A program made the position numbers and the translations under genes. This document shows, one piece after another, positions 1-36,448 of a stretch of DNA of 36,448 nt (positions within the stretch are counted from its first letter, which is position 1; the number at the start of each line of letters is the position of its first letter). Where the stretch lies: contig CAMNVD010000003.1 in NCBI GenBank assembly GCA_946562005.1, positions 1 to 36,448 on the forward strand. Direction: 5' to 3'. A model generated the notes under the pieces. The model was not told the DNA's origin, did not search any database, and saw only the letters and a program-made list of their open reading frames with translations. This DNA is from an uncultured Clostridia bacterium (lineage in GTDB: Bacteria; Bacillota; Dehalobacteriia; UBA4068; JAAVYR01).

Positions 1-72
1 AAACCGTCAGCTAACAGTGATAAGTGAATTTAGTTCCTTATCACTATAAAGGCAATAGTAAGAAGGATTATA

Positions 73-1110
73 ATGAAACAAGAAATAAAGTTTCCAAACA
101 AGTATAATCAGTGTCCTTCGTTTTGTAAAAAAACAAAATGCGCTTTTGCGGGTAATTGCATATTTGGTTTTAATAGAATATTTGGCGGTGCAAGGGAATT
201 ACGGCTGGATTTTAACCGCTGCAATTTGCAATGCGAGCTATGCTGGTCAAATAACAATGATCTGCATAAAGCTTTTTCTGTAGAATATGTTTTTGAGAAC
301 TTTATGGCATGTATATCTGCAAATCACAAATATATAAGTGAGATTGTAAAACCCCAAAAACCAGATACGTTCAAGCTTCAAAGCCTACAAATAATAGGTG
401 GGGAACCCCTTATAAGTTTTGAAAGGTTTAATTTTATTCTTGAATTACTAAAAAGAATTGACAATTCATTTGCTGAAGATTTCGAATTTTACCGCTCTTG
501 TTTGAAATTTGATTCGAAAGAAAGATTTAAAATCAAGCTGTTCACCAATGGGATCACCATTGGTAATGGGGAAATAAGTATATCTGACATAGACAAATTA
601 GGGCAATTTAAGAATATAAGGCTTGATTTATTAGTATCCATAAAGGGCTTTTATGAAGAGGCTTTCTGTTCTTTGCAAAGTGACGCTTCTTATCGTAGTG
701 ATTATTTTGAACATCAGGTTGTATGTTTGGAAAAATTGGTGAATTCCACTCGGTATAATCTTTATATACAGCCTGTTCTCGGGTTTTATCACAGCAATAT
801 CTTTAATATAAAAGCGCCTCATATAGAAGCAAAAGAAATGTTCGTGTTTAAGGAGACTCCATTATCAGGAAGATTACATAACATTTTAGAGAACTATATA
901 TCTAAAAAAATTAAATTCTTTGTTGAACCTGTCCACGCTTTGGGGAAAACTGCAAAAGACATAGATGCATTTTACCAAAAAAAATGTCTCTATTTGGAAA
1001 AATCAGGTTTAATCGAACCCGAACTCAAAAGCAATTCAAAGACAGACCATCAAAAAACTAAATTAAAATATCTATTTAATTCAAAAAAATCGGATGTTGG
1101 TAAAGCCTAA
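73..1110 (+). CDS. Radical SAM protein (resembles COG5014-type uncharacterised Fe-S oxidoreductases)
   Basis: CxxxCxxC motif (CNLQCELC), GGEP motif, FTNG motif and VSIKG; extra N-terminal Cys cluster; visibly more AT-rich than the rest of the window. Confidence 0.8.
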   Translation: MKQEIKFPNKYNQCPSFCKKTKCAFAGNCIFGFNRIFGGARELRLDFNRCNLQCELCWSNNNDLHKAFSVEYVFENFMACISANHKYISEIVKPQKPDTFKLQSLQIIGGEPLISFERFNFILELLKRIDNSFAEDFEFYRSCLKFDSKERFKIKLFTNGITIGNGEISISDIDKLGQFKNIRLDLLVSIKGFYEEAFCSLQSDASYRSDYFEHQVVCLEKLVNSTRYNLYIQPVLGFYHSNIFNIKAPHIEAKEMFVFKETPLSGRLHNILENYISKKIKFFVEPVHALGKTAKDIDAFYQKKCLYLEKSGLIEPELKSNSKTDHQKTKLKYLFNSKKSDVGKA

Positions 1111-1142
1111 CGGTTTGACCAGCGAAGGCTTGCCTCCACCAT

Positions 1143-1183
1143 AAAAAGCACCTGGTATCTGTTGTGATATCAGGTGCTTTTTC
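1143..1183. terminator. Bidirectional intrinsic terminator between convergent genes
   Basis: AAAAAGCACCTG...CAGGTGCTTTTTT hairpin with A-tract before and T-tract after. Confidence 0.8.
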
Positions 1184-1212
1184 TTTTGTATTATGTGGTG
1201 AGGTACATACTT

Positions 1213-1848
1213 TTATTTGATTCTGCTTTGAAAGGAGACGGCCTTACCTAAAATTTTTATTTGTTCTAATTGCTCATTGGTATAAATCAAAGGAGGATAG
1301 AGTGGATTTTCTGCAATTAGGGAAATCCTGTTTTCTTGGGGGTAGTAATAAACTCGTTTTAATGTGGCCTCATCACCAATAATAACAGCGGCAATTTCCC
1401 CATTCTCTACTGCCTCTTGTTTGCGGATAAACACGATGTCTCCATCATGGATACGGGCGTTAATCATGCTGTCGCCTTTGCATTTGAGACAGAAATCAAT
1501 TTGGAGCCCATCTTCTATTTTAATGTAAGAATCATACTCCTCGGCAGCAAAGATTGGTTCCCCACAGGCAATTTCTCCTAATAAAGGTACCTTTTTTATT
1601 TTTGATAAGGGCATGATATTATCTGCCAAAGAGAACATATAATCGTTTTCATCCCATCCCATGAGATAGGCCGGGGAGCAATGTAGGGCTTTTGCTAGAA
1701 GCAAGACCTTATCCGGGGGGATGTTATTAATCAATCCTGTTTCATATTTATGGATGGTTGCTCTGCCTGTGTTGAGCGCCTGAGCAATATCTTCCTGGGT
1801 TTTTCCTTGCTTGATTCTTTGTTGTCTGATTCTTTCGCCGATAGACAT
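1213..1848 (-). CDS. CI/LexA-like repressor (XRE HTH plus S24 autopeptidase)
   Basis: N-terminal HTH (TQEDIAQALNTGRATIHKYE), IACG cleavage-site region, GDSM catalytic Ser, TLKR catalytic Lys. Confidence 0.92.
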   Translation of the reverse strand: MSIGERIRQQRIKQGKTQEDIAQALNTGRATIHKYETGLINNIPPDKVLLLAKALHCSPAYLMGWDENDYMFSLADNIMPLSKIKKVPLLGEIACGEPIFAAEEYDSYIKIEDGLQIDFCLKCKGDSMINARIHDGDIVFIRKQEAVENGEIAAVIIGDEATLKRVYYYPQENRISLIAENPLYPPLIYTNEQLEQIKILGKAVSFQSRIK

Positions 1849-1883
1849 AATATCCCCTTCTTTCTAGATATAGTATACCATAG

Positions 1884-1968
1884 ATTTCCTAATACGCAAC
1901 ATAAAGTTTTGTGTTGTATCTTGACTAGAAACATTGTTTAGCGGTATAATTGTATCGTAGTAGGAAAC
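1884..1968. promoter_or_regulatory. Rightward sigmaA promoter with three putative repressor operators
   Basis: TTGACT(1921)-18bp-TATAAT(1945); 17-bp motif GTATC-N7-GAAAC at 1916-1932 and 1952-1968, degenerate reverse copy at 1884-1900. Confidence 0.7.
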
Positions 1969-2047
1969 ACAGAGATTGGTCTTGTTTTCTCAAAACGGTG
2001 TGTTGAGAAGAAACCCAGAAAATGAGGAAAAGCAGAGAGGTGAAAGC

Positions 2048-2437
2048 ATGAACAAAGAAACATTGCAGCAGTATATCTATTTAGAAAATAAAATCAACGC
2101 TTTGCAGGAGCAAAAAGAAATGATGCAAAAGACGTTCCTGAGTGTAAAACAGCCTGACGGTATGCCCCATGGTAGTGGCATCAGTGATATGGTGGGAAAG
2201 ACCGTTTGTAAAATAGATGCGTTAGAACAGAAAATCAATGAAAAGATTGATGAACTACTGGTTTTGAAAAGTGAGATACAGTTGTTTGTTATGGAGTTGC
2301 CTTCCCCTTACTATGAAATCATGTGGAAGCGTTATATTGAGGGAAAAAGTTGTAAGGTGGTGGCAAATGAAATGGGTTATAGTGAGAGATGGTTTTATGA
2401 AAAACAAAGCGAAATCATGCGGAAGATTGCAGTCTAG
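2048..2437 (+). CDS. ArpU/RinA-like late-gene transcriptional activator
   Basis: Coiled-coil N-terminus and C-terminal sigma-region-4-like HTH (RYIEGKSCKVVANEMGYSERW); lies just before the tail operon; ATG 2048 follows a GAGGTG RBS. Confidence 0.8.
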   Translation: MNKETLQQYIYLENKINALQEQKEMMQKTFLSVKQPDGMPHGSGISDMVGKTVCKIDALEQKINEKIDELLVLKSEIQLFVMELPSPYYEIMWKRYIEGKSCKVVANEMGYSERWFYEKQSEIMRKIAV

Positions 2438-2445
2438 CTGGTGTT

Positions 2446-2519
2446 TGCAGTTCCTTTCAGTATGTTACATCCGGTTGCAGAAGAAATCAGTTTTATGTTG
2501 TTGGTAAGTGTGGTATTCT
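2446..2519 (+). promoter_or_regulatory. Putative activator-dependent late promoter
   Basis: TGCAG-N6-TCAGT direct repeats at 2446 and 2476, then extended -10-like TGTGGTATTCT with no consensus -35. Confidence 0.45.
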
Positions 2520-2545
2520 TAAGATGCAGGAAAGGACGAGAACCG

Positions 2546-2577
2546 AAACCTACAAGAAAATTCTTGTGGGTTTTTTT
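2546..2577 (+). terminator. Terminator-like hairpin upstream of the tail operon
   Basis: AAACCTACAAGAA-AA-TTCTTGTGGGTTT followed by a T-tract. Confidence 0.55.
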
Positions 2578-2660
2578 ATGTTCTTGCTGCCGATTATTTG
2601 CATATGCAACGGGAAAAATCAGTCTGGACTATTGAGAGGAGTTGATAAACAATCAATGAA

Positions 2661-3107
2661 ATGATGGAACAAATTTGCAAAGGGATGCAGGATGCTATCC
2701 ATGAGGCATTTGGCGTTGGGTACCCTATTTATACAGAGGACTTAGAACAAGGTTTTTTGAAACCTTGTTTTTTTATTTCCTTGGTTCGGGGTAGTCGTAA
2801 GCCGCTTCCGGGCAAACGTTATTACTGTGAAAATCAGTTTTTAGTTCGGTATTTTACGGAAAAGGAGCAGGTAGAAACGGCGGAGGTTTTGCGGGTGTGC
2901 CAGTCTCTGTGTGATTGTCTTGCCTTGGTTTCTGTGGATGACGGTTGGGTACGAGGTAGCAATATGCAGTATGAAATGGCAGATGGCGTATTACGGTTTC
3001 TGCTGAATTATAACGTAACCATGTTGCAGCTAGAGGAAGAGGTCCCTATGGAAGCGATGACGGCAGGCATAAAAACAGTGGGAAATACAGAAAGGATGAG
3101 TCGGTAA
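2661..3107 (+). CDS. Tail terminator/completion-like protein
   Basis: IYTEDLEQGFLKPCFFI motif typical of clostridial myophage tail-completion proteins; sits before the sheath gene. Confidence 0.7.
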   Translation: MMEQICKGMQDAIHEAFGVGYPIYTEDLEQGFLKPCFFISLVRGSRKPLPGKRYYCENQFLVRYFTEKEQVETAEVLRVCQSLCDCLALVSVDDGWVRGSNMQYEMADGVLRFLLNYNVTMLQLEEEVPMEAMTAGIKTVGNTERMSR

Positions 3108-3172
3108 TGAAAAAAAATAAGGATATGATGAAAGAATCCATGAAGGAATTTATGAAAGGTAGGGTGATGTAA
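3107..3172 (+). pseudogene. 21-aa relic of the small conserved pre-sheath ORF
   Basis: MKKNKDMMKESMKEFMKGRVM; overlaps the upstream stop and abuts the sheath start; C-terminus resembles the 'FMKGKVK' end I recall from related phage ORFs. Confidence 0.35.
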
Positions 3173-3173
3173 T

Positions 3174-4490
3174 ATGGCATTAGGCGGCGGTATATTTACA
3201 ACACAAAACAAAGTATTACCAGGGGCATATTTGAACTTTATCAGTGTAGCAAATGCAAGCGCATCTCTTTCTGACCGGGGTATCGCAACAATGCCTTTGG
3301 CAATGGACTGGGCGCCGGAACAAACCGTATTTACAGTGACTGCGGCAGAATTTTTGAAAGATAGCCGGAAGATTTTCGGTTATGACTATACAGCGGAGCA
3401 AGTAAAACCAATGCGGGAAATCTTCCAGCACGCAAGAACAGTCCACTTTTTCCGGTTAAATGGAGCTGGGAAGAGGGCGGAAAACACTTTAGCTGTAGCA
3501 AAATATCCGGGCATTAGAGGGAATGATTTGCGCATTGTAGTAGCGGAAAATGAGAACAGTACAGAAGATATGCCTCTTTATGATGTAACTACTTATTTTG
3601 ATACTGTTAAGGTGGATGAGCAGCTTGGCGTTCGGCAAATTTCTGATTTAGCGAATAACGACTATGTGGACTGGAAAAGCACCAGTACATTAGCTCTTTC
3701 TGCTGGGACGCCTCTTACGGGCGGAGAAAACGGCGCTGTAGAAAATAGCGCTTATCAAAGTTATCTAGACCAGGTAGAGGGGTATACCTTCCATGCAATG
3801 GGTTGTTCTTCTTCTGAGGAGACGATTATGCGGTTATTTGCCGCCTTTACCAAACAAATGCGGACGGATGTTGGTAAAAAGTTCCAATGTGTTGTTGCTG
3901 GTTATTTGGCGGATGATGAAGGCGTTGTCAGTGTGAAAAACAAAACAGTAGGTGCGGAAGACGGGATGGCTTTGATTCCTTGGGTGACTGGTGTGATGGC
4001 TGGCATGGCGGTAAATCAATCGGCGACCAATATGACCTATGACGGCGAATGTGAGATTGCTGTCGGTTATAGTCAAAAAGAATTGGAAGATTGCATTAAA
4101 GAGGGATCTCTTGTTTTTCATCAGGTAGATGGGACGCCTAGAATTTTGCGGGACATCAATACCTTGGTTACCTTTACGGAAGAAAAATCAAAAGATTTTG
4201 CAGCCAATCAAACCATTCGAGTGTTAGACCAAGTTGCCAATGATATTGCGCTGCTCTTTAGTCAAAAATACATTGGTAAGATTGCCAACGATGGAGCAGG
4301 GCGTATCTCTCTCTGGAATGATATTGTGAAACACCATCAAGAATTGGAAAGAATCGGTGCCATCGAAGACTTTGACCCAGAGCAGGTAGTAGTAGAGAAA
4401 GGCGATAGTAAGCAGGCGGTCGTAGTAACAGACTGCATTATGCCGGTGAACGCCATGGAACAACTATACATGACCATTTATGTGGCCTAG
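3174..4490 (+). CDS. xkdK: Contractile tail sheath protein (XkdK-like)
   Basis: MALGGGIFTTQNKVLPGAYLNF N-terminus, AKYPGIRGN, C-terminal PVNAMEQLYMTI; 438 aa. Confidence 0.95.
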   Translation: MALGGGIFTTQNKVLPGAYLNFISVANASASLSDRGIATMPLAMDWAPEQTVFTVTAAEFLKDSRKIFGYDYTAEQVKPMREIFQHARTVHFFRLNGAGKRAENTLAVAKYPGIRGNDLRIVVAENENSTEDMPLYDVTTYFDTVKVDEQLGVRQISDLANNDYVDWKSTSTLALSAGTPLTGGENGAVENSAYQSYLDQVEGYTFHAMGCSSSEETIMRLFAAFTKQMRTDVGKKFQCVVAGYLADDEGVVSVKNKTVGAEDGMALIPWVTGVMAGMAVNQSATNMTYDGECEIAVGYSQKELEDCIKEGSLVFHQVDGTPRILRDINTLVTFTEEKSKDFAANQTIRVLDQVANDIALLFSQKYIGKIANDGAGRISLWNDIVKHHQELERIGAIEDFDPEQVVVEKGDSKQAVVVTDCIMPVNAMEQLYMTIYVA

Positions 4491-4505
4491 AAAGGAGATA
4501 TTTTT

Positions 4506-4970
4506 ATGACAGTGATGAATGCAAAAGACGCTATCTCTGCATCCTTAGCAGAGTGCTTCGTAACCATTGAAGGAAACCGCTATAACTTTATGCAGGCCAT
4601 TAACCTGGAGGCCAGTGTGGAAAAGACAAAAACAGAGGTGCCAATCTTAGGGAAAACCGGGAAAGGTAATAAAGCTACCGGGTGGAAAGGCACAGGCTCT
4701 GCTACCTTCCACTATAACACCAGTATTTTCCGGGAGTTACTCTTGCGGTACAAAAACACCGGAGAAGATATTTATTTCGATATTCAGATTAGCAATGAAG
4801 ACCCAACCTCTTCTGTGGGGCGTCAAACGGTAGTCCTCAAAGACTGTAACATCGACGGCGGCATCCTTGCTAAGTTTGATGCTGATGCGGAATATTTGGA
4901 TGAAGAGATGAACTTTACCTTTGAAGACTTTGAAATCCCGGAAAAATTCCGTACTTTAGCCGGCATGTAA
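4506..4970 (+). CDS. xkdM: Tail tube protein (XkdM-like)
   Basis: Follows the sheath; GWKGTGSATFHY, NEDPTSSVGRQTVVLKDC and FTFEDF motifs. Confidence 0.95.
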   Translation: MTVMNAKDAISASLAECFVTIEGNRYNFMQAINLEASVEKTKTEVPILGKTGKGNKATGWKGTGSATFHYNTSIFRELLLRYKNTGEDIYFDIQISNEDPTSSVGRQTVVLKDCNIDGGILAKFDADAEYLDEEMNFTFEDFEIPEKFRTLAGM

Positions 4971-4986
4971 CAAAAAAGAACTGAAA

Positions 4987-5147
4987 AAGATTTTTCGCTG
5001 TGCTCAGAATGACAGGAATCCGCCACTTAGTACGAGGGCAAACCTTACTGCCCCTTTGGTAAAGTGTAATTGTCGGAAGTAGACGGTAATGCTTTGTACT
5101 ATGTGGCATAGTCTGTCATTCTGAGGAGTGAAACGACGAAGAATCTT
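4987..5147. repeat. REP-like inverted pair forming a ~160-nt branched stem-loop
   Basis: CTCAGAATGACAG (5003-5015) pairs with CTGTCATTCTGAG (5113-5125); GCCAC/TAGTAC pairs with GTACTA/GTGGC; two apical hairpins. Confidence 0.7.
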
Positions 5148-5188
5148 GAAAAGGATGGGAGAATTTTGAAAAATAGGAGGAATCACAT

Positions 5189-5614
5189 ATGAGTTTATCT
5201 GCGTTTTTAGCAGAAAATGCTATTGCAGTGGAAAATATCAAATTTGCTGCGTCGAATCGTTTTTTAGATGAGGAAGGGAAACCGATGCGCTGGGAAATGA
5301 AAACCATTACCAGCACAGAAGATGAAACCTTGAGAAAATCCTGCGCCAAACAAGTAGCAGTTCCTGGACGGAAAAACCAATATCAACGGGAAACCGACTA
5401 TGATATGTACCTGGGAAAACTGGCTGTTGCCTGCACCGTGTACCCAAACCTCAACGACAAGGGGTTACAGGATAGCTACCATGTGATGGGAGCAGAAGCG
5501 CTCCTTAAAACTATGCTAACACCTGGGGAGTATGCGGGCTACATTGGTAAGGTTCAGGAGATTTGTGGCTTTGATGTAACCTTCCAAGATGAGGTAGCAG
5601 AAGCAAAAAACTAA
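5189..5614 (+). CDS. xkdN: Tail assembly chaperone (XkdN-like, gpG equivalent)
   Basis: Between tube and TMP; TVYPNLNDKGLQDSY and LTPGEY motifs; ends EAKN. Confidence 0.9.
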   Translation: MSLSAFLAENAIAVENIKFAASNRFLDEEGKPMRWEMKTITSTEDETLRKSCAKQVAVPGRKNQYQRETDYDMYLGKLAVACTVYPNLNDKGLQDSYHVMGAEALLKTMLTPGEYAGYIGKVQEICGFDVTFQDEVAEAKN

Positions 5615-5799
5615 TCAAAGAAGGCGATAGTGAGGCCAGTGTGGCTTACTATTGCCTTCATGAATTACACCTGCTACCCTCTAAATTTTTACTGCTAGAC
5701 AGACGAGAGCGAGCCTTTATTGTGGCGGCTATCGAACATCGTATTGAGCAGGAAAAGAAAAAAGAAAAGGGGATGAGAAGAAAACCCCATTTGAAATAA
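5605..5799 (+). CDS. -1 frameshift extension of the tail chaperone (gpGT equivalent)
   Basis: Slippery A_AAA_AAC at 5605-5611 just before TAA; -1 frame reads LIKEGDSEASVAYYCLHELHLLPSKFLLLDRRERAFIVAAIEHRIEQEKK... to TAA 5799. Confidence 0.8.
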   Translation, partial: KKLIKEGDSEASVAYYCLHELHLLPSKFLLLDRRERAFIVAAIEHRIEQEKKKEKGMRRKPHLK

Positions 5800-5818
5800 A
5801 GAAAGGAGGCGAGCGCAT

Positions 5819-7372
5819 ATCGCAAGTGCAAGACAATCTATTTCAATGTTTAACGGACAGTCTGCTGTCTGGAATGTTAATAGTATAAAGAATACGTTAA
5901 AGGATGCGGTAAAACCTGAAAAGATAATGACGCTTTCTGACCAATTAGCGAACAGCAGGGCGAGATTGGACGCAGTAACTATGACTTTTGATGACGGCGG
6001 CAGCATTGCAGAAATAGAGAAAAGGGTAATGGCTTCTGCTCAGCGGTCAAGAATTGCTTATTTTGACGCTGTAGATAGCGTTACAAATTTAGCCTTGAAT
6101 GCACATGGTATTTTTGGTAGCTTTGAGGAAGCCATTGGTTTTCAAGAGTTAATCAATAAAGAATTTGGCTTGGGAAGCGCAAGTATCCAACAACAAAAGA
6201 CTGTAATGGAGCAATTAACTGAGGCAATGTCAGGAGGGGGGCTGACGGCTAAGAATATCGCAGATATTTGGGAGACGGCTCCTGATATGGTGCAAAACAT
6301 CGCAGACTATATGAATGTACCGGTTGAACGAGTGCAAGGTCTTGCGGCAGAGGGCCGAGTCACTGCCCAAGTGGTGAAAAATGCCATGTTTGCCGCTAGT
6401 GATGAGATAGAAAGCAAATTTAACAATATGTCCATGACCTGGGGACAAGTATGGACAAATATGAAGAATATAATGATTGCAACATTTAATCCTATTTTGG
6501 AAGGTATTAACGCTATTGCAAATAGTCCGATTATAGAATATCTTGCTGAGAGCATAGCCCGTGAGGGACGAGCGATTGTTAATGCCTGGGGATTGATAGA
6601 ACCAATTATTATTGGAGTTGCTGGGGCATGGTTAATTTATACAGCAGCAACAAAAGCGGCTGCAATAGCGCAGTGGGCGTTAAACTCCGCCTTTCTTTCA
6701 AACCCCCTGACTTGGGTTTTGGTAGTGATTATCGCTATTATTGCGGCTCTTACAAAATGGGTGCAAAAAATGGGCGGCTTGCGTATTGCCTGGGCTACTG
6801 TAATGACAGGAATTGTTGATTTTGCCGGATTTGCAAAAACTCAATTTCTATTAACACTGGAATCCATGGTAAATAAAGGGATCGATATTATCAACGCTCT
6901 GATTAACACATTAAACAAAACCGGTCTTGTTAGTTTTGATACTATTTCACATGTTATATTTGGCACAAACGTGGCAATAAAAGAAAATTTTAAGAGAATG
7001 GAACGGGGATTTGAGTTAGAAATACTAAAGCTTGAGGTTGCAAAAGGAAAAGAAAACCAAAAGGAAAAAGGCTTTAATTATGATGATTTTGGTCTTGACC
7101 TGGATAGCCTTTATAGTCCCAGCGTCCAAACAGCAGAAAACACTGCTGTCATGGCTGATGCTATGAGTATATCTGAGGAGGACTTGGCTTATATGCGGGA
7201 TATTGCAGAGCGAGAAGCCATCAATCGTTTTACCACGGCGGAAGTGAAAATCGACATGACCGGCATGACCAATCGGATTGACTCTAATATGGATTTAGAC
7301 GGTGTGCTGACGACTCTCACAGACGGCTTTGCTGAAGCCTTAGAAGTGGCGGCAGAGGGGGTGCATATGTAA
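5819..7372 (+). CDS. Tape measure protein (short, ~508-517 aa)
   Basis: Tape-measure core (SAQRSRIAY...QLTEAM...AAEGRVTAQVVKNAMF), hydrophobic segments, C-terminal RDIAEREAINRFTTAE; AGGAGG RBS points to in-frame ATC at 5819, first ATG is 5846. Confidence 0.9.
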   Translation: MASARQSISMFNGQSAVWNVNSIKNTLKDAVKPEKIMTLSDQLANSRARLDAVTMTFDDGGSIAEIEKRVMASAQRSRIAYFDAVDSVTNLALNAHGIFGSFEEAIGFQELINKEFGLGSASIQQQKTVMEQLTEAMSGGGLTAKNIADIWETAPDMVQNIADYMNVPVERVQGLAAEGRVTAQVVKNAMFAASDEIESKFNNMSMTWGQVWTNMKNIMIATFNPILEGINAIANSPIIEYLAESIAREGRAIVNAWGLIEPIIIGVAGAWLIYTAATKAAAIAQWALNSAFLSNPLTWVLVVIIAIIAALTKWVQKMGGLRIAWATVMTGIVDFAGFAKTQFLLTLESMVNKGIDIINALINTLNKTGLVSFDTISHVIFGTNVAIKENFKRMERGFELEILKLEVAKGKENQKEKGFNYDDFGLDLDSLYSPSVQTAENTAVMADAMSISEEDLAYMRDIAEREAINRFTTAEVKIDMTGMTNRIDSNMDLDGVLTTLTDGFAEALEVAAEGVHM

Positions 7373-8035
7373 ATGTATCGTTTTCAATTTGGCAGATTAG
7401 TCTTGCCGGTAACGCCGTCTAAGCTGACGGTGAAAATCAAAGGAAATAATAAGACCTTATCACTGGTAAACGAGAGGGAAATGAGTATTTTGAGAGCGCC
7501 GGGGCTAACGGAAATCACCTTTGATGCGGTCCTTCCTATGCTGGGGCGTTATCCTTTTTCCGCAGTGTCTTATCGATGCCCGGATTATTATTTGAATGCC
7601 TTTGAAAAACTAATGCTGGCCAAAAAGCCTTTTCAGTTTTCTGTCATTCGGAAGGCTCCAGATGGTAAGGAGCTCTTTGATACTGATATGAAGGTAAGTC
7701 TGGAGAGCTATACCATTACCGAAGACGCAAATCAGGGTTTAGACCTGACGGTATCCATCACGCTAAAGCAATACATAGAATATACAACTAAAACAAAATC
7801 AGTTATTCAGCCAAATGAAGAGAGTGAGCCGACTATCATTGAGGAAAACATCCGAGATGCAAGCTCTGCGCCAAAGGAGAAAACTTATATGGTGAAACCT
7901 GGTGATTGTCTTTGGACCATTGCGAAAAAGTATTATAACGATGGAGCGCAGTACAAAGAAATTTATGAGGCCAATAAGGATAAGCTGAAAAGCCCAAATC
8001 TGATTTATCCTGGACAGGAGTTGATATTGCCATGA
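7373..8035 (+). CDS. xkdP: LysM-domain tail/baseplate protein (XkdP-like)
   Basis: LPVTPSKL N-terminus; C-terminal LysM (YMVKPGDCLWTIAKKYY...PNLIYPGQELILP). Confidence 0.9.
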   Translation: MYRFQFGRLVLPVTPSKLTVKIKGNNKTLSLVNEREMSILRAPGLTEITFDAVLPMLGRYPFSAVSYRCPDYYLNAFEKLMLAKKPFQFSVIRKAPDGKELFDTDMKVSLESYTITEDANQGLDLTVSITLKQYIEYTTKTKSVIQPNEESEPTIIEENIRDASSAPKEKTYMVKPGDCLWTIAKKYYNDGAQYKEIYEANKDKLKSPNLIYPGQELILP

Positions 8036-8997
8036 AGGTAGATTTAATCATCACTCACGGTAGTACGCTGTATTATCCTATTGTAGAAGAGGATATCAGT
8101 GTGGAGTGGGACAGAAAAGGTGTGCCTGGTAAATTAAAATTCAAAGTAGTAAAAGACGATGTGCTTTCCTTCCAAGAAGGAGATGCCGTAAAGCTATCTG
8201 TAGACGGGATAGATTTATTTTACGGCTTTGTTTTTACCAAAAGCAAATCAGGGAAGTCGCCCTATCTTATCGAGGTGACGGCTTATGACCAGCTGCGGTA
8301 TTTCAAAAATAAAGATACCTATCATTACACCAACAAAAAGGCCAGTGAGGTGGTGCAGATGATAGCCGAGGATTTTCGCCTGAGCGTTGGAGAGCTGGAC
8401 GATACAGGGTATGTGATTCCTTTTCGTTCTGAGCCGGATAAGACGCTCTTTGATGTTGTGGGAAATGCTTTGGATGAAACAGTACAGGCCACAACAAAGC
8501 TCTATGTGCTTTATGACGATGTAGGCAAGCTAACGCTAAAAAACATTGAAAATATGAAGCTGAACCTCATACTGGACGCTGATACCATTGGCAACTATTC
8601 CTACGCTAGCACCATCGACAGCATGACCTACAACCAAATCAAAATCACCTTTGAGAACCAGGATACTGGGGCCCATGAAATCTTTATCGCCAAGGACAGC
8701 TCCAATATTAACCGTTGGGGGTTGCTCCAATACACGGATAATGTGAAAAATGCTGTAAATGGTGCGACTAAAGCAGAGGCGCTATTAAAACTTTATAATA
8801 CCAAAACCCGCACGCTATCCATTTCTGATGCGTTAGGTGACAAACGGGTGCGGGCAGGGTCCTCTGTCATCGTAAAGCTAGATCTTGGCGATATTAACAT
8901 TCAAAGTTATTTATTAGTGGAAAAGGTAACTCATAAATTCAAACAGGAACAACATCTGATGGATTTAAGATTGCGAGGTGGTACATTTGTCAGCTGA
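8032..8997 (+). CDS. xkdQ: Baseplate hub protein (XkdQ/YqbQ-like)
   Basis: TAYDQLRYFKNKDTY motif, synteny, 321 aa. Confidence 0.85.
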   Translation: MKVDLIITHGSTLYYPIVEEDISVEWDRKGVPGKLKFKVVKDDVLSFQEGDAVKLSVDGIDLFYGFVFTKSKSGKSPYLIEVTAYDQLRYFKNKDTYHYTNKKASEVVQMIAEDFRLSVGELDDTGYVIPFRSEPDKTLFDVVGNALDETVQATTKLYVLYDDVGKLTLKNIENMKLNLILDADTIGNYSYASTIDSMTYNQIKITFENQDTGAHEIFIAKDSSNINRWGLLQYTDNVKNAVNGATKAEALLKLYNTKTRTLSISDALGDKRVRAGSSVIVKLDLGDINIQSYLLVEKVTHKFKQEQHLMDLRLRGGTFVS

Positions 8998-9382
8998 TAT
9001 TAACGCTTTTCTTGGTAACGTGAAGCGTGCGGCAGTAGAAGCAGTTGCTGCTGGAAGCCCAATGTCTTTTCTTCTCGGTAAGGTAACCAGCGTTTCACCT
9101 CTCAAAGTTCAGATAGACCAAAAGCTGGAGCTCATAGAAGCCCAGCTTATCCTTACCAATGCGGTGCGGGATTACACCGTCAATATGACGGTAAACCATG
9201 AAACAGAAGCGGCCGCTGGCGGCAGTGGTGATGCAGCCTTTGCTAGCCATAAACATAGCTACACAGGAAAGAAGGCCTATACCGTTCATCTAGGACTAAA
9301 GCCTGGTGAGCAAGTGTTGCTCTTAAGGACAGATGGCGGACAGAAATTCATTATTTTAGATAGATTGGAGGCGCTAGCATGA
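8978..9382 (+). CDS. Baseplate spike-like protein (XkdR/DUF2577-like)
   Basis: GKVTSVSPLKVQIDQKL, HKHSY, GLKPGEQVLLLR and GGQKFIILDR motifs. Confidence 0.8.
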   Translation: MVHLSADINAFLGNVKRAAVEAVAAGSPMSFLLGKVTSVSPLKVQIDQKLELIEAQLILTNAVRDYTVNMTVNHETEAAAGGSGDAAFASHKHSYTGKKAYTVHLGLKPGEQVLLLRTDGGQKFIILDRLEALA

Positions 9383-9771
9383 TACCGAAAACAGATATGG
9401 ACATGGTAACCTTAAAAACACAAATCCAGTCCAGCGCCACTTATTATCTGGATAAGGAAAACGGAAGAATCCGAGGCGCTGTAGATAAGTTGGAAGCAAT
9501 GAAGCAGGCTATTTATCTCATTCTTCATTCAAAAAGATATGCGCACCTTATTTATTCCTGGAACTACGGTACAGAACTACGAGACCTGATAGGGGGCAAT
9601 AAAGCATATGTATTGCCGGAGATAAAGCGCTGCATTACCGAAGCGCTCCTCCAGGACGACCGTATCACAGAAGTGGATAACTTTGTCTTTGAGACACGTG
9701 GAGCAAAAGTCCATGTGTCTTTTACGGTTCATACCATTTTTGGTGAGATAGCAGAGGAGGTGAATATTTAA
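9379..9771 (+). CDS. xkdS: Baseplate wedge/sheath initiator (XkdS/DUF2634-like)
   Basis: EAMKQAIYLIL, IYSWNYGTEL, ITEALLQDDRI and FTVHTIFG motifs. Confidence 0.85.
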   Translation: MIPKTDMDMVTLKTQIQSSATYYLDKENGRIRGAVDKLEAMKQAIYLILHSKRYAHLIYSWNYGTELRDLIGGNKAYVLPEIKRCITEALLQDDRITEVDNFVFETRGAKVHVSFTVHTIFGEIAEEVNI

Positions 9772-10829
9772 TGTATGAAAATAAAACCTATGAAATCATT
9801 CTACGGGAGAAGTTAGCACGGGTAGCCGACAGCCTGGATAAGCGGGAGGGCTCTATCATCTATGACGCCTTGGCGCCGAACTCTTTAGAGAGTGCCATGA
9901 TTTATGCGGCGCTGGATGCTGTCCTTAATGAAACGTTTCCTGATACGGCAAGCAGGGAATACTTGATTCGTCGTTGTGCAGAACGGGGCATCAAGCCCTA
10001 TGTTGCCACAACGGCTCTGGGTATTGGTGAATTTAATGTGGCGGTACCGCTAGGCAGCCGTTTTTCCTGTGGCAAATACAACTGGGTGGTGACGGAACAA
10101 ATAGACACAACACAGTTTTATCTCACTTGTGAGACGGCAGGGGCAGACCCTAACGGCTACACGGGAACGCTTATTCCTATTGATTACATCGAGGGGTTAA
10201 CCATGGCGGCGCTCGTTTCTATTGCTATTAACGGTGAAGATGAAGAGGATACGGAATCTTTGCGGCTGCGCTACTTAAACAGCTTTCACGGGCAGTCTTA
10301 TGGCTTTAACCGTGCTCAGTATGTAGAAGTGGTGGAGGCTCTTCCTGGTGTAGGCGGTTGTAAACCATACCGGGCCTGGAATGGTCCGGGAACGGTGAAG
10401 CTAGTCATTACTGACAGTGAGTATGGTGTGCCATCAACAGAACTGATTGATTCTGTGCAAACTGCCATGGACCCGATTCAGAACAGCGGTGAAGGTGTGG
10501 GACTGGCGCCTATCGACCATGAAGTAACGGTAGCAGGTGTGGCTGCAAGCGCAATCAATATTGCAACCTCTCTTACCTTTGCGTCTGGTTGGACCTTGGA
10601 AGAAGCTTTGCCTTACATCCAACAAGCTATTGATGACTATTTTGACGAGTTAAACGTTACTTGGGCAAGAGAAGAAAATCTCTTAGTGCGGATTTCTCAG
10701 ATTGAATACCGGTTGCTTGCGCTTGCCGGGGTGGTGGATATTAGTGGTACCACCTTAAATGGCAGCACTGGTAATCTTCTGCTGGATAAAAATGCTATTG
10801 CCGTAAGGGGGACTTTTACCAATGAATAA
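9771..10829 (+). CDS. xkdT: Baseplate J-like protein (XkdT)
   Basis: DKREGSIIYDALAP, GEDEEDTESLRLRY, WNGPGTVKLVI and GLAPIDHEVTV motifs. Confidence 0.92.
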   Translation: MYENKTYEIILREKLARVADSLDKREGSIIYDALAPNSLESAMIYAALDAVLNETFPDTASREYLIRRCAERGIKPYVATTALGIGEFNVAVPLGSRFSCGKYNWVVTEQIDTTQFYLTCETAGADPNGYTGTLIPIDYIEGLTMAALVSIAINGEDEEDTESLRLRYLNSFHGQSYGFNRAQYVEVVEALPGVGGCKPYRAWNGPGTVKLVITDSEYGVPSTELIDSVQTAMDPIQNSGEGVGLAPIDHEVTVAGVAASAINIATSLTFASGWTLEEALPYIQQAIDDYFDELNVTWAREENLLVRISQIEYRLLALAGVVDISGTTLNGSTGNLLLDKNAIAVRGTFTNE

Positions 10830-11382
10830 TTTTAACACAGCTAGAACTATTGATTTATTGGGGTATTTGCCGGATGTGTTAAAAGATACTAAGGAAATGC
10901 AGGCCATTATGGCGGCAGAAATGCCGGAAATCCAGGCTCTTTGGCAGGCTTGTGAGGATGTGCTAAACGACCAATTCATTGTGGAAGCGACAGAAAACGG
11001 CGTGGCACGCCGAGAAAAGATGCTTGGTATATCTCCTTTTGCAACAGATACCTTAGATGATAGAAAATTCCGCATTTTGAGCCGCTATAATGAGCAGCTG
11101 CCTTATACGCGGCAAAGCCTTAGGCAACGGCTAGCCACTCTTTGCGGCGAAGATGGCTATAGTATAGAATTTCTCACCAAAGATTTTACGGTGAAAGTGA
11201 AAGTGGAATTGACTGTTAAAAAGCAGGAGGCAGCAGTTGGGGAAATGCTGGAGCGAGTGTTGCCTTATAATATGGCGTTTACCGTGGAGCTATTGTACAA
11301 CCAATGGCAAATGTTGGAAGATAGCACCTGGGAAGCTTTTGCTTCCAAAACTTGGAATGAAATACGAGAGGAGGTTTTATAA
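10822..11382 (+). CDS. xkdU: Baseplate wedge protein (XkdU/DUF2313-like)
   Basis: Follows baseplate J; GVARREKMLGI...DTLDDRKFRIL...LPYT motif. Confidence 0.85.
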   Translation: MNNFNTARTIDLLGYLPDVLKDTKEMQAIMAAEMPEIQALWQACEDVLNDQFIVEATENGVARREKMLGISPFATDTLDDRKFRILSRYNEQLPYTRQSLRQRLATLCGEDGYSIEFLTKDFTVKVKVELTVKKQEAAVGEMLERVLPYNMAFTVELLYNQWQMLEDSTWEAFASKTWNEIREEVL

Positions 11383-13506
11383 ATGGCGGATTATACGAAA
11401 AATTACAACTTAAAAAAGCCCTCCCCCGAGGACTTTGTGGATATTGCCGACATCAACGGCAATATGGATAAGATAGATGAGGCGTTACAGGAATGTAAAG
11501 ATAGTCTTTTAAGCAAAGAAGACAAAGAAAGGCTTGACACATTGCTGAATCCTGCTGATGAAGATATCCTTTTTGCTGTGCCAGGCGAAGATGGTGATAA
11601 TGCCATAGAAGTGAAAAAAGACAAAGAAACAGTTATCCGGAATAATCTTAATGTGGGAGAGGATAACCTTGTTTATGGGAAAGGCGCTGTTGTCGAAGGA
11701 CGAAAATCTATAGCTGTACCAGGCACGCTATATAATATTATAAGTTCTGATATTGAAAACAACCAGATTACCCTAGAAAACCCTTTATCTGCTAATGAAA
11801 TAGGGCGAAAGGTTATTCTCCATGCTACATCTGCTGCTAGAATTCCAGTGGAAGTAGAAATTTTAGGGATAGATGAAACTGGTCAAATTGTTACTGTATC
11901 AGAGTTAGCATATTCTTATAATAAATTGCTTTTACCTACAACAATCAGTACAAGCAGCTTTAATTATACAGCTCATGCAGAGGGTTCTAAAACCATTGCC
12001 TGTGGGATTACCGGTAGTCACGCAGAGGGGCGGCGAACAATTGCAAGTGGTATCAATGCTCATGCGGAAAATTTTGCTACAGAAGCAAGGGGGAGTTATT
12101 CTCACGCTGAAGGATATTATACGAAGGCAAATGGAGGCTATCAGCACGTACAAGGGAAGTATAACATTGAAGATACGGAAAGCAAGTATGCGGATATTGT
12201 TGGTAACGGCTCATCGGAAAGCAGTCGCTCTAATGCTTATACCTTAGACTGGAATGGTAACGGTTGGTATGCTGGAGATGTGGAAAGCGCTGTCGGTGGG
12301 AAGCTTAGTGAAAAGGCGGATAAAATTTATGTTGACAGTGCGGTTGCTAATTTAGGGCAAGCCGGAATAAAATTTACCAATGTTACAATTGGCGGGAAAA
12401 TGCAAAAAGCGAGTTCTCCATCGGTTTTAAGTGAGAGTCGAAGCGAACCTGCTACAACGTCAATTGGTAATTATGCCTTATTCGGAGGGGGTGGAGGTAG
12501 TTCATCGGTGGTAGATGTGTATAATACCAGTTTGAGTAGAAGCACACCAACCCCATTAAGTGTGGGAAGAAGTGAATTAGCGTCTACAACAGTTGGAAAT
12601 TATGCCTTGTTTGCGGGAGGTTATGCCAGTGCCGCCTCTGCAGTAGTGGATGCATATAATGCCAGTTTAAGCAGAAGCACTCCAGCGCCTTTAGCAACTG
12701 CTAAACGTTCTATGCTAGGGGGAACTATTGGAAATTATGCACTGTTTGCTGGTGGGAGCGCGACAACTATTGATGCTTATAATACCAGCTTAACTAAAAT
12801 AACAGTTACGGATTTAAGCCGAATGGCATCGAATAGTAGTGCTGTAACAGCTGTTGGTAATTATGTTCTTTTTAATAGTAGCTATTACAATAGTGGCCCA
12901 TGGTATACTCAAGTAGATGCTTATAATACAAGCGTTACTAAAACCTTGTTGGATGCTTATGAGGCAGGGTGGTCGGAATCAGCTGCGACAACGATTGGTG
13001 GCTATGCTTTATTTGCCGGAGGTTATCATCAGTCTTCTATCTTTACTGCAAATATATATGTTTATGATGCTGGTTTAACAAGAACAATGCCTACTCAATT
13101 AAGTAAGGCAAGGGAATTTATGGGCGCAACAACTGTTGGCGGATTTGCTTTGTTTGCGGGTGGTAGCAGTGGTAGGGGAAGCGCTACCACTTATTATGAT
13201 GTTGTGGATATTTATAATGAAAATTTAACAAAATCAGTTGGCTCAAGTTTAAAAGAAAAAAGGAATCATCTCGTAGGCGGAACTGTTGGCAGTTATGCCC
13301 TATTTGCCTATAGTGATGGCACCTTTGATACTTACAAAGAGATTGTTGCCGAACTTGCTATACCTGCTTTTAGTAAATACTATTTTACCGGGGTTACAAC
13401 AAGTGAGCAAACAACTATTAAAGGAAGAACGATTACCAGTAGTATTCCGTTAACTGGATATATCAAAAAAATTACAGAATTAAGCGGCATGATAACCGCA
13501 AATTAA
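11383..13506 (+). CDS. Tail fibre / receptor-binding protein with HAEG repeats and seven Kelch-like repeats
   Basis: N-terminal TKNYNLKKP...DINGNMDKID baseplate anchor; (S/A)HAEG repeats; seven repeats of the type (V/I)GNYALFAGG...VDAYN. Confidence 0.85.
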   Translation: MADYTKNYNLKKPSPEDFVDIADINGNMDKIDEALQECKDSLLSKEDKERLDTLLNPADEDILFAVPGEDGDNAIEVKKDKETVIRNNLNVGEDNLVYGKGAVVEGRKSIAVPGTLYNIISSDIENNQITLENPLSANEIGRKVILHATSAARIPVEVEILGIDETGQIVTVSELAYSYNKLLLPTTISTSSFNYTAHAEGSKTIACGITGSHAEGRRTIASGINAHAENFATEARGSYSHAEGYYTKANGGYQHVQGKYNIEDTESKYADIVGNGSSESSRSNAYTLDWNGNGWYAGDVESAVGGKLSEKADKIYVDSAVANLGQAGIKFTNVTIGGKMQKASSPSVLSESRSEPATTSIGNYALFGGGGGSSSVVDVYNTSLSRSTPTPLSVGRSELASTTVGNYALFAGGYASAASAVVDAYNASLSRSTPAPLATAKRSMLGGTIGNYALFAGGSATTIDAYNTSLTKITVTDLSRMASNSSAVTAVGNYVLFNSSYYNSGPWYTQVDAYNTSVTKTLLDAYEAGWSESAATTIGGYALFAGGYHQSSIFTANIYVYDAGLTRTMPTQLSKAREFMGATTVGGFALFAGGSSGRGSATTYYDVVDIYNENLTKSVGSSLKEKRNHLVGGTVGSYALFAYSDGTFDTYKEIVAELAIPAFSKYYFTGVTTSEQTTIKGRTITSSIPLTGYIKKITELSGMITAN

Positions 13507-13519
13507 GGAGGAAAAGAAA

Positions 13520-13876
13520 ATGAGTAGATATGCAATTTGGAACAAACAAGATTCTATTATCACCCCGATTGGGGAAGTATTAACAGCCCAGCAGTGGAAG
13601 GAACGCTACCCTGTAGCCGGTGTAGACAGTATCAAAGTGGTATGCGCAGCCGGGGAAATCAACGGCGCCTTCTTTGGTACGCTGGGGCAAATGGTAGATA
13701 TGTATAGTAATCAGGGGTGCGACTTTTCTGCTTGCGTGACAGATGAGGACAAGCTGGCAGCGATTGAAGCCTTTGAAGATGAAATGAATAAACCAGACGA
13801 TACGCCAAGCGCAGAAGAACGAATTGCCGCTGCTATGGAGTACCAAGTAATGGCCACATTACCGGATGCGGAATAA
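13520..13876 (+). CDS. Putative tail fibre assembly protein
   Basis: 118 aa directly after the fibre; AAGGAGG RBS; C-terminal PSAEERIAAAMEY. Confidence 0.6.
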   Translation: MSRYAIWNKQDSIITPIGEVLTAQQWKERYPVAGVDSIKVVCAAGEINGAFFGTLGQMVDMYSNQGCDFSACVTDEDKLAAIEAFEDEMNKPDDTPSAEERIAAAMEYQVMATLPDAE

Positions 13877-13892
13877 GAAAGGAGAAATAGGA

Positions 13893-14027
13893 ATGAACTT
13901 TGTAACCATTAAACGAAACTTTGATAAAGGATTATGGAATCTGGCTATGGTGAAAATGGCAGTAAGGAAGGGCATTATTTCTGCCGAGCAATATGCTGAA
14001 ATCACCGGGGAATCCTATACAAACTAA
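13893..14027 (+). CDS. xkdX: XkdX-like small protein (44 aa, not in ORF track)
   Basis: AAGGAG RBS; MNFVTIKRNFDKGLWNLAMVKMAVRKGIISAEQYAEITGESYTN fits the XkdX pattern. Confidence 0.8.
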   Translation: MNFVTIKRNFDKGLWNLAMVKMAVRKGIISAEQYAEITGESYTN

Positions 14028-14166
14028 CCCATTTGTACAATAAAAACATAGAAAAATAGATATAAGAAAACACCTGCTACACGAGCTAAAATAAAGTGTT
14101 TTAAGCGTTGTGTTTTAGGGGTGGCAGGTGTTTTCTATATGGATAATGGATAAAGGAGGCGTGATA

Positions 14167-14577
14167 TTGCGAGAATGTGTTTGTAGTTTATTGGGCGCAT
14201 TAGGCGCCGCTATTTCATATTTATTTGGGGGCTGGGATACGGCCATGATGACCTTACTGCTTTTTATGGGTATTGACTATGTTTGTGGTTTGGTTGTAGC
14301 AGGCTTTTTTAAGAATTCTCCTAAAACGGAAAGCGGTGCATTGGAATCTAGAGCTGGCTGGAAGGGGTTATGTAGAAAGGGTATGACCCTTTTGATCGTG
14401 TTGGTGGCTTATCGTCTGGATTTGATGATGGAAACTGCCATCGTAAAGGATGGTGTGGTGATTGCTTTTTTAGCAAATGAGGTGATTTCCATTATTGAAA
14501 ATGCAGGCCTAATGGGAGTGCCGATTCCTGCTGTGATTACCAATGCCATTGATATGCTAAATAAAAAAGTAGAATAA
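14167..14577 (+). CDS. Phage holin (toxin secretion/phage lysis holin type)
   Basis: LFGGWD, IDYVCGL, LESRAGWKGLCRK and NEVISIIENAGLMGVPIP motifs; AGGAGG before TTG 14167. Confidence 0.9.
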   Translation: MRECVCSLLGALGAAISYLFGGWDTAMMTLLLFMGIDYVCGLVVAGFFKNSPKTESGALESRAGWKGLCRKGMTLLIVLVAYRLDLMMETAIVKDGVVIAFLANEVISIIENAGLMGVPIPAVITNAIDMLNKKVE

Positions 14578-14640
14578 AAATAAAAAGATGGTGAATCACG
14601 CAAGCAAATATGTGGTAAAATAAGTATAGATGGAAATAGG

Positions 14641-14678
14641 AAAAGCACCCAAGGCAGTAGAGCCGGGGGTGCTTTTTT
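14641..14678 (+). terminator. Terminator-like hairpin between holin and lysin
   Basis: AAAAGCACCC...GGGTGCTTTTTT. Confidence 0.6.
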
Positions 14679-14702
14679 CTATGGAGAAAAGGAGGTGAGA
14701 AT

Positions 14703-15281
14703 ATGACATTACCATATGAAGGGAAAATCCGGGTAACGAAACTCTATGGTACACCGCCGCCTAAAGGCTTTACCTATGCGGCAGGGAAACATAGCGGTAT
14801 GGACCTTGTAGGGGTGAATAGTAAAAATGTCCGGGCTGTTGCAGCAGGGACAGTGATTCGTTCTGGCTATGACCCTAGTGGCTGGGGTAACTATGTGGTT
14901 ATCTCTCAAGTGGATGGCTATAGCTGCATCTATGCTCATTTAAATAAACGAAATGTGGTAGTAGATGAAAAAGTCCAGGCTGGGCAGATTCTGGGTATAG
15001 AGGGCAATACCGGCAATGTAACCGGTAGCCACCTGCACTTGGAGCTAAGGAAAGTCTATGCGGACCGAATGACGACTATAGACCCGGCAGAGTACTTAAA
15101 GATTAAGAAAAAGACAGGAGACTTGGAAATGGAAAAAGACACGAATGCTGTAAGCGACTGGGCGAAGGAAGCCTGGGCTTGGGCAAAAGAAAAAGAGCTC
15201 TTGGATGGCACTCGTCCTCAGGAGCCTATTACCCGAGAAGAAATGGCGGTAGTTCTGGAGCGGTTGGCTGCTGCAAACTAG
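14703..15281 (+). CDS. Endolysin: M23 peptidase with C-terminal SLH-like domain
   Basis: HSGMD, YAHL and HLHLE M23 motifs; WAKEAWAWA...RPQEPITREEMAVVL SLH-like tail. Confidence 0.88.
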   Translation: MTLPYEGKIRVTKLYGTPPPKGFTYAAGKHSGMDLVGVNSKNVRAVAAGTVIRSGYDPSGWGNYVVISQVDGYSCIYAHLNKRNVVVDEKVQAGQILGIEGNTGNVTGSHLHLELRKVYADRMTTIDPAEYLKIKKKTGDLEMEKDTNAVSDWAKEAWAWAKEKELLDGTRPQEPITREEMAVVLERLAAAN

Positions 15282-15382
15282 ATAAGATTTAGGTTATCCG
15301 GGAAGGTTGCGAGGCGAGCTGTATAGGTCTAGTTTTAGTTGTGTTTGTAAAAATATGGTTTTGCAAAAGATGAAAAATTTCC

Positions 15383-15411
15383 TTGACACCATTACCATGA
15401 AAGCTTATAAT
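15383..15411 (+). promoter_or_regulatory. Consensus sigmaA promoter for trpB2
   Basis: TTGACA-17bp-TATAAT. Confidence 0.85.
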
Positions 15412-15419
15412 GCAACTAA

Positions 15420-15706
15420 ACCAGAGAGAAAGTGTAAGTAGGCAAAGCAGGTACCTTACAGAGAGCCGCCGGCGGTGTGAGTGTGGCAGGGAGTGTTTCG
15501 CTGAATGGGCTTTTGAGGGCAATCCGAAATGGATGATAACATCATCTGTCAGTAGGTGCGACGGAGGGGCACTCCGTTATCAAGACCGGCGTATGTATGT
15601 ACGCGCAGAGGTGGACGCAAAAGATGATGCGTCAAGCCGGGTGGTACCGCAGAAGTGTATGTTAACGCTTTTGTCCCAGCATTTTATGGGGCAAAAGCGT
15701 TTTTTT
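15420..15706 (+). ncRNA. T-box riboswitch (Trp specifier)
   Basis: AGAGA and GGTGTGA stem I motifs, specifier GAA-TGG at 15506-15508, T-box AAGCCGGGTGGTACCGC at 15634-15650, terminator 15664-15706. Confidence 0.9.
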
Positions 15707-15763
15707 ATATTCTTTTCTCTATTTTGTCCCTTGAGAAAATATGAAACAAAGGAGAGACTGCAC

Positions 15764-17137
15764 ATGACAGAAAAGAAAATCCCTTATAAAATCTATCTAA
15801 CAGAAGAGGAAATGCCCAAACAATGGTATAATCTCCGGGCTGATATGCCTACCAAACCGGCGCCGCTTTTAAATCCTGCTACCTTAGAACCAATGACTGC
15901 CGCAGAGTTAGAAGGCGTATTCTGTAAAGAGTTAGTACGGCAAGAACTGGATAATGATACCCCTTATTTTGATATTCCTACGGAAATCCGTGATTTCTAT
16001 AAAATGTATCGTCCAGCGCCGCTGGTGCGGGCTTATTGCTTAGAGGAAAAACTGCAAACACCGGCAAAAATTTATTATAAATTTGAAGGCAACAACACTT
16101 CCGGTTCTCATAAGCTGAACTCTGCCATTGCTCAGGCTTATTATGCCAAGGCCCAGGGGCTCAAAGGGGTAACGACGGAAACCGGCGCCGGACAATGGGG
16201 AACGGCGCTTTCTATGGCTTGCGGTTACCTAGGTCTGGACTGCAAGGTATTTATGGTGAAATGCTCCTATGAACAAAAGCCATTCCGCCGTGAAGTCATG
16301 CGGGTACACGGTGCATCCGTGGTGCCATCTCCTTCAGAAAGCACAGAGGTAGGCCGGAAAATCTTAGCGGAGTTTCCCGGGACCACTGGTTCTCTGGGGT
16401 GCGCTATTAGTGAAGCAGTAGAAGTAGCGGTGAAAACGCCGGGTTATCGTTATGTATTAGGCAGTGTGCTTAATCAGGTATTACTTCATCAATCCATTAT
16501 TGGTCTGGAAGCAAAGCTAGCCCTAGATAAATATGATGTGAAGCCGGATATTATTATTGGCTGTGCTGGGGGCGGCAGCAATTTAGGCGGGCTCATTGCG
16601 CCTTTTATGGGGGAAAAATTAAGGGGCGAGGCAGATTATCGTTTCATTGTAGTAGAGCCGGCTTCCTGTCCATCCTTTACTCGTGGGGAATATCGCTATG
16701 ATTTCTGCGACACGGGAATGGTTTGTCCTCTTGCTAAAATGTATACTCTGGGTAGTAGCTTTATGCCGTCTGCCGACCATGCAGGGGGCTTACGTTTCCA
16801 CGGCATGAGTAGCACATTAAGTCAGCTTTATGCGGACGGCTATATGGAGGCTACTTCTGTCTGCCAAACAGAGGTGTTCCAAGCGGCGGAAGAATTTGCT
16901 CGGGTAGAGGGCATCCTGCCGGCGCCGGAATCTAGCCATGCCATCCTTGCAGCTATCAATGAAGCGAAGAAATGTAAAGAAACCGGTGAGGAAAAAACCA
17001 TTCTCTTTGGCCTGACGGGGACTGGTTACTTTGATTTTTTTGCTTATGAAAAATTCCATGATGGTGAAATGAAAAACTATATTCCTACCGATGAAGAAAT
17101 CGCAGCTTCGCTAGGAAAGCTACCAAAAGTAGAATAA
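15764..17137 (+). CDS. trpB2: TrpB-like PLP enzyme (tryptophan synthase beta chain 2)
   Basis: SGSHKLN PLP lysine, TETGAGQWG, GGGSN and PAPESSHA motifs; AAGGAG RBS before ATG 15764. Confidence 0.95.
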   Translation: MTEKKIPYKIYLTEEEMPKQWYNLRADMPTKPAPLLNPATLEPMTAAELEGVFCKELVRQELDNDTPYFDIPTEIRDFYKMYRPAPLVRAYCLEEKLQTPAKIYYKFEGNNTSGSHKLNSAIAQAYYAKAQGLKGVTTETGAGQWGTALSMACGYLGLDCKVFMVKCSYEQKPFRREVMRVHGASVVPSPSESTEVGRKILAEFPGTTGSLGCAISEAVEVAVKTPGYRYVLGSVLNQVLLHQSIIGLEAKLALDKYDVKPDIIIGCAGGGSNLGGLIAPFMGEKLRGEADYRFIVVEPASCPSFTRGEYRYDFCDTGMVCPLAKMYTLGSSFMPSADHAGGLRFHGMSSTLSQLYADGYMEATSVCQTEVFQAAEEFARVEGILPAPESSHAILAAINEAKKCKETGEEKTILFGLTGTGYFDFFAYEKFHDGEMKNYIPTDEEIAASLGKLPKVE

Positions 17138-17198
17138 AGAGATAACCGTACCTGAGGCGGTATGGGATAGGTTAGCGGGTAGACAGGGTCTTAGGGCC

Positions 17199-17211
17199 TA
17201 TGGTAAAATAA
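17199..17211 (+). repeat. attL core TATGGTAAAATAA
   Basis: Identical to 32288-32300; adjacent to the integrase 3' end; arm-like TTTGTTGCAAAT (17259 and 32176) and TTGAACTATT (17279 and 32277) occur at both ends. Confidence 0.85.
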
Positions 17212-17299
17212 AAACCAGCCCCCCAAAAAACCTTGATTTTATAAGGGATTTCGGGGGCTTTGTTGCAAATGTGTTACATTGAACTATTGAATTGAACAC

Positions 17300-18301
17300 C
17301 TAAATTGAAATCAGTTCAACGGTTGCCCGTAGTTCTTCTATTGTCTTGTGGTTATATACCCGGTTGCCCGTATCTTTGGAAGTATGCCCCATAAGTAAAT
17401 CAATGCAGCGGCGATTTCCCCCAGCAGCATCAAGCAAGGTTTCAAAGGTGTGGCGGCACTCATGCGGGGTGTGCTGCATTTCCAGCTTCCCCATGATTTC
17501 AGCCCATATTGCCCGGTAAGCGGTGGTTGAAATTGGCTTGCCATTTTGGGAGATCAGCCGGGGCGGGTTGCTGGCAAGGCGGGCTTCTATAAATCCCTTG
17601 ATTTTGGGGTGTATGGGAACAATGCGCCCTTTTCCGGCTTTCGTCTTTGTGCCGCCCTTCATAGTTCCGGCTTCAAGGTCAATATCTTCCGGGCGTAACG
17701 CCAACAGTTCAGAGATACGCCAACCGGAATATATGAAGATAAGCACGGTATCAATCCATTCTTCCACTTGGTGTTTCCATAACCGGGCAATTTCTTCATT
17801 GGTGAACGGTAGGCGGCTTGTGGGCGGGATAGGTTCAGAAGAAAGCAGATCAGAATAACGGCAGGACGATATATCCAGTTCAAGGGCGAATTTATCTAAA
17901 TGCCCCCAAAGGTTTTTGATTGCGCCTTGCGTGGAATAGCCCTTGCCGCAACTATCAATAATATCTTGCATATGATAGGCTTTGATTTGTCTGTATGGCA
18001 TACTGCTTAATGGGGCGCAGTATTTGAAGGCTGATTTCAGGGAACTTTGGTTTGACTTACCCAATTTTGGGGCTTTCTTCTCTTGCCAAAGGTCAAACAA
18101 TTCTTGCAGCGTGATTTTCACCTTGTCAATATCCCACGGGTTGGCGTTGTACGCCGCCAACATTGCAAGCCCTTCTTCCCGGCTTGCCGCATAGCCGATA
18201 ATGGCACAACCCCCGCCTTCGTCTGTTTTCCGCACGATATACGGGCGGCGGCGTTTTCCTGATAGTTTGCTGATTGATCCGTATTTGTTGGGTAGCTTCA
18301 T
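17300..18301 (-). CDS. int: Tyrosine integrase
   Basis: MKLPNKYGSI arm-binding N-terminus; catalytic R (GWRISE), HECRH, LMGH, Y (VYNH); AGAAAGGA RBS before ATG 18301. Confidence 0.95.
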   Translation of the reverse strand: MKLPNKYGSISKLSGKRRRPYIVRKTDEGGGCAIIGYAASREEGLAMLAAYNANPWDIDKVKITLQELFDLWQEKKAPKLGKSNQSSLKSAFKYCAPLSSMPYRQIKAYHMQDIIDSCGKGYSTQGAIKNLWGHLDKFALELDISSCRYSDLLSSEPIPPTSRLPFTNEEIARLWKHQVEEWIDTVLIFIYSGWRISELLALRPEDIDLEAGTMKGGTKTKAGKGRIVPIHPKIKGFIEARLASNPPRLISQNGKPISTTAYRAIWAEIMGKLEMQHTPHECRHTFETLLDAAGGNRRCIDLLMGHTSKDTGNRVYNHKTIEELRATVELISI

Positions 18302-18315
18302 TGTACCGTCCTTTC

Positions 18316-18434
18316 TTGACTTCTGAACCAAAGAACGGTATAATAACAATAGCCATTCAATGATTCTTTGATCGGGTTCGTTGTTTGGTGCTTCGGAAAT
18401 CCTCTGGTATTGCAGTACCGGGGGATTTTCTTTT
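18316..18434 (+). ncRNA. Putative antisense sRNA to the integrase leader
   Basis: TTGACT-17bp-TATAAT at 18316-18344, then ~85 nt ending in hairpin GAAATCCTCTGGTA...TACCGGGGGATTTTC plus T-tract. Confidence 0.5.
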
Positions 18435-18510
18435 ACCTGAATACTCCCCGCTATCACTTGCAGATGATTAGCGGGCGTTTAAGCCGTTGCCCTTTGCAGA
18501 GGGTGGCGGC

Positions 18511-18975
18511 TTATTTCTTTTTCTGTTGTTCTAAAACTTTCTTGTAAAACCTTCCTTCAATCGCTTCTTTTGCCCCAGCTTGCAGTTCTTCAAATTCTGA
18601 TTGTGTAAATTTCGCCTGGTGTCCATCTTTTCCCAATTCAGCAGTATAACTTTCGCCTTCTTCATTTTCTGGTGTAAAGTCAACGGAAAAGCCCATTTCT
18701 TTCAAATAAGCTGTTACCGCCCCAAAGCGTGCTACATTTTCGCCCATATCAGGATATTGCTTATCAAATTCTTCCCAAATGGAAGTATCAGCTAAATCCC
18801 GCAAGTGAACGCCCAAAGCCTTAGCAATTTTGATTAGTATATCTTGCTTAGGTTCACGCTGTTCCTTTTCATATCGCATGATGGCAACACCTGATAAACC
18901 AACCATATATCCTAATTCCTCTTGCGTGTATCCTTTTTCTTTTCTGAAATGCTTGATATTTTCGCCTACGGTCAT
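18511..18975 (-). CDS. XRE-family master repressor (Stl/ImmR-like)
   Basis: HTH (TQEELGYMVGLSGVAIMRYEKEQREP); GAAGGTG RBS before ATG 18975; same strand as int. Confidence 0.88.
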   Translation of the reverse strand: MTVGENIKHFRKEKGYTQEELGYMVGLSGVAIMRYEKEQREPKQDILIKIAKALGVHLRDLADTSIWEEFDKQYPDMGENVARFGAVTAYLKEMGFSVDFTPENEEGESYTAELGKDGHQAKFTQSEFEELQAGAKEAIEGRFYKKVLEQQKKK

Positions 18976-19002
18976 AAATTCACCTTCTTTCAAATTACCA
19001 AT

Positions 19003-19101
19003 AGTATATACTAAAACAACCAAAATGTCAAATTGTTTTTGAAAACCCCTTGACAATCAACCAAAATGTCAGTATAATATAGAAAAACAACCGAAACGGT
19101 A
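19003..19101. promoter_or_regulatory. Divergent promoters with repressor operators
   Basis: Rightward TTGACA(19050)-17-TATAAT(19073); leftward TTGACA(19031)-17-TATACT(19008); CAACCAAAATGTCA at 19017 and 19058, variant CAACCGAAACGGTA at 19088. Confidence 0.8.
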
Positions 19102-19135
19102 GTTTTCCAGCGGGAGTAGAAAGGCGGTAGCAGAT

Positions 19136-19810
19136 ATGAAAGAAACAAGTTTGAAACCCGTGATTGAAAAACTTGAAAATTTATTTTCAAAGTTCAATGA
19201 AAAGTTCTATAACGGTGAACTTCAAGCCCCCGTTATCACGGTAAGCCCGGACACAACAAAAGGTGCTTATGGGTGGTGTACCGCTTGGAAGGCGTGGAGC
19301 GTTGGCGAACAGAAAAAAGTTGCTGACCTTGCAACCCTGACAAAAGAAGCCCTTGAAGCAATGAAGAAAGATGATGGCTTCTATGAAATCAATATTTGTG
19401 CGGAACACCTTGCAAGACCTTTTGAACAGGTTGCGGAAACCCTCTTACATGAAATGGTTCACCTTTACAATCTGCAAATTGGGGTTCAGGACACAAGCAG
19501 GGGCGGCACATACCACAATAAGAAATACAAAGAAGCGGCTGAACAGCACGGCTTGACGGTTGAAAAGGATGCAAAATACGGCTGGACTAAAACAAGCCTG
19601 AATGATGAAGCAAAAGCCTTTGTTGCCGGGATGCAGGATAAGAAGTTTGAACTTCACAGAAAGAGCCTTCCGAAAATCCCCGGTGCAGCTAAAACAAAGC
19701 AGAGTTCCCGGAAATATGTTTGCCCCGTGTGCGGGTGCATTATCAGGGCAACAAAGGAAGTTCATGTTATATGCGGCGATTGCAATGTAGAGTTTGAGGA
19801 AGAAGCCTAA
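19136..19810 (+). CDS. SprT-like zinc metalloprotease with C-terminal Zn ribbon
   Basis: TLLHEMVH (HExxH), YHNKKYK, CPVC...CGDC. Confidence 0.85.
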   Translation: MKETSLKPVIEKLENLFSKFNEKFYNGELQAPVITVSPDTTKGAYGWCTAWKAWSVGEQKKVADLATLTKEALEAMKKDDGFYEINICAEHLARPFEQVAETLLHEMVHLYNLQIGVQDTSRGGTYHNKKYKEAAEQHGLTVEKDAKYGWTKTSLNDEAKAFVAGMQDKKFELHRKSLPKIPGAAKTKQSSRKYVCPVCGCIIRATKEVHVICGDCNVEFEEEA

Positions 19811-19846
19811 ACAGCTTCTTCCCCACCCAAAGAAAGGAAGCTGACT

Positions 19847-20008
19847 ATGAAGCGAATGAAAAGAAAAACCGTTTGGGCGTATTTAGACGGAAAGAAACTT
19901 GTTGATGTAGTGAAAGCAGCCCTTGATAATAATATGATGGTTGACGATATGAAAGCCATTCTGATTAAAGAAAATCCGGGGCATGAAGTAACTTTCAAAT
20001 GTGAATAG
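19847..20008 (+). CDS. Small hypothetical protein (53 aa, not in ORF track)
   Basis: GAAAGGAAG RBS; MKRMKRKTVWAYLDGKKLVDVVKAALDNNMMVDDMKAILIKENPGHEVTFKCE. Confidence 0.7.
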   Translation: MKRMKRKTVWAYLDGKKLVDVVKAALDNNMMVDDMKAILIKENPGHEVTFKCE

Positions 20009-20067
20009 CCCACCTGATGATGGCAAAGTTGGTTACTTGCCGAAATCCCCAATATGGGGATCGTGGG
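20009..20067 (+). ncRNA. Type I hammerhead ribozyme
   Basis: Stem I CCCAC/GTGGG, CTGATGA core, stem II GGCAA/TTGCC, GAAA, stem III TCCCCA/TGGGGA, AUC cleavage triplet (cut after 20062). Confidence 0.8.
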
Positions 20068-20099
20068 AAACCACAAAATCAAACAAGGAAGGTGATAAT

Positions 20100-20336
20100 G
20101 TGAAAATTGATAACAGTAAGTTGGATGTGTTGTTAGCCCGGCGTTGCATGACGATTGCAGACTTGCGAAAAGAAGCATCTTCACAAACCCTAACAAGAAT
20201 TCGACGGGGTGAAAGTGTAAAACCTATCACAGCCGGAAAAATCGCCCTTGCGTTGGGTGTGGATGTAACTGACATTATCGAAAATACCGCTGCAACGGTT
20301 GATAATGGTAAACAGGGGATTTCCGAAGCAAAATGA
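20100..20336 (+). CDS. Cro-like HTH protein
   Basis: GGAAGGTG RBS before GTG 20100; SSQTLTRIRRGESVKPITAGKIALALGVDVTDII. Confidence 0.75.
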   Translation: MKIDNSKLDVLLARRCMTIADLRKEASSQTLTRIRRGESVKPITAGKIALALGVDVTDIIENTAATVDNGKQGISEAK

Positions 20337-20433
20337 AACAGTTTGAACAATCGGCGGCAATGCTGCAACATTCGCCGCAAAATCAAAATCAGGATGAAGT
20401 TTTAGAAAATATAGGAAAGGGGGGATTGTTAAG

Positions 20434-22425
20434 GTGCTGACTTTAGAAGAAGTTGGAAGAATCATATTCAACAATGAATACTGGAAAGGCGGCAACGGCG
20501 GGAATTTCAAAGCCCCGTACAATAACAATGCCCCAAAGCCATTTGAAGAAGCCAAACAATACCGCTACATTTGCGGTGTAATTCAGGAATTTGTTGTTAT
20601 GGTGGATATTGATGATGAAGCCGCTTTTCAATGCAGATTGAACATTGCAAAAGCATTGAAGCAGCATTGTATTGTTATCAAATCACCAAACAAAGGCGGG
20701 CATTTTTATTGGTTCAATCGTGAGATGCAGCCAATCAAGAACAACAGCGGCAACAAAACGCTTCTGACATTGTACCCGGTAGATTATAAAACCGGAATAC
20801 GGCGAATTGAAAGCACCGGGGAAATTAAGAAAGCGAAGTGTGCAGCTTCCCTTTCAAAAGAAGATGGTTCTTTGCGTGAAATCCTCTATGCAAATATCCG
20901 GGAAGATGGAACGCTGGATGAAGTGCCGTTCTATGATTTGCCGCTGAAATCCGGCGCAAAGCATGAGTTCTTGAACATGGGTGAAGGTGACGGAAGGCAG
21001 GACGGGCTTTTTACTTACATGAACCCAATGAAGGCGGCGGGCTATTCCTATGAACAGTTCAAAGAAATTGCTGAATTGATTGAACAATTTGTGTTTGCCA
21101 TTCCTTTGGGTGATGAATTTGAAAATGCAATCCGGCGTGAAGCGTGGGATTCTGTTGATGCCGTAGATCAGGAACGCTTTTTCAGCAAGGGAAAATTCCT
21201 TCATAACAAGTTCGCTGATTATCTAATGGAGAAATACCATATTCGGAAAATCAACGGCTACATTCATAGCTACCAGAACGGGGTTTATATTCCGGGCTAT
21301 GATGCCATTGAAAAAGCCATGCTGAAAGAGATTTCCAGCTTGACACGGACAAAGCAAAATGAAGTGCTGAATTATATTCGGATTCAGGCAGCGGAAATCC
21401 AAAACAGCAAACCCGAACTAATACCGTTCAAAAATGGTTTGCTTGATATTGAACACACTGAACTATTACCGTTTTCCCCGGATTTGGTTGTCACCAATAT
21501 GATCCCGTGGGAATATCGCCCGGAAGCTGTTTCAGAATTGGTTGATGCAGTGCTTGACCGTCTTTCATGCAGGGATGCTGAAATCCGGGCATTGCTGGAA
21601 GAAGTCGGCGGTATGTGCCTTTATAGGGATAACACCATAGGAGGCGGCAAGGCGGTAATTCTGACCGGGGATAAATCCAACGGCAAAAGCACATTCATTT
21701 CAATGCTGCAAGCTATGCTTGGGGCTGACAATGTTTCAAACCTTGATTTTAAGGAACTGGATGGGAAATTTTCAACGGCTATGCTGTTCGGCAAACTGGC
21801 AAATTTGGGGGATGATATTTCAGACAGCTACAAGGAAGATGTTGCGATTTTTAAGAAGATTGTGACAGGCGAACCGATAAAGGCAGAGGAAAAAGGCAAG
21901 CCGCCCTTCAATTTCAAACCCTATGTGAAGCTGGTGTTTTCAGCAAACAGTATTCCCCGGATCAATGATTCAACGGGTGCAGCCTTGCGACGATTGCTGA
22001 TTATTCCCTTAAACGCAAAGTTTTCCGAAAATGATTCCGGCTATGATCCGCAAATTCGGTTGAAGCTATCACAGAAAGAAGCCGTTGAATATTTCATAGT
22101 GCTTTCGATTCAGGGCTTGCAGCGGGTGTTGACAACAAAGAAGTTCACTATTCCGGTAAAGGTGCAGGATGAAAAGGATTCCTATGAGAAAGAAAACAAC
22201 CCTGTTTTGGCATTCATTGATGAAATCGGTACAGATGAAATTATCAATGAACCTACTGCAAAGGTATATAGCCGCTATTGCGAATTTTGCCTTGCGAATG
22301 GATTTAAGGAAATGAGCAAGCTAACTTTTTCAAAGCGGATCAATCAGGCGTTGGGAACAAAAGTTACAACAGCACATACCGGAACGGGTAAAAATCGAAA
22401 ATCTATAAAAGTATTTTCGTTGTGA
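20434..22425 (+). CDS. Primase-helicase (prim-pol plus P4/D5-like SF3 helicase)
   Basis: VDIDD and KGGHFYW primase motifs; Walker A GDKSNGKS; ANLGDDI, FSAN and RRLLIIP motifs. Confidence 0.92.
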   Translation: MLTLEEVGRIIFNNEYWKGGNGGNFKAPYNNNAPKPFEEAKQYRYICGVIQEFVVMVDIDDEAAFQCRLNIAKALKQHCIVIKSPNKGGHFYWFNREMQPIKNNSGNKTLLTLYPVDYKTGIRRIESTGEIKKAKCAASLSKEDGSLREILYANIREDGTLDEVPFYDLPLKSGAKHEFLNMGEGDGRQDGLFTYMNPMKAAGYSYEQFKEIAELIEQFVFAIPLGDEFENAIRREAWDSVDAVDQERFFSKGKFLHNKFADYLMEKYHIRKINGYIHSYQNGVYIPGYDAIEKAMLKEISSLTRTKQNEVLNYIRIQAAEIQNSKPELIPFKNGLLDIEHTELLPFSPDLVVTNMIPWEYRPEAVSELVDAVLDRLSCRDAEIRALLEEVGGMCLYRDNTIGGGKAVILTGDKSNGKSTFISMLQAMLGADNVSNLDFKELDGKFSTAMLFGKLANLGDDISDSYKEDVAIFKKIVTGEPIKAEEKGKPPFNFKPYVKLVFSANSIPRINDSTGAALRRLLIIPLNAKFSENDSGYDPQIRLKLSQKEAVEYFIVLSIQGLQRVLTTKKFTIPVKVQDEKDSYEKENNPVLAFIDEIGTDEIINEPTAKVYSRYCEFCLANGFKEMSKLTFSKRINQALGTKVTTAHTGTGKNRKSIKVFSL

Positions 22426-22610
22426 TGGCACGATTGCGGCACGATTTGGCACTATTGGCGGCACTGTAAAAAGTAATAGAAGTCAATAATGGCACTGTTG
22501 GCACTGTTACGCAGAACTTCTATATAAGAAAAATGATGTTACTTTTATCATAATTTTTTAGAAATATAAGGATATATATAGAAACGCTTAAACCGTGCCA
22601 ACCATGCCAC
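22426..22610. repeat. Putative replication origin (GGCAC iterons around an AT-rich core)
   Basis: GGCAC at 22427, 22438, 22448, 22460, 22491 and 22500; AT-rich 22520-22590; inverted GTGCCA/ATGCCA at 22595 and 22604. Confidence 0.75.
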
Positions 22611-22619
22611 AAATGAATA

Positions 22620-22637
22620 TTGAAAATTAACTTTCAA
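22620..22637. promoter_or_regulatory. 18-bp palindromic site TTGAAAATTAACTTTCAA (copy 1)
   Basis: Exact copies at 24785 and 30182. Confidence 0.7.
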
Positions 22638-22652
22638 GAAAGGCGGTAAACT

Positions 22653-22862
22653 ATGGATCAGGTAAAGATGGAAGAACGCACAGAAATTGAAGGGGTGTTT
22701 TGCCCGTTCTCCGGTAGATTATGCCGGATGAATTGCAGATTTCTAATTGATGTTGAAGAAGGCTGCATAATTGAACAGGGTTGTAAAAACCTTGAACGGA
22801 TTCGGGAAACCCTTGATGAAATGCAGGAACAGGGATTTCAAAAAACAATATATGAGGATTGA
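22653..22862 (+). CDS. Small Cys-rich hypothetical protein
   Basis: GAAAGGCGG RBS; CPF...C...C...C pattern. Confidence 0.65.
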   Translation: MDQVKMEERTEIEGVFCPFSGRLCRMNCRFLIDVEEGCIIEQGCKNLERIRETLDEMQEQGFQKTIYED

Positions 22863-22879
22863 GAAAGGCGGTAAGCACT

Positions 22880-23146
22880 ATGTCAAATGAATTTGTATTG
22901 AACAGGGAAACAATGAACGAACTTGAAACATTTTCAGCGAAGTTTGAACAAATGCGGGGATTGGTTGAATTCCTGAAAGTATTTGTTTGGGGCGAAGTCA
23001 CTGAACGGCATGAAGGCAAGGAAATTGAAAGGCTTGGTTGCTTGGTGGATGCGCTTCTTGATGTATCAATCAGCCGGGAAAATAATTTAGAAACGATTAT
23101 CAAGAAAATCAACACCTTGCCCGATTCGGTAGAAAGTGGTGATTGA
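22880..23146 (+). CDS. Hypothetical protein
   Basis: GAAAGGCGG RBS before ATG 22880; tightly packed operon. Confidence 0.65.
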   Translation: MSNEFVLNRETMNELETFSAKFEQMRGLVEFLKVFVWGEVTERHEGKEIERLGCLVDALLDVSISRENNLETIIKKINTLPDSVESGD

Positions 23147-23314
23147 ATGAAAATCAGAGTTGCATATACAGAGGGCGAACAGGACAAGAAGAAACTGCTT
23201 GAAGAAGCTGCAAAAGCCCTGTTTCCTGATACCAAAGTGAGAGAAACAGCCCCGAAAAACGGCTTTTTACATACGGTTTTGACCGTGCCAAAGCCCGAAA
23301 ATACCACAAAATAA
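23147..23314 (+). CDS. Small hypothetical protein (55 aa, not in ORF track)
   Basis: Starts right after the upstream TGA; MKIRVAYTEGEQDKKKLLEEAAKALFPDTKVRETAPKNGFLHTVLTVPKPENTTK. Confidence 0.6.
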   Translation: MKIRVAYTEGEQDKKKLLEEAAKALFPDTKVRETAPKNGFLHTVLTVPKPENTTK

Positions 23315-23324
23315 GGTGTTTCAC

Positions 23325-23473
23325 TTGACGGATACCCCCTATATATGGTATAATTATCAAAAATAAATATGGCGTGAGTACCGCATACCCCGCTTGTGGG
23401 GCGTGTTAGTCTTGATTTCAAGGCATGGGAAGCAATCAGACGGAAACCGTCTTTTTGTTGCTCATGCCTTTTT
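23325..23473 (+). promoter_or_regulatory. sigmaA promoter with structured leader
   Basis: TTGACG-18bp-TATAAT (TGn extended); hairpin AAGGCATG...AGACGGAAACCGTCT...CATGCCTTTTT. Confidence 0.55.
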
Positions 23474-23505
23474 CATTTGGAAATTACAGAAAAGAGGTTA
23501 AAAAC

Positions 23506-24249
23506 ATGACGAAAGATCAGTTGAAAAAATATCTTGATGGCGTGATTGATGATATTCGCACCTTGTATATCAAGACACAGGAAAAGTTGCGGGAGATTCA
23601 AAAGAAAGCAAACAGCGAATGGACAACGGTTTATAATGTTCCGGTTCATATGACACCGGATCAGCAAGCGGCGAATGCGGCGGTTATGCAGGATGCCGCA
23701 AATAAACTGAATCAGGAATACAAAGAAGCTGTTGAAAAGGCAATTCAGGAAGCCACAGATACGATTGCAGCGGTGAAGAAATCTGCAATTCAGGATTTAA
23801 CCGCCGCTGAACCCGTTCCCACCGATATTCAGTTGCGGATGGCTGAACAGATCAAGAAAGAGTACAGAAACGGCAATAACGCCCTTTCCCTTGACCGGGT
23901 AAAGCAGTTTGAAGCTGATATGAATTATCATGTGGAAAATGAAACGGTGAAGGCATACCCCTTCTATTTGGCGGCTAAAGACCTGTTCCCGGATAATGGC
24001 GGCAATGCGGATATTCTGAACGCTGCATATATGAAGTTGTTCCCAGCGATTGCTGAAAAGCAGGATGTTCTTGATGGAATTGGAGAGTGTGAACGCTTTT
24101 TCAGGGCGGCAATTATCACACATAAACTTGATACGATTACCGCCATAAATTCAGAAGCAGATCAACTTGAAGTAATCCGTTTGAAGGAAGAACTTGCTTC
24201 ACTTGGCGAAATTGGAAGCCTGAATCAGCGTGTTATTCAATATTCATAA
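23506..24249 (+). CDS. Hypothetical helical/coiled-coil protein (247 aa)
   Basis: GAGG RBS before ATG 23506; Ala/Glu/Lys-rich helical sequence. Confidence 0.7.
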   Translation: MTKDQLKKYLDGVIDDIRTLYIKTQEKLREIQKKANSEWTTVYNVPVHMTPDQQAANAAVMQDAANKLNQEYKEAVEKAIQEATDTIAAVKKSAIQDLTAAEPVPTDIQLRMAEQIKKEYRNGNNALSLDRVKQFEADMNYHVENETVKAYPFYLAAKDLFPDNGGNADILNAAYMKLFPAIAEKQDVLDGIGECERFFRAAIITHKLDTITAINSEADQLEVIRLKEELASLGEIGSLNQRVIQYS

Positions 24250-24268
24250 GAAAGGCAAGGTGTAGATC

Positions 24269-24439
24269 ATGTTCAAGGTATCAAAGAAACCGAAAACCCC
24301 TAATATGATTTGGGATAGTGAAAAGAACTGTTTGCTTTGCAAATTTGTAAAGGGCATTTTTGAAACTGATGATGCGGGTGTGGCTGATAAGCTGGAAAGC
24401 ATGGGGCATACAGTAACAGAGATTCCGAATGAATCTTAA
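24269..24439 (+). CDS. Small phage-like hypothetical protein (56 aa, not in ORF track)
   Basis: AAGGTG RBS; MFKVSKKPKTPNMIWDSEKNCLLCKFVKGIFETDDAGVADKLESMGHTVTEIPNES. Confidence 0.65.
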   Translation: MFKVSKKPKTPNMIWDSEKNCLLCKFVKGIFETDDAGVADKLESMGHTVTEIPNES

Positions 24440-24511
24440 CTTTTCAAATGGGGGTTGTGGGGACTTTCTCGCAATCCCCATTGTGCTATCAAAATGAAAG
24501 GTGTGAAGCAG

Positions 24512-24784
24512 ATGAAAGCATTAGACAGGCTTATTATTAAGGCGAAGAAGAAATGCGGTGTTGACCGTTTGGAAGTCGGCTTTATTTCCCCATCTGAAAA
24601 GCAAAAGGGGAAATGGGTTGCAAGGGGTGACATTTGGAACGGTGTACCCGGCAACGGTGTTAGGTCAATTATGTATGGCGAATATGATTCTGTTGAAGAA
24701 GCGGAAAAGGCTTTGAACGAGTTAGCGGAACAATACCCCAATAATAAAGATGTTTTTATATTCATTGAAAATATTCTTGAATAA
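24512..24784 (+). CDS. Hypothetical protein
   Basis: AAGGTG RBS before ATG 24512. Confidence 0.65.
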   Translation: MKALDRLIIKAKKKCGVDRLEVGFISPSEKQKGKWVARGDIWNGVPGNGVRSIMYGEYDSVEEAEKALNELAEQYPNNKDVFIFIENILE

Positions 24785-24802
24785 TTGAAAATTAACTTTC
24801 AA
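24785..24802. promoter_or_regulatory. 18-bp palindromic site (copy 2)
   Basis: TTGAAAATTAACTTTCAA. Confidence 0.7.
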
Positions 24803-24822
24803 AAGTGAAAGAAGGTGATTAT

Positions 24823-25032
24823 ATGGCAAGGCGAAACTTAAAACTTGATACCCCGGATAATATCAGAAAAGCCCTTGCTAAAGTGGCAAATATGGTTTAC
24901 AAAGGTGAACTTGATACAAAGATTGTAAACAGCTTTATTCTTGCCTGTAACGCTATTTTAAGCGGCATACGCACGGATGAACAGGAAAAGAAGATTGCTG
25001 AATTGGAACGGATTATAAACGAAAATGAATAA
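24823..25032 (+). CDS. Small helical hypothetical protein (possibly small-terminase-like oligomerisation fragment)
   Basis: GAAGGTG RBS; helix-turn-helix followed by coiled coil (EQEKKIAELERII); function is a guess. Confidence 0.6.
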   Translation: MARRNLKLDTPDNIRKALAKVANMVYKGELDTKIVNSFILACNAILSGIRTDEQEKKIAELERIINENE

Positions 25033-25061
25033 TCCAATTCAGCGGAAAGGAGATTCGGAGC

Positions 25062-25259
25062 ATGAGAAAACCAATACCCATTTCCGAAACACTGATTCTT
25101 CAAGAAGAAAAACGCCTTCGGGAACAGGCTGGAAATATTATCGCCGCTAAAGAAATTGGAATCAGTCAACAGAGCATTGATAAAATGATTGCTTGTTTCT
25201 CCATTTCAAAGGCGTATTATGACGATCTGAAAAGGCGGTATGAAGAAAATGGAAAATGA
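25062..25259 (+). CDS. Hypothetical protein
   Basis: GGAG RBS; overlaps the sigma factor start. Confidence 0.6.
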   Translation: MRKPIPISETLILQEEKRLREQAGNIIAAKEIGISQQSIDKMIACFSISKAYYDDLKRRYEENGK

Positions 25260-26214
25260 AGAATTGGTTGAACAAATACAAGCCGGGATTAAGCCAACTG
25301 AAAATATGGAACAGCTTTATTTGCAGAACCGTTCTTTCATTTACCAGCAGGCAAAGAAATATGCCGCTTATGCTGATATGGATGATTTAATGCAGGAAGC
25401 CTATTTTGGACTACATGAAGCCGTGAAGCATTACAAGCCCGATAAAGAAACAAAGTTCCTTACTTATCTTCCCTTCCGGCTGCAAAAGGCGTTTCGCCGT
25501 TATATCGACAATAACGGACATACCAAAAGAATTCCGGTTCATTTGGTTCAACGAATTTCAAAGTATAGGAAATATATTTCTGAACAGGCAAAGCAAGGTG
25601 TTGAACCGTCTGATTTTGAAATATGCCGGGATTTGGAATTGTCTGAACAGCAGCTTAAAGATTTACGGAAGGCAATGCGTGAAGCGGAATGTATCAGCAC
25701 AAGCGATTTTGTACCCGGTTTAGATAATATGACCGTGGAAGAATCCCTTGCCGATCCGCTGGGTATGGAAGAACAAGTGATTGATGAAGTCGCAAGAGAA
25801 CAAGCGGAAAGCCTGATCTGGAAGATTGTTGATGAACTGGAAGAACGGCAAGCAGAAGTGATTGTTGGGCGGTATAAAGAATTGGCTACTTTGAAAGAAA
25901 TCAGCAAGCGGTTGAATCTTTCATATCAGCGTATCAGGCAAATAGAAAAGAAAGCCCTATACATTCTACAAAGCAAGCATGAAATCAGCGATATAGCCGA
26001 AATATACGGTTATATGAACGCTTACCGGGGAACAGGGTATCAGGCTTTCAAGAATGGCGGTTCTTCCGTTGAAAACGCAGCTATCAAGCATATAGAAGGA
26101 GAAGCGAGGATCAAGGCAATGCAGCAGAGAATCAAGCAGCAGAAAACGGAAATTCTAACTACTTTGAATATGGATGAACTATTTTCAAAGGTTCTGAACC
26201 TTGCTTCACAGTAA
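25240..26214 (+). CDS. Sigma-70 family RNA polymerase sigma factor
   Basis: Region 2 DDLMQEAYFGLHEAVKHY...KFLTY, KRIPVHL, region 4 TLKEISKRLNLSYQRIRQIEKKAL. Confidence 0.88.
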   Translation: MKKMENEELVEQIQAGIKPTENMEQLYLQNRSFIYQQAKKYAAYADMDDLMQEAYFGLHEAVKHYKPDKETKFLTYLPFRLQKAFRRYIDNNGHTKRIPVHLVQRISKYRKYISEQAKQGVEPSDFEICRDLELSEQQLKDLRKAMREAECISTSDFVPGLDNMTVEESLADPLGMEEQVIDEVAREQAESLIWKIVDELEERQAEVIVGRYKELATLKEISKRLNLSYQRIRQIEKKALYILQSKHEISDIAEIYGYMNAYRGTGYQAFKNGGSSVENAAIKHIEGEARIKAMQQRIKQQKTEILTTLNMDELFSKVLNLASQ

Positions 26215-26230
26215 AGAAAGGGGATTTGAA

Positions 26231-26512
26231 ATGTATAAGCATCAGGAACAGTTTTTGAAAATTACACAGGAGTATAACAGACAGATCAGTTTGCTTTTGG
26301 GTATGGCAGAAAAGGCTAACCGAAAGCAAATTGAACGGCTAACGCCAATTTTGCAGAAATTGAAAAGTTCACTTCAAAAATTGATAAATCAGCAAGAGCG
26401 ATTCAAACAGTGCGTTCATAATCCAGGGAAATATAAAGCCCTCTTGCAGCCTTATATTTCTTTGCTGGATGAAACAAAGGCAGAGATTGAAAAGCTAGGT
26501 GAAAAGACTTGA
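26231..26512 (+). CDS. Hypothetical coiled-coil protein
   Basis: AAAGGGG RBS before ATG 26231. Confidence 0.6.
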   Translation: MYKHQEQFLKITQEYNRQISLLLGMAEKANRKQIERLTPILQKLKSSLQKLINQQERFKQCVHNPGKYKALLQPYISLLDETKAEIEKLGEKT

Positions 26513-26940
26513 ATCCCAATATTGAAGTTATTACGCCGGAATTGTGGGCGGTAAACAGTGGCTACATAAAAGCCGGATGGATTCGGGAATTATCGCCTGT
26601 TCCGGGGCTGGAAAGCGTAAACAAATATGCTTCCCTGACAAATGACGGTATTATGATCCTGAAAAAAGAATCAGAGTTTTACCCGATATTGAAACAGCTT
26701 GTACCTAAAATTATGCTGCATACGGATGAAGAATTGCAACTTTGCCACAAGTTGAATCATAAGGCGGTGCTTGATGATTATGAAAAGCTATATTTGAATG
26801 TTATGGAATGGGAAATTGAAAGGCGGCGTGTTCGGGCGGATTATCTGAACCGCTTCCCCCGCCCAACATTGAAAAACAGGATCAGAAAATTATTGCAGAA
26901 GGTAGGTGAAAAATTTGGCTACTATCAGAACAGCGATTGA
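26509..26940 (+). CDS. Hypothetical protein
   Basis: Overlaps both the upstream stop and the TMP start. Confidence 0.65.
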   Translation: MNPNIEVITPELWAVNSGYIKAGWIRELSPVPGLESVNKYASLTNDGIMILKKESEFYPILKQLVPKIMLHTDEELQLCHKLNHKAVLDDYEKLYLNVMEWEIERRRVRADYLNRFPRPTLKNRIRKLLQKVGEKFGYYQNSD

Positions 26941-29500
26941 ACTTTATGATGCGTTTTCTGCACCGCTTATGAATGTAATTCAAGCGGTAAATCAGGGAGT
27001 TTCTGCAATGGAAACCATGCACGCAACCATGAATGAACCTGTTTCCGTGTCGATTGCGGACGGGATTGCAGAGCAAATGAATCAGGCGGTGCAAGCTATT
27101 GAAGAAGCAAGGGCGGCATTGTCTGAACCTGTTACCCATGAAAATACAAGCGTTACTTGGGATAGCCTCACAATGCCAACCTTCACAAATTCCGGGGCTG
27201 ACCGTTTCCAGCAGGAAGTTCAGAGTGCAAACGCCATGTTGGAGCAACTGAACCAGACCCAACGGAATATAGCGGCACAGGCTGAACGGGTGCAACTGTT
27301 CCCTTCAAATATGGTGAATGATATGAATACCATGCAAAGCCGTATTCAAGGCATTCAGGAAAGAATTCAAACCATAGAAAATAACCCCTTGAATTTGGGA
27401 ACAGATCAAGCTAACGCTGAATTGGAGTATTTGCGTAACAATTTGAATCAGGCAGTTCAGACACAGAATGAAATGAACGCTGCAATTCAGAACATGGACA
27501 TTACAACCGCCAATGATGCGTATATCCGGCTTTCAAATACCATTTCAGGAACAGAAAGATATATCCGTGATAATGTTGACGAACAAGGGCGGTTCAACCG
27601 TGAAATTGAAGAAGGCACGAATGAAGCCAATGAACTAATGCAGACAATCAAGGGGGCGGTTGCGGCATACGCTACAATTCAAACCCTTTCAGCGGCGTTG
27701 AACTTATCGGATCAGCTTACTTCCACAACCGCCCGCTTGAATTTGATGAATGACGGGCTGCAAACCACACAGGACTTGCAGAACATGATTTATCTTTCAG
27801 CGGAACGGGCAAGGGGCAGCTATCAGGCAACCGCTGATGCCGTTTCCAAACTTGGACTTATGGCGGGTGATGCGTTCAGCAGTTCGGAAGAAATCATTGC
27901 CTTCATGGAACAGGTGAATAAGCAATTTACCATTGCTGGAACGGAAGCGGCGGGCATTGATGCCGCTATGTTGCAGCTTACACAAGCAATGGGTTCAGGC
28001 GTTCTTCGTGGCGAGGAATACAACAGCATTTTGGAGCAAGCCCCGAATATCATTCAGGCGATTGCTGATTATATGGAAGTTCCAAAGGGGCAATTAAAGG
28101 ATATGGCAGCGGAAGGACTAATCACCGCTGACATTGTAAAGGCGGCTATGTTTGCGGCGGCTGATGATACCAATGCAAAGTTTGAACAGATGCCGAAAAC
28201 CTTTTCGCAAATTTGGACTTCTTTTCAGAATACCGCTTTGATGGCATTTCAGCCCGTTCTTCAAAGAATGAATGAAATTGCCAATAGTGAAGCGTTTCAG
28301 GGCTTTGTGAACAATGCGATTGAAGCCCTATCAATGGTGGCGGGCATTGCCCTTGAAATCTTTGATTTGCTTGTGGGCGTTGCTGAAATCGTTGGTGAAA
28401 ATTGGTCGTGGCTATCCCCTATCATTTACGGTGTAGCCGGGGCTTTGGCTGTTTACTACGGCTGGTTGCTGTTGACAAAAGGGGCAGCGTTAGCAACCGC
28501 AGCGGCACAAGGTGCATTGACACTTGCTAAAATGCTTGCCGTTCCTGTTTACGCCGCTTTAACGGGTGCGACAATGGCAGATACGGCGGCACAATGGGGG
28601 CTGAATTCTGCAATGTACGCTTGCCCTATCGTGTGGATCATTATTCTTATAATCGCCCTGATAGCCCTATTCTATGCGGCGGTGGCGGCGGTGAATAAAT
28701 TCGCCGGAACTTCCGTTTCCGCAACGGGTATAATTTGCGGGGCGTTCATGGTTGCCCTTGCCTTTATCGGCAATATCTTTGTTGCCCTTTGGAATTTGGT
28801 TGTGGATGTGTTCGTGCTTATCTATAACCTTGTGGCAACCGTGGCAAACTTTATCGGCAATGTATTCACCGATCCTATCGGTGCGGTTTGTCGATTGTTC
28901 TTTGATTTGGCTGATACCGTGCTTGGAATTCTTCAAGCGTTGGCTTCGGCTATTGATGCAATCTTCGGTTCAAACCTTGCGGGAAGTGTTCAGGGTTGGC
29001 GTGATTCTCTTGGCGGTTGGGTTGATGAAACCTTCGGTAAGGGTGATGAAGTAATGGCAAAAATGAACGCTGACGATATGAAACTTGGGCGGTTTGAATA
29101 CGGGGCAGCTTGGGATGCCGGGTATTCCTTTGGTGAAGGCATTGATGAAAGCATTGCGAATTTCGATCCTTCCAGCCTGTTTGATACCAATGTACCGGGT
29201 GCGGGTGACTACGCCGATTTGAGCAATTACGGGGCGGGGCTTGCCGGGGATGTTGGCGATATAGCGGGCAACACCGGGGCAATCAAGGATTCAATGGATA
29301 TTACAGAAGAAGATTTGAAATATCTTCGTGACATTGCCGAACAGGAAGCGATAAACAGATTTACAACCGCTGAAATCAATATAGAAGCACCAATAACCAA
29401 CCAAATTTCTAAAGATGTTGATTTGGATGGAGTAGTTGACGGGCTGACGGGTGCAGTAAATGAAGCGGCTGACATTATAGCGGAAGGCGTACACATTTAG
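26915..29500 (+). CDS. Stand-alone tape measure protein (~861 aa) carried by the satellite
   Basis: Tape-measure core (SAERARGSY...QLTQAMGSGVLRGEEYNSILEQAP), hydrophobic segments, C-terminal RDIAEQEAINRFTTAE...AEGVHI; AGGTG RBS before TTG 26915. Confidence 0.92.
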   Translation: MATIRTAIELYDAFSAPLMNVIQAVNQGVSAMETMHATMNEPVSVSIADGIAEQMNQAVQAIEEARAALSEPVTHENTSVTWDSLTMPTFTNSGADRFQQEVQSANAMLEQLNQTQRNIAAQAERVQLFPSNMVNDMNTMQSRIQGIQERIQTIENNPLNLGTDQANAELEYLRNNLNQAVQTQNEMNAAIQNMDITTANDAYIRLSNTISGTERYIRDNVDEQGRFNREIEEGTNEANELMQTIKGAVAAYATIQTLSAALNLSDQLTSTTARLNLMNDGLQTTQDLQNMIYLSAERARGSYQATADAVSKLGLMAGDAFSSSEEIIAFMEQVNKQFTIAGTEAAGIDAAMLQLTQAMGSGVLRGEEYNSILEQAPNIIQAIADYMEVPKGQLKDMAAEGLITADIVKAAMFAAADDTNAKFEQMPKTFSQIWTSFQNTALMAFQPVLQRMNEIANSEAFQGFVNNAIEALSMVAGIALEIFDLLVGVAEIVGENWSWLSPIIYGVAGALAVYYGWLLLTKGAALATAAAQGALTLAKMLAVPVYAALTGATMADTAAQWGLNSAMYACPIVWIIILIIALIALFYAAVAAVNKFAGTSVSATGIICGAFMVALAFIGNIFVALWNLVVDVFVLIYNLVATVANFIGNVFTDPIGAVCRLFFDLADTVLGILQALASAIDAIFGSNLAGSVQGWRDSLGGWVDETFGKGDEVMAKMNADDMKLGRFEYGAAWDAGYSFGEGIDESIANFDPSSLFDTNVPGAGDYADLSNYGAGLAGDVGDIAGNTGAIKDSMDITEEDLKYLRDIAEQEAINRFTTAEINIEAPITNQISKDVDLDGVVDGLTGAVNEAADIIAEGVHI

Positions 29501-29506
29501 CCCCAC

Positions 29507-29540
29507 GATCCCCCGGTGAAATATCCGGGGGATTTTTCTT
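29507..29540 (+). terminator. Intrinsic terminator after the satellite TMP
   Basis: ATCCCCCGG-TGAAATAT-CCGGGGGAT-TTTTCTTT. Confidence 0.8.
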
Positions 29541-29543
29541 TAC

Positions 29544-29572
29544 TTGACTATTCGTTACCAATAGTATATAAT
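29544..29572 (+). promoter_or_regulatory. sigmaA promoter of the AbrB-like gene
   Basis: TTGACT-17bp-TATAAT; contains TTACCAATAGTATATA, also found at 18995-19010. Confidence 0.75.
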
Positions 29573-29613
29573 AAATTCAAAGTAATTGAACACATTTCAA
29601 AGGGGGTGTAAGT

Positions 29614-30177
29614 ATGGAAACACGAAAGGGAAATATGATTTTTGGGAAAGCTGGCGGTAATGCAAGCCGGAATTCTTATACTTGTAAAGTATCTGTTCCC
29701 AAAACATGGGTTGACCGAATGGGGCTAACCCATGAACAGCGGGAAATAGAACTTGCCTTTGATGGAGATAGGATCACGATTGATAGACCGGAACACAGCC
29801 CGGTAAAACATACCCCATTAGCAAGCAATCAGAAAATCCGGCGTTTTGCCTTGCTTTGGATGCAGATGTATAAAAACCACGCTTCCACACCCGGCTTCTA
29901 TTTTGAAGATGTTTCCTTTGTTGGTGAAGGGCTTGCAGATTTAGGCTTTGAAATGGATTGTGGGGAATCCTTCAAGGCAGCTTTCCCAAACTGTAATTTA
30001 GGCGATTGCGAAGCGTGGAAACGGATTGTGAATCAGATTGACAGTGTGCAGCTTTTGGGGGATGCGATTTTCTCACAATGGCGGTACTGGAATCATTGGA
30101 GTAATGCACCAATGGAAGAAGCTGATTTTGAATGGTTTGCGCTTGCCTTTTCCCGGCTGGCTGAACTGGCGGCATGA
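29614..30177 (+). CDS. AbrB/MazE-like DNA-binding domain fused to an unknown domain
   Basis: KVSVPKTWVDRMGLTHEQREIELAFDGDRITID swapped-hairpin pattern; Trp-rich C-terminal domain. Confidence 0.7.
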   Translation: METRKGNMIFGKAGGNASRNSYTCKVSVPKTWVDRMGLTHEQREIELAFDGDRITIDRPEHSPVKHTPLASNQKIRRFALLWMQMYKNHASTPGFYFEDVSFVGEGLADLGFEMDCGESFKAAFPNCNLGDCEAWKRIVNQIDSVQLLGDAIFSQWRYWNHWSNAPMEEADFEWFALAFSRLAELAA

Positions 30178-30181
30178 TGTT

Positions 30182-30199
30182 TTGAAAATTAACTTTCAA
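30182..30199. promoter_or_regulatory. 18-bp palindromic site (copy 3)
   Basis: TTGAAAATTAACTTTCAA. Confidence 0.7.
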
Positions 30200-30344
30200 T
30201 CTGTTTTCCCCTTTCATATTGCAAGCCCCTAACCAAAGTATCAAAGCCTTTCTGTTTCCGCTTATATAGCCGTTATATGAACCTCTGATATAATATTCCT
30301 TGCCGTTTGTGCGGCAAAATCTTATATTTCAGGAGGTTCAGAAG

Positions 30345-32015
30345 ATGAACAGAAACAGAAGAACAGTATTTTTCAGGATCATGGCAACAATTATGTGTGC
30401 CGCTTGCGTGGTGGTTATGTGTTCGGGCTATCAGGCAAGGGCAGAAACAACCGCTGATTTCCCCATAGCGAAAAATGGGAATCAGCTTCTTCAAGCGATT
30501 GCCGCCGCTGATGATGGCGATACAATCGGAATTTCTGATATGATTGCCTTTTATGAGGGGGTAACGATTGGAGCAGAGGACAAACGAATTACTATTGTTC
30601 GGATGAATGAGAATGCTTTTTTGTCCTTTACCGGATCGGATTCTTCTTTGGTGCAAAATGTTGTATTTGACGGGGGAAACATAGAATCCAATTACCCTAT
30701 GATTAGTTCACAATGTTCTTTAACCGTTGAAAACAGCATTTTTCAAAATTGCATTTGCAATGGTGAAGGTGCTGCACTTGGATTTTATTCTGATGAACTT
30801 AACATTGCAAGTTGTGTTTTCAAAGATAATTGGGCATATCGTGGCGGTCATGTTTACATAGCCACTTTGAGAGAAGCAACAATTTCAAGTTGCACTTTTA
30901 AGAATGGAGAAGCCAAAGAACAAGGTGGGGCATTGTATGTAACAGGTGAAACCAAAATAAGAAATAGTGTTATTACTAACAATCGGGCGAACTATGGCGG
31001 TGGCATTTATCACGGCAGTCAAAATTGTATTATATCCGGCACAAAGATTTATTATAATTCGGCTAACATTTATGGTTCAGATTATGCTACTGAAACTCCT
31101 TATTTCTATTTTGCCGAATCGGTTGCTGAACTTACGGAATTATTTGCACCTGATAATTTGAAACCTGTTGAATGGGAGATTTCTAACAATAGCGGGGTTG
31201 ATGGATTTAAGTTGATTTTGGAAACACTTACACCTATTGAACCTGAACAACCCACAACTCCAGAAAAACCGGAAACGCCGACAGAACCAGAAAACCCGGA
31301 TGAACCCGACAAGCCAACCGAACCGGAAAACCCCGAGAACCCCGAGAACCCGAATCAGCCGGACACGCCCACAGAGCTGGGGGAGAATGAGCCGCCCAAA
31401 GATGAATCGGGAACAGGAACGGACAAGCCCGCAGAAGGTGAAAATAAGCCTTCCGAACCTGAAACACCCCCGGATGATACCCAAAATAAGGGGGATGAAC
31501 AGCCGCCCGCCGATAACCCGGAAGAAAAACCCGGTGTAAGCGGTTCAGGGAACGCCCCGGCAACCCCTTCCGATTCAACGGGGAATAATGGCGGCAATAA
31601 TACCAGCAATTCAACAAGCACCACCACAACCAGCGACAACAGAACAACGGATAATTCCGACAATTCCCGGTATTCCAGCACCAGCGATTCTAACAATACA
31701 TCCACGGTGAATAATTACTATCAGCAGGAAAAACAACCTTCCAGCAGCGGGGAATCGGTTCAAACAATCGTTGTCCCTGTTGGCAACACTGGAAACGGCG
31801 AACCGCTGCAACAAACAATCAGAGTTGAAAACCCGGAAGGAACAACGGCAACGGGAAGTTTGGAAGGCTTGACCTTGAATATCAATGTGAACACAGCTTC
31901 ACAGGATCAGGCGGCAAATACTTCCCCTGTTCAGCAAAGCGGAATATCTTGGTATCAAGCAATCGTTTTGTGCCTTCTGTCTGCTATTTTGGTTTGCTTG
32001 TTGAAAAGCCGCTGA
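30345..32015 (+). CDS. Surface protein: signal peptide, right-handed beta-helix, Pro/Glu stalk, C-terminal membrane anchor
   Basis: AGGAGG RBS before ATG 30345; FxxN...GG(A)L/I repeats; PENPD/PTEP repeats; Ser/Thr/Asn-rich tract; terminal hydrophobic helix ending KSR. Confidence 0.8.
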   Translation: MNRNRRTVFFRIMATIMCAACVVVMCSGYQARAETTADFPIAKNGNQLLQAIAAADDGDTIGISDMIAFYEGVTIGAEDKRITIVRMNENAFLSFTGSDSSLVQNVVFDGGNIESNYPMISSQCSLTVENSIFQNCICNGEGAALGFYSDELNIASCVFKDNWAYRGGHVYIATLREATISSCTFKNGEAKEQGGALYVTGETKIRNSVITNNRANYGGGIYHGSQNCIISGTKIYYNSANIYGSDYATETPYFYFAESVAELTELFAPDNLKPVEWEISNNSGVDGFKLILETLTPIEPEQPTTPEKPETPTEPENPDEPDKPTEPENPENPENPNQPDTPTELGENEPPKDESGTGTDKPAEGENKPSEPETPPDDTQNKGDEQPPADNPEEKPGVSGSGNAPATPSDSTGNNGGNNTSNSTSTTTTSDNRTTDNSDNSRYSSTSDSNNTSTVNNYYQQEKQPSSSGESVQTIVVPVGNTGNGEPLQQTIRVENPEGTTATGSLEGLTLNINVNTASQDQAANTSPVQQSGISWYQAIVLCLLSAILVCLLKSR

Positions 32016-32030
32016 TTTTGGCTTTATATG

Positions 32031-32077
32031 GGGTTTTCCCCCGCAGTCTATAACTTCATAGGTTGCGGGGGAAACTC
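32031..32077. terminator. Hairpin after the surface protein gene
   Basis: GGGTTTTCCCCCGCAG...TTGCGGGGGAAACTC. Confidence 0.55.
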
Positions 32078-32287
32078 TCTATATAGGGCTTATATGAGGG
32101 CGTAGGGAGCAAGGGAAACCATGCTTCAACCTTTGCTTTTTGATTGTCTGAACGGGCGAAAGGCGGTGTTGTAAATTTGTTGCAAATACCCCTGAAAAAA
32201 TGCAAAGTTTCACAGAGCATTATATATTGAACCCGCATAAAATCAGGGCTTTTCACGCCTTGCATAGCATTGAATTTTGAACTATTT

Positions 32288-32300
32288 TATGGTAAAATAA
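32288..32300 (+). repeat. attR core TATGGTAAAATAA (also the extended -10 of the downstream promoter)
   Basis: Identical to 17199-17211; TTGAAT(32270)-17bp-TAAAAT(32293). Confidence 0.85.
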
Positions 32301-32319
32301 GGATGCAAAAATAGCATCA

Positions 32320-32524
32320 TGACTCGGGGTCTGTTGGGCAGGCGTCAAGGCGGACAGATGTCGGGATGAGGGAATCCGGTGAGAATCCGGAGCAATACCC
32401 GTTGCCGTATGTGCAGGAGTTTGCAGTTCGTGGCGTGAGCCGGTCATTGAGGGGAAACTTTTGAGAAGGCGGAGCTGTAAGCGTTGGGATTTTTTCTTGA
32501 AACTGTACGAGCCGGAAGACCTAT
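32320..32524 (+). ncRNA. Cobalamin (B12) riboswitch
   Basis: AGGGAATCCGGTGAGAATCCGGAGC...GCCGTA, CATTG...GAAGG, B12 box GAGCCGGAAGACCT at 32509-32522. Confidence 0.88.
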
Positions 32525-32589
32525 GATGTTTATAGGCTTGTTTTGGTGCGTCCAAAATTAGCGAGAAAATGTGTTCCGCAGAAAAGTTC

Positions 32590-32629
32590 GGCTGCGGCAG
32601 TGTTTGTATACGCTGCCGCAGCCTTTTTT
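32590..32629 (+). terminator. Riboswitch expression-platform terminator
   Basis: GGCTGCGGCAG...CTGCCGCAGCC-TTTTTT. Confidence 0.85.
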
Positions 32630-32682
32630 GTTTTTTGCAGGGATACGCCTATTTGCGGGAAGACAAAAGAGGAGGAATATTT

Positions 32683-35600
32683 ATGAGAAAAACAAAGGTG
32701 TTTCTTTTGCTGTGGGTATTCATGTTGTTCCTTTGTTTATGGAGCGGTATGGCTTGGGCGGCTGAGGTACCTGTTTCCACTGCTGAGGAATTTGCCGCAA
32801 TGTCTGCGGACGGCAGCTATGTGCTGGAGGCCGATATTACCATTCGTGCGCCTTGGGGCGATATGAGTACGCCTTTTCAAGGTAGCTTCAATGGGAATGG
32901 CCACAAGATTACCTTAGACATCCAGGCGACTGCTGCTTACCAAGGGGTATTTGCTGTTTTGGATGGCGCAACGGTGGAGAATCTATTGGTCGATGGGGAG
33001 ATTCATACGACCCTGGGCTATGCGGCAGGTATTGCAGCAAAAATGACCAATAGTACCGTGAGAAACTGCGGCAGTGAAGTGATGATTGTTTCTACTGGGA
33101 ATAATAGCACTAATTTTGGTGGTATTGCTGGTTGGGCTAGTGGCAGTACCATAGAAGGGTGCTACAGCAATAGTGCCATTAGCGGAAAAATCAAAAATGT
33201 AGGCGGTATTGTAGGACAAACCCAAAGCGTTGGTTGTATCATACGAAATTGTTATAATTTAGGTGATATTACCTCTACTGGTACTTCTGCAGTGCGGGCA
33301 GGCGGCATCGTGGGCTATGGCAACAAAGCTGGTACGATAGAAAACTGTTATACTGCTGGCGTCATTGATAATACTGTTCAGAGCGGGGCCTTTGCTGGGT
33401 ATCTAACGGGGACTACTGCGGAAAATCTGAAAAGTTGTTATTATTTCACAGCAGGCCATAGCCAAGCAGTGGGATTTGCTGTTTCTGGTTCTGATACTAC
33501 TGGTATTACAGCTAAATCCAAAGAAGATTTAAAGGGGTTAACGGTGGATTTAGGACCGGCGTTTGCAGAGAATCCTAAAGGAGGCTATCCTATTCTTACC
33601 TGGCAGGTGGTAAGCGCTCCAGAACCGGCAAAACCAAGCATTGCTATTGTATCTAGTAATGGGGATATTCTCTGGGCAGAAAAAGGCGGTAATCACGAAA
33701 ATGACACGACCTTAAAAGTTACTTATAAAGAAATGGGTGACGGGACGCCTGCTGTTACCTGGTCTGTTGATGATACGGAAATTATCAAAGGGCAACTGGC
33801 GGAAAATAACGGTGACTATATCGTGACAGCCCAAAAAGGCGGTGTGGCTACGGTAACTGCTACAGTGGAATATGAAGGAGAAATCTACACAGCATCTTGT
33901 GAGATTAGGGTAGTTCCTCATTTTACCACTGTAGAAATTAAGAATATGGAATCTGCATATGCTGGAAATATTGCGGTGGGACAAACTGTCACTGCTGTGG
34001 CAAATACTTTTGGTGGAGCGGAATTTGATGCAACAGCGTATCCGGGCCTTTCTCTGGATTATCAATGGTATCGTTATGAGCCCATAGCAAATCAAGTAAC
34101 AATGATTTCTAGGGCCACTGGGAAAACTTATACCATTACAGAGGATTTTCAAGAGGGGGATAAGATTGGTGTTTCTGTCTATTGTAATGGGCAAGAAGTT
34201 CATTCTTATGTAGATGGCCAAAAAACTGTCCGCTCGGCAGATTATGGTAAGCTATATGCCATTGCCTATGGGGAAGATGTTATGAACTTGCCGGTGGATG
34301 TGAAAGAAGATATACAGTTGATGTTGCCTTTCTCTGTAACCAGAGATGACATTACTGCCCAAATAGAATGGAGCGGCTTCAATGCAATCATCGCTGCTGA
34401 TGGCGGTGTAACTCGTCCGAAAAGCGGGAAAATACAAGTGACCTTACGGGCAAAATTTATCTACGGTGATGCCTTCTGTAACCGTGATATAAAAATCACA
34501 GTGTGGTCTGATGAGGCGATAGATGCTGATGTTAACGATAAACAAATCATATTAAAAGAAGCTCTTGGCTCTTTGGGCAGTTCCTACACCATGTATCCAG
34601 TCTATGGCAAAGACAGTAATATAAATACCATGTTGTCAGAGGCATTGGCAGCAAAAGGCTATGCGGACATTACTGCTTCTGTAAAAACTGTGCAGGAAAT
34701 CTATGGCGGTGCTGCTATTAGGGAGAATGGTGATATTGTCTATTTCTATGCAGAGCCGAATCTTTTGCCGGTTATCAAGCATGGCAGTTATCGAGTGACC
34801 TTTACTTTGGAAAAAGATGGTGTAGCGCTGGATTATGAAGATGTGCCTGTTATCATTTATTGGGATAGAGACCTGGTAAAGGCAGTGATGACCAGTGAAA
34901 TCTTAGATAAGGTTACACTGGATAGTGAAAACTTACTAACAGGGAATATTTCTTTGCCCAAGGTGGTAGACGGTAAACGCTGGACGCAAATTTCTTGGCA
35001 ATCCTCTAATGACCGTGTGTTATCCATCAGCAGTGAAAATCAAACTACGGCTGATACGCTTTTTGCTCCTTATGTGGGGGTAGTAAAACCAGGACAGGCC
35101 GAGCAATCTATTACCTTGACGGCAGCTTTTACCTTCCAGTTTACCAATGATGTGACGGGCCGGGAGGAACCTATCGTTCTCTATAAAACCTTTGATATGA
35201 CGGTAGCACCGCTTGATGCAGAACAAGCGGCAGCCATTCAAGCAGAACTATGGGCTAAACTAGACCAAGGCTTTGCAGCCAAAGGCTTACGGGATGCCGT
35301 GACAGGAGAACTGTTAGCATCAGATGCAAATGGTGTTTACACCGTAGGGAATGATATACAGTTGCCTACTACTAGAGATTTCGGGGTAGATGGTAAGTAT
35401 TATCCGATTACCATTACCAGTGATGATGAGACAGTCGCAAAAGCGCCTGATGTGGCAAATGCTGCTCGAGTAGAAATCTATCGTCCTGGGGTAGGACAAC
35501 CGGACGCTATGGCAACGATTACTGTAACTATGCAGGATAAGGATACTAGTGTGGTGGCTTCCCGCACCTTTACCATCTCGGTATCAGCACTGACCCAGGC

Positions 35601-36448
35601 GGAGGTAGAAAAGGAACTTGCATTGATGCGGCAGGTAAAAGCGGCCTATTTTGATGGGCTGAAGGGAGAGAATGTTGCTCGTGATGATGTGCGGACAGAC
35701 CTTATGCCGTTCCTGGAGGTATATCAAGATGCTAATGGAAATCTTGTCTGGGTGCGAAACCACAGTGACAGCGTAGGCTATGGTATTGTACCCACACCTA
35801 TAAAGGGTTGGGAAGATTTGGAGCTGTGGCGGCTTTTCAAATCCAGCAATCCCAATGTAGTCAGCCATGAGACGTTGGAGGTAACTCGACAGCCAGAGGC
35901 AAAAGGGGTAACGGTGACTAGTTATCTTTCCAGTGAGACCCTGGGAAGGTATGGAGAACTATACAAAAAAGACCCTGTCCGTTACAGTGAATATGCAGAT
36001 TGTGCAGAACTGTATTATCAAGAGGTTTCTACTGATGCAGTGGGGTCTGCTGCAAGGGTTATGAAAAAGGTTTCTCCAAAAGCGTCTATCCCGGTGGAAA
36101 TGAATGCGTTGTTTATGCCAAATAGGACAGTGTCTATGGTGGTGAGAGGTACTAAAAACCCCGATAGCGCTGTGCCGGTAGTGGAGACCATAGATGTTTC
36201 TTTTTCCCTCCTGGGGCTGGATGGAACGGAATGGATTTCGGCTACGGACTTGACTGATTTAGAGGAATCGTCTACTGTATATGATGTGTTTACCAGAATG
36301 TTAACAGATGAAGGATACACTGCTACCCGGCAAAGGGGTACCTATATCGTTTCTATCAGTGGTCCAAAGGGGACTTTATCAGAAAAAGAATATGGGGACC
36401 GTTCTGGTTGGATGTACCGTGTTAATGGGAAAATCCCTGATGTTTATA
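32683..36448 (+). CDS. Large secreted/surface protein with GLUG-like, Ig-like and DUF4430-like domains (3'-truncated by the window; not in ORF track)
   Basis: GAGGAGG RBS; signal peptide MRKTKVFLLL...AWA; FQGSFNGNGHKI and VGGIVG repeats; the same frame reads SGWMYRVNGKIPDV at the window end. Confidence 0.85.
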   Translation, partial: MRKTKVFLLLWVFMLFLCLWSGMAWAAEVPVSTAEEFAAMSADGSYVLEADITIRAPWGDMSTPFQGSFNGNGHKITLDIQATAAYQGVFAVLDGATVENLLVDGEIHTTLGYAAGIAAKMTNSTVRNCGSEVMIVSTGNNSTNFGGIAGWASGSTIEGCYSNSAISGKIKNVGGIVGQTQSVGCIIRNCYNLGDITSTGTSAVRAGGIVGYGNKAGTIENCYTAGVIDNTVQSGAFAGYLTGTTAENLKSCYYFTAGHSQAVGFAVSGSDTTGITAKSKEDLKGLTVDLGPAFAENPKGGYPILTWQVVSAPEPAKPSIAIVSSNGDILWAEKGGNHENDTTLKVTYKEMGDGTPAVTWSVDDTEIIKGQLAENNGDYIVTAQKGGVATVTATVEYEGEIYTASCEIRVVPHFTTVEIKNMESAYAGNIAVGQTVTAVANTFGGAEFDATAYPGLSLDYQWYRYEPIANQVTMISRATGKTYTITEDFQEGDKIGVSVYCNGQEVHSYVDGQKTVRSADYGKLYAIAYGEDVMNLPVDVKEDIQLMLPFSVTRDDITAQIEWSGFNAIIAADGGVTRPKSGKIQVTLRAKFIYGDAFCNRDIKITVWSDEAIDADVNDKQIILKEALGSLGSSYTMYPVYGKDSNINTMLSEALAAKGYADITASVKTVQEIYGGAAIRENGDIVYFYAEPNLLPVIKHGSYRVTFTLEKDGVALDYEDVPVIIYWDRDLVKAVMTSEILDKVTLDSENLLTGNISLPKVVDGKRWTQISWQSSNDRVLSISSENQTTADTLFAPYVGVVKPGQAEQSITLTAAFTFQFTNDVTGREEPIVLYKTFDMTVAPLDAEQAAAIQAELWAKLDQGFAAKGLRDAVTGELLASDANGVYTVGNDIQLPTTRDFGVDGKYYPITITSDDETVAKAPDVANAARVEIYRPGVGQPDAMATITVTMQDKDTSVVASRTFTISVSALTQAEVEKELALMRQVKAAYFDGLKGENVARDDVRTDLMPFLEVYQDANGNLVWVRNHSDSVGYGIVPTPIKGWEDLELWRLFKSSNPNVVSHETLEVTRQPEAKGVTVTSYLSSETLGRYGELYKKDPVRYSEYADCAELYYQEVSTDAVGSAARVMKKVSPKASIPVEMNALFMPNRTVSMVVRGTKNPDSAVPVVETIDVSFSLLGLDGTEWISATDLTDLEESSTVYDVFTRMLTDEGYTATRQRGTYIVSISGPKGTLSEKEYGDRSGWMYRVNGKIPDVY

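Follow-up and report, generated by a model that had tools for sequence, protein, structure and literature searches.

An integrative element of 15,089 bp (positions 17212-32300) bearing an integrase gene was found inserted in a host promoter of the window, the whole stretch of 36,448 nt analysed here. We put at roughly 0.7 the probability that this element splits a sigma-A-type -10 box and rebuilds the promoter with a -35 hexamer of its own, a design common to its integrase clade. In the present case, the element would have recombined inside the extended -10 of the promoter driving a cobalamin-riboswitch gene. The target region contained the following features:

15899-17137, plus strand: host gene for a TrpB-like PLP enzyme, left neighbour of the attachment site (NCBIfam NF009057, 618.9 bits; Pfam PALP)
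17180-17185, plus strand: native host -35-like hexamer TAGACA, 18 bp from the -10, stranded at attL after integration (promoter scan)
17199-17211, plus strand: attL copy of the core, TATGGTAAAATAA, in which TG and TAAAAT form an extended -10 (repeat search, promoter scan)
32270-32275, plus strand: element-supplied -35-like hexamer TTGAAT, 17 bp from the -10 (promoter scan)
32288-32300, plus strand: attR copy of the core, with TAAAAT at 32293-32298 as the -10 now predicted to serve the host gene (repeat search, promoter scan)
32330-32540, plus strand: cobalamin riboswitch aptamer (Rfam RF00174, 50.3 bits vs. a gathering score of 31.5)
32590-32623, plus strand: terminator-like hairpin with a T-run, a 14-pair stem followed by TTTTTTGTTT (read from the sequence)
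32683-36447, plus strand: large secreted or surface protein, predicted to be riboswitch-controlled, with aBig_2, Glug, and DUF4430 domains; the ORF continues past the window

The element is bounded by an exact 13-bp direct repeat (17199-17211 and 32288-32300). With up to one mismatch allowed, the repeat sequence occurred elsewhere in the window only at 14611, with 0.11 chance matches expected. The promoter scan returned exactly two sites, TAGACA(17180)-18 bp-TAAAAT and TTGAAT(32270)-17 bp-TAAAAT, both with TG; shuffled sequence also gave about one site per region, so the scan by itself is not significant. The motif has the sigma-A extended -10 pattern, TGn and TAnAAT preceded at 16-18 bp by a -35-like hexamer. 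Repeat search and scan agree with the sequence-only reading, which had recognized the att core as an extended -10 (TGn-TAAAAT). The right repeat ends 30 nt upstream of the riboswitch, which matched RF00174 over its full length (model positions 1-189). The hairpin at 32590-32623 is probably the expression platform of this riboswitch, and a ribosome-binding site and ATG were read at 32683 for the large surface-protein ORF. The predicted promoter lies upstream of a co-oriented unit; the core and the sequence that follows it were conserved in two related genomes (G001 and G002), and the sequence farther upstream was not.

Uninterrupted attachment sites were found in several places. In the element-free sister species G002, the stop codon of the same TrpB-like gene is followed by TAGACA, 18 bp, TATGGTAAAATAAGG, and then the riboswitch. 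The site of G001 is likewise uninterrupted. The riboswitch follows the empty site in both genomes, its orthologues scoring 49.5 and 52.9 bits. DNA contigs from two mouse-gut metagenome runs, derived from the same species as the window, joined 17198 straight to 32288 and skipped 15,089 bases, with the 13 letters at the joint fitting either side; the contig of X4 was 1082 nt at depth 25, and that of X1 had a depth of 5.5. TAGACA at the 18-bp spacing was present in these contigs as well, so the junction that had been predicted by rejoining the flanks, TAGACA-18 bp-TAAAAT before the riboswitch, exists in G002, X4, and X1. A second, independent empty site was found in G071, an uninterrupted TTGAGA-17-TATGGTATAATA with its left side identical to the attL flank and its right side to the attR flank of the element in G052. 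Core direct repeats at the element ends together with matching empty sites were thus present in two cases, as expected for a tyrosine recombinase. Next to attL lay the following:

17213-17264, no strand assigned: hairpin between the core and int (fold of -24.2 kcal/mol on the minus strand and -19.8 kcal/mol on the plus strand)
17300-18457, minus strand: tyrosine integrase (PF00589, 63.2 bits, cutoff 27.1; phrog_1, E 2e-41)

The integrase translation reads GWRISEL, KAGKGR, HECRH, GHTS, and RVYNH, aligned to a XerC-like structure; by family pattern, we take these to be the catalytic R..K..HxxR..H..Y residues. Its PDB matches were a XerC-like protein and an 'Int protein' (6en0/6emy/6emz; E ~6e-9, C-terminal 80 residues), presumably the Int of Tn1549. 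Most relatives align only from about residue 53 onward, where translation probably starts.

The proposed course of integration is as follows. The attP core would consist of TTTAT, then GGTAnA, then ATAAA, with YRTGGTAHAATAA as the common core. It mimics TGnTAnAAT, and any -10 box with a match could therefore act as attB. Paired att sites place the crossover within core positions 3-9 (TGGTAnA), its exact points being inferred; since such a crossover falls inside the -10, integration would part the host gene from its native -35. The -10 would be retained at attR, where the right arm would set TTGAAT exactly 17 bp upstream, with a very stable hairpin behind the last element gene guarding this promoter against read-through. 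Left behind at attL, the native -35 and the second copy of the -10 would point at the int terminator hairpin, whose plus-strand form would meet transcripts from the orphaned promoter. The same design appears to extend across the integrase clade (at least 60% identity), from 9-15-kb elements to prophages of about 45 kb in gut Clostridia.

In the genome carrying the window (G000), YRTGGTAHAATAA was present at 22 sites, compared to 2 for the reversed control. Seventeen of the 22 were intergenic, although ORFs cover 81% of the genome, and at 15 a co-oriented ORF start lay within 400 nt downstream. At the 17-bp spacing upstream, the columns read T16, T11, G12, n, A14 of 22, i.e., native promoters with the motif show TTGnA at 17 bp. 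The target core itself has eight exact copies. Judged from these counts, the motif is a mark of real promoters in this genome.

The clade was surveyed over 115 loci encoding related integrases (60-93% identity). The common core adjoined int in about 87 of them, and the core-bearing loci had 56 distinct non-arm flanks. Host flanks carried TTG at spacer 17 in 7/21 genome loci (background, 0.47 per offset; binomial 2.4e-7) and in 5/35 viral loci; at 16-18 bp, the share of host flanks with TTG was just one third to one half. Of 13 right junctions, 9 were resolved, and downstream of all nine a co-oriented host gene began at a distance of 37-383 nt. The target promoters of relatives included those of uvrB, hsdM, pmbA/tldD, a DUF1349 gene, a solute-binding protein gene, and others. 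In one junction type (L149/L155), the core was poorly -10-like. Core position 8 differed between attL and attR in two pairs, that of G062 and possibly that of Acetatifactor muris, so the overlap either is shorter than usual or tolerates mismatches. Among Lachnospiraceae hosts, a dispersed repeat has the target core as its opening part. A wider reading, to which we give somewhat less than even odds, is that the clade uses the sigma-A extended -10 as a near-universal att site with a variable middle crossover position, that the portable -35 makes working chimeric promoters, and that the Lachnospiraceae repeats may be products of such recombinases or landing pads for them. On that wider reading, the phages and satellite-like elements of the clade would have such sites in any Firmicute genome, and their Lachnospiraceae targets would be dispersed, promoter-associated tandem repeats, each unit starting with TGGTATAAT.

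The hexamer supplied by the element lies in a conserved arm:

32166-32287, plus strand: conserved right (P) arm (76-93% identity in four other genomes and 7 metagenome loci)

The four genomes that share this arm carry different cargo. All 10 distinct related right junctions kept the hexamer 17 bp from the -10 and 12 nt before TATGG (TTGAAT in 9, TTGTAT in 1), which bears out the earlier proposal that the element end provides TTGAAT-17 bp-TAAAAT, a match also returned by the scan. In the prophages of G067, G064, and G062 and the complete phage G056, the arm hexamer was TTGCAG or TTGCGG at 17 bp; the arm type of G066 had TTGCAA at the same distance. We infer that the chimeric promoter fires and that TTGAAT has been retained for this reason.

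An unlikely but serious alternative accepts the insertion in the -10 and treats the -35 look of the arm as incidental. TTGAAT would then be an arm-type or accessory-protein site, there would be no selection for promoter repair, and transcription of the host gene would need nothing but the extended -10, or would run at a changed level. TTGAAT indeed belongs to a TTGAAY motif recurring in both arms, with about 3 copies in the right arm (32228-32282) and 4-5 in the left arm (17270-17312), for which reason it may be retained as a binding site of the integrase or an accessory protein; arm-binding integrases typically have a long N-terminal part, and so does this one. The -10 is TG-extended, and since promoters of this kind frequently function without a -35, the hexamer may matter little. 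On the other hand, three mutually unalignable arm types all set TTG at exactly 17 bp, the TTGCAG of the phage arm is unlike the repeated motif of that arm (TTCAG/TTCAC), and native promoters of this genome have TTGnA at equal spacing.

Somewhat less probable still is the sequence-only reading of the locus as an active-lysogeny switch, in which reversible integration exchanges TAGACA-18 for TTGAAT-17 before a B12-regulated surface protein. Occupied and empty sites do coexist within the species, the two -35 hexamers are unlike in sequence and spacing, and the SpyCI islands in mutL offer a precedent (PMC3430984). However, the empty sites of X4 and X1 were at the depth of the host itself and therefore resemble element-free strains, i.e., polymorphism between strains, more than the outcome of excision within a lysogen, and no circular-form joint was present among the joints listed for the metagenome contigs. 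The tie to B12 proved incidental, since relatives enter promoters of unrelated genes.

That the core merely looks like a -10 as a by-product of an AT-rich sequence doubling as the U-tract of the int terminator, its targets not being promoters as such, is already largely refuted. Tyrosine recombinase cores are often AT-rich, and the minus-strand hairpin at 17213-17264, a predicted int terminator with equivalents in relatives, is followed by GGUUUUUAUUUU, a U-tract that is the complement of the core and gives its A-rich 3' half a double role; but a U-tract has no need of an invariant TGGTA, and the great excess over background of host flanks with TTG at exactly 17 bp, a co-oriented gene at 9/9 resolved junctions, and a motif that marks promoters genome-wide all speak for promoters as the targets.

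Temperate phages and satellites are thought to pick conserved, unique targets and to repair them with a copy of the displaced end. Lambda-like and P4-like integrases recombine in tRNA genes or at the 3' ends of genes and bring along the replacement part, as phage 21 does in icd. The present system shares with these integrases site-specific tyrosine recombination, a short common core, and a copy of the displaced part that would keep the target functional. It differs in its target, a promoter -10: no short functional sequence is more widespread in a bacterial genome, and such targets form a generic class with many members per genome instead of one gene. The part to be replaced is here a -35 hexamer. 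We found no earlier account in the literature of an integrase that has a -10 box for its core. Tn916/Tn1549-type integrases, also tyrosine recombinases of Firmicutes mobile elements with many AT-rich targets, tolerate mismatched crossover regions, and the position-8 differences between attL and attR fit a mismatched overlap of this kind; the similarity is only distant, with a defined 13-bp core and direct-repeat ends here vs. variable coupling sequences there.

PMC3942029 describes TnGBS ICEs and ISLre2/ISKra4 insertion sequences, which use Mutator-like DDE transposases and have their insertion point 15-17 bp upstream of the -35. Like the present element, these Firmicutes mobile elements have sigma-A promoters as targets, keep to one orientation, and thereby avoid gene disruption (PMC3942029), but by that account they leave the promoter whole, whereas here a tyrosine integrase recombines within the -10 and would split and rebuild it. 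A TnGBS-type element was ruled out for our locus by the tyrosine recombinase and the insertion inside the -10. The SpyCI islands of Streptococcus pyogenes, small integrase-bearing, satellite-like islands likewise situated at the 5' end of a host transcription unit, integrate in the 5' end of the mutL coding region and block transcription (PMC3430984). In one strain, an island-borne promoter is reported to keep the downstream genes on (PMC3430984; see also PMC4689407); that promoter is cryptic and lies within a decayed int gene, whereas here the predicted rescuing part is a conserved component of the att arm.

If the proposed mechanism holds, a wide host range would follow, explaining the collinear copy of the element, 87-98% identical at the DNA level, in this 1.2-Mb organism and in A. 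muris DSM 23669, a cultured carrier in which the claim is directly testable. Each lysogen would have a chimeric promoter before a different host gene, with expression differences among gut strains as a consequence. The integrase could become a tool with a landing site in essentially every Firmicute, and prophage boundary calling would be affected, since sites within intergenic promoter motifs are easily missed.

The remaining features of the element were the following:

18511-19056, minus strand: HTH_3 (Cro/CI-type) repressor-like protein (family searches)
19136-19810, plus strand: SprT-like metallopeptidase-like protein (phrog_6361)
20434-22425, plus strand: P4-family primase / D5-type helicase, replication module (phrog_864, E 1e-144; TIGR01613, 206 bits; also DUF5906, D5_N, and Pox_D5)
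25240-26214, plus strand: sigma-70 family factor, with which the variable cargo block opens (Sigma70_r2 and r4; phrog_351)
26906-29500, plus strand: tape-measure protein homologue, 864 aa, cargo (PF20155, phrog_1068)
29614-32015, plus strand: two cargo ORFs, of 187 aa (no family) and 571 aa (beta-helix-like; Atlas feature match)
32020-32090, plus strand: very stable hairpin past the last element gene (-43.1 kcal/mol, z -6.8, 0/200 shuffles as stable)

The label of satellite, given to the element in the sequence-only reading, is plausible. At 15.1 kb (relatives, 9.3-15 kb), the element carries int, an HTH_3 repressor, and a P4-family primase, and no capsid, portal, terminase, or lysis gene was matched in Pfam, PHROGs, or NCBIfam among the ORFs scanned, about 8 of which are without a family and one of which is the tape-measure homologue. 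Genes that redirect helper packaging (small terminase, capsid-size, interference) had no family match in the element, and no helper phage was identified. The hairpin at 32020-32090 is probably an insulator or terminator before attR. Contigs from RNA runs (at least 99% identity) span 29645-32100, and none of them reached the riboswitch or the host gene (32328-33400); that of X13 stops at 32100, only a weak hint. The two ORFs at 29614-32015 had no Pfam, PADLOC, or NCBIfam family; the resemblance of the 571-aa ORF to a right-handed beta-helix protein (Atlas feature match to beta-helix clusters, 0.96) is a lead only. A 9.3-kb relative in G055 is without the cargo block. The tape-measure homologue was 42% identical to the tape-measure proteins of C. 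difficile phages and 32% identical to that of the neighbouring tailocin.

The 15,089-bp integrase-bearing insertion (17212–32300) is bounded by an exact 13-bp direct repeat, TATGGTAAAATAA, at positions 17199–17211 and 32288–32300, referred to here as the left and right copies of the core (attL and attR). One further match with up to one mismatch was found in the 36 kb, at 14611, with a chance expectation of 0.11. The core contains TG, one base, and TAAAAT, i.e., an extended −10 box. A promoter scan returned exactly the two sites named by the sequence-only reading: TAGACA (17180) and TAAAAT separated by 18 bp at the left end, and TTGAAT (32270) and TAAAAT separated by 17 bp at the right end. 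Since the same scan gave approximately one such site per region on shuffled sequence, it proves nothing by itself. The features of the element and of both host flanks are as follows.

Left of attL: host gene for a TrpB-like PLP enzyme
17300–18457, minus strand: tyrosine integrase (int), PF00589 above cutoff, catalytic residues readable
Next after int: HTH repressor
After the repressor: SprT-like protein
After the SprT-like protein: P4-family primase/D5 helicase
Between the primase and the sigma-70 family protein: several ORFs without a family
Before the tape-measure homologue: sigma-70 family protein
26906–29500: tape-measure homologue of 864 aa, 42% identity to tape-measure proteins of C. difficile phages
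After the tape-measure homologue: ORF of 187 aa
Right end of the element: ORF of 571 aa resembling beta-helix proteins (Atlas lead only)
32330–32540: full-length cobalamin riboswitch, 30 nt after the right repeat (50.3 bits vs. a gathering score of 31.5)
32590–32623: terminator-like hairpin 3′ of the riboswitch
From 32683: large host ORF with aBig_2, Glug, and DUF4430 domains

The uninterrupted host site is known from three independent sources. In the sister species G002, the stop of the TrpB-like gene is followed by TAGACA and, 18 bp on, by the same 13-mer plus GG; the riboswitch comes next, and nothing else lies between. Contigs from two mouse-gut metagenome runs join 17198 straight to 32288, skipping 15,089 bases, with the 13 letters fitting either side and with flanks near-identical to the window (2 other letters in 299); the support is a 1082-nt contig with a depth of 25 in run X4 and a depth of 5.5 in run X1. 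The empty junction predicted by rejoining the flanks was thus seen both in G002 and in these two runs. In G001, the third source, the 13-mer and the riboswitch are also uninterrupted, with another gene on the left and a −35 of TTGACG at 17 bp. Retention of the promoter despite the change of upstream gene means that the riboswitch gene has a promoter of its own and needs no read-through. The G001 locus (L003) was also considered as a second element at the same site, as suggested by the abutting M23 lysin gene and the TTGACG hexamer. This was rejected: the −35 region has approximately 13/18 matches to the window's genome (G000) and G002 in a base-by-base comparison, and the lysin gene is part of a tail-like cluster, a chromosomal feature of the genus. 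The preferred reading of G001 is that of a further empty site, flanked on the left by a different gene. A second empty site was found for a related element: genome G071 has an uninterrupted TTGAGA-17-TATGGTATAATA, of which the left flank is the attL flank and the right flank the attR flank of the element in G052.

The core motif is a −10 box of the host. The motif YRTGGTAHAATAA occurs at 22 sites in G000, both att copies included, compared to 2 for the reversed control. Seventeen of these sites are intergenic on a crude ORF map covering 81% of the genome, and a co-oriented ORF start lies within 400 nt of 15 of them, mostly at 15–126 nt. At 17-bp spacing, the columns upstream of the 22 sites read T (16), T (11), G (12), any base, and A (14), which is TTGnA, a sigma-70-type −35. 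Exact copies of the 13-mer number 8 in G000, 8 in G001, and 7 in G002, and 38 copies with up to one mismatch are present in G000 vs. 8 for the control. From these copy counts and the upstream columns, the core is the promoter consensus of the organism rather than a unique sequence. The one-mismatch copy at 14611–14623, TGTGGTAAAATAA, which is among the 22 sites, sits in the interval from holin to lysin in the tail-like cluster, 80 nt ahead of the lysin ORF, and is probably an internal promoter of that cluster.

The integrase lacks close relatives in its genus and order, the best match among 51 genomes having 36% identity. Relatives at 60–93% identity numbered 149 in IMG/VR contigs (80 kept) and 35 in GTDB genomes; they come from Acutalibacter, Acetatifactor, Lachnospiraceae, Oscillospiraceae, Faecalibacterium, Faecousia, and others. 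The int terminator hairpin is followed by the complement of YRTGGTAHAATAA (up to two mismatches) in 87 of 115 loci; this search was anchored on a motif at the int 3′ end, and the remaining 28 loci failed it. Among 84 loci with a 60-nt flank, 26 show the phage arm and therefore represent attP (the site of the element itself) or the same arm. The other 58 reduce to 56 distinct flanks, and TTG at exactly 17-bp spacing is present in 12 of them vs. a mean of 1.3 at other offsets. Restriction to genome contigs, whose flanks are necessarily host DNA, gave 7 of 21 vs. 0.47 (binomial 2.4e-7), with TTG at 16 or 18 bp in a further three. Among 50,697 records of named phages, the best match to the integrase was 36% identical. 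Butyrivibrio phage Arawn, whose integrase has this level of identity, lacks such a core after int, so the core is not a general property of distant relatives.

Right junctions were seen in 13 cases, of which 9 could be resolved; left out were Acetatifactor muris (a repeat array comes first), L145 (Ns), L149/L155 (odd core), and G062 (contig end). All nine resolved junctions have a co-oriented host gene starting 37–383 nt downstream: the riboswitch gene of the window, DUF1349, an unknown protein, pmbA/tldD, uvrB, hsdM, an XRE regulator, a small secreted protein, and a solute-binding protein. As relatives land in promoters of unrelated genes, a special tie to B12 is not supported. For the prophages of G061, G063, and G065, no attR was found within 45–60 kb with up to one mismatch or with an arm probe.

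The putative −35 that the element brings lies in a conserved right arm. The last ~134 bp of the element are 76–93% identical in four other genomes and are also kept in 7 of 13 metagenome loci retrieved with a 19-nt arm pattern, the other six being chance matches. A separate scan of IMG/VR with an 18-nt right-arm pattern gave eight matches, all due to chance. At each of ten distinct right junctions, TTGAAT (TTGTAT once), 12 nt, and TATGG form the end of the arm, so that exactly 17 bp separate the hexamer from the −10. The observation is confirmed, and the anatomy read from sequence alone, with its extended −10 core, empty junction, and TTGAAT 17 bp from the −10, is correct. In prophages whose integrases belong to this clade, the arms are of other types that could not be aligned with that of the element, and they too carry TTG at 17 bp: TTGCAG or TTGCGG in the ~45-kb prophages of G067, G064, and G062 and in phage G056, and TTGCAA in the 46-kb prophage of G066. 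Phage G056 is complete and terminally redundant, and its hexamer is part of attP. On the other side, and speaking against the hexamer as a promoter part alone, TTGAAT is one copy of a TTGAAY motif that recurs in both element arms, as integrase arm sites do; its role may be twofold, promoter part and arm site, or that of an arm site only. In one right junction (metagenome loci L149 and L155), the conserved arm with TTGAAT is followed by TATGACTACATATG where a convincing −10-like core would be expected; integration there may have been off-target or at a secondary site.

The reconstructed attP core is an inverted pair, TTTAT and ATAAA, around GGTAnA, which would correspond to the usual layout of core-type sites. 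Paired att sites mostly share 12–13 bases (the window, G055, G054, G052, G067, and G066). The G064 pair has TGCTACA in common and is mismatched at positions 2 and 10, so the exchange must fall within positions 3–9. In G062, attL and attR differ also at core position 8, and perhaps likewise in A. muris, where attL (contig C50) and attR (contig C8) are on separate contigs, show 2–3 core differences, and possibly do not belong to one copy. The C-terminus of the element integrase is distantly similar to integrases of the Tn916/Tn1549 type, which reportedly tolerate mismatches in the overlap, and the differences at position 8 could fit an overlap of this kind.

Taken at the level of sequence, the proposal of a −10 box as the integration site with an element-supplied −35 holds and widens to the whole integrase clade. 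Integration would split the host promoter between −35 and −10. At attR, the −35 of the element, the −10, and the host gene would be brought together, and at attL the host −35 and −10 would face the int terminator hairpin. The sequences show the junctions and the empty sites, that the motif marks promoters, and that core, hexamer, spacing, and gene orientation are conserved. That this chimeric promoter is active, and that its activity is why the hexamer has been retained, we infer; the swap of −35 might tune expression of the host gene. The int gene ends in a hairpin with a U-tract that is the complement of the core; the hairpin 3′ of the last cargo gene is very stable (−43 kcal/mol, z −6.8) and would insulate the cargo from attR.

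In logic, the closest known systems are integrases with tRNA genes or gene ends as targets, which they rebuild. The closest in target are TnGBS and related insertion sequences, described as having a DDE transposase and inserting 15–17 bp upstream of the −35 of sigma-A promoters, with the promoter left whole (PMC3942029). The closest in consequence are the SpyCI islands at the 5′ end of mutL, for which rescue of expression by a cryptic island promoter is described in one strain (PMC3430984). Full-text literature searches gave no report of an integrase core that falls on a −10 box, or of a clade with such a core and an arm-supplied −35. The system can be regarded as a case of target-restoring site-specific integration; it is general, and a cultured carrier exists in which it could be tested.

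Among the element ORFs scanned, none was identified as a head, portal, terminase, or lysis gene, nor as a gene for redirection of packaging, and the 187-aa and 571-aa cargo ORFs matched no PADLOC family when a defence role was sought. For these reasons, "satellite-like" is a fair description of the element and not a demonstrated class. A. muris DSM 23669 has a collinear copy, split over two contigs, with 87–98% DNA identity. Shorter relatives, such as the 9.3-kb element of G055 (G055:C17 22171–31368), retain int, the replication part, and both att arms and lack the block at ~25.0–32.16 kb; a joint in RNA run X12 connects window positions 24803 and 32167, i.e., a short variant jumping to the conserved right arm. 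As the short variants jump from ~24.8–25.0 kb to the right arm, the ~25.0–32.16 kb block is an exchangeable cargo slot. Metatranscriptome contigs from two runs (X12 and X13; at least 99% identity) cover int (17263–18296) and 29645–32100, almost no other part of the element, and nothing of the host gene, with none on 32328–33400; such contigs do not reveal transcript starts. The coverage suggests that, where the element lives, int and both cargo ORFs at its right end are the genes expressed from the integrated form. No circular attP joint was present among the metagenome joints listed.

To the left of the element, window 1213–15281 encodes a LexA/CI-like repressor and a small sigma-like regulator, followed by tail sheath, tube, XkdN-like protein, tape measure, baseplate, fibre, holin, and M23 lysin. 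Head, portal, and terminase genes are absent from this cluster, so it is not a full prophage; it looks like a tail-like bacteriocin cluster of the PBSX/diffocin type. Its tail sheath protein is 82% identical in G002 and 51% in G001. The 864-aa tape measure of the element (26906–29500) and the 508-aa one of the cluster (5846–7372) align along their whole lengths (32% identity, E 4e-70), with the C-terminal end well conserved. That the cargo (tape measure, beta-helix-like ORF, and sigma factor) might re-tool the resident tail machine is pure speculation.

At 15384–15681, TTGACA-17-TATAAT precedes a T-box leader (RF00230, E 5.5e-16; its 73.6 bits fall short of the gathering score, 93) ahead of the TrpB-like gene. 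Given this promoter and leader, the long ORF listed from 15410 is over-extended. A promoter junction was also considered for the left cluster: similarity to G002, the contig of which is short here, starts immediately upstream of the −35 in the T-box/TrpB-like promoter.

Where related elements reside in Lachnospiraceae, their target core opens a dispersed modular repeat, which is absent from G000 and for which no Rfam family was found. The units (L179 2170–2440, minus strand; L190–L197; L132 1214–1510) are 72–113 nt long, begin with TGGTATAAT (TGATATAAT in some), and occur in 1–4 tandem copies. The repeat is present at dozens of loci per genome, always between a unique −35 at 17–18 bp and a gene start, and in one unit type the −10 forms the basis of an 11-bp palindrome.

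Follow-up and report, generated by a model that had tools for sequence, protein, structure and literature searches.

We found that positions 20009-20073 (+ strand) of the window, by which we mean the whole 36,448-nt stretch of DNA analysed here, hold a pseudoknot-stabilised type I hammerhead ribozyme, a member of a large phage and prophage intergenic class. The ribozyme lies in the predicted early operon of a mobile element, downstream of a SprT-like metalloprotease-domain gene and a small ORF (orf53), and upstream of a Cro-like gene and a primase gene. Our main reading, to which we give a probability of about 0.75, is that constitutive co-transcriptional self-cleavage separates the sprT-orf53 message from the cro-primase message. 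Ribozymes of this kind have been known in prophages since 2011, and the copy described here is a clean but ordinary example.

Anatomy of the ribozyme

The positions of the ribozyme, its parts and the surrounding genes are collected in Table 1. All positions that define the hammerhead core in the text of PMC3088659 (C3 U4 G5 A6 N7 G8 A9, G12 A13 A14, the A15.1-U16.1 pair and H17) are present at 20009-20067. The extra U20021 follows A9 and falls outside the consensus core positions listed there. The three helices adjoin the core directly, as is required of a hammerhead at 1.1-2.1, 10.1-11.1 and 15.1-16.1; the corresponding pairs are C13-G63, G22-C41 and A45-U61 (here and below, last two digits of the position). 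Stem II is formed by G22-C41, G23-C40, C24-G39, A25-U38, A26-U37 and G28-C36, with A27 bulged. The predicted cut would leave a 2',3'-cyclic phosphate on C20062 and a 5'-OH on G20063.

The minimum free energy fold of 19995-20080 gave the same three-way junction (z -2.77). The complementary strand folds comparably, as complements do, but without the hammerhead core. The same fold extended stem I outward by pairing UGUG 20000-03 with CACA 20072-75. We rejected this extension, which is unconserved in the relatives and clashes with the covarying pseudoknot described below.

The earlier note on this DNA had described a complete hammerhead of type I that carries an extra U, beginning at the base directly after the stop codon of orf53 and cutting about 37 nt upstream of the Cro-like gene. 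Our reading of the sequence, the covariation in the family and a covariance model built without the window all bear this description out. The TAG stop occupies 20006-08 and stem I starts at 20009, and the distance of about 37 nt is that from the scissile bond (20062|20063) to the GTG at 20100. We are nearly certain that 20009-20067 belongs to the hammerhead class.

Table 1. Features of the ribozyme and of the mobile element that carries it, in window positions
Feature	Position	Strand	Evidence or detail
Tyrosine integrase, left end of the element	17300-18457	-	Pfam Phage_integrase, E 3.4e-17
cI-like HTH repressor	18511-18975	-	Pfam HTH_3, E 2e-13; listed ORF extends to 19056
Leftward promoter-like site	19031-19003	-	11/12 consensus matches
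Rightward early promoter-like site, TTGACA-17-TATAAT	19050-19078	+	12/12 consensus matches; sequence match alone
SprT-like metalloprotease-domain gene	19136-19810	+	Pfam SprT-like, E 3.2e-7; phrog_6361, E 3.8e-48
orf53 (53 aa)	19847-20008	+	ORF list; TAG stop 20006-08 adjoins the ribozyme
Type I hammerhead ribozyme	20009-20067	+	Sequence, fold, descriptor, model R1
Stem I, CCCAC with GUGGG	20009-13 with 20063-67	+	Sequence
Core CUGAUGA	20014-20	+	Sequence
Extra unpaired U, between core and stem II	20021	+	Sequence
Stem II	20022-41	+	Five pairs, bulged A27, closing G28-C36
Loop II, UUGGUUA	20029-35	+	Sequence
Pseudoknot 5' strand UGGUU, in loop II	20030-34	+	Complementary to 20069-73; family covariation
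GAAA	20042-45	+	Sequence
Stem III	20045-61	+	A45-U61, U46-A60 and four C-G pairs (47-50 with 56-59); loop AAUAU
C17, unpaired	20062	+	Triplet before the cut AUC
Predicted self-cleavage site	20062-20063	+	Hammerhead consensus H17|N1.1; position inferred
Possible 5'-terminal hairpin of the 3' product, GUGG 20063-66, GAAA loop, CCAC 20071-74	20063-20074	+	Centroid fold
Pseudoknot 3' strand AACCA, one base past stem I	20069-73	+	Complementarity; columns of alignment A2
Shine-Dalgarno-like AAGGAAGGUGA of the Cro-like gene	20085-95	+	Sequence; unpaired in the 3' product fold
Cro-like HTH gene, GTG start	20100-20336	+	Pfam HTH_26, E 8.2e-7
D5-type primase/helicase	20434-22425	+	Pfam DUF5906, D5_N, Pox_D5; phrog_864, E 1e-144
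Sigma factor gene	25240-26214	+	ORF domain/family search
Tape-measure gene	26906-29500	+	TMP_3, E 2.7e-43

Covariation and a covariance model

Relatives were collected from viral contigs with a scan pattern derived from the window's own core (core, extra U, first three stem II pairs, GAAA and ATC), which gave at least 119 loci. Of the 119 loci listed, 80 contain a full type I hammerhead when a descriptor requires 3 or more contiguous pairs per stem; the other 39 could be accidental hits to the pattern, or hammerheads whose stems have bulges. Among the matches listed there are at least 57 unique hammerheads with the extra U and, as by-catch from the same loci, at least 11 without it. The AUC triplet is a minority form among these matches, most of which have GUC. 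U-bearing and U-less copies on one viral contig (L035/L036) have an identical stem I.

Alignment A1 comprised 36 of the at least 57 U-bearing hammerheads. The window was excluded, as were L012, a cultured isolate described below, and L048, which is nearly identical to the window. Ten forms with a long stem III (L020, L023, L034, L061, L082, L077, L115, L132, L067 and L078) and ten of irregular length (L028, L038, L079, L043, L045, L081, L085, L095, L116 and L117) were also omitted. In A1, 93.7% of the cells of the hammerhead pairs are paired, a percentage inflated because the rows were pre-selected for pairing, compared with 33-43% when the partners are slid. Compensatory change on both sides was found in 17 of the 20 pairs. 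Covariation among homologues, whose absence the earlier note had named as evidence against its reading, is thus present.

A covariance model (R1) was built from A1, without the window. It matched 20009-20067 over all 57 model positions with 58.4 bits (E 3.3e-17), part of which, like the stem statistics, is not fully independent, since the rows of A1 and of a second alignment (A2, below) were picked by a descriptor that demands pairing and the window-derived scan pattern fixed the core and three pairs. The runner-up reached 9.9 bits in the window with filters off and 16.3 bits in the genome, where 20009-20067 was the sole significant match.

A pseudoknot between loop II and the 3' flank of stem I

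We also found a 5-bp pseudoknot, absent from the earlier note, between 20030-34 in loop II and 20069-73. Loop II and the 12 bases that follow stem I can form a Watson-Crick run of at least 4 in 63% of the 70 unique members listed, compared with 20% in a control in which loops and flanks were swapped between members. The partners change together, as in UGGAU/AUCCA, UGAUU/AAUCA, UGGC/GCCA, CGGU/ACCG and GGAUA/UAUCC.

In alignment A2, made of the window, L012 and 29 rows of A1 with their 3' flank, 75.5% of the cells in the five pseudoknot columns are paired, a figure that some misaligned rows in this region pull down. For three of the five pairs both partners changed (UA/AU/GC exchanges). The pairing is the stem I/stem II pseudoknot of Perreault et al., which according to the text of that study occurs in all three hammerhead types and is needed for fast cleavage (Perreault 2011, PMC3088659). 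The structure of a pseudoknot hammerhead is treated in PMC11300833.

Chance expectation and Rfam searches

Both strands of the genome (1,232,471 bases) were scanned with a descriptor that required the core, allowed up to one inserted base and demanded four or more contiguous pairs per stem, an A-U closing pair and H17. The only match was the site at 20009-20067. Among 40 simulated genomes of equal size (first-order Markov) there was 1 relaxed match in total, and none reached 5/5/7 pairs. The motif is no chance match.

A search with the Rfam hammerhead models, which the earlier note had proposed as a check, came back empty. Rfam cmscan over the whole window gave no hammerhead and no other ribozyme at gathering, so that the site stays below the threshold of RF00163 (clan CL00010) and of the other hammerhead models. 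No hammerhead was matched at E<=10 in 401 or in 85 bases around the site, nor by RF00163 and RF02276 over the whole genome. We ran two controls, which point to the sensitivity of the models. In 20 related loci rich in hammerheads, Rfam at gathering gave a pistol ribozyme only. In L036, where the descriptor recognises six hammerheads and four have a textbook core, the search at E<=10 gave a single partial Hammerhead_3 match of 19.5 bits. Because the same models miss canonical phage hammerheads, the negative result says little about the site. Current Rfam models do not cover the phage hammerhead class, and such ribozymes therefore stay unannotated.

The operon and the mobile element

The ribozyme fills the gap at 20009-20099 between + strand genes, in sense orientation and 1.5 kb from the integrase. 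This is the context given for prophage hammerheads in the text of Perreault et al. (near an integrase, intergenic and sense; 2011). We found no terminator-like site on the + strand between 19100 and 22400. Since a promoter-like site lies at 19050-78 and no terminator precedes 22400, the ribozyme lies inside one predicted early transcript. The search of Pfam and PHROG gave no family match for orf53. From the sequence, the likely start of the cI-like repressor is ATG 18975, which the leftward promoter-like site precedes. The interval between the primase and sigma factor genes holds small ORFs.

The element may be a phage satellite, the label given to it in the earlier note; satellites are small integrated elements with their own genes for integration, regulation and replication and an incomplete set of virion genes, and are mobilised by a helper phage. 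The element has integrase, cI, Cro and primase genes, and also a tape-measure gene and a sigma factor. A scan of 16 ORFs gave no capsid, portal or terminase, so that the element is incomplete as a phage. No tRNA was found in the window, and none of the direct repeats was a convincing att repeat flanking the element.

We retrieved relatives of the SprT gene from 18 loci among genome contigs. Only L012 among them keeps orf53 together with the ribozyme; other genes follow sprT elsewhere. L012 is the record of a cultured isolate, Acetatifactor muris DSM 23669, and has the same element and the same ribozyme. L048 is also the same element, and in L048 as in L012 orf53 has 98% identity to that of the window. 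The isolate, a mouse-gut commensal, would thus allow RNA ends to be mapped and mutants to be tested. A blastn search of 19136-20440 against phage GenBank records gave no match. R1 had matches at E<=0.001 in 3 of 51 genomes of the same taxonomic order, including the window's own genome, and carriage of the ribozyme in this order is sporadic.

SprT genes 96-100% identical to that of the window occur in four genome contigs (L001, L002, L003 and L012), whose labels belong to different Clostridia families (Pseudoflavonifractor, Peptococcaceae, Ruthenibacterium and Acetatifactor). This reflects either wide movement of the element among gut Clostridia or misplaced contigs in some bins. The window's own genome assembly has 138 contigs and is 87% complete.

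The leader between the ribozyme and the Cro-like gene

The placement of the ribozyme relative to its neighbours recurs in the family. In 47 of the 69 unique members listed, the stop of an upstream ORF with at least 30 open codons lies a few bases from the ribozyme start. In the control for this abutment it was seen in 39 of the 50 evaluable members; after a shift of 60-300 nt, or on the opposite strand, 1-7 of 50 showed it. In 46 of the 69 unique members listed, the 60 nt downstream contain a Shine-Dalgarno-like word with a start codon. The distance from cut to start has a median of 38 nt among the members listed, and it is 37 nt in the window.

The possible hairpin at 20063-20074 is the centroid fold of 20063-20125, in which the Shine-Dalgarno sequence stays open. 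Its downstream strand is a second copy of the 5' strand of stem I, and the hairpin is mutually exclusive with stem I and with the pseudoknot. At least 4 contiguous pairs of such a hairpin can form in 75% of the 69 members listed, compared with 41% for swapped flanks and 39% for shuffled flanks. For the 51 representatives among the matches listed, bases 1-3 have a mean pairing probability of 0.61, compared with 0.41 for shuffled flanks. In 17 of the 51 representatives no more than 5% of their own shuffles did better (Wilcoxon p 7e-6, which is overstated since the representatives are related). Where stem I differs between members, its downstream complement differs to match (GUGG/CCAC, GCGG/CCGC, AUGGG/CCCAU and CGGG/CCCG). 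This signal is confined to a GC-rich branch and is absent in the AT-rich TTAACC branch. The 5' product, for its part, would end one base past the 7-pair stem III hairpin.

Variant contigs depart from the window at two places, at 20004, the 5' edge of the ribozyme, with no ribozyme after it, and at 20110, shortly after the start of cro, with a Cro allele of the L012 type. In L012 and L048, 20110-20265 is replaced, and their Cro is 56% identical to that of the window. From the breaks at 20004 and 20110 it follows that the ribozyme and leader behave as a mosaic unit.

For the GC-rich branch, the window copy included, we propose tentatively that the ribozyme is part of a portable "cut-and-cap" leader cassette. 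Such a cassette would begin at the upstream stop codon, so that the 5' product is translatable to its stop. The first bases after stem I would double as a pseudoknot strand, and the copy of the stem I 5' strand further on would let the new 5'-OH end snap into a terminal hairpin. This hairpin would block religation and the entry of 5' exonucleases (RNase J in Firmicutes), and an open ribosome-binding site would follow at a distance of about 38 nt. Since RNase J1 degrades the 5'-OH product of glmS (PMC3997798), a hairpin at the 5' end of the product would be a sensible feature in a Firmicute. Descriptions of the stop abutment, the leader and the hairpin were not found in the literature searched or in the text of PMC3088659, supplements aside. 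The stop-abutting, hairpin-capping layout, as modelled here, is the one part of our results that may be new. The stop abutment, the fixed leader length and the covarying product hairpin are testable hypotheses for the use of the cut.

Proposed processing of the early transcript and alternative explanations

In the mechanism that we propose, the ribozyme would be made within the rightward early operon, which runs from the promoter near 19050-19078 through sprT, orf53, the ribozyme, cro and the primase gene. The RNA would fold into the three-stem junction, UGGUU in loop II would pair with AACCA directly 3' of stem I, and self-cleavage would occur between C20062 and G20063. The sprT-orf53 message would retain its stop codon, and would close with the hairpins of stems II and III and a terminal cyclic phosphate. 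The cro-primase message would start with a 5'-OH and a 37-nt leader, which may refold into the terminal GUGG/CCAC hairpin and leave the ribosome-binding site behind it open. Decay and translation of one half of the operon would then be independent of the other.

Judged from sequence features, the ribozyme probably cleaves in vivo, and a role in processing the early transcript is the somewhat likelier case. Such a role, which in the earlier note would give the two messages different stability during induction, is the standard hypothesis for prophage hammerheads (PMC3088659, PMC6765202) and fits the anatomy of the predicted operon. In the texts of two reviews, of 2017 and 2019, the function of bacterial and phage self-cleaving ribozymes is called unproven (PMC6155905; Weinberg 2019, PMC6765202). 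The window copy bears on this open role as a clean case of a single ribozyme in a simple operon.

We compared assembled contigs of four public runs over 18400-22600, and no pile-up of starts or ends was listed. The cut site is bridged by contigs from two RNA libraries that belong to a single study (X12 record 4, 19934-20240; X16 record 20, 19900-20110), and contigs of two probable DNA runs also cross it. There must therefore be some uncut RNA, or else DNA, in the two RNA libraries. Because assembled contigs cannot show RNA ends and RNA libraries may contain DNA, the bridging contigs neither show nor exclude cleavage. One contig of run X14 is without an A at 20025, which would remove the bulge of stem II.

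Two alternatives are live. The first, which we consider unlikely, is that the site is a hammerhead by descent but catalytically weak or dead, and acts as a structured spacer that ends or protects the upstream message. It departs from the textbook form in three features, namely U20021, the bulged A27 and the AUC triplet, and each of these could lower the rate of cleavage. The AUC triplet was slow co-transcriptionally in one viroid system and is nearly absent from viroid hammerheads, according to the text of PMC1636495. A weak or dead ribozyme would also agree with the contigs from RNA libraries that span the cut site, and the bulge is not fixed, given the X14 contig. However, the extra U is common to at least 57 unique members that keep all stems by compensatory change, and the pseudoknot, which is relevant only to catalysis, is retained and covaries. 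The essential core positions are all intact. Moreover, natural hammerheads with an additional base between positions 9 and 10.1, where U20021 lies, can be active; examples are the CChMVd (+) hammerhead, where A10 causes a moderate loss of rate, and hammerheads of Penelope-like elements (PMC1636495, PMC4209133).

The second alternative is conditional cleavage, to which we likewise assign a low probability. Here stem I and the core would be masked by a ribosome terminating at 20006-08, or else the 3' strand of stem I would be sequestered by CCAC 20071-74, and the cut would report the translation of orf53 or the kinetics of folding. Consistent with this, stop codon and ribozyme adjoin in the window and in the 39 members counted above, far more often than in the controls, and the competing hairpin, incompatible with both stem I and the pseudoknot, is over-represented among family members. 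But a tight junction between stop and ribozyme is equally expected from space-saving in phage genomes, and it keeps the stop of the upstream ORF on the 5' product. The full-length fold prefers the hammerhead over the alternative hairpin, and no ligand or protein site is evident.

It is highly improbable that the site is a chance match or a coding stretch, in which the frame from GTG 20001 would run open into the Cro-like gene and give a 111-aa ORF: this ORF (20001-20336) is present and Rfam is without a match, but about 0.025 matches are expected per genome even for a looser motif, R1 scores the site far above its runner-up, no Shine-Dalgarno sequence precedes 20001 while a strong one precedes 20100, L131 has the 69-nt ribozyme alone in common with the window (81%) between dissimilar flanks, and a C-to-U change in stem I relative to L012 retains the pairing as G-U.

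Comparison with known self-cleaving ribozymes

Among known systems, the window copy stands close to the prophage hammerheads of Perreault et al. The text of that study reports hundreds of bacterial hammerheads, many near prophage integrases and often several flanking genes; the prophage hammerheads cleave in vitro and were proposed to process long phage transcripts into shorter mRNAs (PMC3088659). The ribozyme of the window has in common with them the core, the stem I-II pseudoknot, the nearby integrase and the intergenic, sense position in a polycistronic unit. It differs in being single in the window and in the genome, whereas several ribozymes flanking a gene are frequent, though not obligatory, in that text. 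The insertions described there are A6a, U13a and one near C3, and a U between A9 and G10.1 is not among them, Dataset S1 and figures aside.

Compared with RF00163 type I hammerheads, the site has the same open stem I, closed stems II and III, core and (as predicted here) cleavage chemistry. It differs in its lack of a match at E<=10 to any Rfam hammerhead model, a lack that extends to canonical phage copies. The CChMVd (+) and Penelope hammerheads resemble it in one unpaired base at the 9/10.1 junction that is natural and compatible with activity (De la Pena & Flores 2001). They belong to a viroid and to eukaryotic retroelements, whereas the base here is a U in a bacterial mobile element.

The leader at 20063-20099 may be seen, as a functional analogy, beside RiboJ, a synthetic insulator made of the sTRSV hammerhead and a hairpin (PMC6206723). 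In both, upstream RNA is, or would be, removed and a hairpin-bearing leader precedes the ribosome-binding site. RiboJ, however, is engineered, is of type III origin and has its hairpin downstream of the ribozyme, whereas here the hairpin would be formed by the 3' strand of stem I itself, with an inferred role. The glmS ribozyme of Firmicutes is comparable in that it cuts itself within the leader of an mRNA; the coding fragment then carries a 5'-OH and has an altered fate (PMC3997798). Unlike the window ribozyme, for which no ligand is evident, it depends on a ligand, and it destabilises its message via RNase J1. In Bacillus subtilis the 5'-OH product of glmS is an entry site for RNase J1 and is degraded from its 5' end (PMC3997798). 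By analogy, the effect of the window cut on stability could run in either direction, given this entry at 5'-OH ends.

Further observations

The viral contig L035/L036 (about 4 kb) has at least 6 hammerheads in about 3 kb, all with stem I CCGC/GCGG, two of them with the extra U and four without. This cluster is of the array type described in the text of Perreault et al. (2011, PMC3088659). In L059 we found a pistol ribozyme at 2312-2379 (- strand; RF02679, 62.6 bits), with two hammerheads a few hundred bases away on the same strand.

In the window, a 19-nt near-palindrome, ATTGAAAATTAACTTTCAA, occurs at 22619-22637, 24784-24802 and 30181-30199, with a weaker copy at 19172-19190; within the element these sites are intergenic. 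The repeat resembles an operator or a promoter sequence through which a regulator or sigma factor encoded by the element would act, and L015 and L017 contain comparable words. The stretch 29525-29575, before an ORF at 29614, repeats the terminator-like 18418-18446 (83%) and a piece of the leftward promoter at 18995-19015 (95%), which hints at a second regulatory module or at a junction of two elements.

Immediately left of the integrase, the ORF at 15410-17137 (+ strand) encodes a PLP-dependent enzyme (Pfam PALP, residues 200-537). Its true start is probably further in, as the listed frame has a long, odd N-terminal extension. To the right, 32330-32540 (+ strand) holds a cobalamin riboswitch aptamer (Rfam RF00174, 50.3 bits, E 7.9e-10), which probably marks host DNA beyond the mobile element.

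What the first reader, a model, noticed from the sequence alone, without database searches (positions are those of the whole stretch)
26915..29500. Phage satellite carrying its own stand-alone tape-measure protein, homologous to the adjacent tailocin TMP
Seen: the 15-kb att-bounded element has an intact ~861-aa TMP as the last gene of its rightward gene run, with its own terminator. No sheath, tube, chaperone, baseplate or capsid gene is recognisable. Its C-terminus (EEDLKYLRDIAEQEAINRFTTAE...DLDGV...AEGVHI) closely matches the tailocin TMP (EEDLAYMRDIAEREAINRFTTAE...DLDGV...AEGVHM), and the core also aligns (IADYMEVP/IADYMNVP, AAEGLITADIVKAAMFAA/AAEGRVTAQVVKNAMFAA). Established: PICIs typically manipulate helper capsid size, packaging or transcription, while TMPs set tail length, assemble from the baseplate end and take part in DNA injection. 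Inference: this may be an undescribed 'tail-hijacking' satellite. Its TMP could enter tails of XkdK/M-type myophages or the resident tailocin and change tail length or injection to favour the satellite, or act as a decoy that poisons helper tail assembly.
Basis: partly seen in the sequence, partly recalled or inferred. Interest (0 to 1): 0.92.

Follow-up and report, generated by a model that had tools for sequence, protein, structure and literature searches.

The report
Phage satellite carrying its own tape measure
A 15-kb mobile island in a rodent-gut bacterium carries one intact phage tail gene, the tail-length "tape measure", next to a small partner gene of unknown fold; the same pair recurs in similar islands across many Bacillota, so these are probably phage parasites that slip their own tape measure into a helper phage's tail.

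Summary
Window 26915-29500 encodes an intact 861-aa tape measure protein (TMP) inside a 15.1-kb island (17199-32300). The island has an integrase, an XRE repressor, a P4-family primase and a sigma factor, but no sheath, tube, chaperone, baseplate or capsid gene.

It is not a one-off prophage wreck. The pair "p143 then TMP", set in integrase/repressor/primase(/TerS)/sigma islands, recurs in 31 of 32 IMG/VR contigs and 16 of 17 species genomes found with p143; none has sheath or tube. Satellite TMPs are under purifying selection (dN/dS 0.11-0.33).

The link to the adjacent tailocin is weak (32% identity). The nearest relatives are TMPs of complete myovirus prophages: 98-100% amino-acid identity over aa 241-520, 561-800 except 761-800 for L002. 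The window TMP is a mosaic of a satellite-type N-terminus and a phage-type core.

The idea is no longer undescribed. Vibrio PLEs build chimeric tails with their own TMP (Nature 2026), and Mycolicibacterium EPIPs carry one.

Best reading: a PICI-like Bacillota satellite family that substitutes its TMP into helper tails (confidence 0.55). The helper, expression and incorporation are not shown. It is a new variant of a known kind.

The parts
17199..17211 (.). attL: left copy of the 13-nt direct repeat TATGGTAAAATAA
   Evidence: Contigs of runs X1, X4 and X14 begin or break at 17199-17201 with other flanks.
17300..18457 (-). Tyrosine integrase
   Evidence: PF00589 E 3e-17; phrog_1 E 2e-41.
18511..19056 (-). 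XRE/CI-type HTH repressor, divergent from the rightward genes
   Evidence: PF01381 E 2e-13; phrog_8/3/4; 12/12 and 11/12 sigma-70-like promoters face each other at 19003-19078.
19136..19810 (+). SprT-like Zn-metalloprotease-domain protein. It may be the protease partner of the repressor (inference).
   Evidence: PF10263 E 3e-7; phrog_6361 E 4e-48.
20001..20336 (+). Small Cro/C1-type HTH protein (p111)
   Evidence: PF13443 E 2e-6; conserved in related islands.
20434..22425 (+). P4-family/D5 primase-helicase (replication module)
   Evidence: DUF5906, D5_N, Pox_D5; phrog_864 E 1e-144; TIGR01613 E 5e-61.
22653..23314 (+). Small ORFs p69, p95 and a 55-aa ORF. They occupy the slot where relatives carry TerS; the window has no TerS.
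   Evidence: No family hits. TerS queries found nothing in the window. The near-identical contig L084 has a 59-aa TerS remnant here.
23503..24249 (+). p274 (247 aa from ATG 23503), helical protein of unknown function, conserved after TerS in L001
   Evidence: no named family.
24269..24439 (+). p56: homologue of the N-terminal half of a 97-aa protein encoded just after the major capsid gene in helper-type prophages
   Evidence: 63-64% identity over 49-50 aa to L033 and L065, E 1e-20. Present in 6 phage-type loci and in satellite contigs L083 and L084 only. Sequences.
24455..25259 (+). Small ORFs p109, p75 and p65 upstream of the sigma gene. p65 and p75 are conserved in related islands.
25240..26214 (+). 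Sigma-70-family factor (regions 2, 3, 4; not ECF), first gene of the TMP operon
   Evidence: PF04542 and PF04545; phrog_351 E 7e-39; TIGR02997/02393. Conserved upstream of p143-TMP in many relatives.
26201..26512 (+). p103, small coiled-coil-like protein of unknown function
   Evidence: conserved in L001, L012, L018, L023 and L083-L087.
26509..26940 (+). p143: TMP-linked partner of unknown fold. It lies where the XkdN chaperone lies in phages and overlaps the TMP start by 26 nt.
   Evidence: 74 homologue clusters, all unnamed and without Pfam. A TMP follows in 31/32 IMG/VR contigs and 16/17 genomes. AF2 pLDDT 78.5; no fold match. No similarity to XkdN.
26915..29500 (+). Tape measure protein, 861 aa (864 from GTG 26906). 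Mosaic of a satellite-type N-terminus (about aa 1-200) and a phage-type core and C-terminus.
29507..29534 (+). Intrinsic-terminator-like hairpin with T-run that ends the TMP operon
   Evidence: 10 pairs, 7 GC.
29544..29572 (+). Sigma-70-like promoter (TTGACT-17-TATAAT, 11/12) for p187
29614..30177 (+). p187: AbrB/MazE-like N-domain plus a helical C-domain, probably a DNA-binding regulator. Conserved right after the TMP in the 'TMP-only' satellites.
   Evidence: phrog_2329; AF2 pLDDT 89.9; 1yfb AbrB N-domain Z 5.1, rmsd 2.1 Å over 48 aa; MazE prob 0.77; 119 homologue clusters; synteny.
30300..32015 (+). p571: predicted surface protein (N-terminal signal/TM, GG-rich beta-helix-like repeats, Pro/Thr/Glu-rich linker, C-terminal TM). 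Cargo conserved in many relatives.
   Evidence: Sequence read directly; no families; homologues after the TMP in L001, L012, L018, L023, L058, L091-L096, L102, L111, L113, L139, L140.
32288..32300 (.). attR: right copy of the 13-nt repeat
   Evidence: Homology to L018 ends at 32299. Contigs of X1, X4 and X14 end at 32298-32300.
5846..7372 (+). Tailocin TMP (508 aa). It is the comparison object and not part of the island.
   Evidence: PF20155 E 3e-31; phrog_1068 E 5e-93; 32% identity to the island TMP.

Best explanation
The 15.1-kb island (17199-32300) is an integrated PICI-like phage satellite. It belongs to a family found across Bacillota. The lysogeny and replication side (integrase, XRE repressor with a divergent SprT-like/Cro-like pair, P4-family primase) keeps and copies it. 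A rightward operon (sigma-70-family factor, p103, p143, TMP) is expressed when the element is activated. Inferred mechanism: during growth of a helper myovirus of the XkdK/XkdM (PBSX-like) type, the satellite's TMP takes the place of the helper's TMP. It does so on the helper-encoded baseplate hub and inside the helper tube and sheath, giving chimeric tails for satellite-carrying particles, as shown experimentally for Vibrio PLEs. p143 always lies directly upstream, overlaps the TMP start and sits where phages have the XkdN chaperone. It is probably the TMP's dedicated partner: a chaperone or a specificity factor. The TMP core and C-terminus (the hub-proximal end) are kept matched to helper TMPs by recombination, while the N-terminal ~200 aa are satellite-lineage specific. 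In this clade they are 33-50 aa shorter than in the nearest phage TMPs, which would shorten the tail by roughly 5-7 nm; that figure is an inference from about 1.5 Å per residue, a recalled value. p187 (AbrB-like regulator) and p571 (surface protein) have their own promoter and are probably lysogen-expressed cargo. Shown: anatomy, boundaries, family-wide conservation, purifying selection, mosaic relation to phage TMPs. Inferred: helper dependence, incorporation into tails, the role of p143.
For: 1) Satellite anatomy. The island is att-bounded and 15.1 kb, with an integrase, a divergent XRE repressor and a P4-family primase. None of 20 scanned ORFs matched a sheath, tube, chaperone, baseplate, capsid, portal or terminase family. 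Relatives carry TerS: PF03592 E 5e-34 and phrog_51 E 6e-42 in L001, phrog_51 E 6e-45 in L058, and a weaker phrog_2538 match in L012 and L023.
2) Mobility. The same element has other flanks in 4 runs from 3 studies and in A. muris, and breaks exactly at the repeat. Its tetranucleotide correlation with the genome is 0.71, against 0.96 for the tailocin.
3) The TMP is a conserved component. Of 78 TMP-anchored loci, 5 (L001, L012, L018, L023, L058) show the same sigma-(p103)-(p143)-TMP-(p187)-(p571) order in islands carrying, where the contig reaches that far, an integrase (L012, L023, L058), an XRE repressor (all but L018) and a primase (L001, L012; a different primase/helicase in L023); L018 is cut by its contig end just upstream of the sigma gene. 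Anchoring on p143 instead, a TMP follows within -31 to +280 nt in 31 of 32 IMG/VR contigs; the 32nd ends 242 nt after p143. A TMP also follows in 16 of 17 species genomes; the 17th ends 81 nt after p143. Sheath and tube homologues were found in 0 of 49.
4) Selection. dN/dS is 0.11-0.33 for satellite-satellite pairs excluding L018 (win-L018 0.39) and 0.07-0.25 for phage-phage pairs.
5) Link to real phages. The nearest TMPs (L033, L002) sit in prophages that have portal, head, scaffold, major capsid and adaptor genes, then sheath-tube-XkdN-TMP-XkdP..U. Window aa 241-520 and 561-800 are 98-100% identical to L033 (DNA 92.2% over 27332-29493). Aa 41-80 are 30-35% identical to phage TMPs but 82% to satellites L012 and L023. 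In the trees satellite TMPs are clustered but nested among phage TMPs, needing at least 3-4 exchanges. L018, whose flanks are 92-100% identical to the window, carries an L033-type TMP. A second helper-derived piece, p56, is present.
6) Precedent. PLE TMP, TAC and BhuB replace the ICP1 counterparts in PLE virions (PMC12987554, passages read).
Against: No helper is identified. The window's own assembly (87% complete) has no other TMP. None of 5 other satellite-bearing genomes has a second TMP at E<=1e-10, and only 1 of 5 has a sheath homologue. The window copy has no TerS and its closest relative has only a 59-aa remnant, so this sub-lineage may be impaired, or may package by another route. Transcription is not shown: only contigs of RNA libraries were available, and they cover both strands' genes evenly, as DNA carry-over would. 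p143 has no sequence or fold similarity to known chaperones and is missing from satellite L012. Four contigs (L083, L086, L103, L114) join a satellite-type left side to baseplate genes after the TMP. These are real intermediates, recombinants or assembly chimeras, and I could not tell which. All relatives are MAG or metagenome contigs or draft genomes.
Confidence: 0.55

Rival explanations
1. Defence or decoy island. The island is a mobile element whose TMP, perhaps with p143, acts as a dominant-negative competitor that poisons tail assembly of invading PBSX-like myophages. That protects the population without the TMP ever serving satellite transfer.
For: The TMP core is near-identical to phage TMPs, so it could compete for the hub, tube and chaperone. 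No resident helper or tail genes occur in 4 of 5 other host genomes. The window copy lacks TerS. TMP-directed tail-assembly defences exist: Tab (PMC10884400, passages read) and Rta (PMC12987554).
Against: Relatives keep TerS, a packaging gene with no use in pure defence. A full-length TMP of about 860 aa under phage-like purifying selection along its whole length is more than a decoy needs. No PADLOC defence family matches beyond generic sigma or coiled-coil similarity. In PLE, both roles coexist.
Confidence: 0.2
2. Decayed prophage. The TMP and p56 are leftovers of a degraded myovirus prophage that kept its integrase and replication genes.
For: Two phage-derived pieces, p56 and the TMP, lie in the same order as in phages. 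TerS is lost in this copy.
Against: No remnant of adaptor, sheath, tube, XkdN or XkdP was found when 122 ORFs of four helper-type prophages were searched against the island at E<=1. The TMP's neighbours (sigma, p103, p143, p187) are non-phage genes conserved with it down to 29-40% identity in 49 p143-anchored loci. The TMP is intact and under purifying selection in every satellite examined.
Confidence: 0.05
3. Tailocin modifier (part of the first reader's idea). The island's TMP enters the adjacent resident tailocin and lengthens or disables it.
For: The two lie 1.9 kb apart in this genome. The TMPs share a family and a 56%-identical C-terminal hub-binding end.
Against: The adjacency is not conserved: there are other flanks in 4 runs and in A. 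muris. Overall identity is only 32%, and the tailocin TMP is the longest branch in the tree. Four of 5 other satellite hosts have no sheath homologue with this query.
Confidence: 0.05
4. Recombination bait or gene reservoir. The TMP is kept mainly as a homology patch through which the island recombines with, and rides on, phage genomes.
For: The TMP is mosaic, and hybrid contigs switch from satellite to phage context exactly at the TMP. Loose ends at the TMP start in runs X1 and X4 show other upstream contexts.
Against: Homology alone would not maintain an open 861-aa frame with dN/dS of 0.1-0.3, nor a dedicated upstream partner gene. The hybrid contigs may be assembly chimeras.
Confidence: 0.05

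Closest known systems
Vibrio cholerae PLEs (PLE11, PLE4): satellites of phage ICP1 that encode their own TMP, tail assembly chaperone and baseplate hub (PMC12987554; passages read)
   Same: An integrated satellite without sheath or tube genes that carries a full-length TMP homologous to its helper type's TMP. Some relatives of the window element add a baseplate-proximal gene (DUF2577/XkdR) or more. The satellite TMP is somewhat shorter than the helper-type TMP.
   Different: The host phylum and gene content are unrelated, and sequence relation to PLE was not tested. Here the TMP is up to 98-100% identical to phage TMPs in blocks, against 20% for PLE11 and ICP1. There is no recognisable TAC (p143 has an unknown fold) and no hub gene in the window. 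A sigma factor heads the operon. No Rta-like inhibitor is identified. Nothing has been shown experimentally.
PICIs / SaPIs (phage-inducible chromosomal islands of Gram-positives; definition recalled from the literature, not from a call)
   Same: Size of about 15 kb, integrase at one end, a divergent repressor, a primase-type replication module, TerS in relatives, and no lysis or capsid genes.
   Different: Classical PICIs carry no tail genes and act on capsid size or packaging. This family's conserved late module is sigma-p143-TMP. The window copy has no TerS.
EPIPs, satellites of Mycolicibacterium aichiense (PMC12822802; abstract and passages read)
   Same: Satellites reported to encode a TMP. 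The authors propose tail hijacking.
   Different: EPIPs also list terminase small subunit, adaptor, stopper, scaffold and major capsid proteins, use a serine integrase and give longer tails. This family has none of those head genes and its TMP is slightly shorter than phage ones.
[quoted passage not shown]
   Same: PICI-type islands said to encode predicted TMPs.
   Different: cf-PICIs encode their own capsid, portal and connector genes, and none is present here. I could not see which elements that figure lists, so overlap with this family cannot be excluded.
P4 satellite of P2 (recalled)
   Same: A P4-family primase (TIGR01613). It is also a satellite of a contractile-tailed helper with its own transcription factor acting on late genes, which is a functional analogy for the sigma factor.
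   Different: P4 has no tail gene and remodels the capsid with Sid and Psu.

Membership tests
Tape measure protein (Pfam PF20155 TMP_3; PHROG 1068) | Profile match above the curated cutoff | tested here: met
   148.4 bits against a cutoff of 41, E 2.7e-43; phrog_1068 E 4e-249 over aa 166-863; TIGR02675 E 5e-19.
Tape measure protein (Pfam PF20155 TMP_3; PHROG 1068) | Gene lies between the tail chaperone and baseplate genes of a tail module | tested here: not met
   Its neighbours are p143 and p187, with no tail genes in the island. Its closest relatives do sit in sheath-tube-XkdN-TMP-XkdP modules.
PICI (definition recalled) | att-bounded island of about 10-20 kb with an integrase at one end | tested here: met
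   13-nt repeat at 17199 and 32288; ends confirmed by L018 and 4 runs; integrase.
PICI (definition recalled) | Master repressor transcribed divergently from the remaining genes | tested here: met
   XRE repressor on the minus strand; facing promoters at 19003-19078. Repressor function itself was not tested.
PICI (definition recalled) | Own primase/replication module | tested here: met
   P4-family primase: TIGR01613 E 5e-61, phrog_864 E 1e-144.
PICI (definition recalled) | Packaging-redirection gene such as TerS | tested here: not met
   None in the window. A 59-aa remnant in L084. Present in relatives L001, L058, L108, L110, L113 and L134, with TerS-like genes in L012, L023, L087, L133, L139, L142 and L147.
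PICI (definition recalled) | No virion structural genes | tested here: not met
   An intact TMP and the p56 head-protein fragment are present.
PICI (definition recalled) | Induced, packaged and transferred by a helper phage | not testable with these tools
   Only contigs of public runs were available. No helper was found in host genomes.
PLE-type TMP-substituting satellite (PMC12987554) | Satellite-encoded TMP related to the helper's | tested here: met
PLE-type TMP-substituting satellite (PMC12987554) | Satellite-encoded tail assembly chaperone | tested here: inconclusive
   p143 occupies the chaperone position in 47 of 49 p143-anchored loci. It has no similarity to XkdN and no fold match.
PLE-type TMP-substituting satellite (PMC12987554) | Satellite-encoded baseplate hub protein | tested here: not met
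   None in the window. DUF2577/XkdR is present in 10 of 32 IMG/VR relatives and in L058, L133 and L145; XkdQ in L139 and L142.
PLE-type TMP-substituting satellite (PMC12987554) | Satellite TMP present, and helper TMP absent, in satellite virions | not testable with these tools
   Needs particles and mass spectrometry.
cf-PICI (capsid-forming PICI) | Own capsid, portal and head-tail connector genes | tested here: not met
   No such family among the scanned ORFs. Searching 122 helper-type prophage ORFs against the island found only the TMP and p56.
Defective prophage | Remnants of the genes that flank the TMP in phages | tested here: not met
   No XkdN, tube, sheath or XkdP remnant at E<=1. The only extra piece is p56, which lies out of context.

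The most novel reading that the evidence does not exclude
p143 plus TMP is a portable two-gene 'tail-core takeover' module found in satellites across Bacillota. On this reading p143 is a new-fold factor that replaces the helper's XkdN chaperone and loads only the satellite's TMP, through its satellite-specific N-terminal ~200 aa, onto helper baseplates. Satellite particles would then get their own tail core while helper tail assembly is starved. Recombination keeps re-matching the hub-binding part of the TMP to whichever myophage is circulating, which would let one satellite lineage use helpers in different bacterial families. Near-identical copies are seen in a 1.2-Mb-genome host and in Acetatifactor muris. 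Variants carrying DUF2577 or whole baseplate sets would be steps toward 'tail-forming' satellites, the mirror image of capsid-forming PICIs.
Probability: 0.25. Interest if true: 0.85.

Novelty: new variant of a known kind. Interest (0 to 1): 0.62.

Why it matters
Satellite-encoded tape measures were first demonstrated in 2025-26 in one Vibrio system. This family would show that the strategy is widespread in Gram-positive gut and environmental Bacillota, in a minimal form: the TMP plus one unknown partner, with no capsid genes. It offers a cultivable entry point, because Acetatifactor muris DSM 23669 carries a copy that is 92-97% identical in the flanks. It also offers a clear recombination signature tying satellites to a defined group of myophages, and a new protein family (p143) tightly linked to tail-core assembly. 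It bears on gene flow in gut microbiomes and on how tail length and injection parts can be swapped.

Tried and rejected
1) Complex prediction of p143 with TMP aa 1-480 gave 'no answer' (score 0.00, controls not run). This is no evidence either way.

2) The p143 model (pLDDT 78.5) had no match at E<=0.001 in PDB or BFVD. The protein atlas gave no usable hit. BLASTP against XkdN was nil.

3) The inverted repeat TTGAAA-N6-TTTCAA occurs at 4 sites (8 strand-wise matches), all in the island, against 0.2 expected. It looked like a shared satellite/helper operator because it also occurs about 3 times per helper-type prophage locus. On inspection those copies lie inside coding sequence (the tube gene and an ORF before the sheath gene), inside terminator stems, or before a reverse-transcriptase gene. 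I therefore do not use it as a regulatory link.

4) No close homologue of the satellite sigma factor was found in 5 helper-type genomes; the best was 32% identity, probably host sigma factors.

5) No direct terminal repeats were found on any of 39 contigs checked, so there is no sign of circular or packaged forms.

6) PADLOC gave only generic hits: the MzaA sigma domain, and LmuB coiled coil against the TMP N-terminus.

7) RNA-library contigs (X14, X15) cover the island including the TMP, but only contigs were available and DNA carry-over cannot be excluded. The large 'skips' at 22868/23025 to 30178/30179 have 21-22-nt sides and match the repeated 18-mer, so they are artefacts.

8) The p187 C-domain gave only generic helical-bundle matches, Z<=7.2.

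9) The atlas found only unnamed clusters for p274.

11) The literature was searched for 'phage satellite'+'tape measure', 'satellite'+'tape measure'+'Lachnospiraceae', 'PICI'+'tape measure' and 'satellite'+'chimeric tail'. No paper found describes this Bacillota family. Supplements and figures were not visible.

Full report
**What is in the window.** The 36.4-kb window is a whole contig (C3) of a small assembly: 1.23 Mb, 138 contigs, 87% complete.

- Bases 1213-15281 hold a PBSX/diffocin-like tailocin. It has a repressor, a small regulator, sheath, tube, XkdN, a 508-aa TMP, XkdP to XkdU, a fibre, a holin and an M23 peptidase. No head genes lie between the regulators and the sheath gene.
- A TrpB-like host gene follows at 15410-17137.
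- The island in question comes next.
- After it come a cobalamin riboswitch (32330-32540) and a large surface protein.

**The island and its ends.** A 13-nt direct repeat, TATGGTAAAATAA, lies at 17199-17211 and 32288-32300. These are true ends:

- DNA homology to a copy in Acetatifactor muris DSM 23669 (L018) runs at 92-97% and stops at 32299. There the A. muris sequence has a similar core and then different host DNA.
- In four public rodent-gut runs from three studies the island is covered but the window's flanks are not. Contigs break at 17199-17201 and 32298-32300 and continue into other sequence.
- The island is a compositional outlier. Its tetranucleotide correlation with the rest of the genome is 0.71, against 0.96 for the tailocin.

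**Gene content.**

| Coordinates | Gene |
|---|---|
| 17300-18457 (-) | tyrosine integrase |
| 18511-19056 (-) | XRE repressor, facing strong divergent promoters |
| 19136-19810 | SprT-like metalloprotease-domain protein |
| 20001-20336 | Cro-like HTH protein |
| 20434-22425 | P4-family primase-helicase |
| 22653-25259 | several small unknown ORFs |
| 25240-26214 | sigma-70-family factor |
| 26201-26512 | p103 |
| 26509-26940 | p143 |
| 26915-29500 | TMP |
| 29507-29534 | terminator |
| 29544-29572 | near-consensus promoter |
| 29614-30177 | p187 |
| 30300-32015 | p571 |

None of the 20 ORFs scanned matched a sheath, tube, chaperone, baseplate, capsid, portal or terminase family. p143's stop overlaps the TMP start by 26 nt, and a good RBS precedes the TTG at 26915.

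**The observation.** The TMP call is secure: PF20155 E 2.7e-43, phrog_1068 E 4e-249. Homology to the tailocin TMP is real but modest. It is 32% over 632 columns (E 4e-70) and 56% in the last 79 aa.

**Is the TMP debris or a component?** I anchored searches in two ways.

*Anchored on the TMP.* 78 loci from species-representative genomes encode relatives.

- In 61 loci with a TMP of 600 aa or more, the gene sits in an ordinary p525-sheath-tube-XkdN-TMP-XkdP..XkdU module.
- Three loci were unclassified.
- Nine had truncated or incomplete TMPs and were left out of the tree.
- Five have the window's architecture: L001; L012 (Pseudoflavonifractor); L018 (A. muris); L023 (Faecalibacterium gallinarum); L058.

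*Anchored on p143.* This protein has 74 homologue clusters, all unnamed and without Pfam domains.

- 32 IMG/VR contigs and 17 species genomes carry a homologue.
- A TMP homologue starts -31 to +280 nt from its end in 31 of the 32 contigs. The last contig ends 242 nt after p143.
- A TMP follows in 16 of the 17 genomes. The last ends 81 nt after p143.
- None of the 49 has a sheath or tube homologue, and one (L139) has an XkdN homologue.
- Four of the 17 genome loci are the same places as L001, L018, L023 and L058.
- Most of these loci also show repressor, primase, TerS or TerS-like, and sigma genes in the same order.
- Named hosts include Faecalibacterium, Anaerofilum, Anaerosporobacter, Anaerotignum, Vallitalea, Alkaliphilus, Lutispora, Desemzia and Bacillus.
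- One exception runs the other way: satellite L012 has no p143.

*TerS.* It is clear in L001 (PF03592 E 5e-34; phrog_51 E 6e-42) and L058 (phrog_51 E 6e-45). L012 and L023 have a weaker TerS-like gene. The window has none. Its near-identical relative L084 has a 59-aa remnant at the corresponding place.

*Variants of the module.*

- TMP only, as in the window.
- TMP plus DUF2577/XkdR: 10 of 32 IMG/VR contigs, plus L058, L133 and L145.
- TMP followed by XkdP..U baseplate genes: L083, L086, L103 and L114. The last group may be real, recombinant or assembly chimeras.

**Selection and phylogeny.**

- dN/dS (Nei-Gojobori) for satellite-satellite TMP pairs excluding L018 is 0.11-0.33 (win-L018 0.39); for phage-phage pairs it is 0.07-0.25.
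- In a 71-row tree the TMPs of the window, L001, L012 and L023 form a supported clade (SH-aLRT 100). That clade is nested among phage-module TMPs.
- L018's TMP groups with the L033 prophage TMP, and L058's lies far away. The satellite label needs at least 3 changes.
- A tree of the N-terminal 200 residues, with 11 more satellite TMPs, needs at least 4 changes forced by supported branches.
- The tailocin TMP is the longest terminal branch among the non-divergent rows (1.27).

**Mosaic structure.**

- Window TMP aa 241-520 and 561-800 are 98-100% identical to the L033 prophage TMP. DNA identity is 92.2% over 27332-29493 and ends at the stop codon.
- Aa 41-80 are 30-35% identical to phage TMPs but 82% identical to satellites L012 and L023.
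- All nearest phage TMPs, and L018, carry about 37 extra residues after aa 82.
- L033 and L002 are complete prophage structural regions with portal, minor head, scaffold, major capsid, adaptors and a neck protein ahead of the tail genes.
- A second phage-derived piece is p56 (24269-24439). It is 63-64% identical to the N-terminal half of a 97-aa protein encoded just after the capsid gene in six helper-type loci. Among satellites it occurs only in the window's closest relatives, L083 and L084.
- Searching 122 ORFs of four helper-type prophages against the island at E<=1 found nothing else.

**Helper.** None was found.

- The window's assembly has only the two TMPs of the window.
- Five other satellite-bearing genomes have no second TMP at E<=1e-10.
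- Only one of those five has a sheath homologue.
- The two other genomes of the window's family lack p143.

The helper is therefore probably an infecting phage or a prophage of other strains. Alternatively the TMP acts against incoming phages.

**Other island proteins.**

- p187 models well (pLDDT 89.9). Its N-domain is AbrB/MazE-like: 1yfb Z 5.1, rmsd 2.1 Å over 48 aa. Its C-domain is a generic helical bundle.
- In other proteins that C-domain is fused to Macro, ADP-ribosylglycohydrolase, PIN, HD or GAF domains.
- p571 reads as a surface protein: a signal/TM segment, GG-rich beta-helix-like repeats, a Pro/Thr/Glu-rich linker and a C-terminal TM.
- Both lie behind their own promoter, after the TMP terminator.

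**What is known.**

- PMC12987554 (Nature 2026; passages read) shows that PLEs encode a TMP, a chaperone and a baseplate hub. PLE11 virions contain the PLE TMP and hub but not ICP1's, their tails are about 10 nm shorter, and PLE11's Rta blocks ICP1's TMP.
- An extended-data figure legend in that paper says putative tmp genes occur in PLE-like elements and in cf-PICIs. I could not see the figure or its accession lists.
- PMC12822802 (preprint; abstract and passages read) reports a TMP in Mycolicibacterium EPIP satellites, which have longer tails.
- Tab (PMC10884400; passages read) is a prophage defence that targets TMPs.
- Four literature searches found no description of this Bacillota family.

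**Verdict.** The satellite reading is supported, and family-wide conservation strengthens it. The tailocin connection is not supported, and the concept is no longer undescribed. The element is best filed as a new variant of TMP-bearing satellites. It has a PICI-like backbone, a minimal tail contribution (TMP plus the unknown partner p143), a sigma factor heading the module, and a recombination trail that links it to PBSX-type myophages of Clostridia. Incorporation into helper tails, the role of p143 and helper identity remain inferences.

Noticed in passing
window 1213-15281: A complete PBSX/diffocin-like tailocin cluster: LexA-like repressor, small regulator, sheath, tube, XkdN, 508-aa TMP, XkdP-U, 707-aa fibre, holin and M23 peptidase. 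No head or packaging genes lie between the regulators and the sheath gene. Its composition matches the host genome (r 0.96).
   Followed up: partly
window 32330-32540 and 32569-36447: A cobalamin riboswitch (RF00174, 50.3 bits) lies directly after attR. It sits upstream of a surface protein of more than 1293 aa with aBig_2, GLUG and DUF4430 domains. The island therefore sits between a TrpB-like gene and a B12-regulated gene.
   Followed up: partly
L033 661-3171 and L002 793-3300: The minor head (SPP1 gp7-like) protein of the helper-type prophages carries a C-terminal ADP-ribosyltransferase-like domain (phrog_16625, E about 1e-31). The satellite's p187 C-domain is fused elsewhere to Macro and ADP-ribosylglycohydrolase domains. 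This could point to a conflict pair, or it could be coincidence.
   Followed up: no
L033 17323-20614: The helper-type prophage has a 582-aa fibre-like protein followed by a reverse-transcriptase gene, which looks like a diversity-generating retroelement. The exact 18-mer TTGAAAATTAACTTTCAA of the island lies just upstream of the RT gene.
   Followed up: partly
window 19173, 22620, 24785, 30182: The inverted repeat TTGAAA-N6-TTTCAA occurs four times, only inside the island (0.2 expected). Three copies are identical and two of these lie 15-20 nt before an RBS. In distant relatives (L105, L109, L110) it lies just after a TATAAT box. It may be an operator or a 5'-UTR hairpin of the island.
   Followed up: partly
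L038 6981-11317: An integrase 58% identical to the island's lies 1.9 kb from a TMP gene truncated to its C-terminal 434 aa, followed by XkdP-U and with no sheath or tube upstream. This is a rearranged tail module next to a related integrase.
   Followed up: no
L083, L086, L103, L114: These contigs have a satellite-type left side (sigma/p103/p143) and baseplate genes (XkdP..U) right after the TMP, without sheath or tube. They could be 'half-tail' satellites, satellite-phage recombinants at the TMP, or assembly chimeras.
   Followed up: partly
G000 and family: The window's genome family holds only 3 genomes of 1.2-1.6 Mb, yet the island is 92-97% identical to a copy in the 6-Mb Acetatifactor muris genome. 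This suggests recent transfer between very different hosts, or mis-binning of the contig, although the tailocin part matches the bin's composition.
   Followed up: partly
window 29525-29575 vs 18418-18446 and 18995-19015: The terminator and promoter region after the TMP repeats, at 83-95% identity, two short stretches from the integrase/repressor control region (families D7 and D13). This hints that p187 is under the same control as the repressor.
   Followed up: no
window 26803-26916 (loose ends in X1 and X4): In two DNA runs, contigs that match the TMP from about its start have unrelated sequence upstream. The same TMP 5' end therefore exists in other gene contexts in those samples.
   Followed up: no
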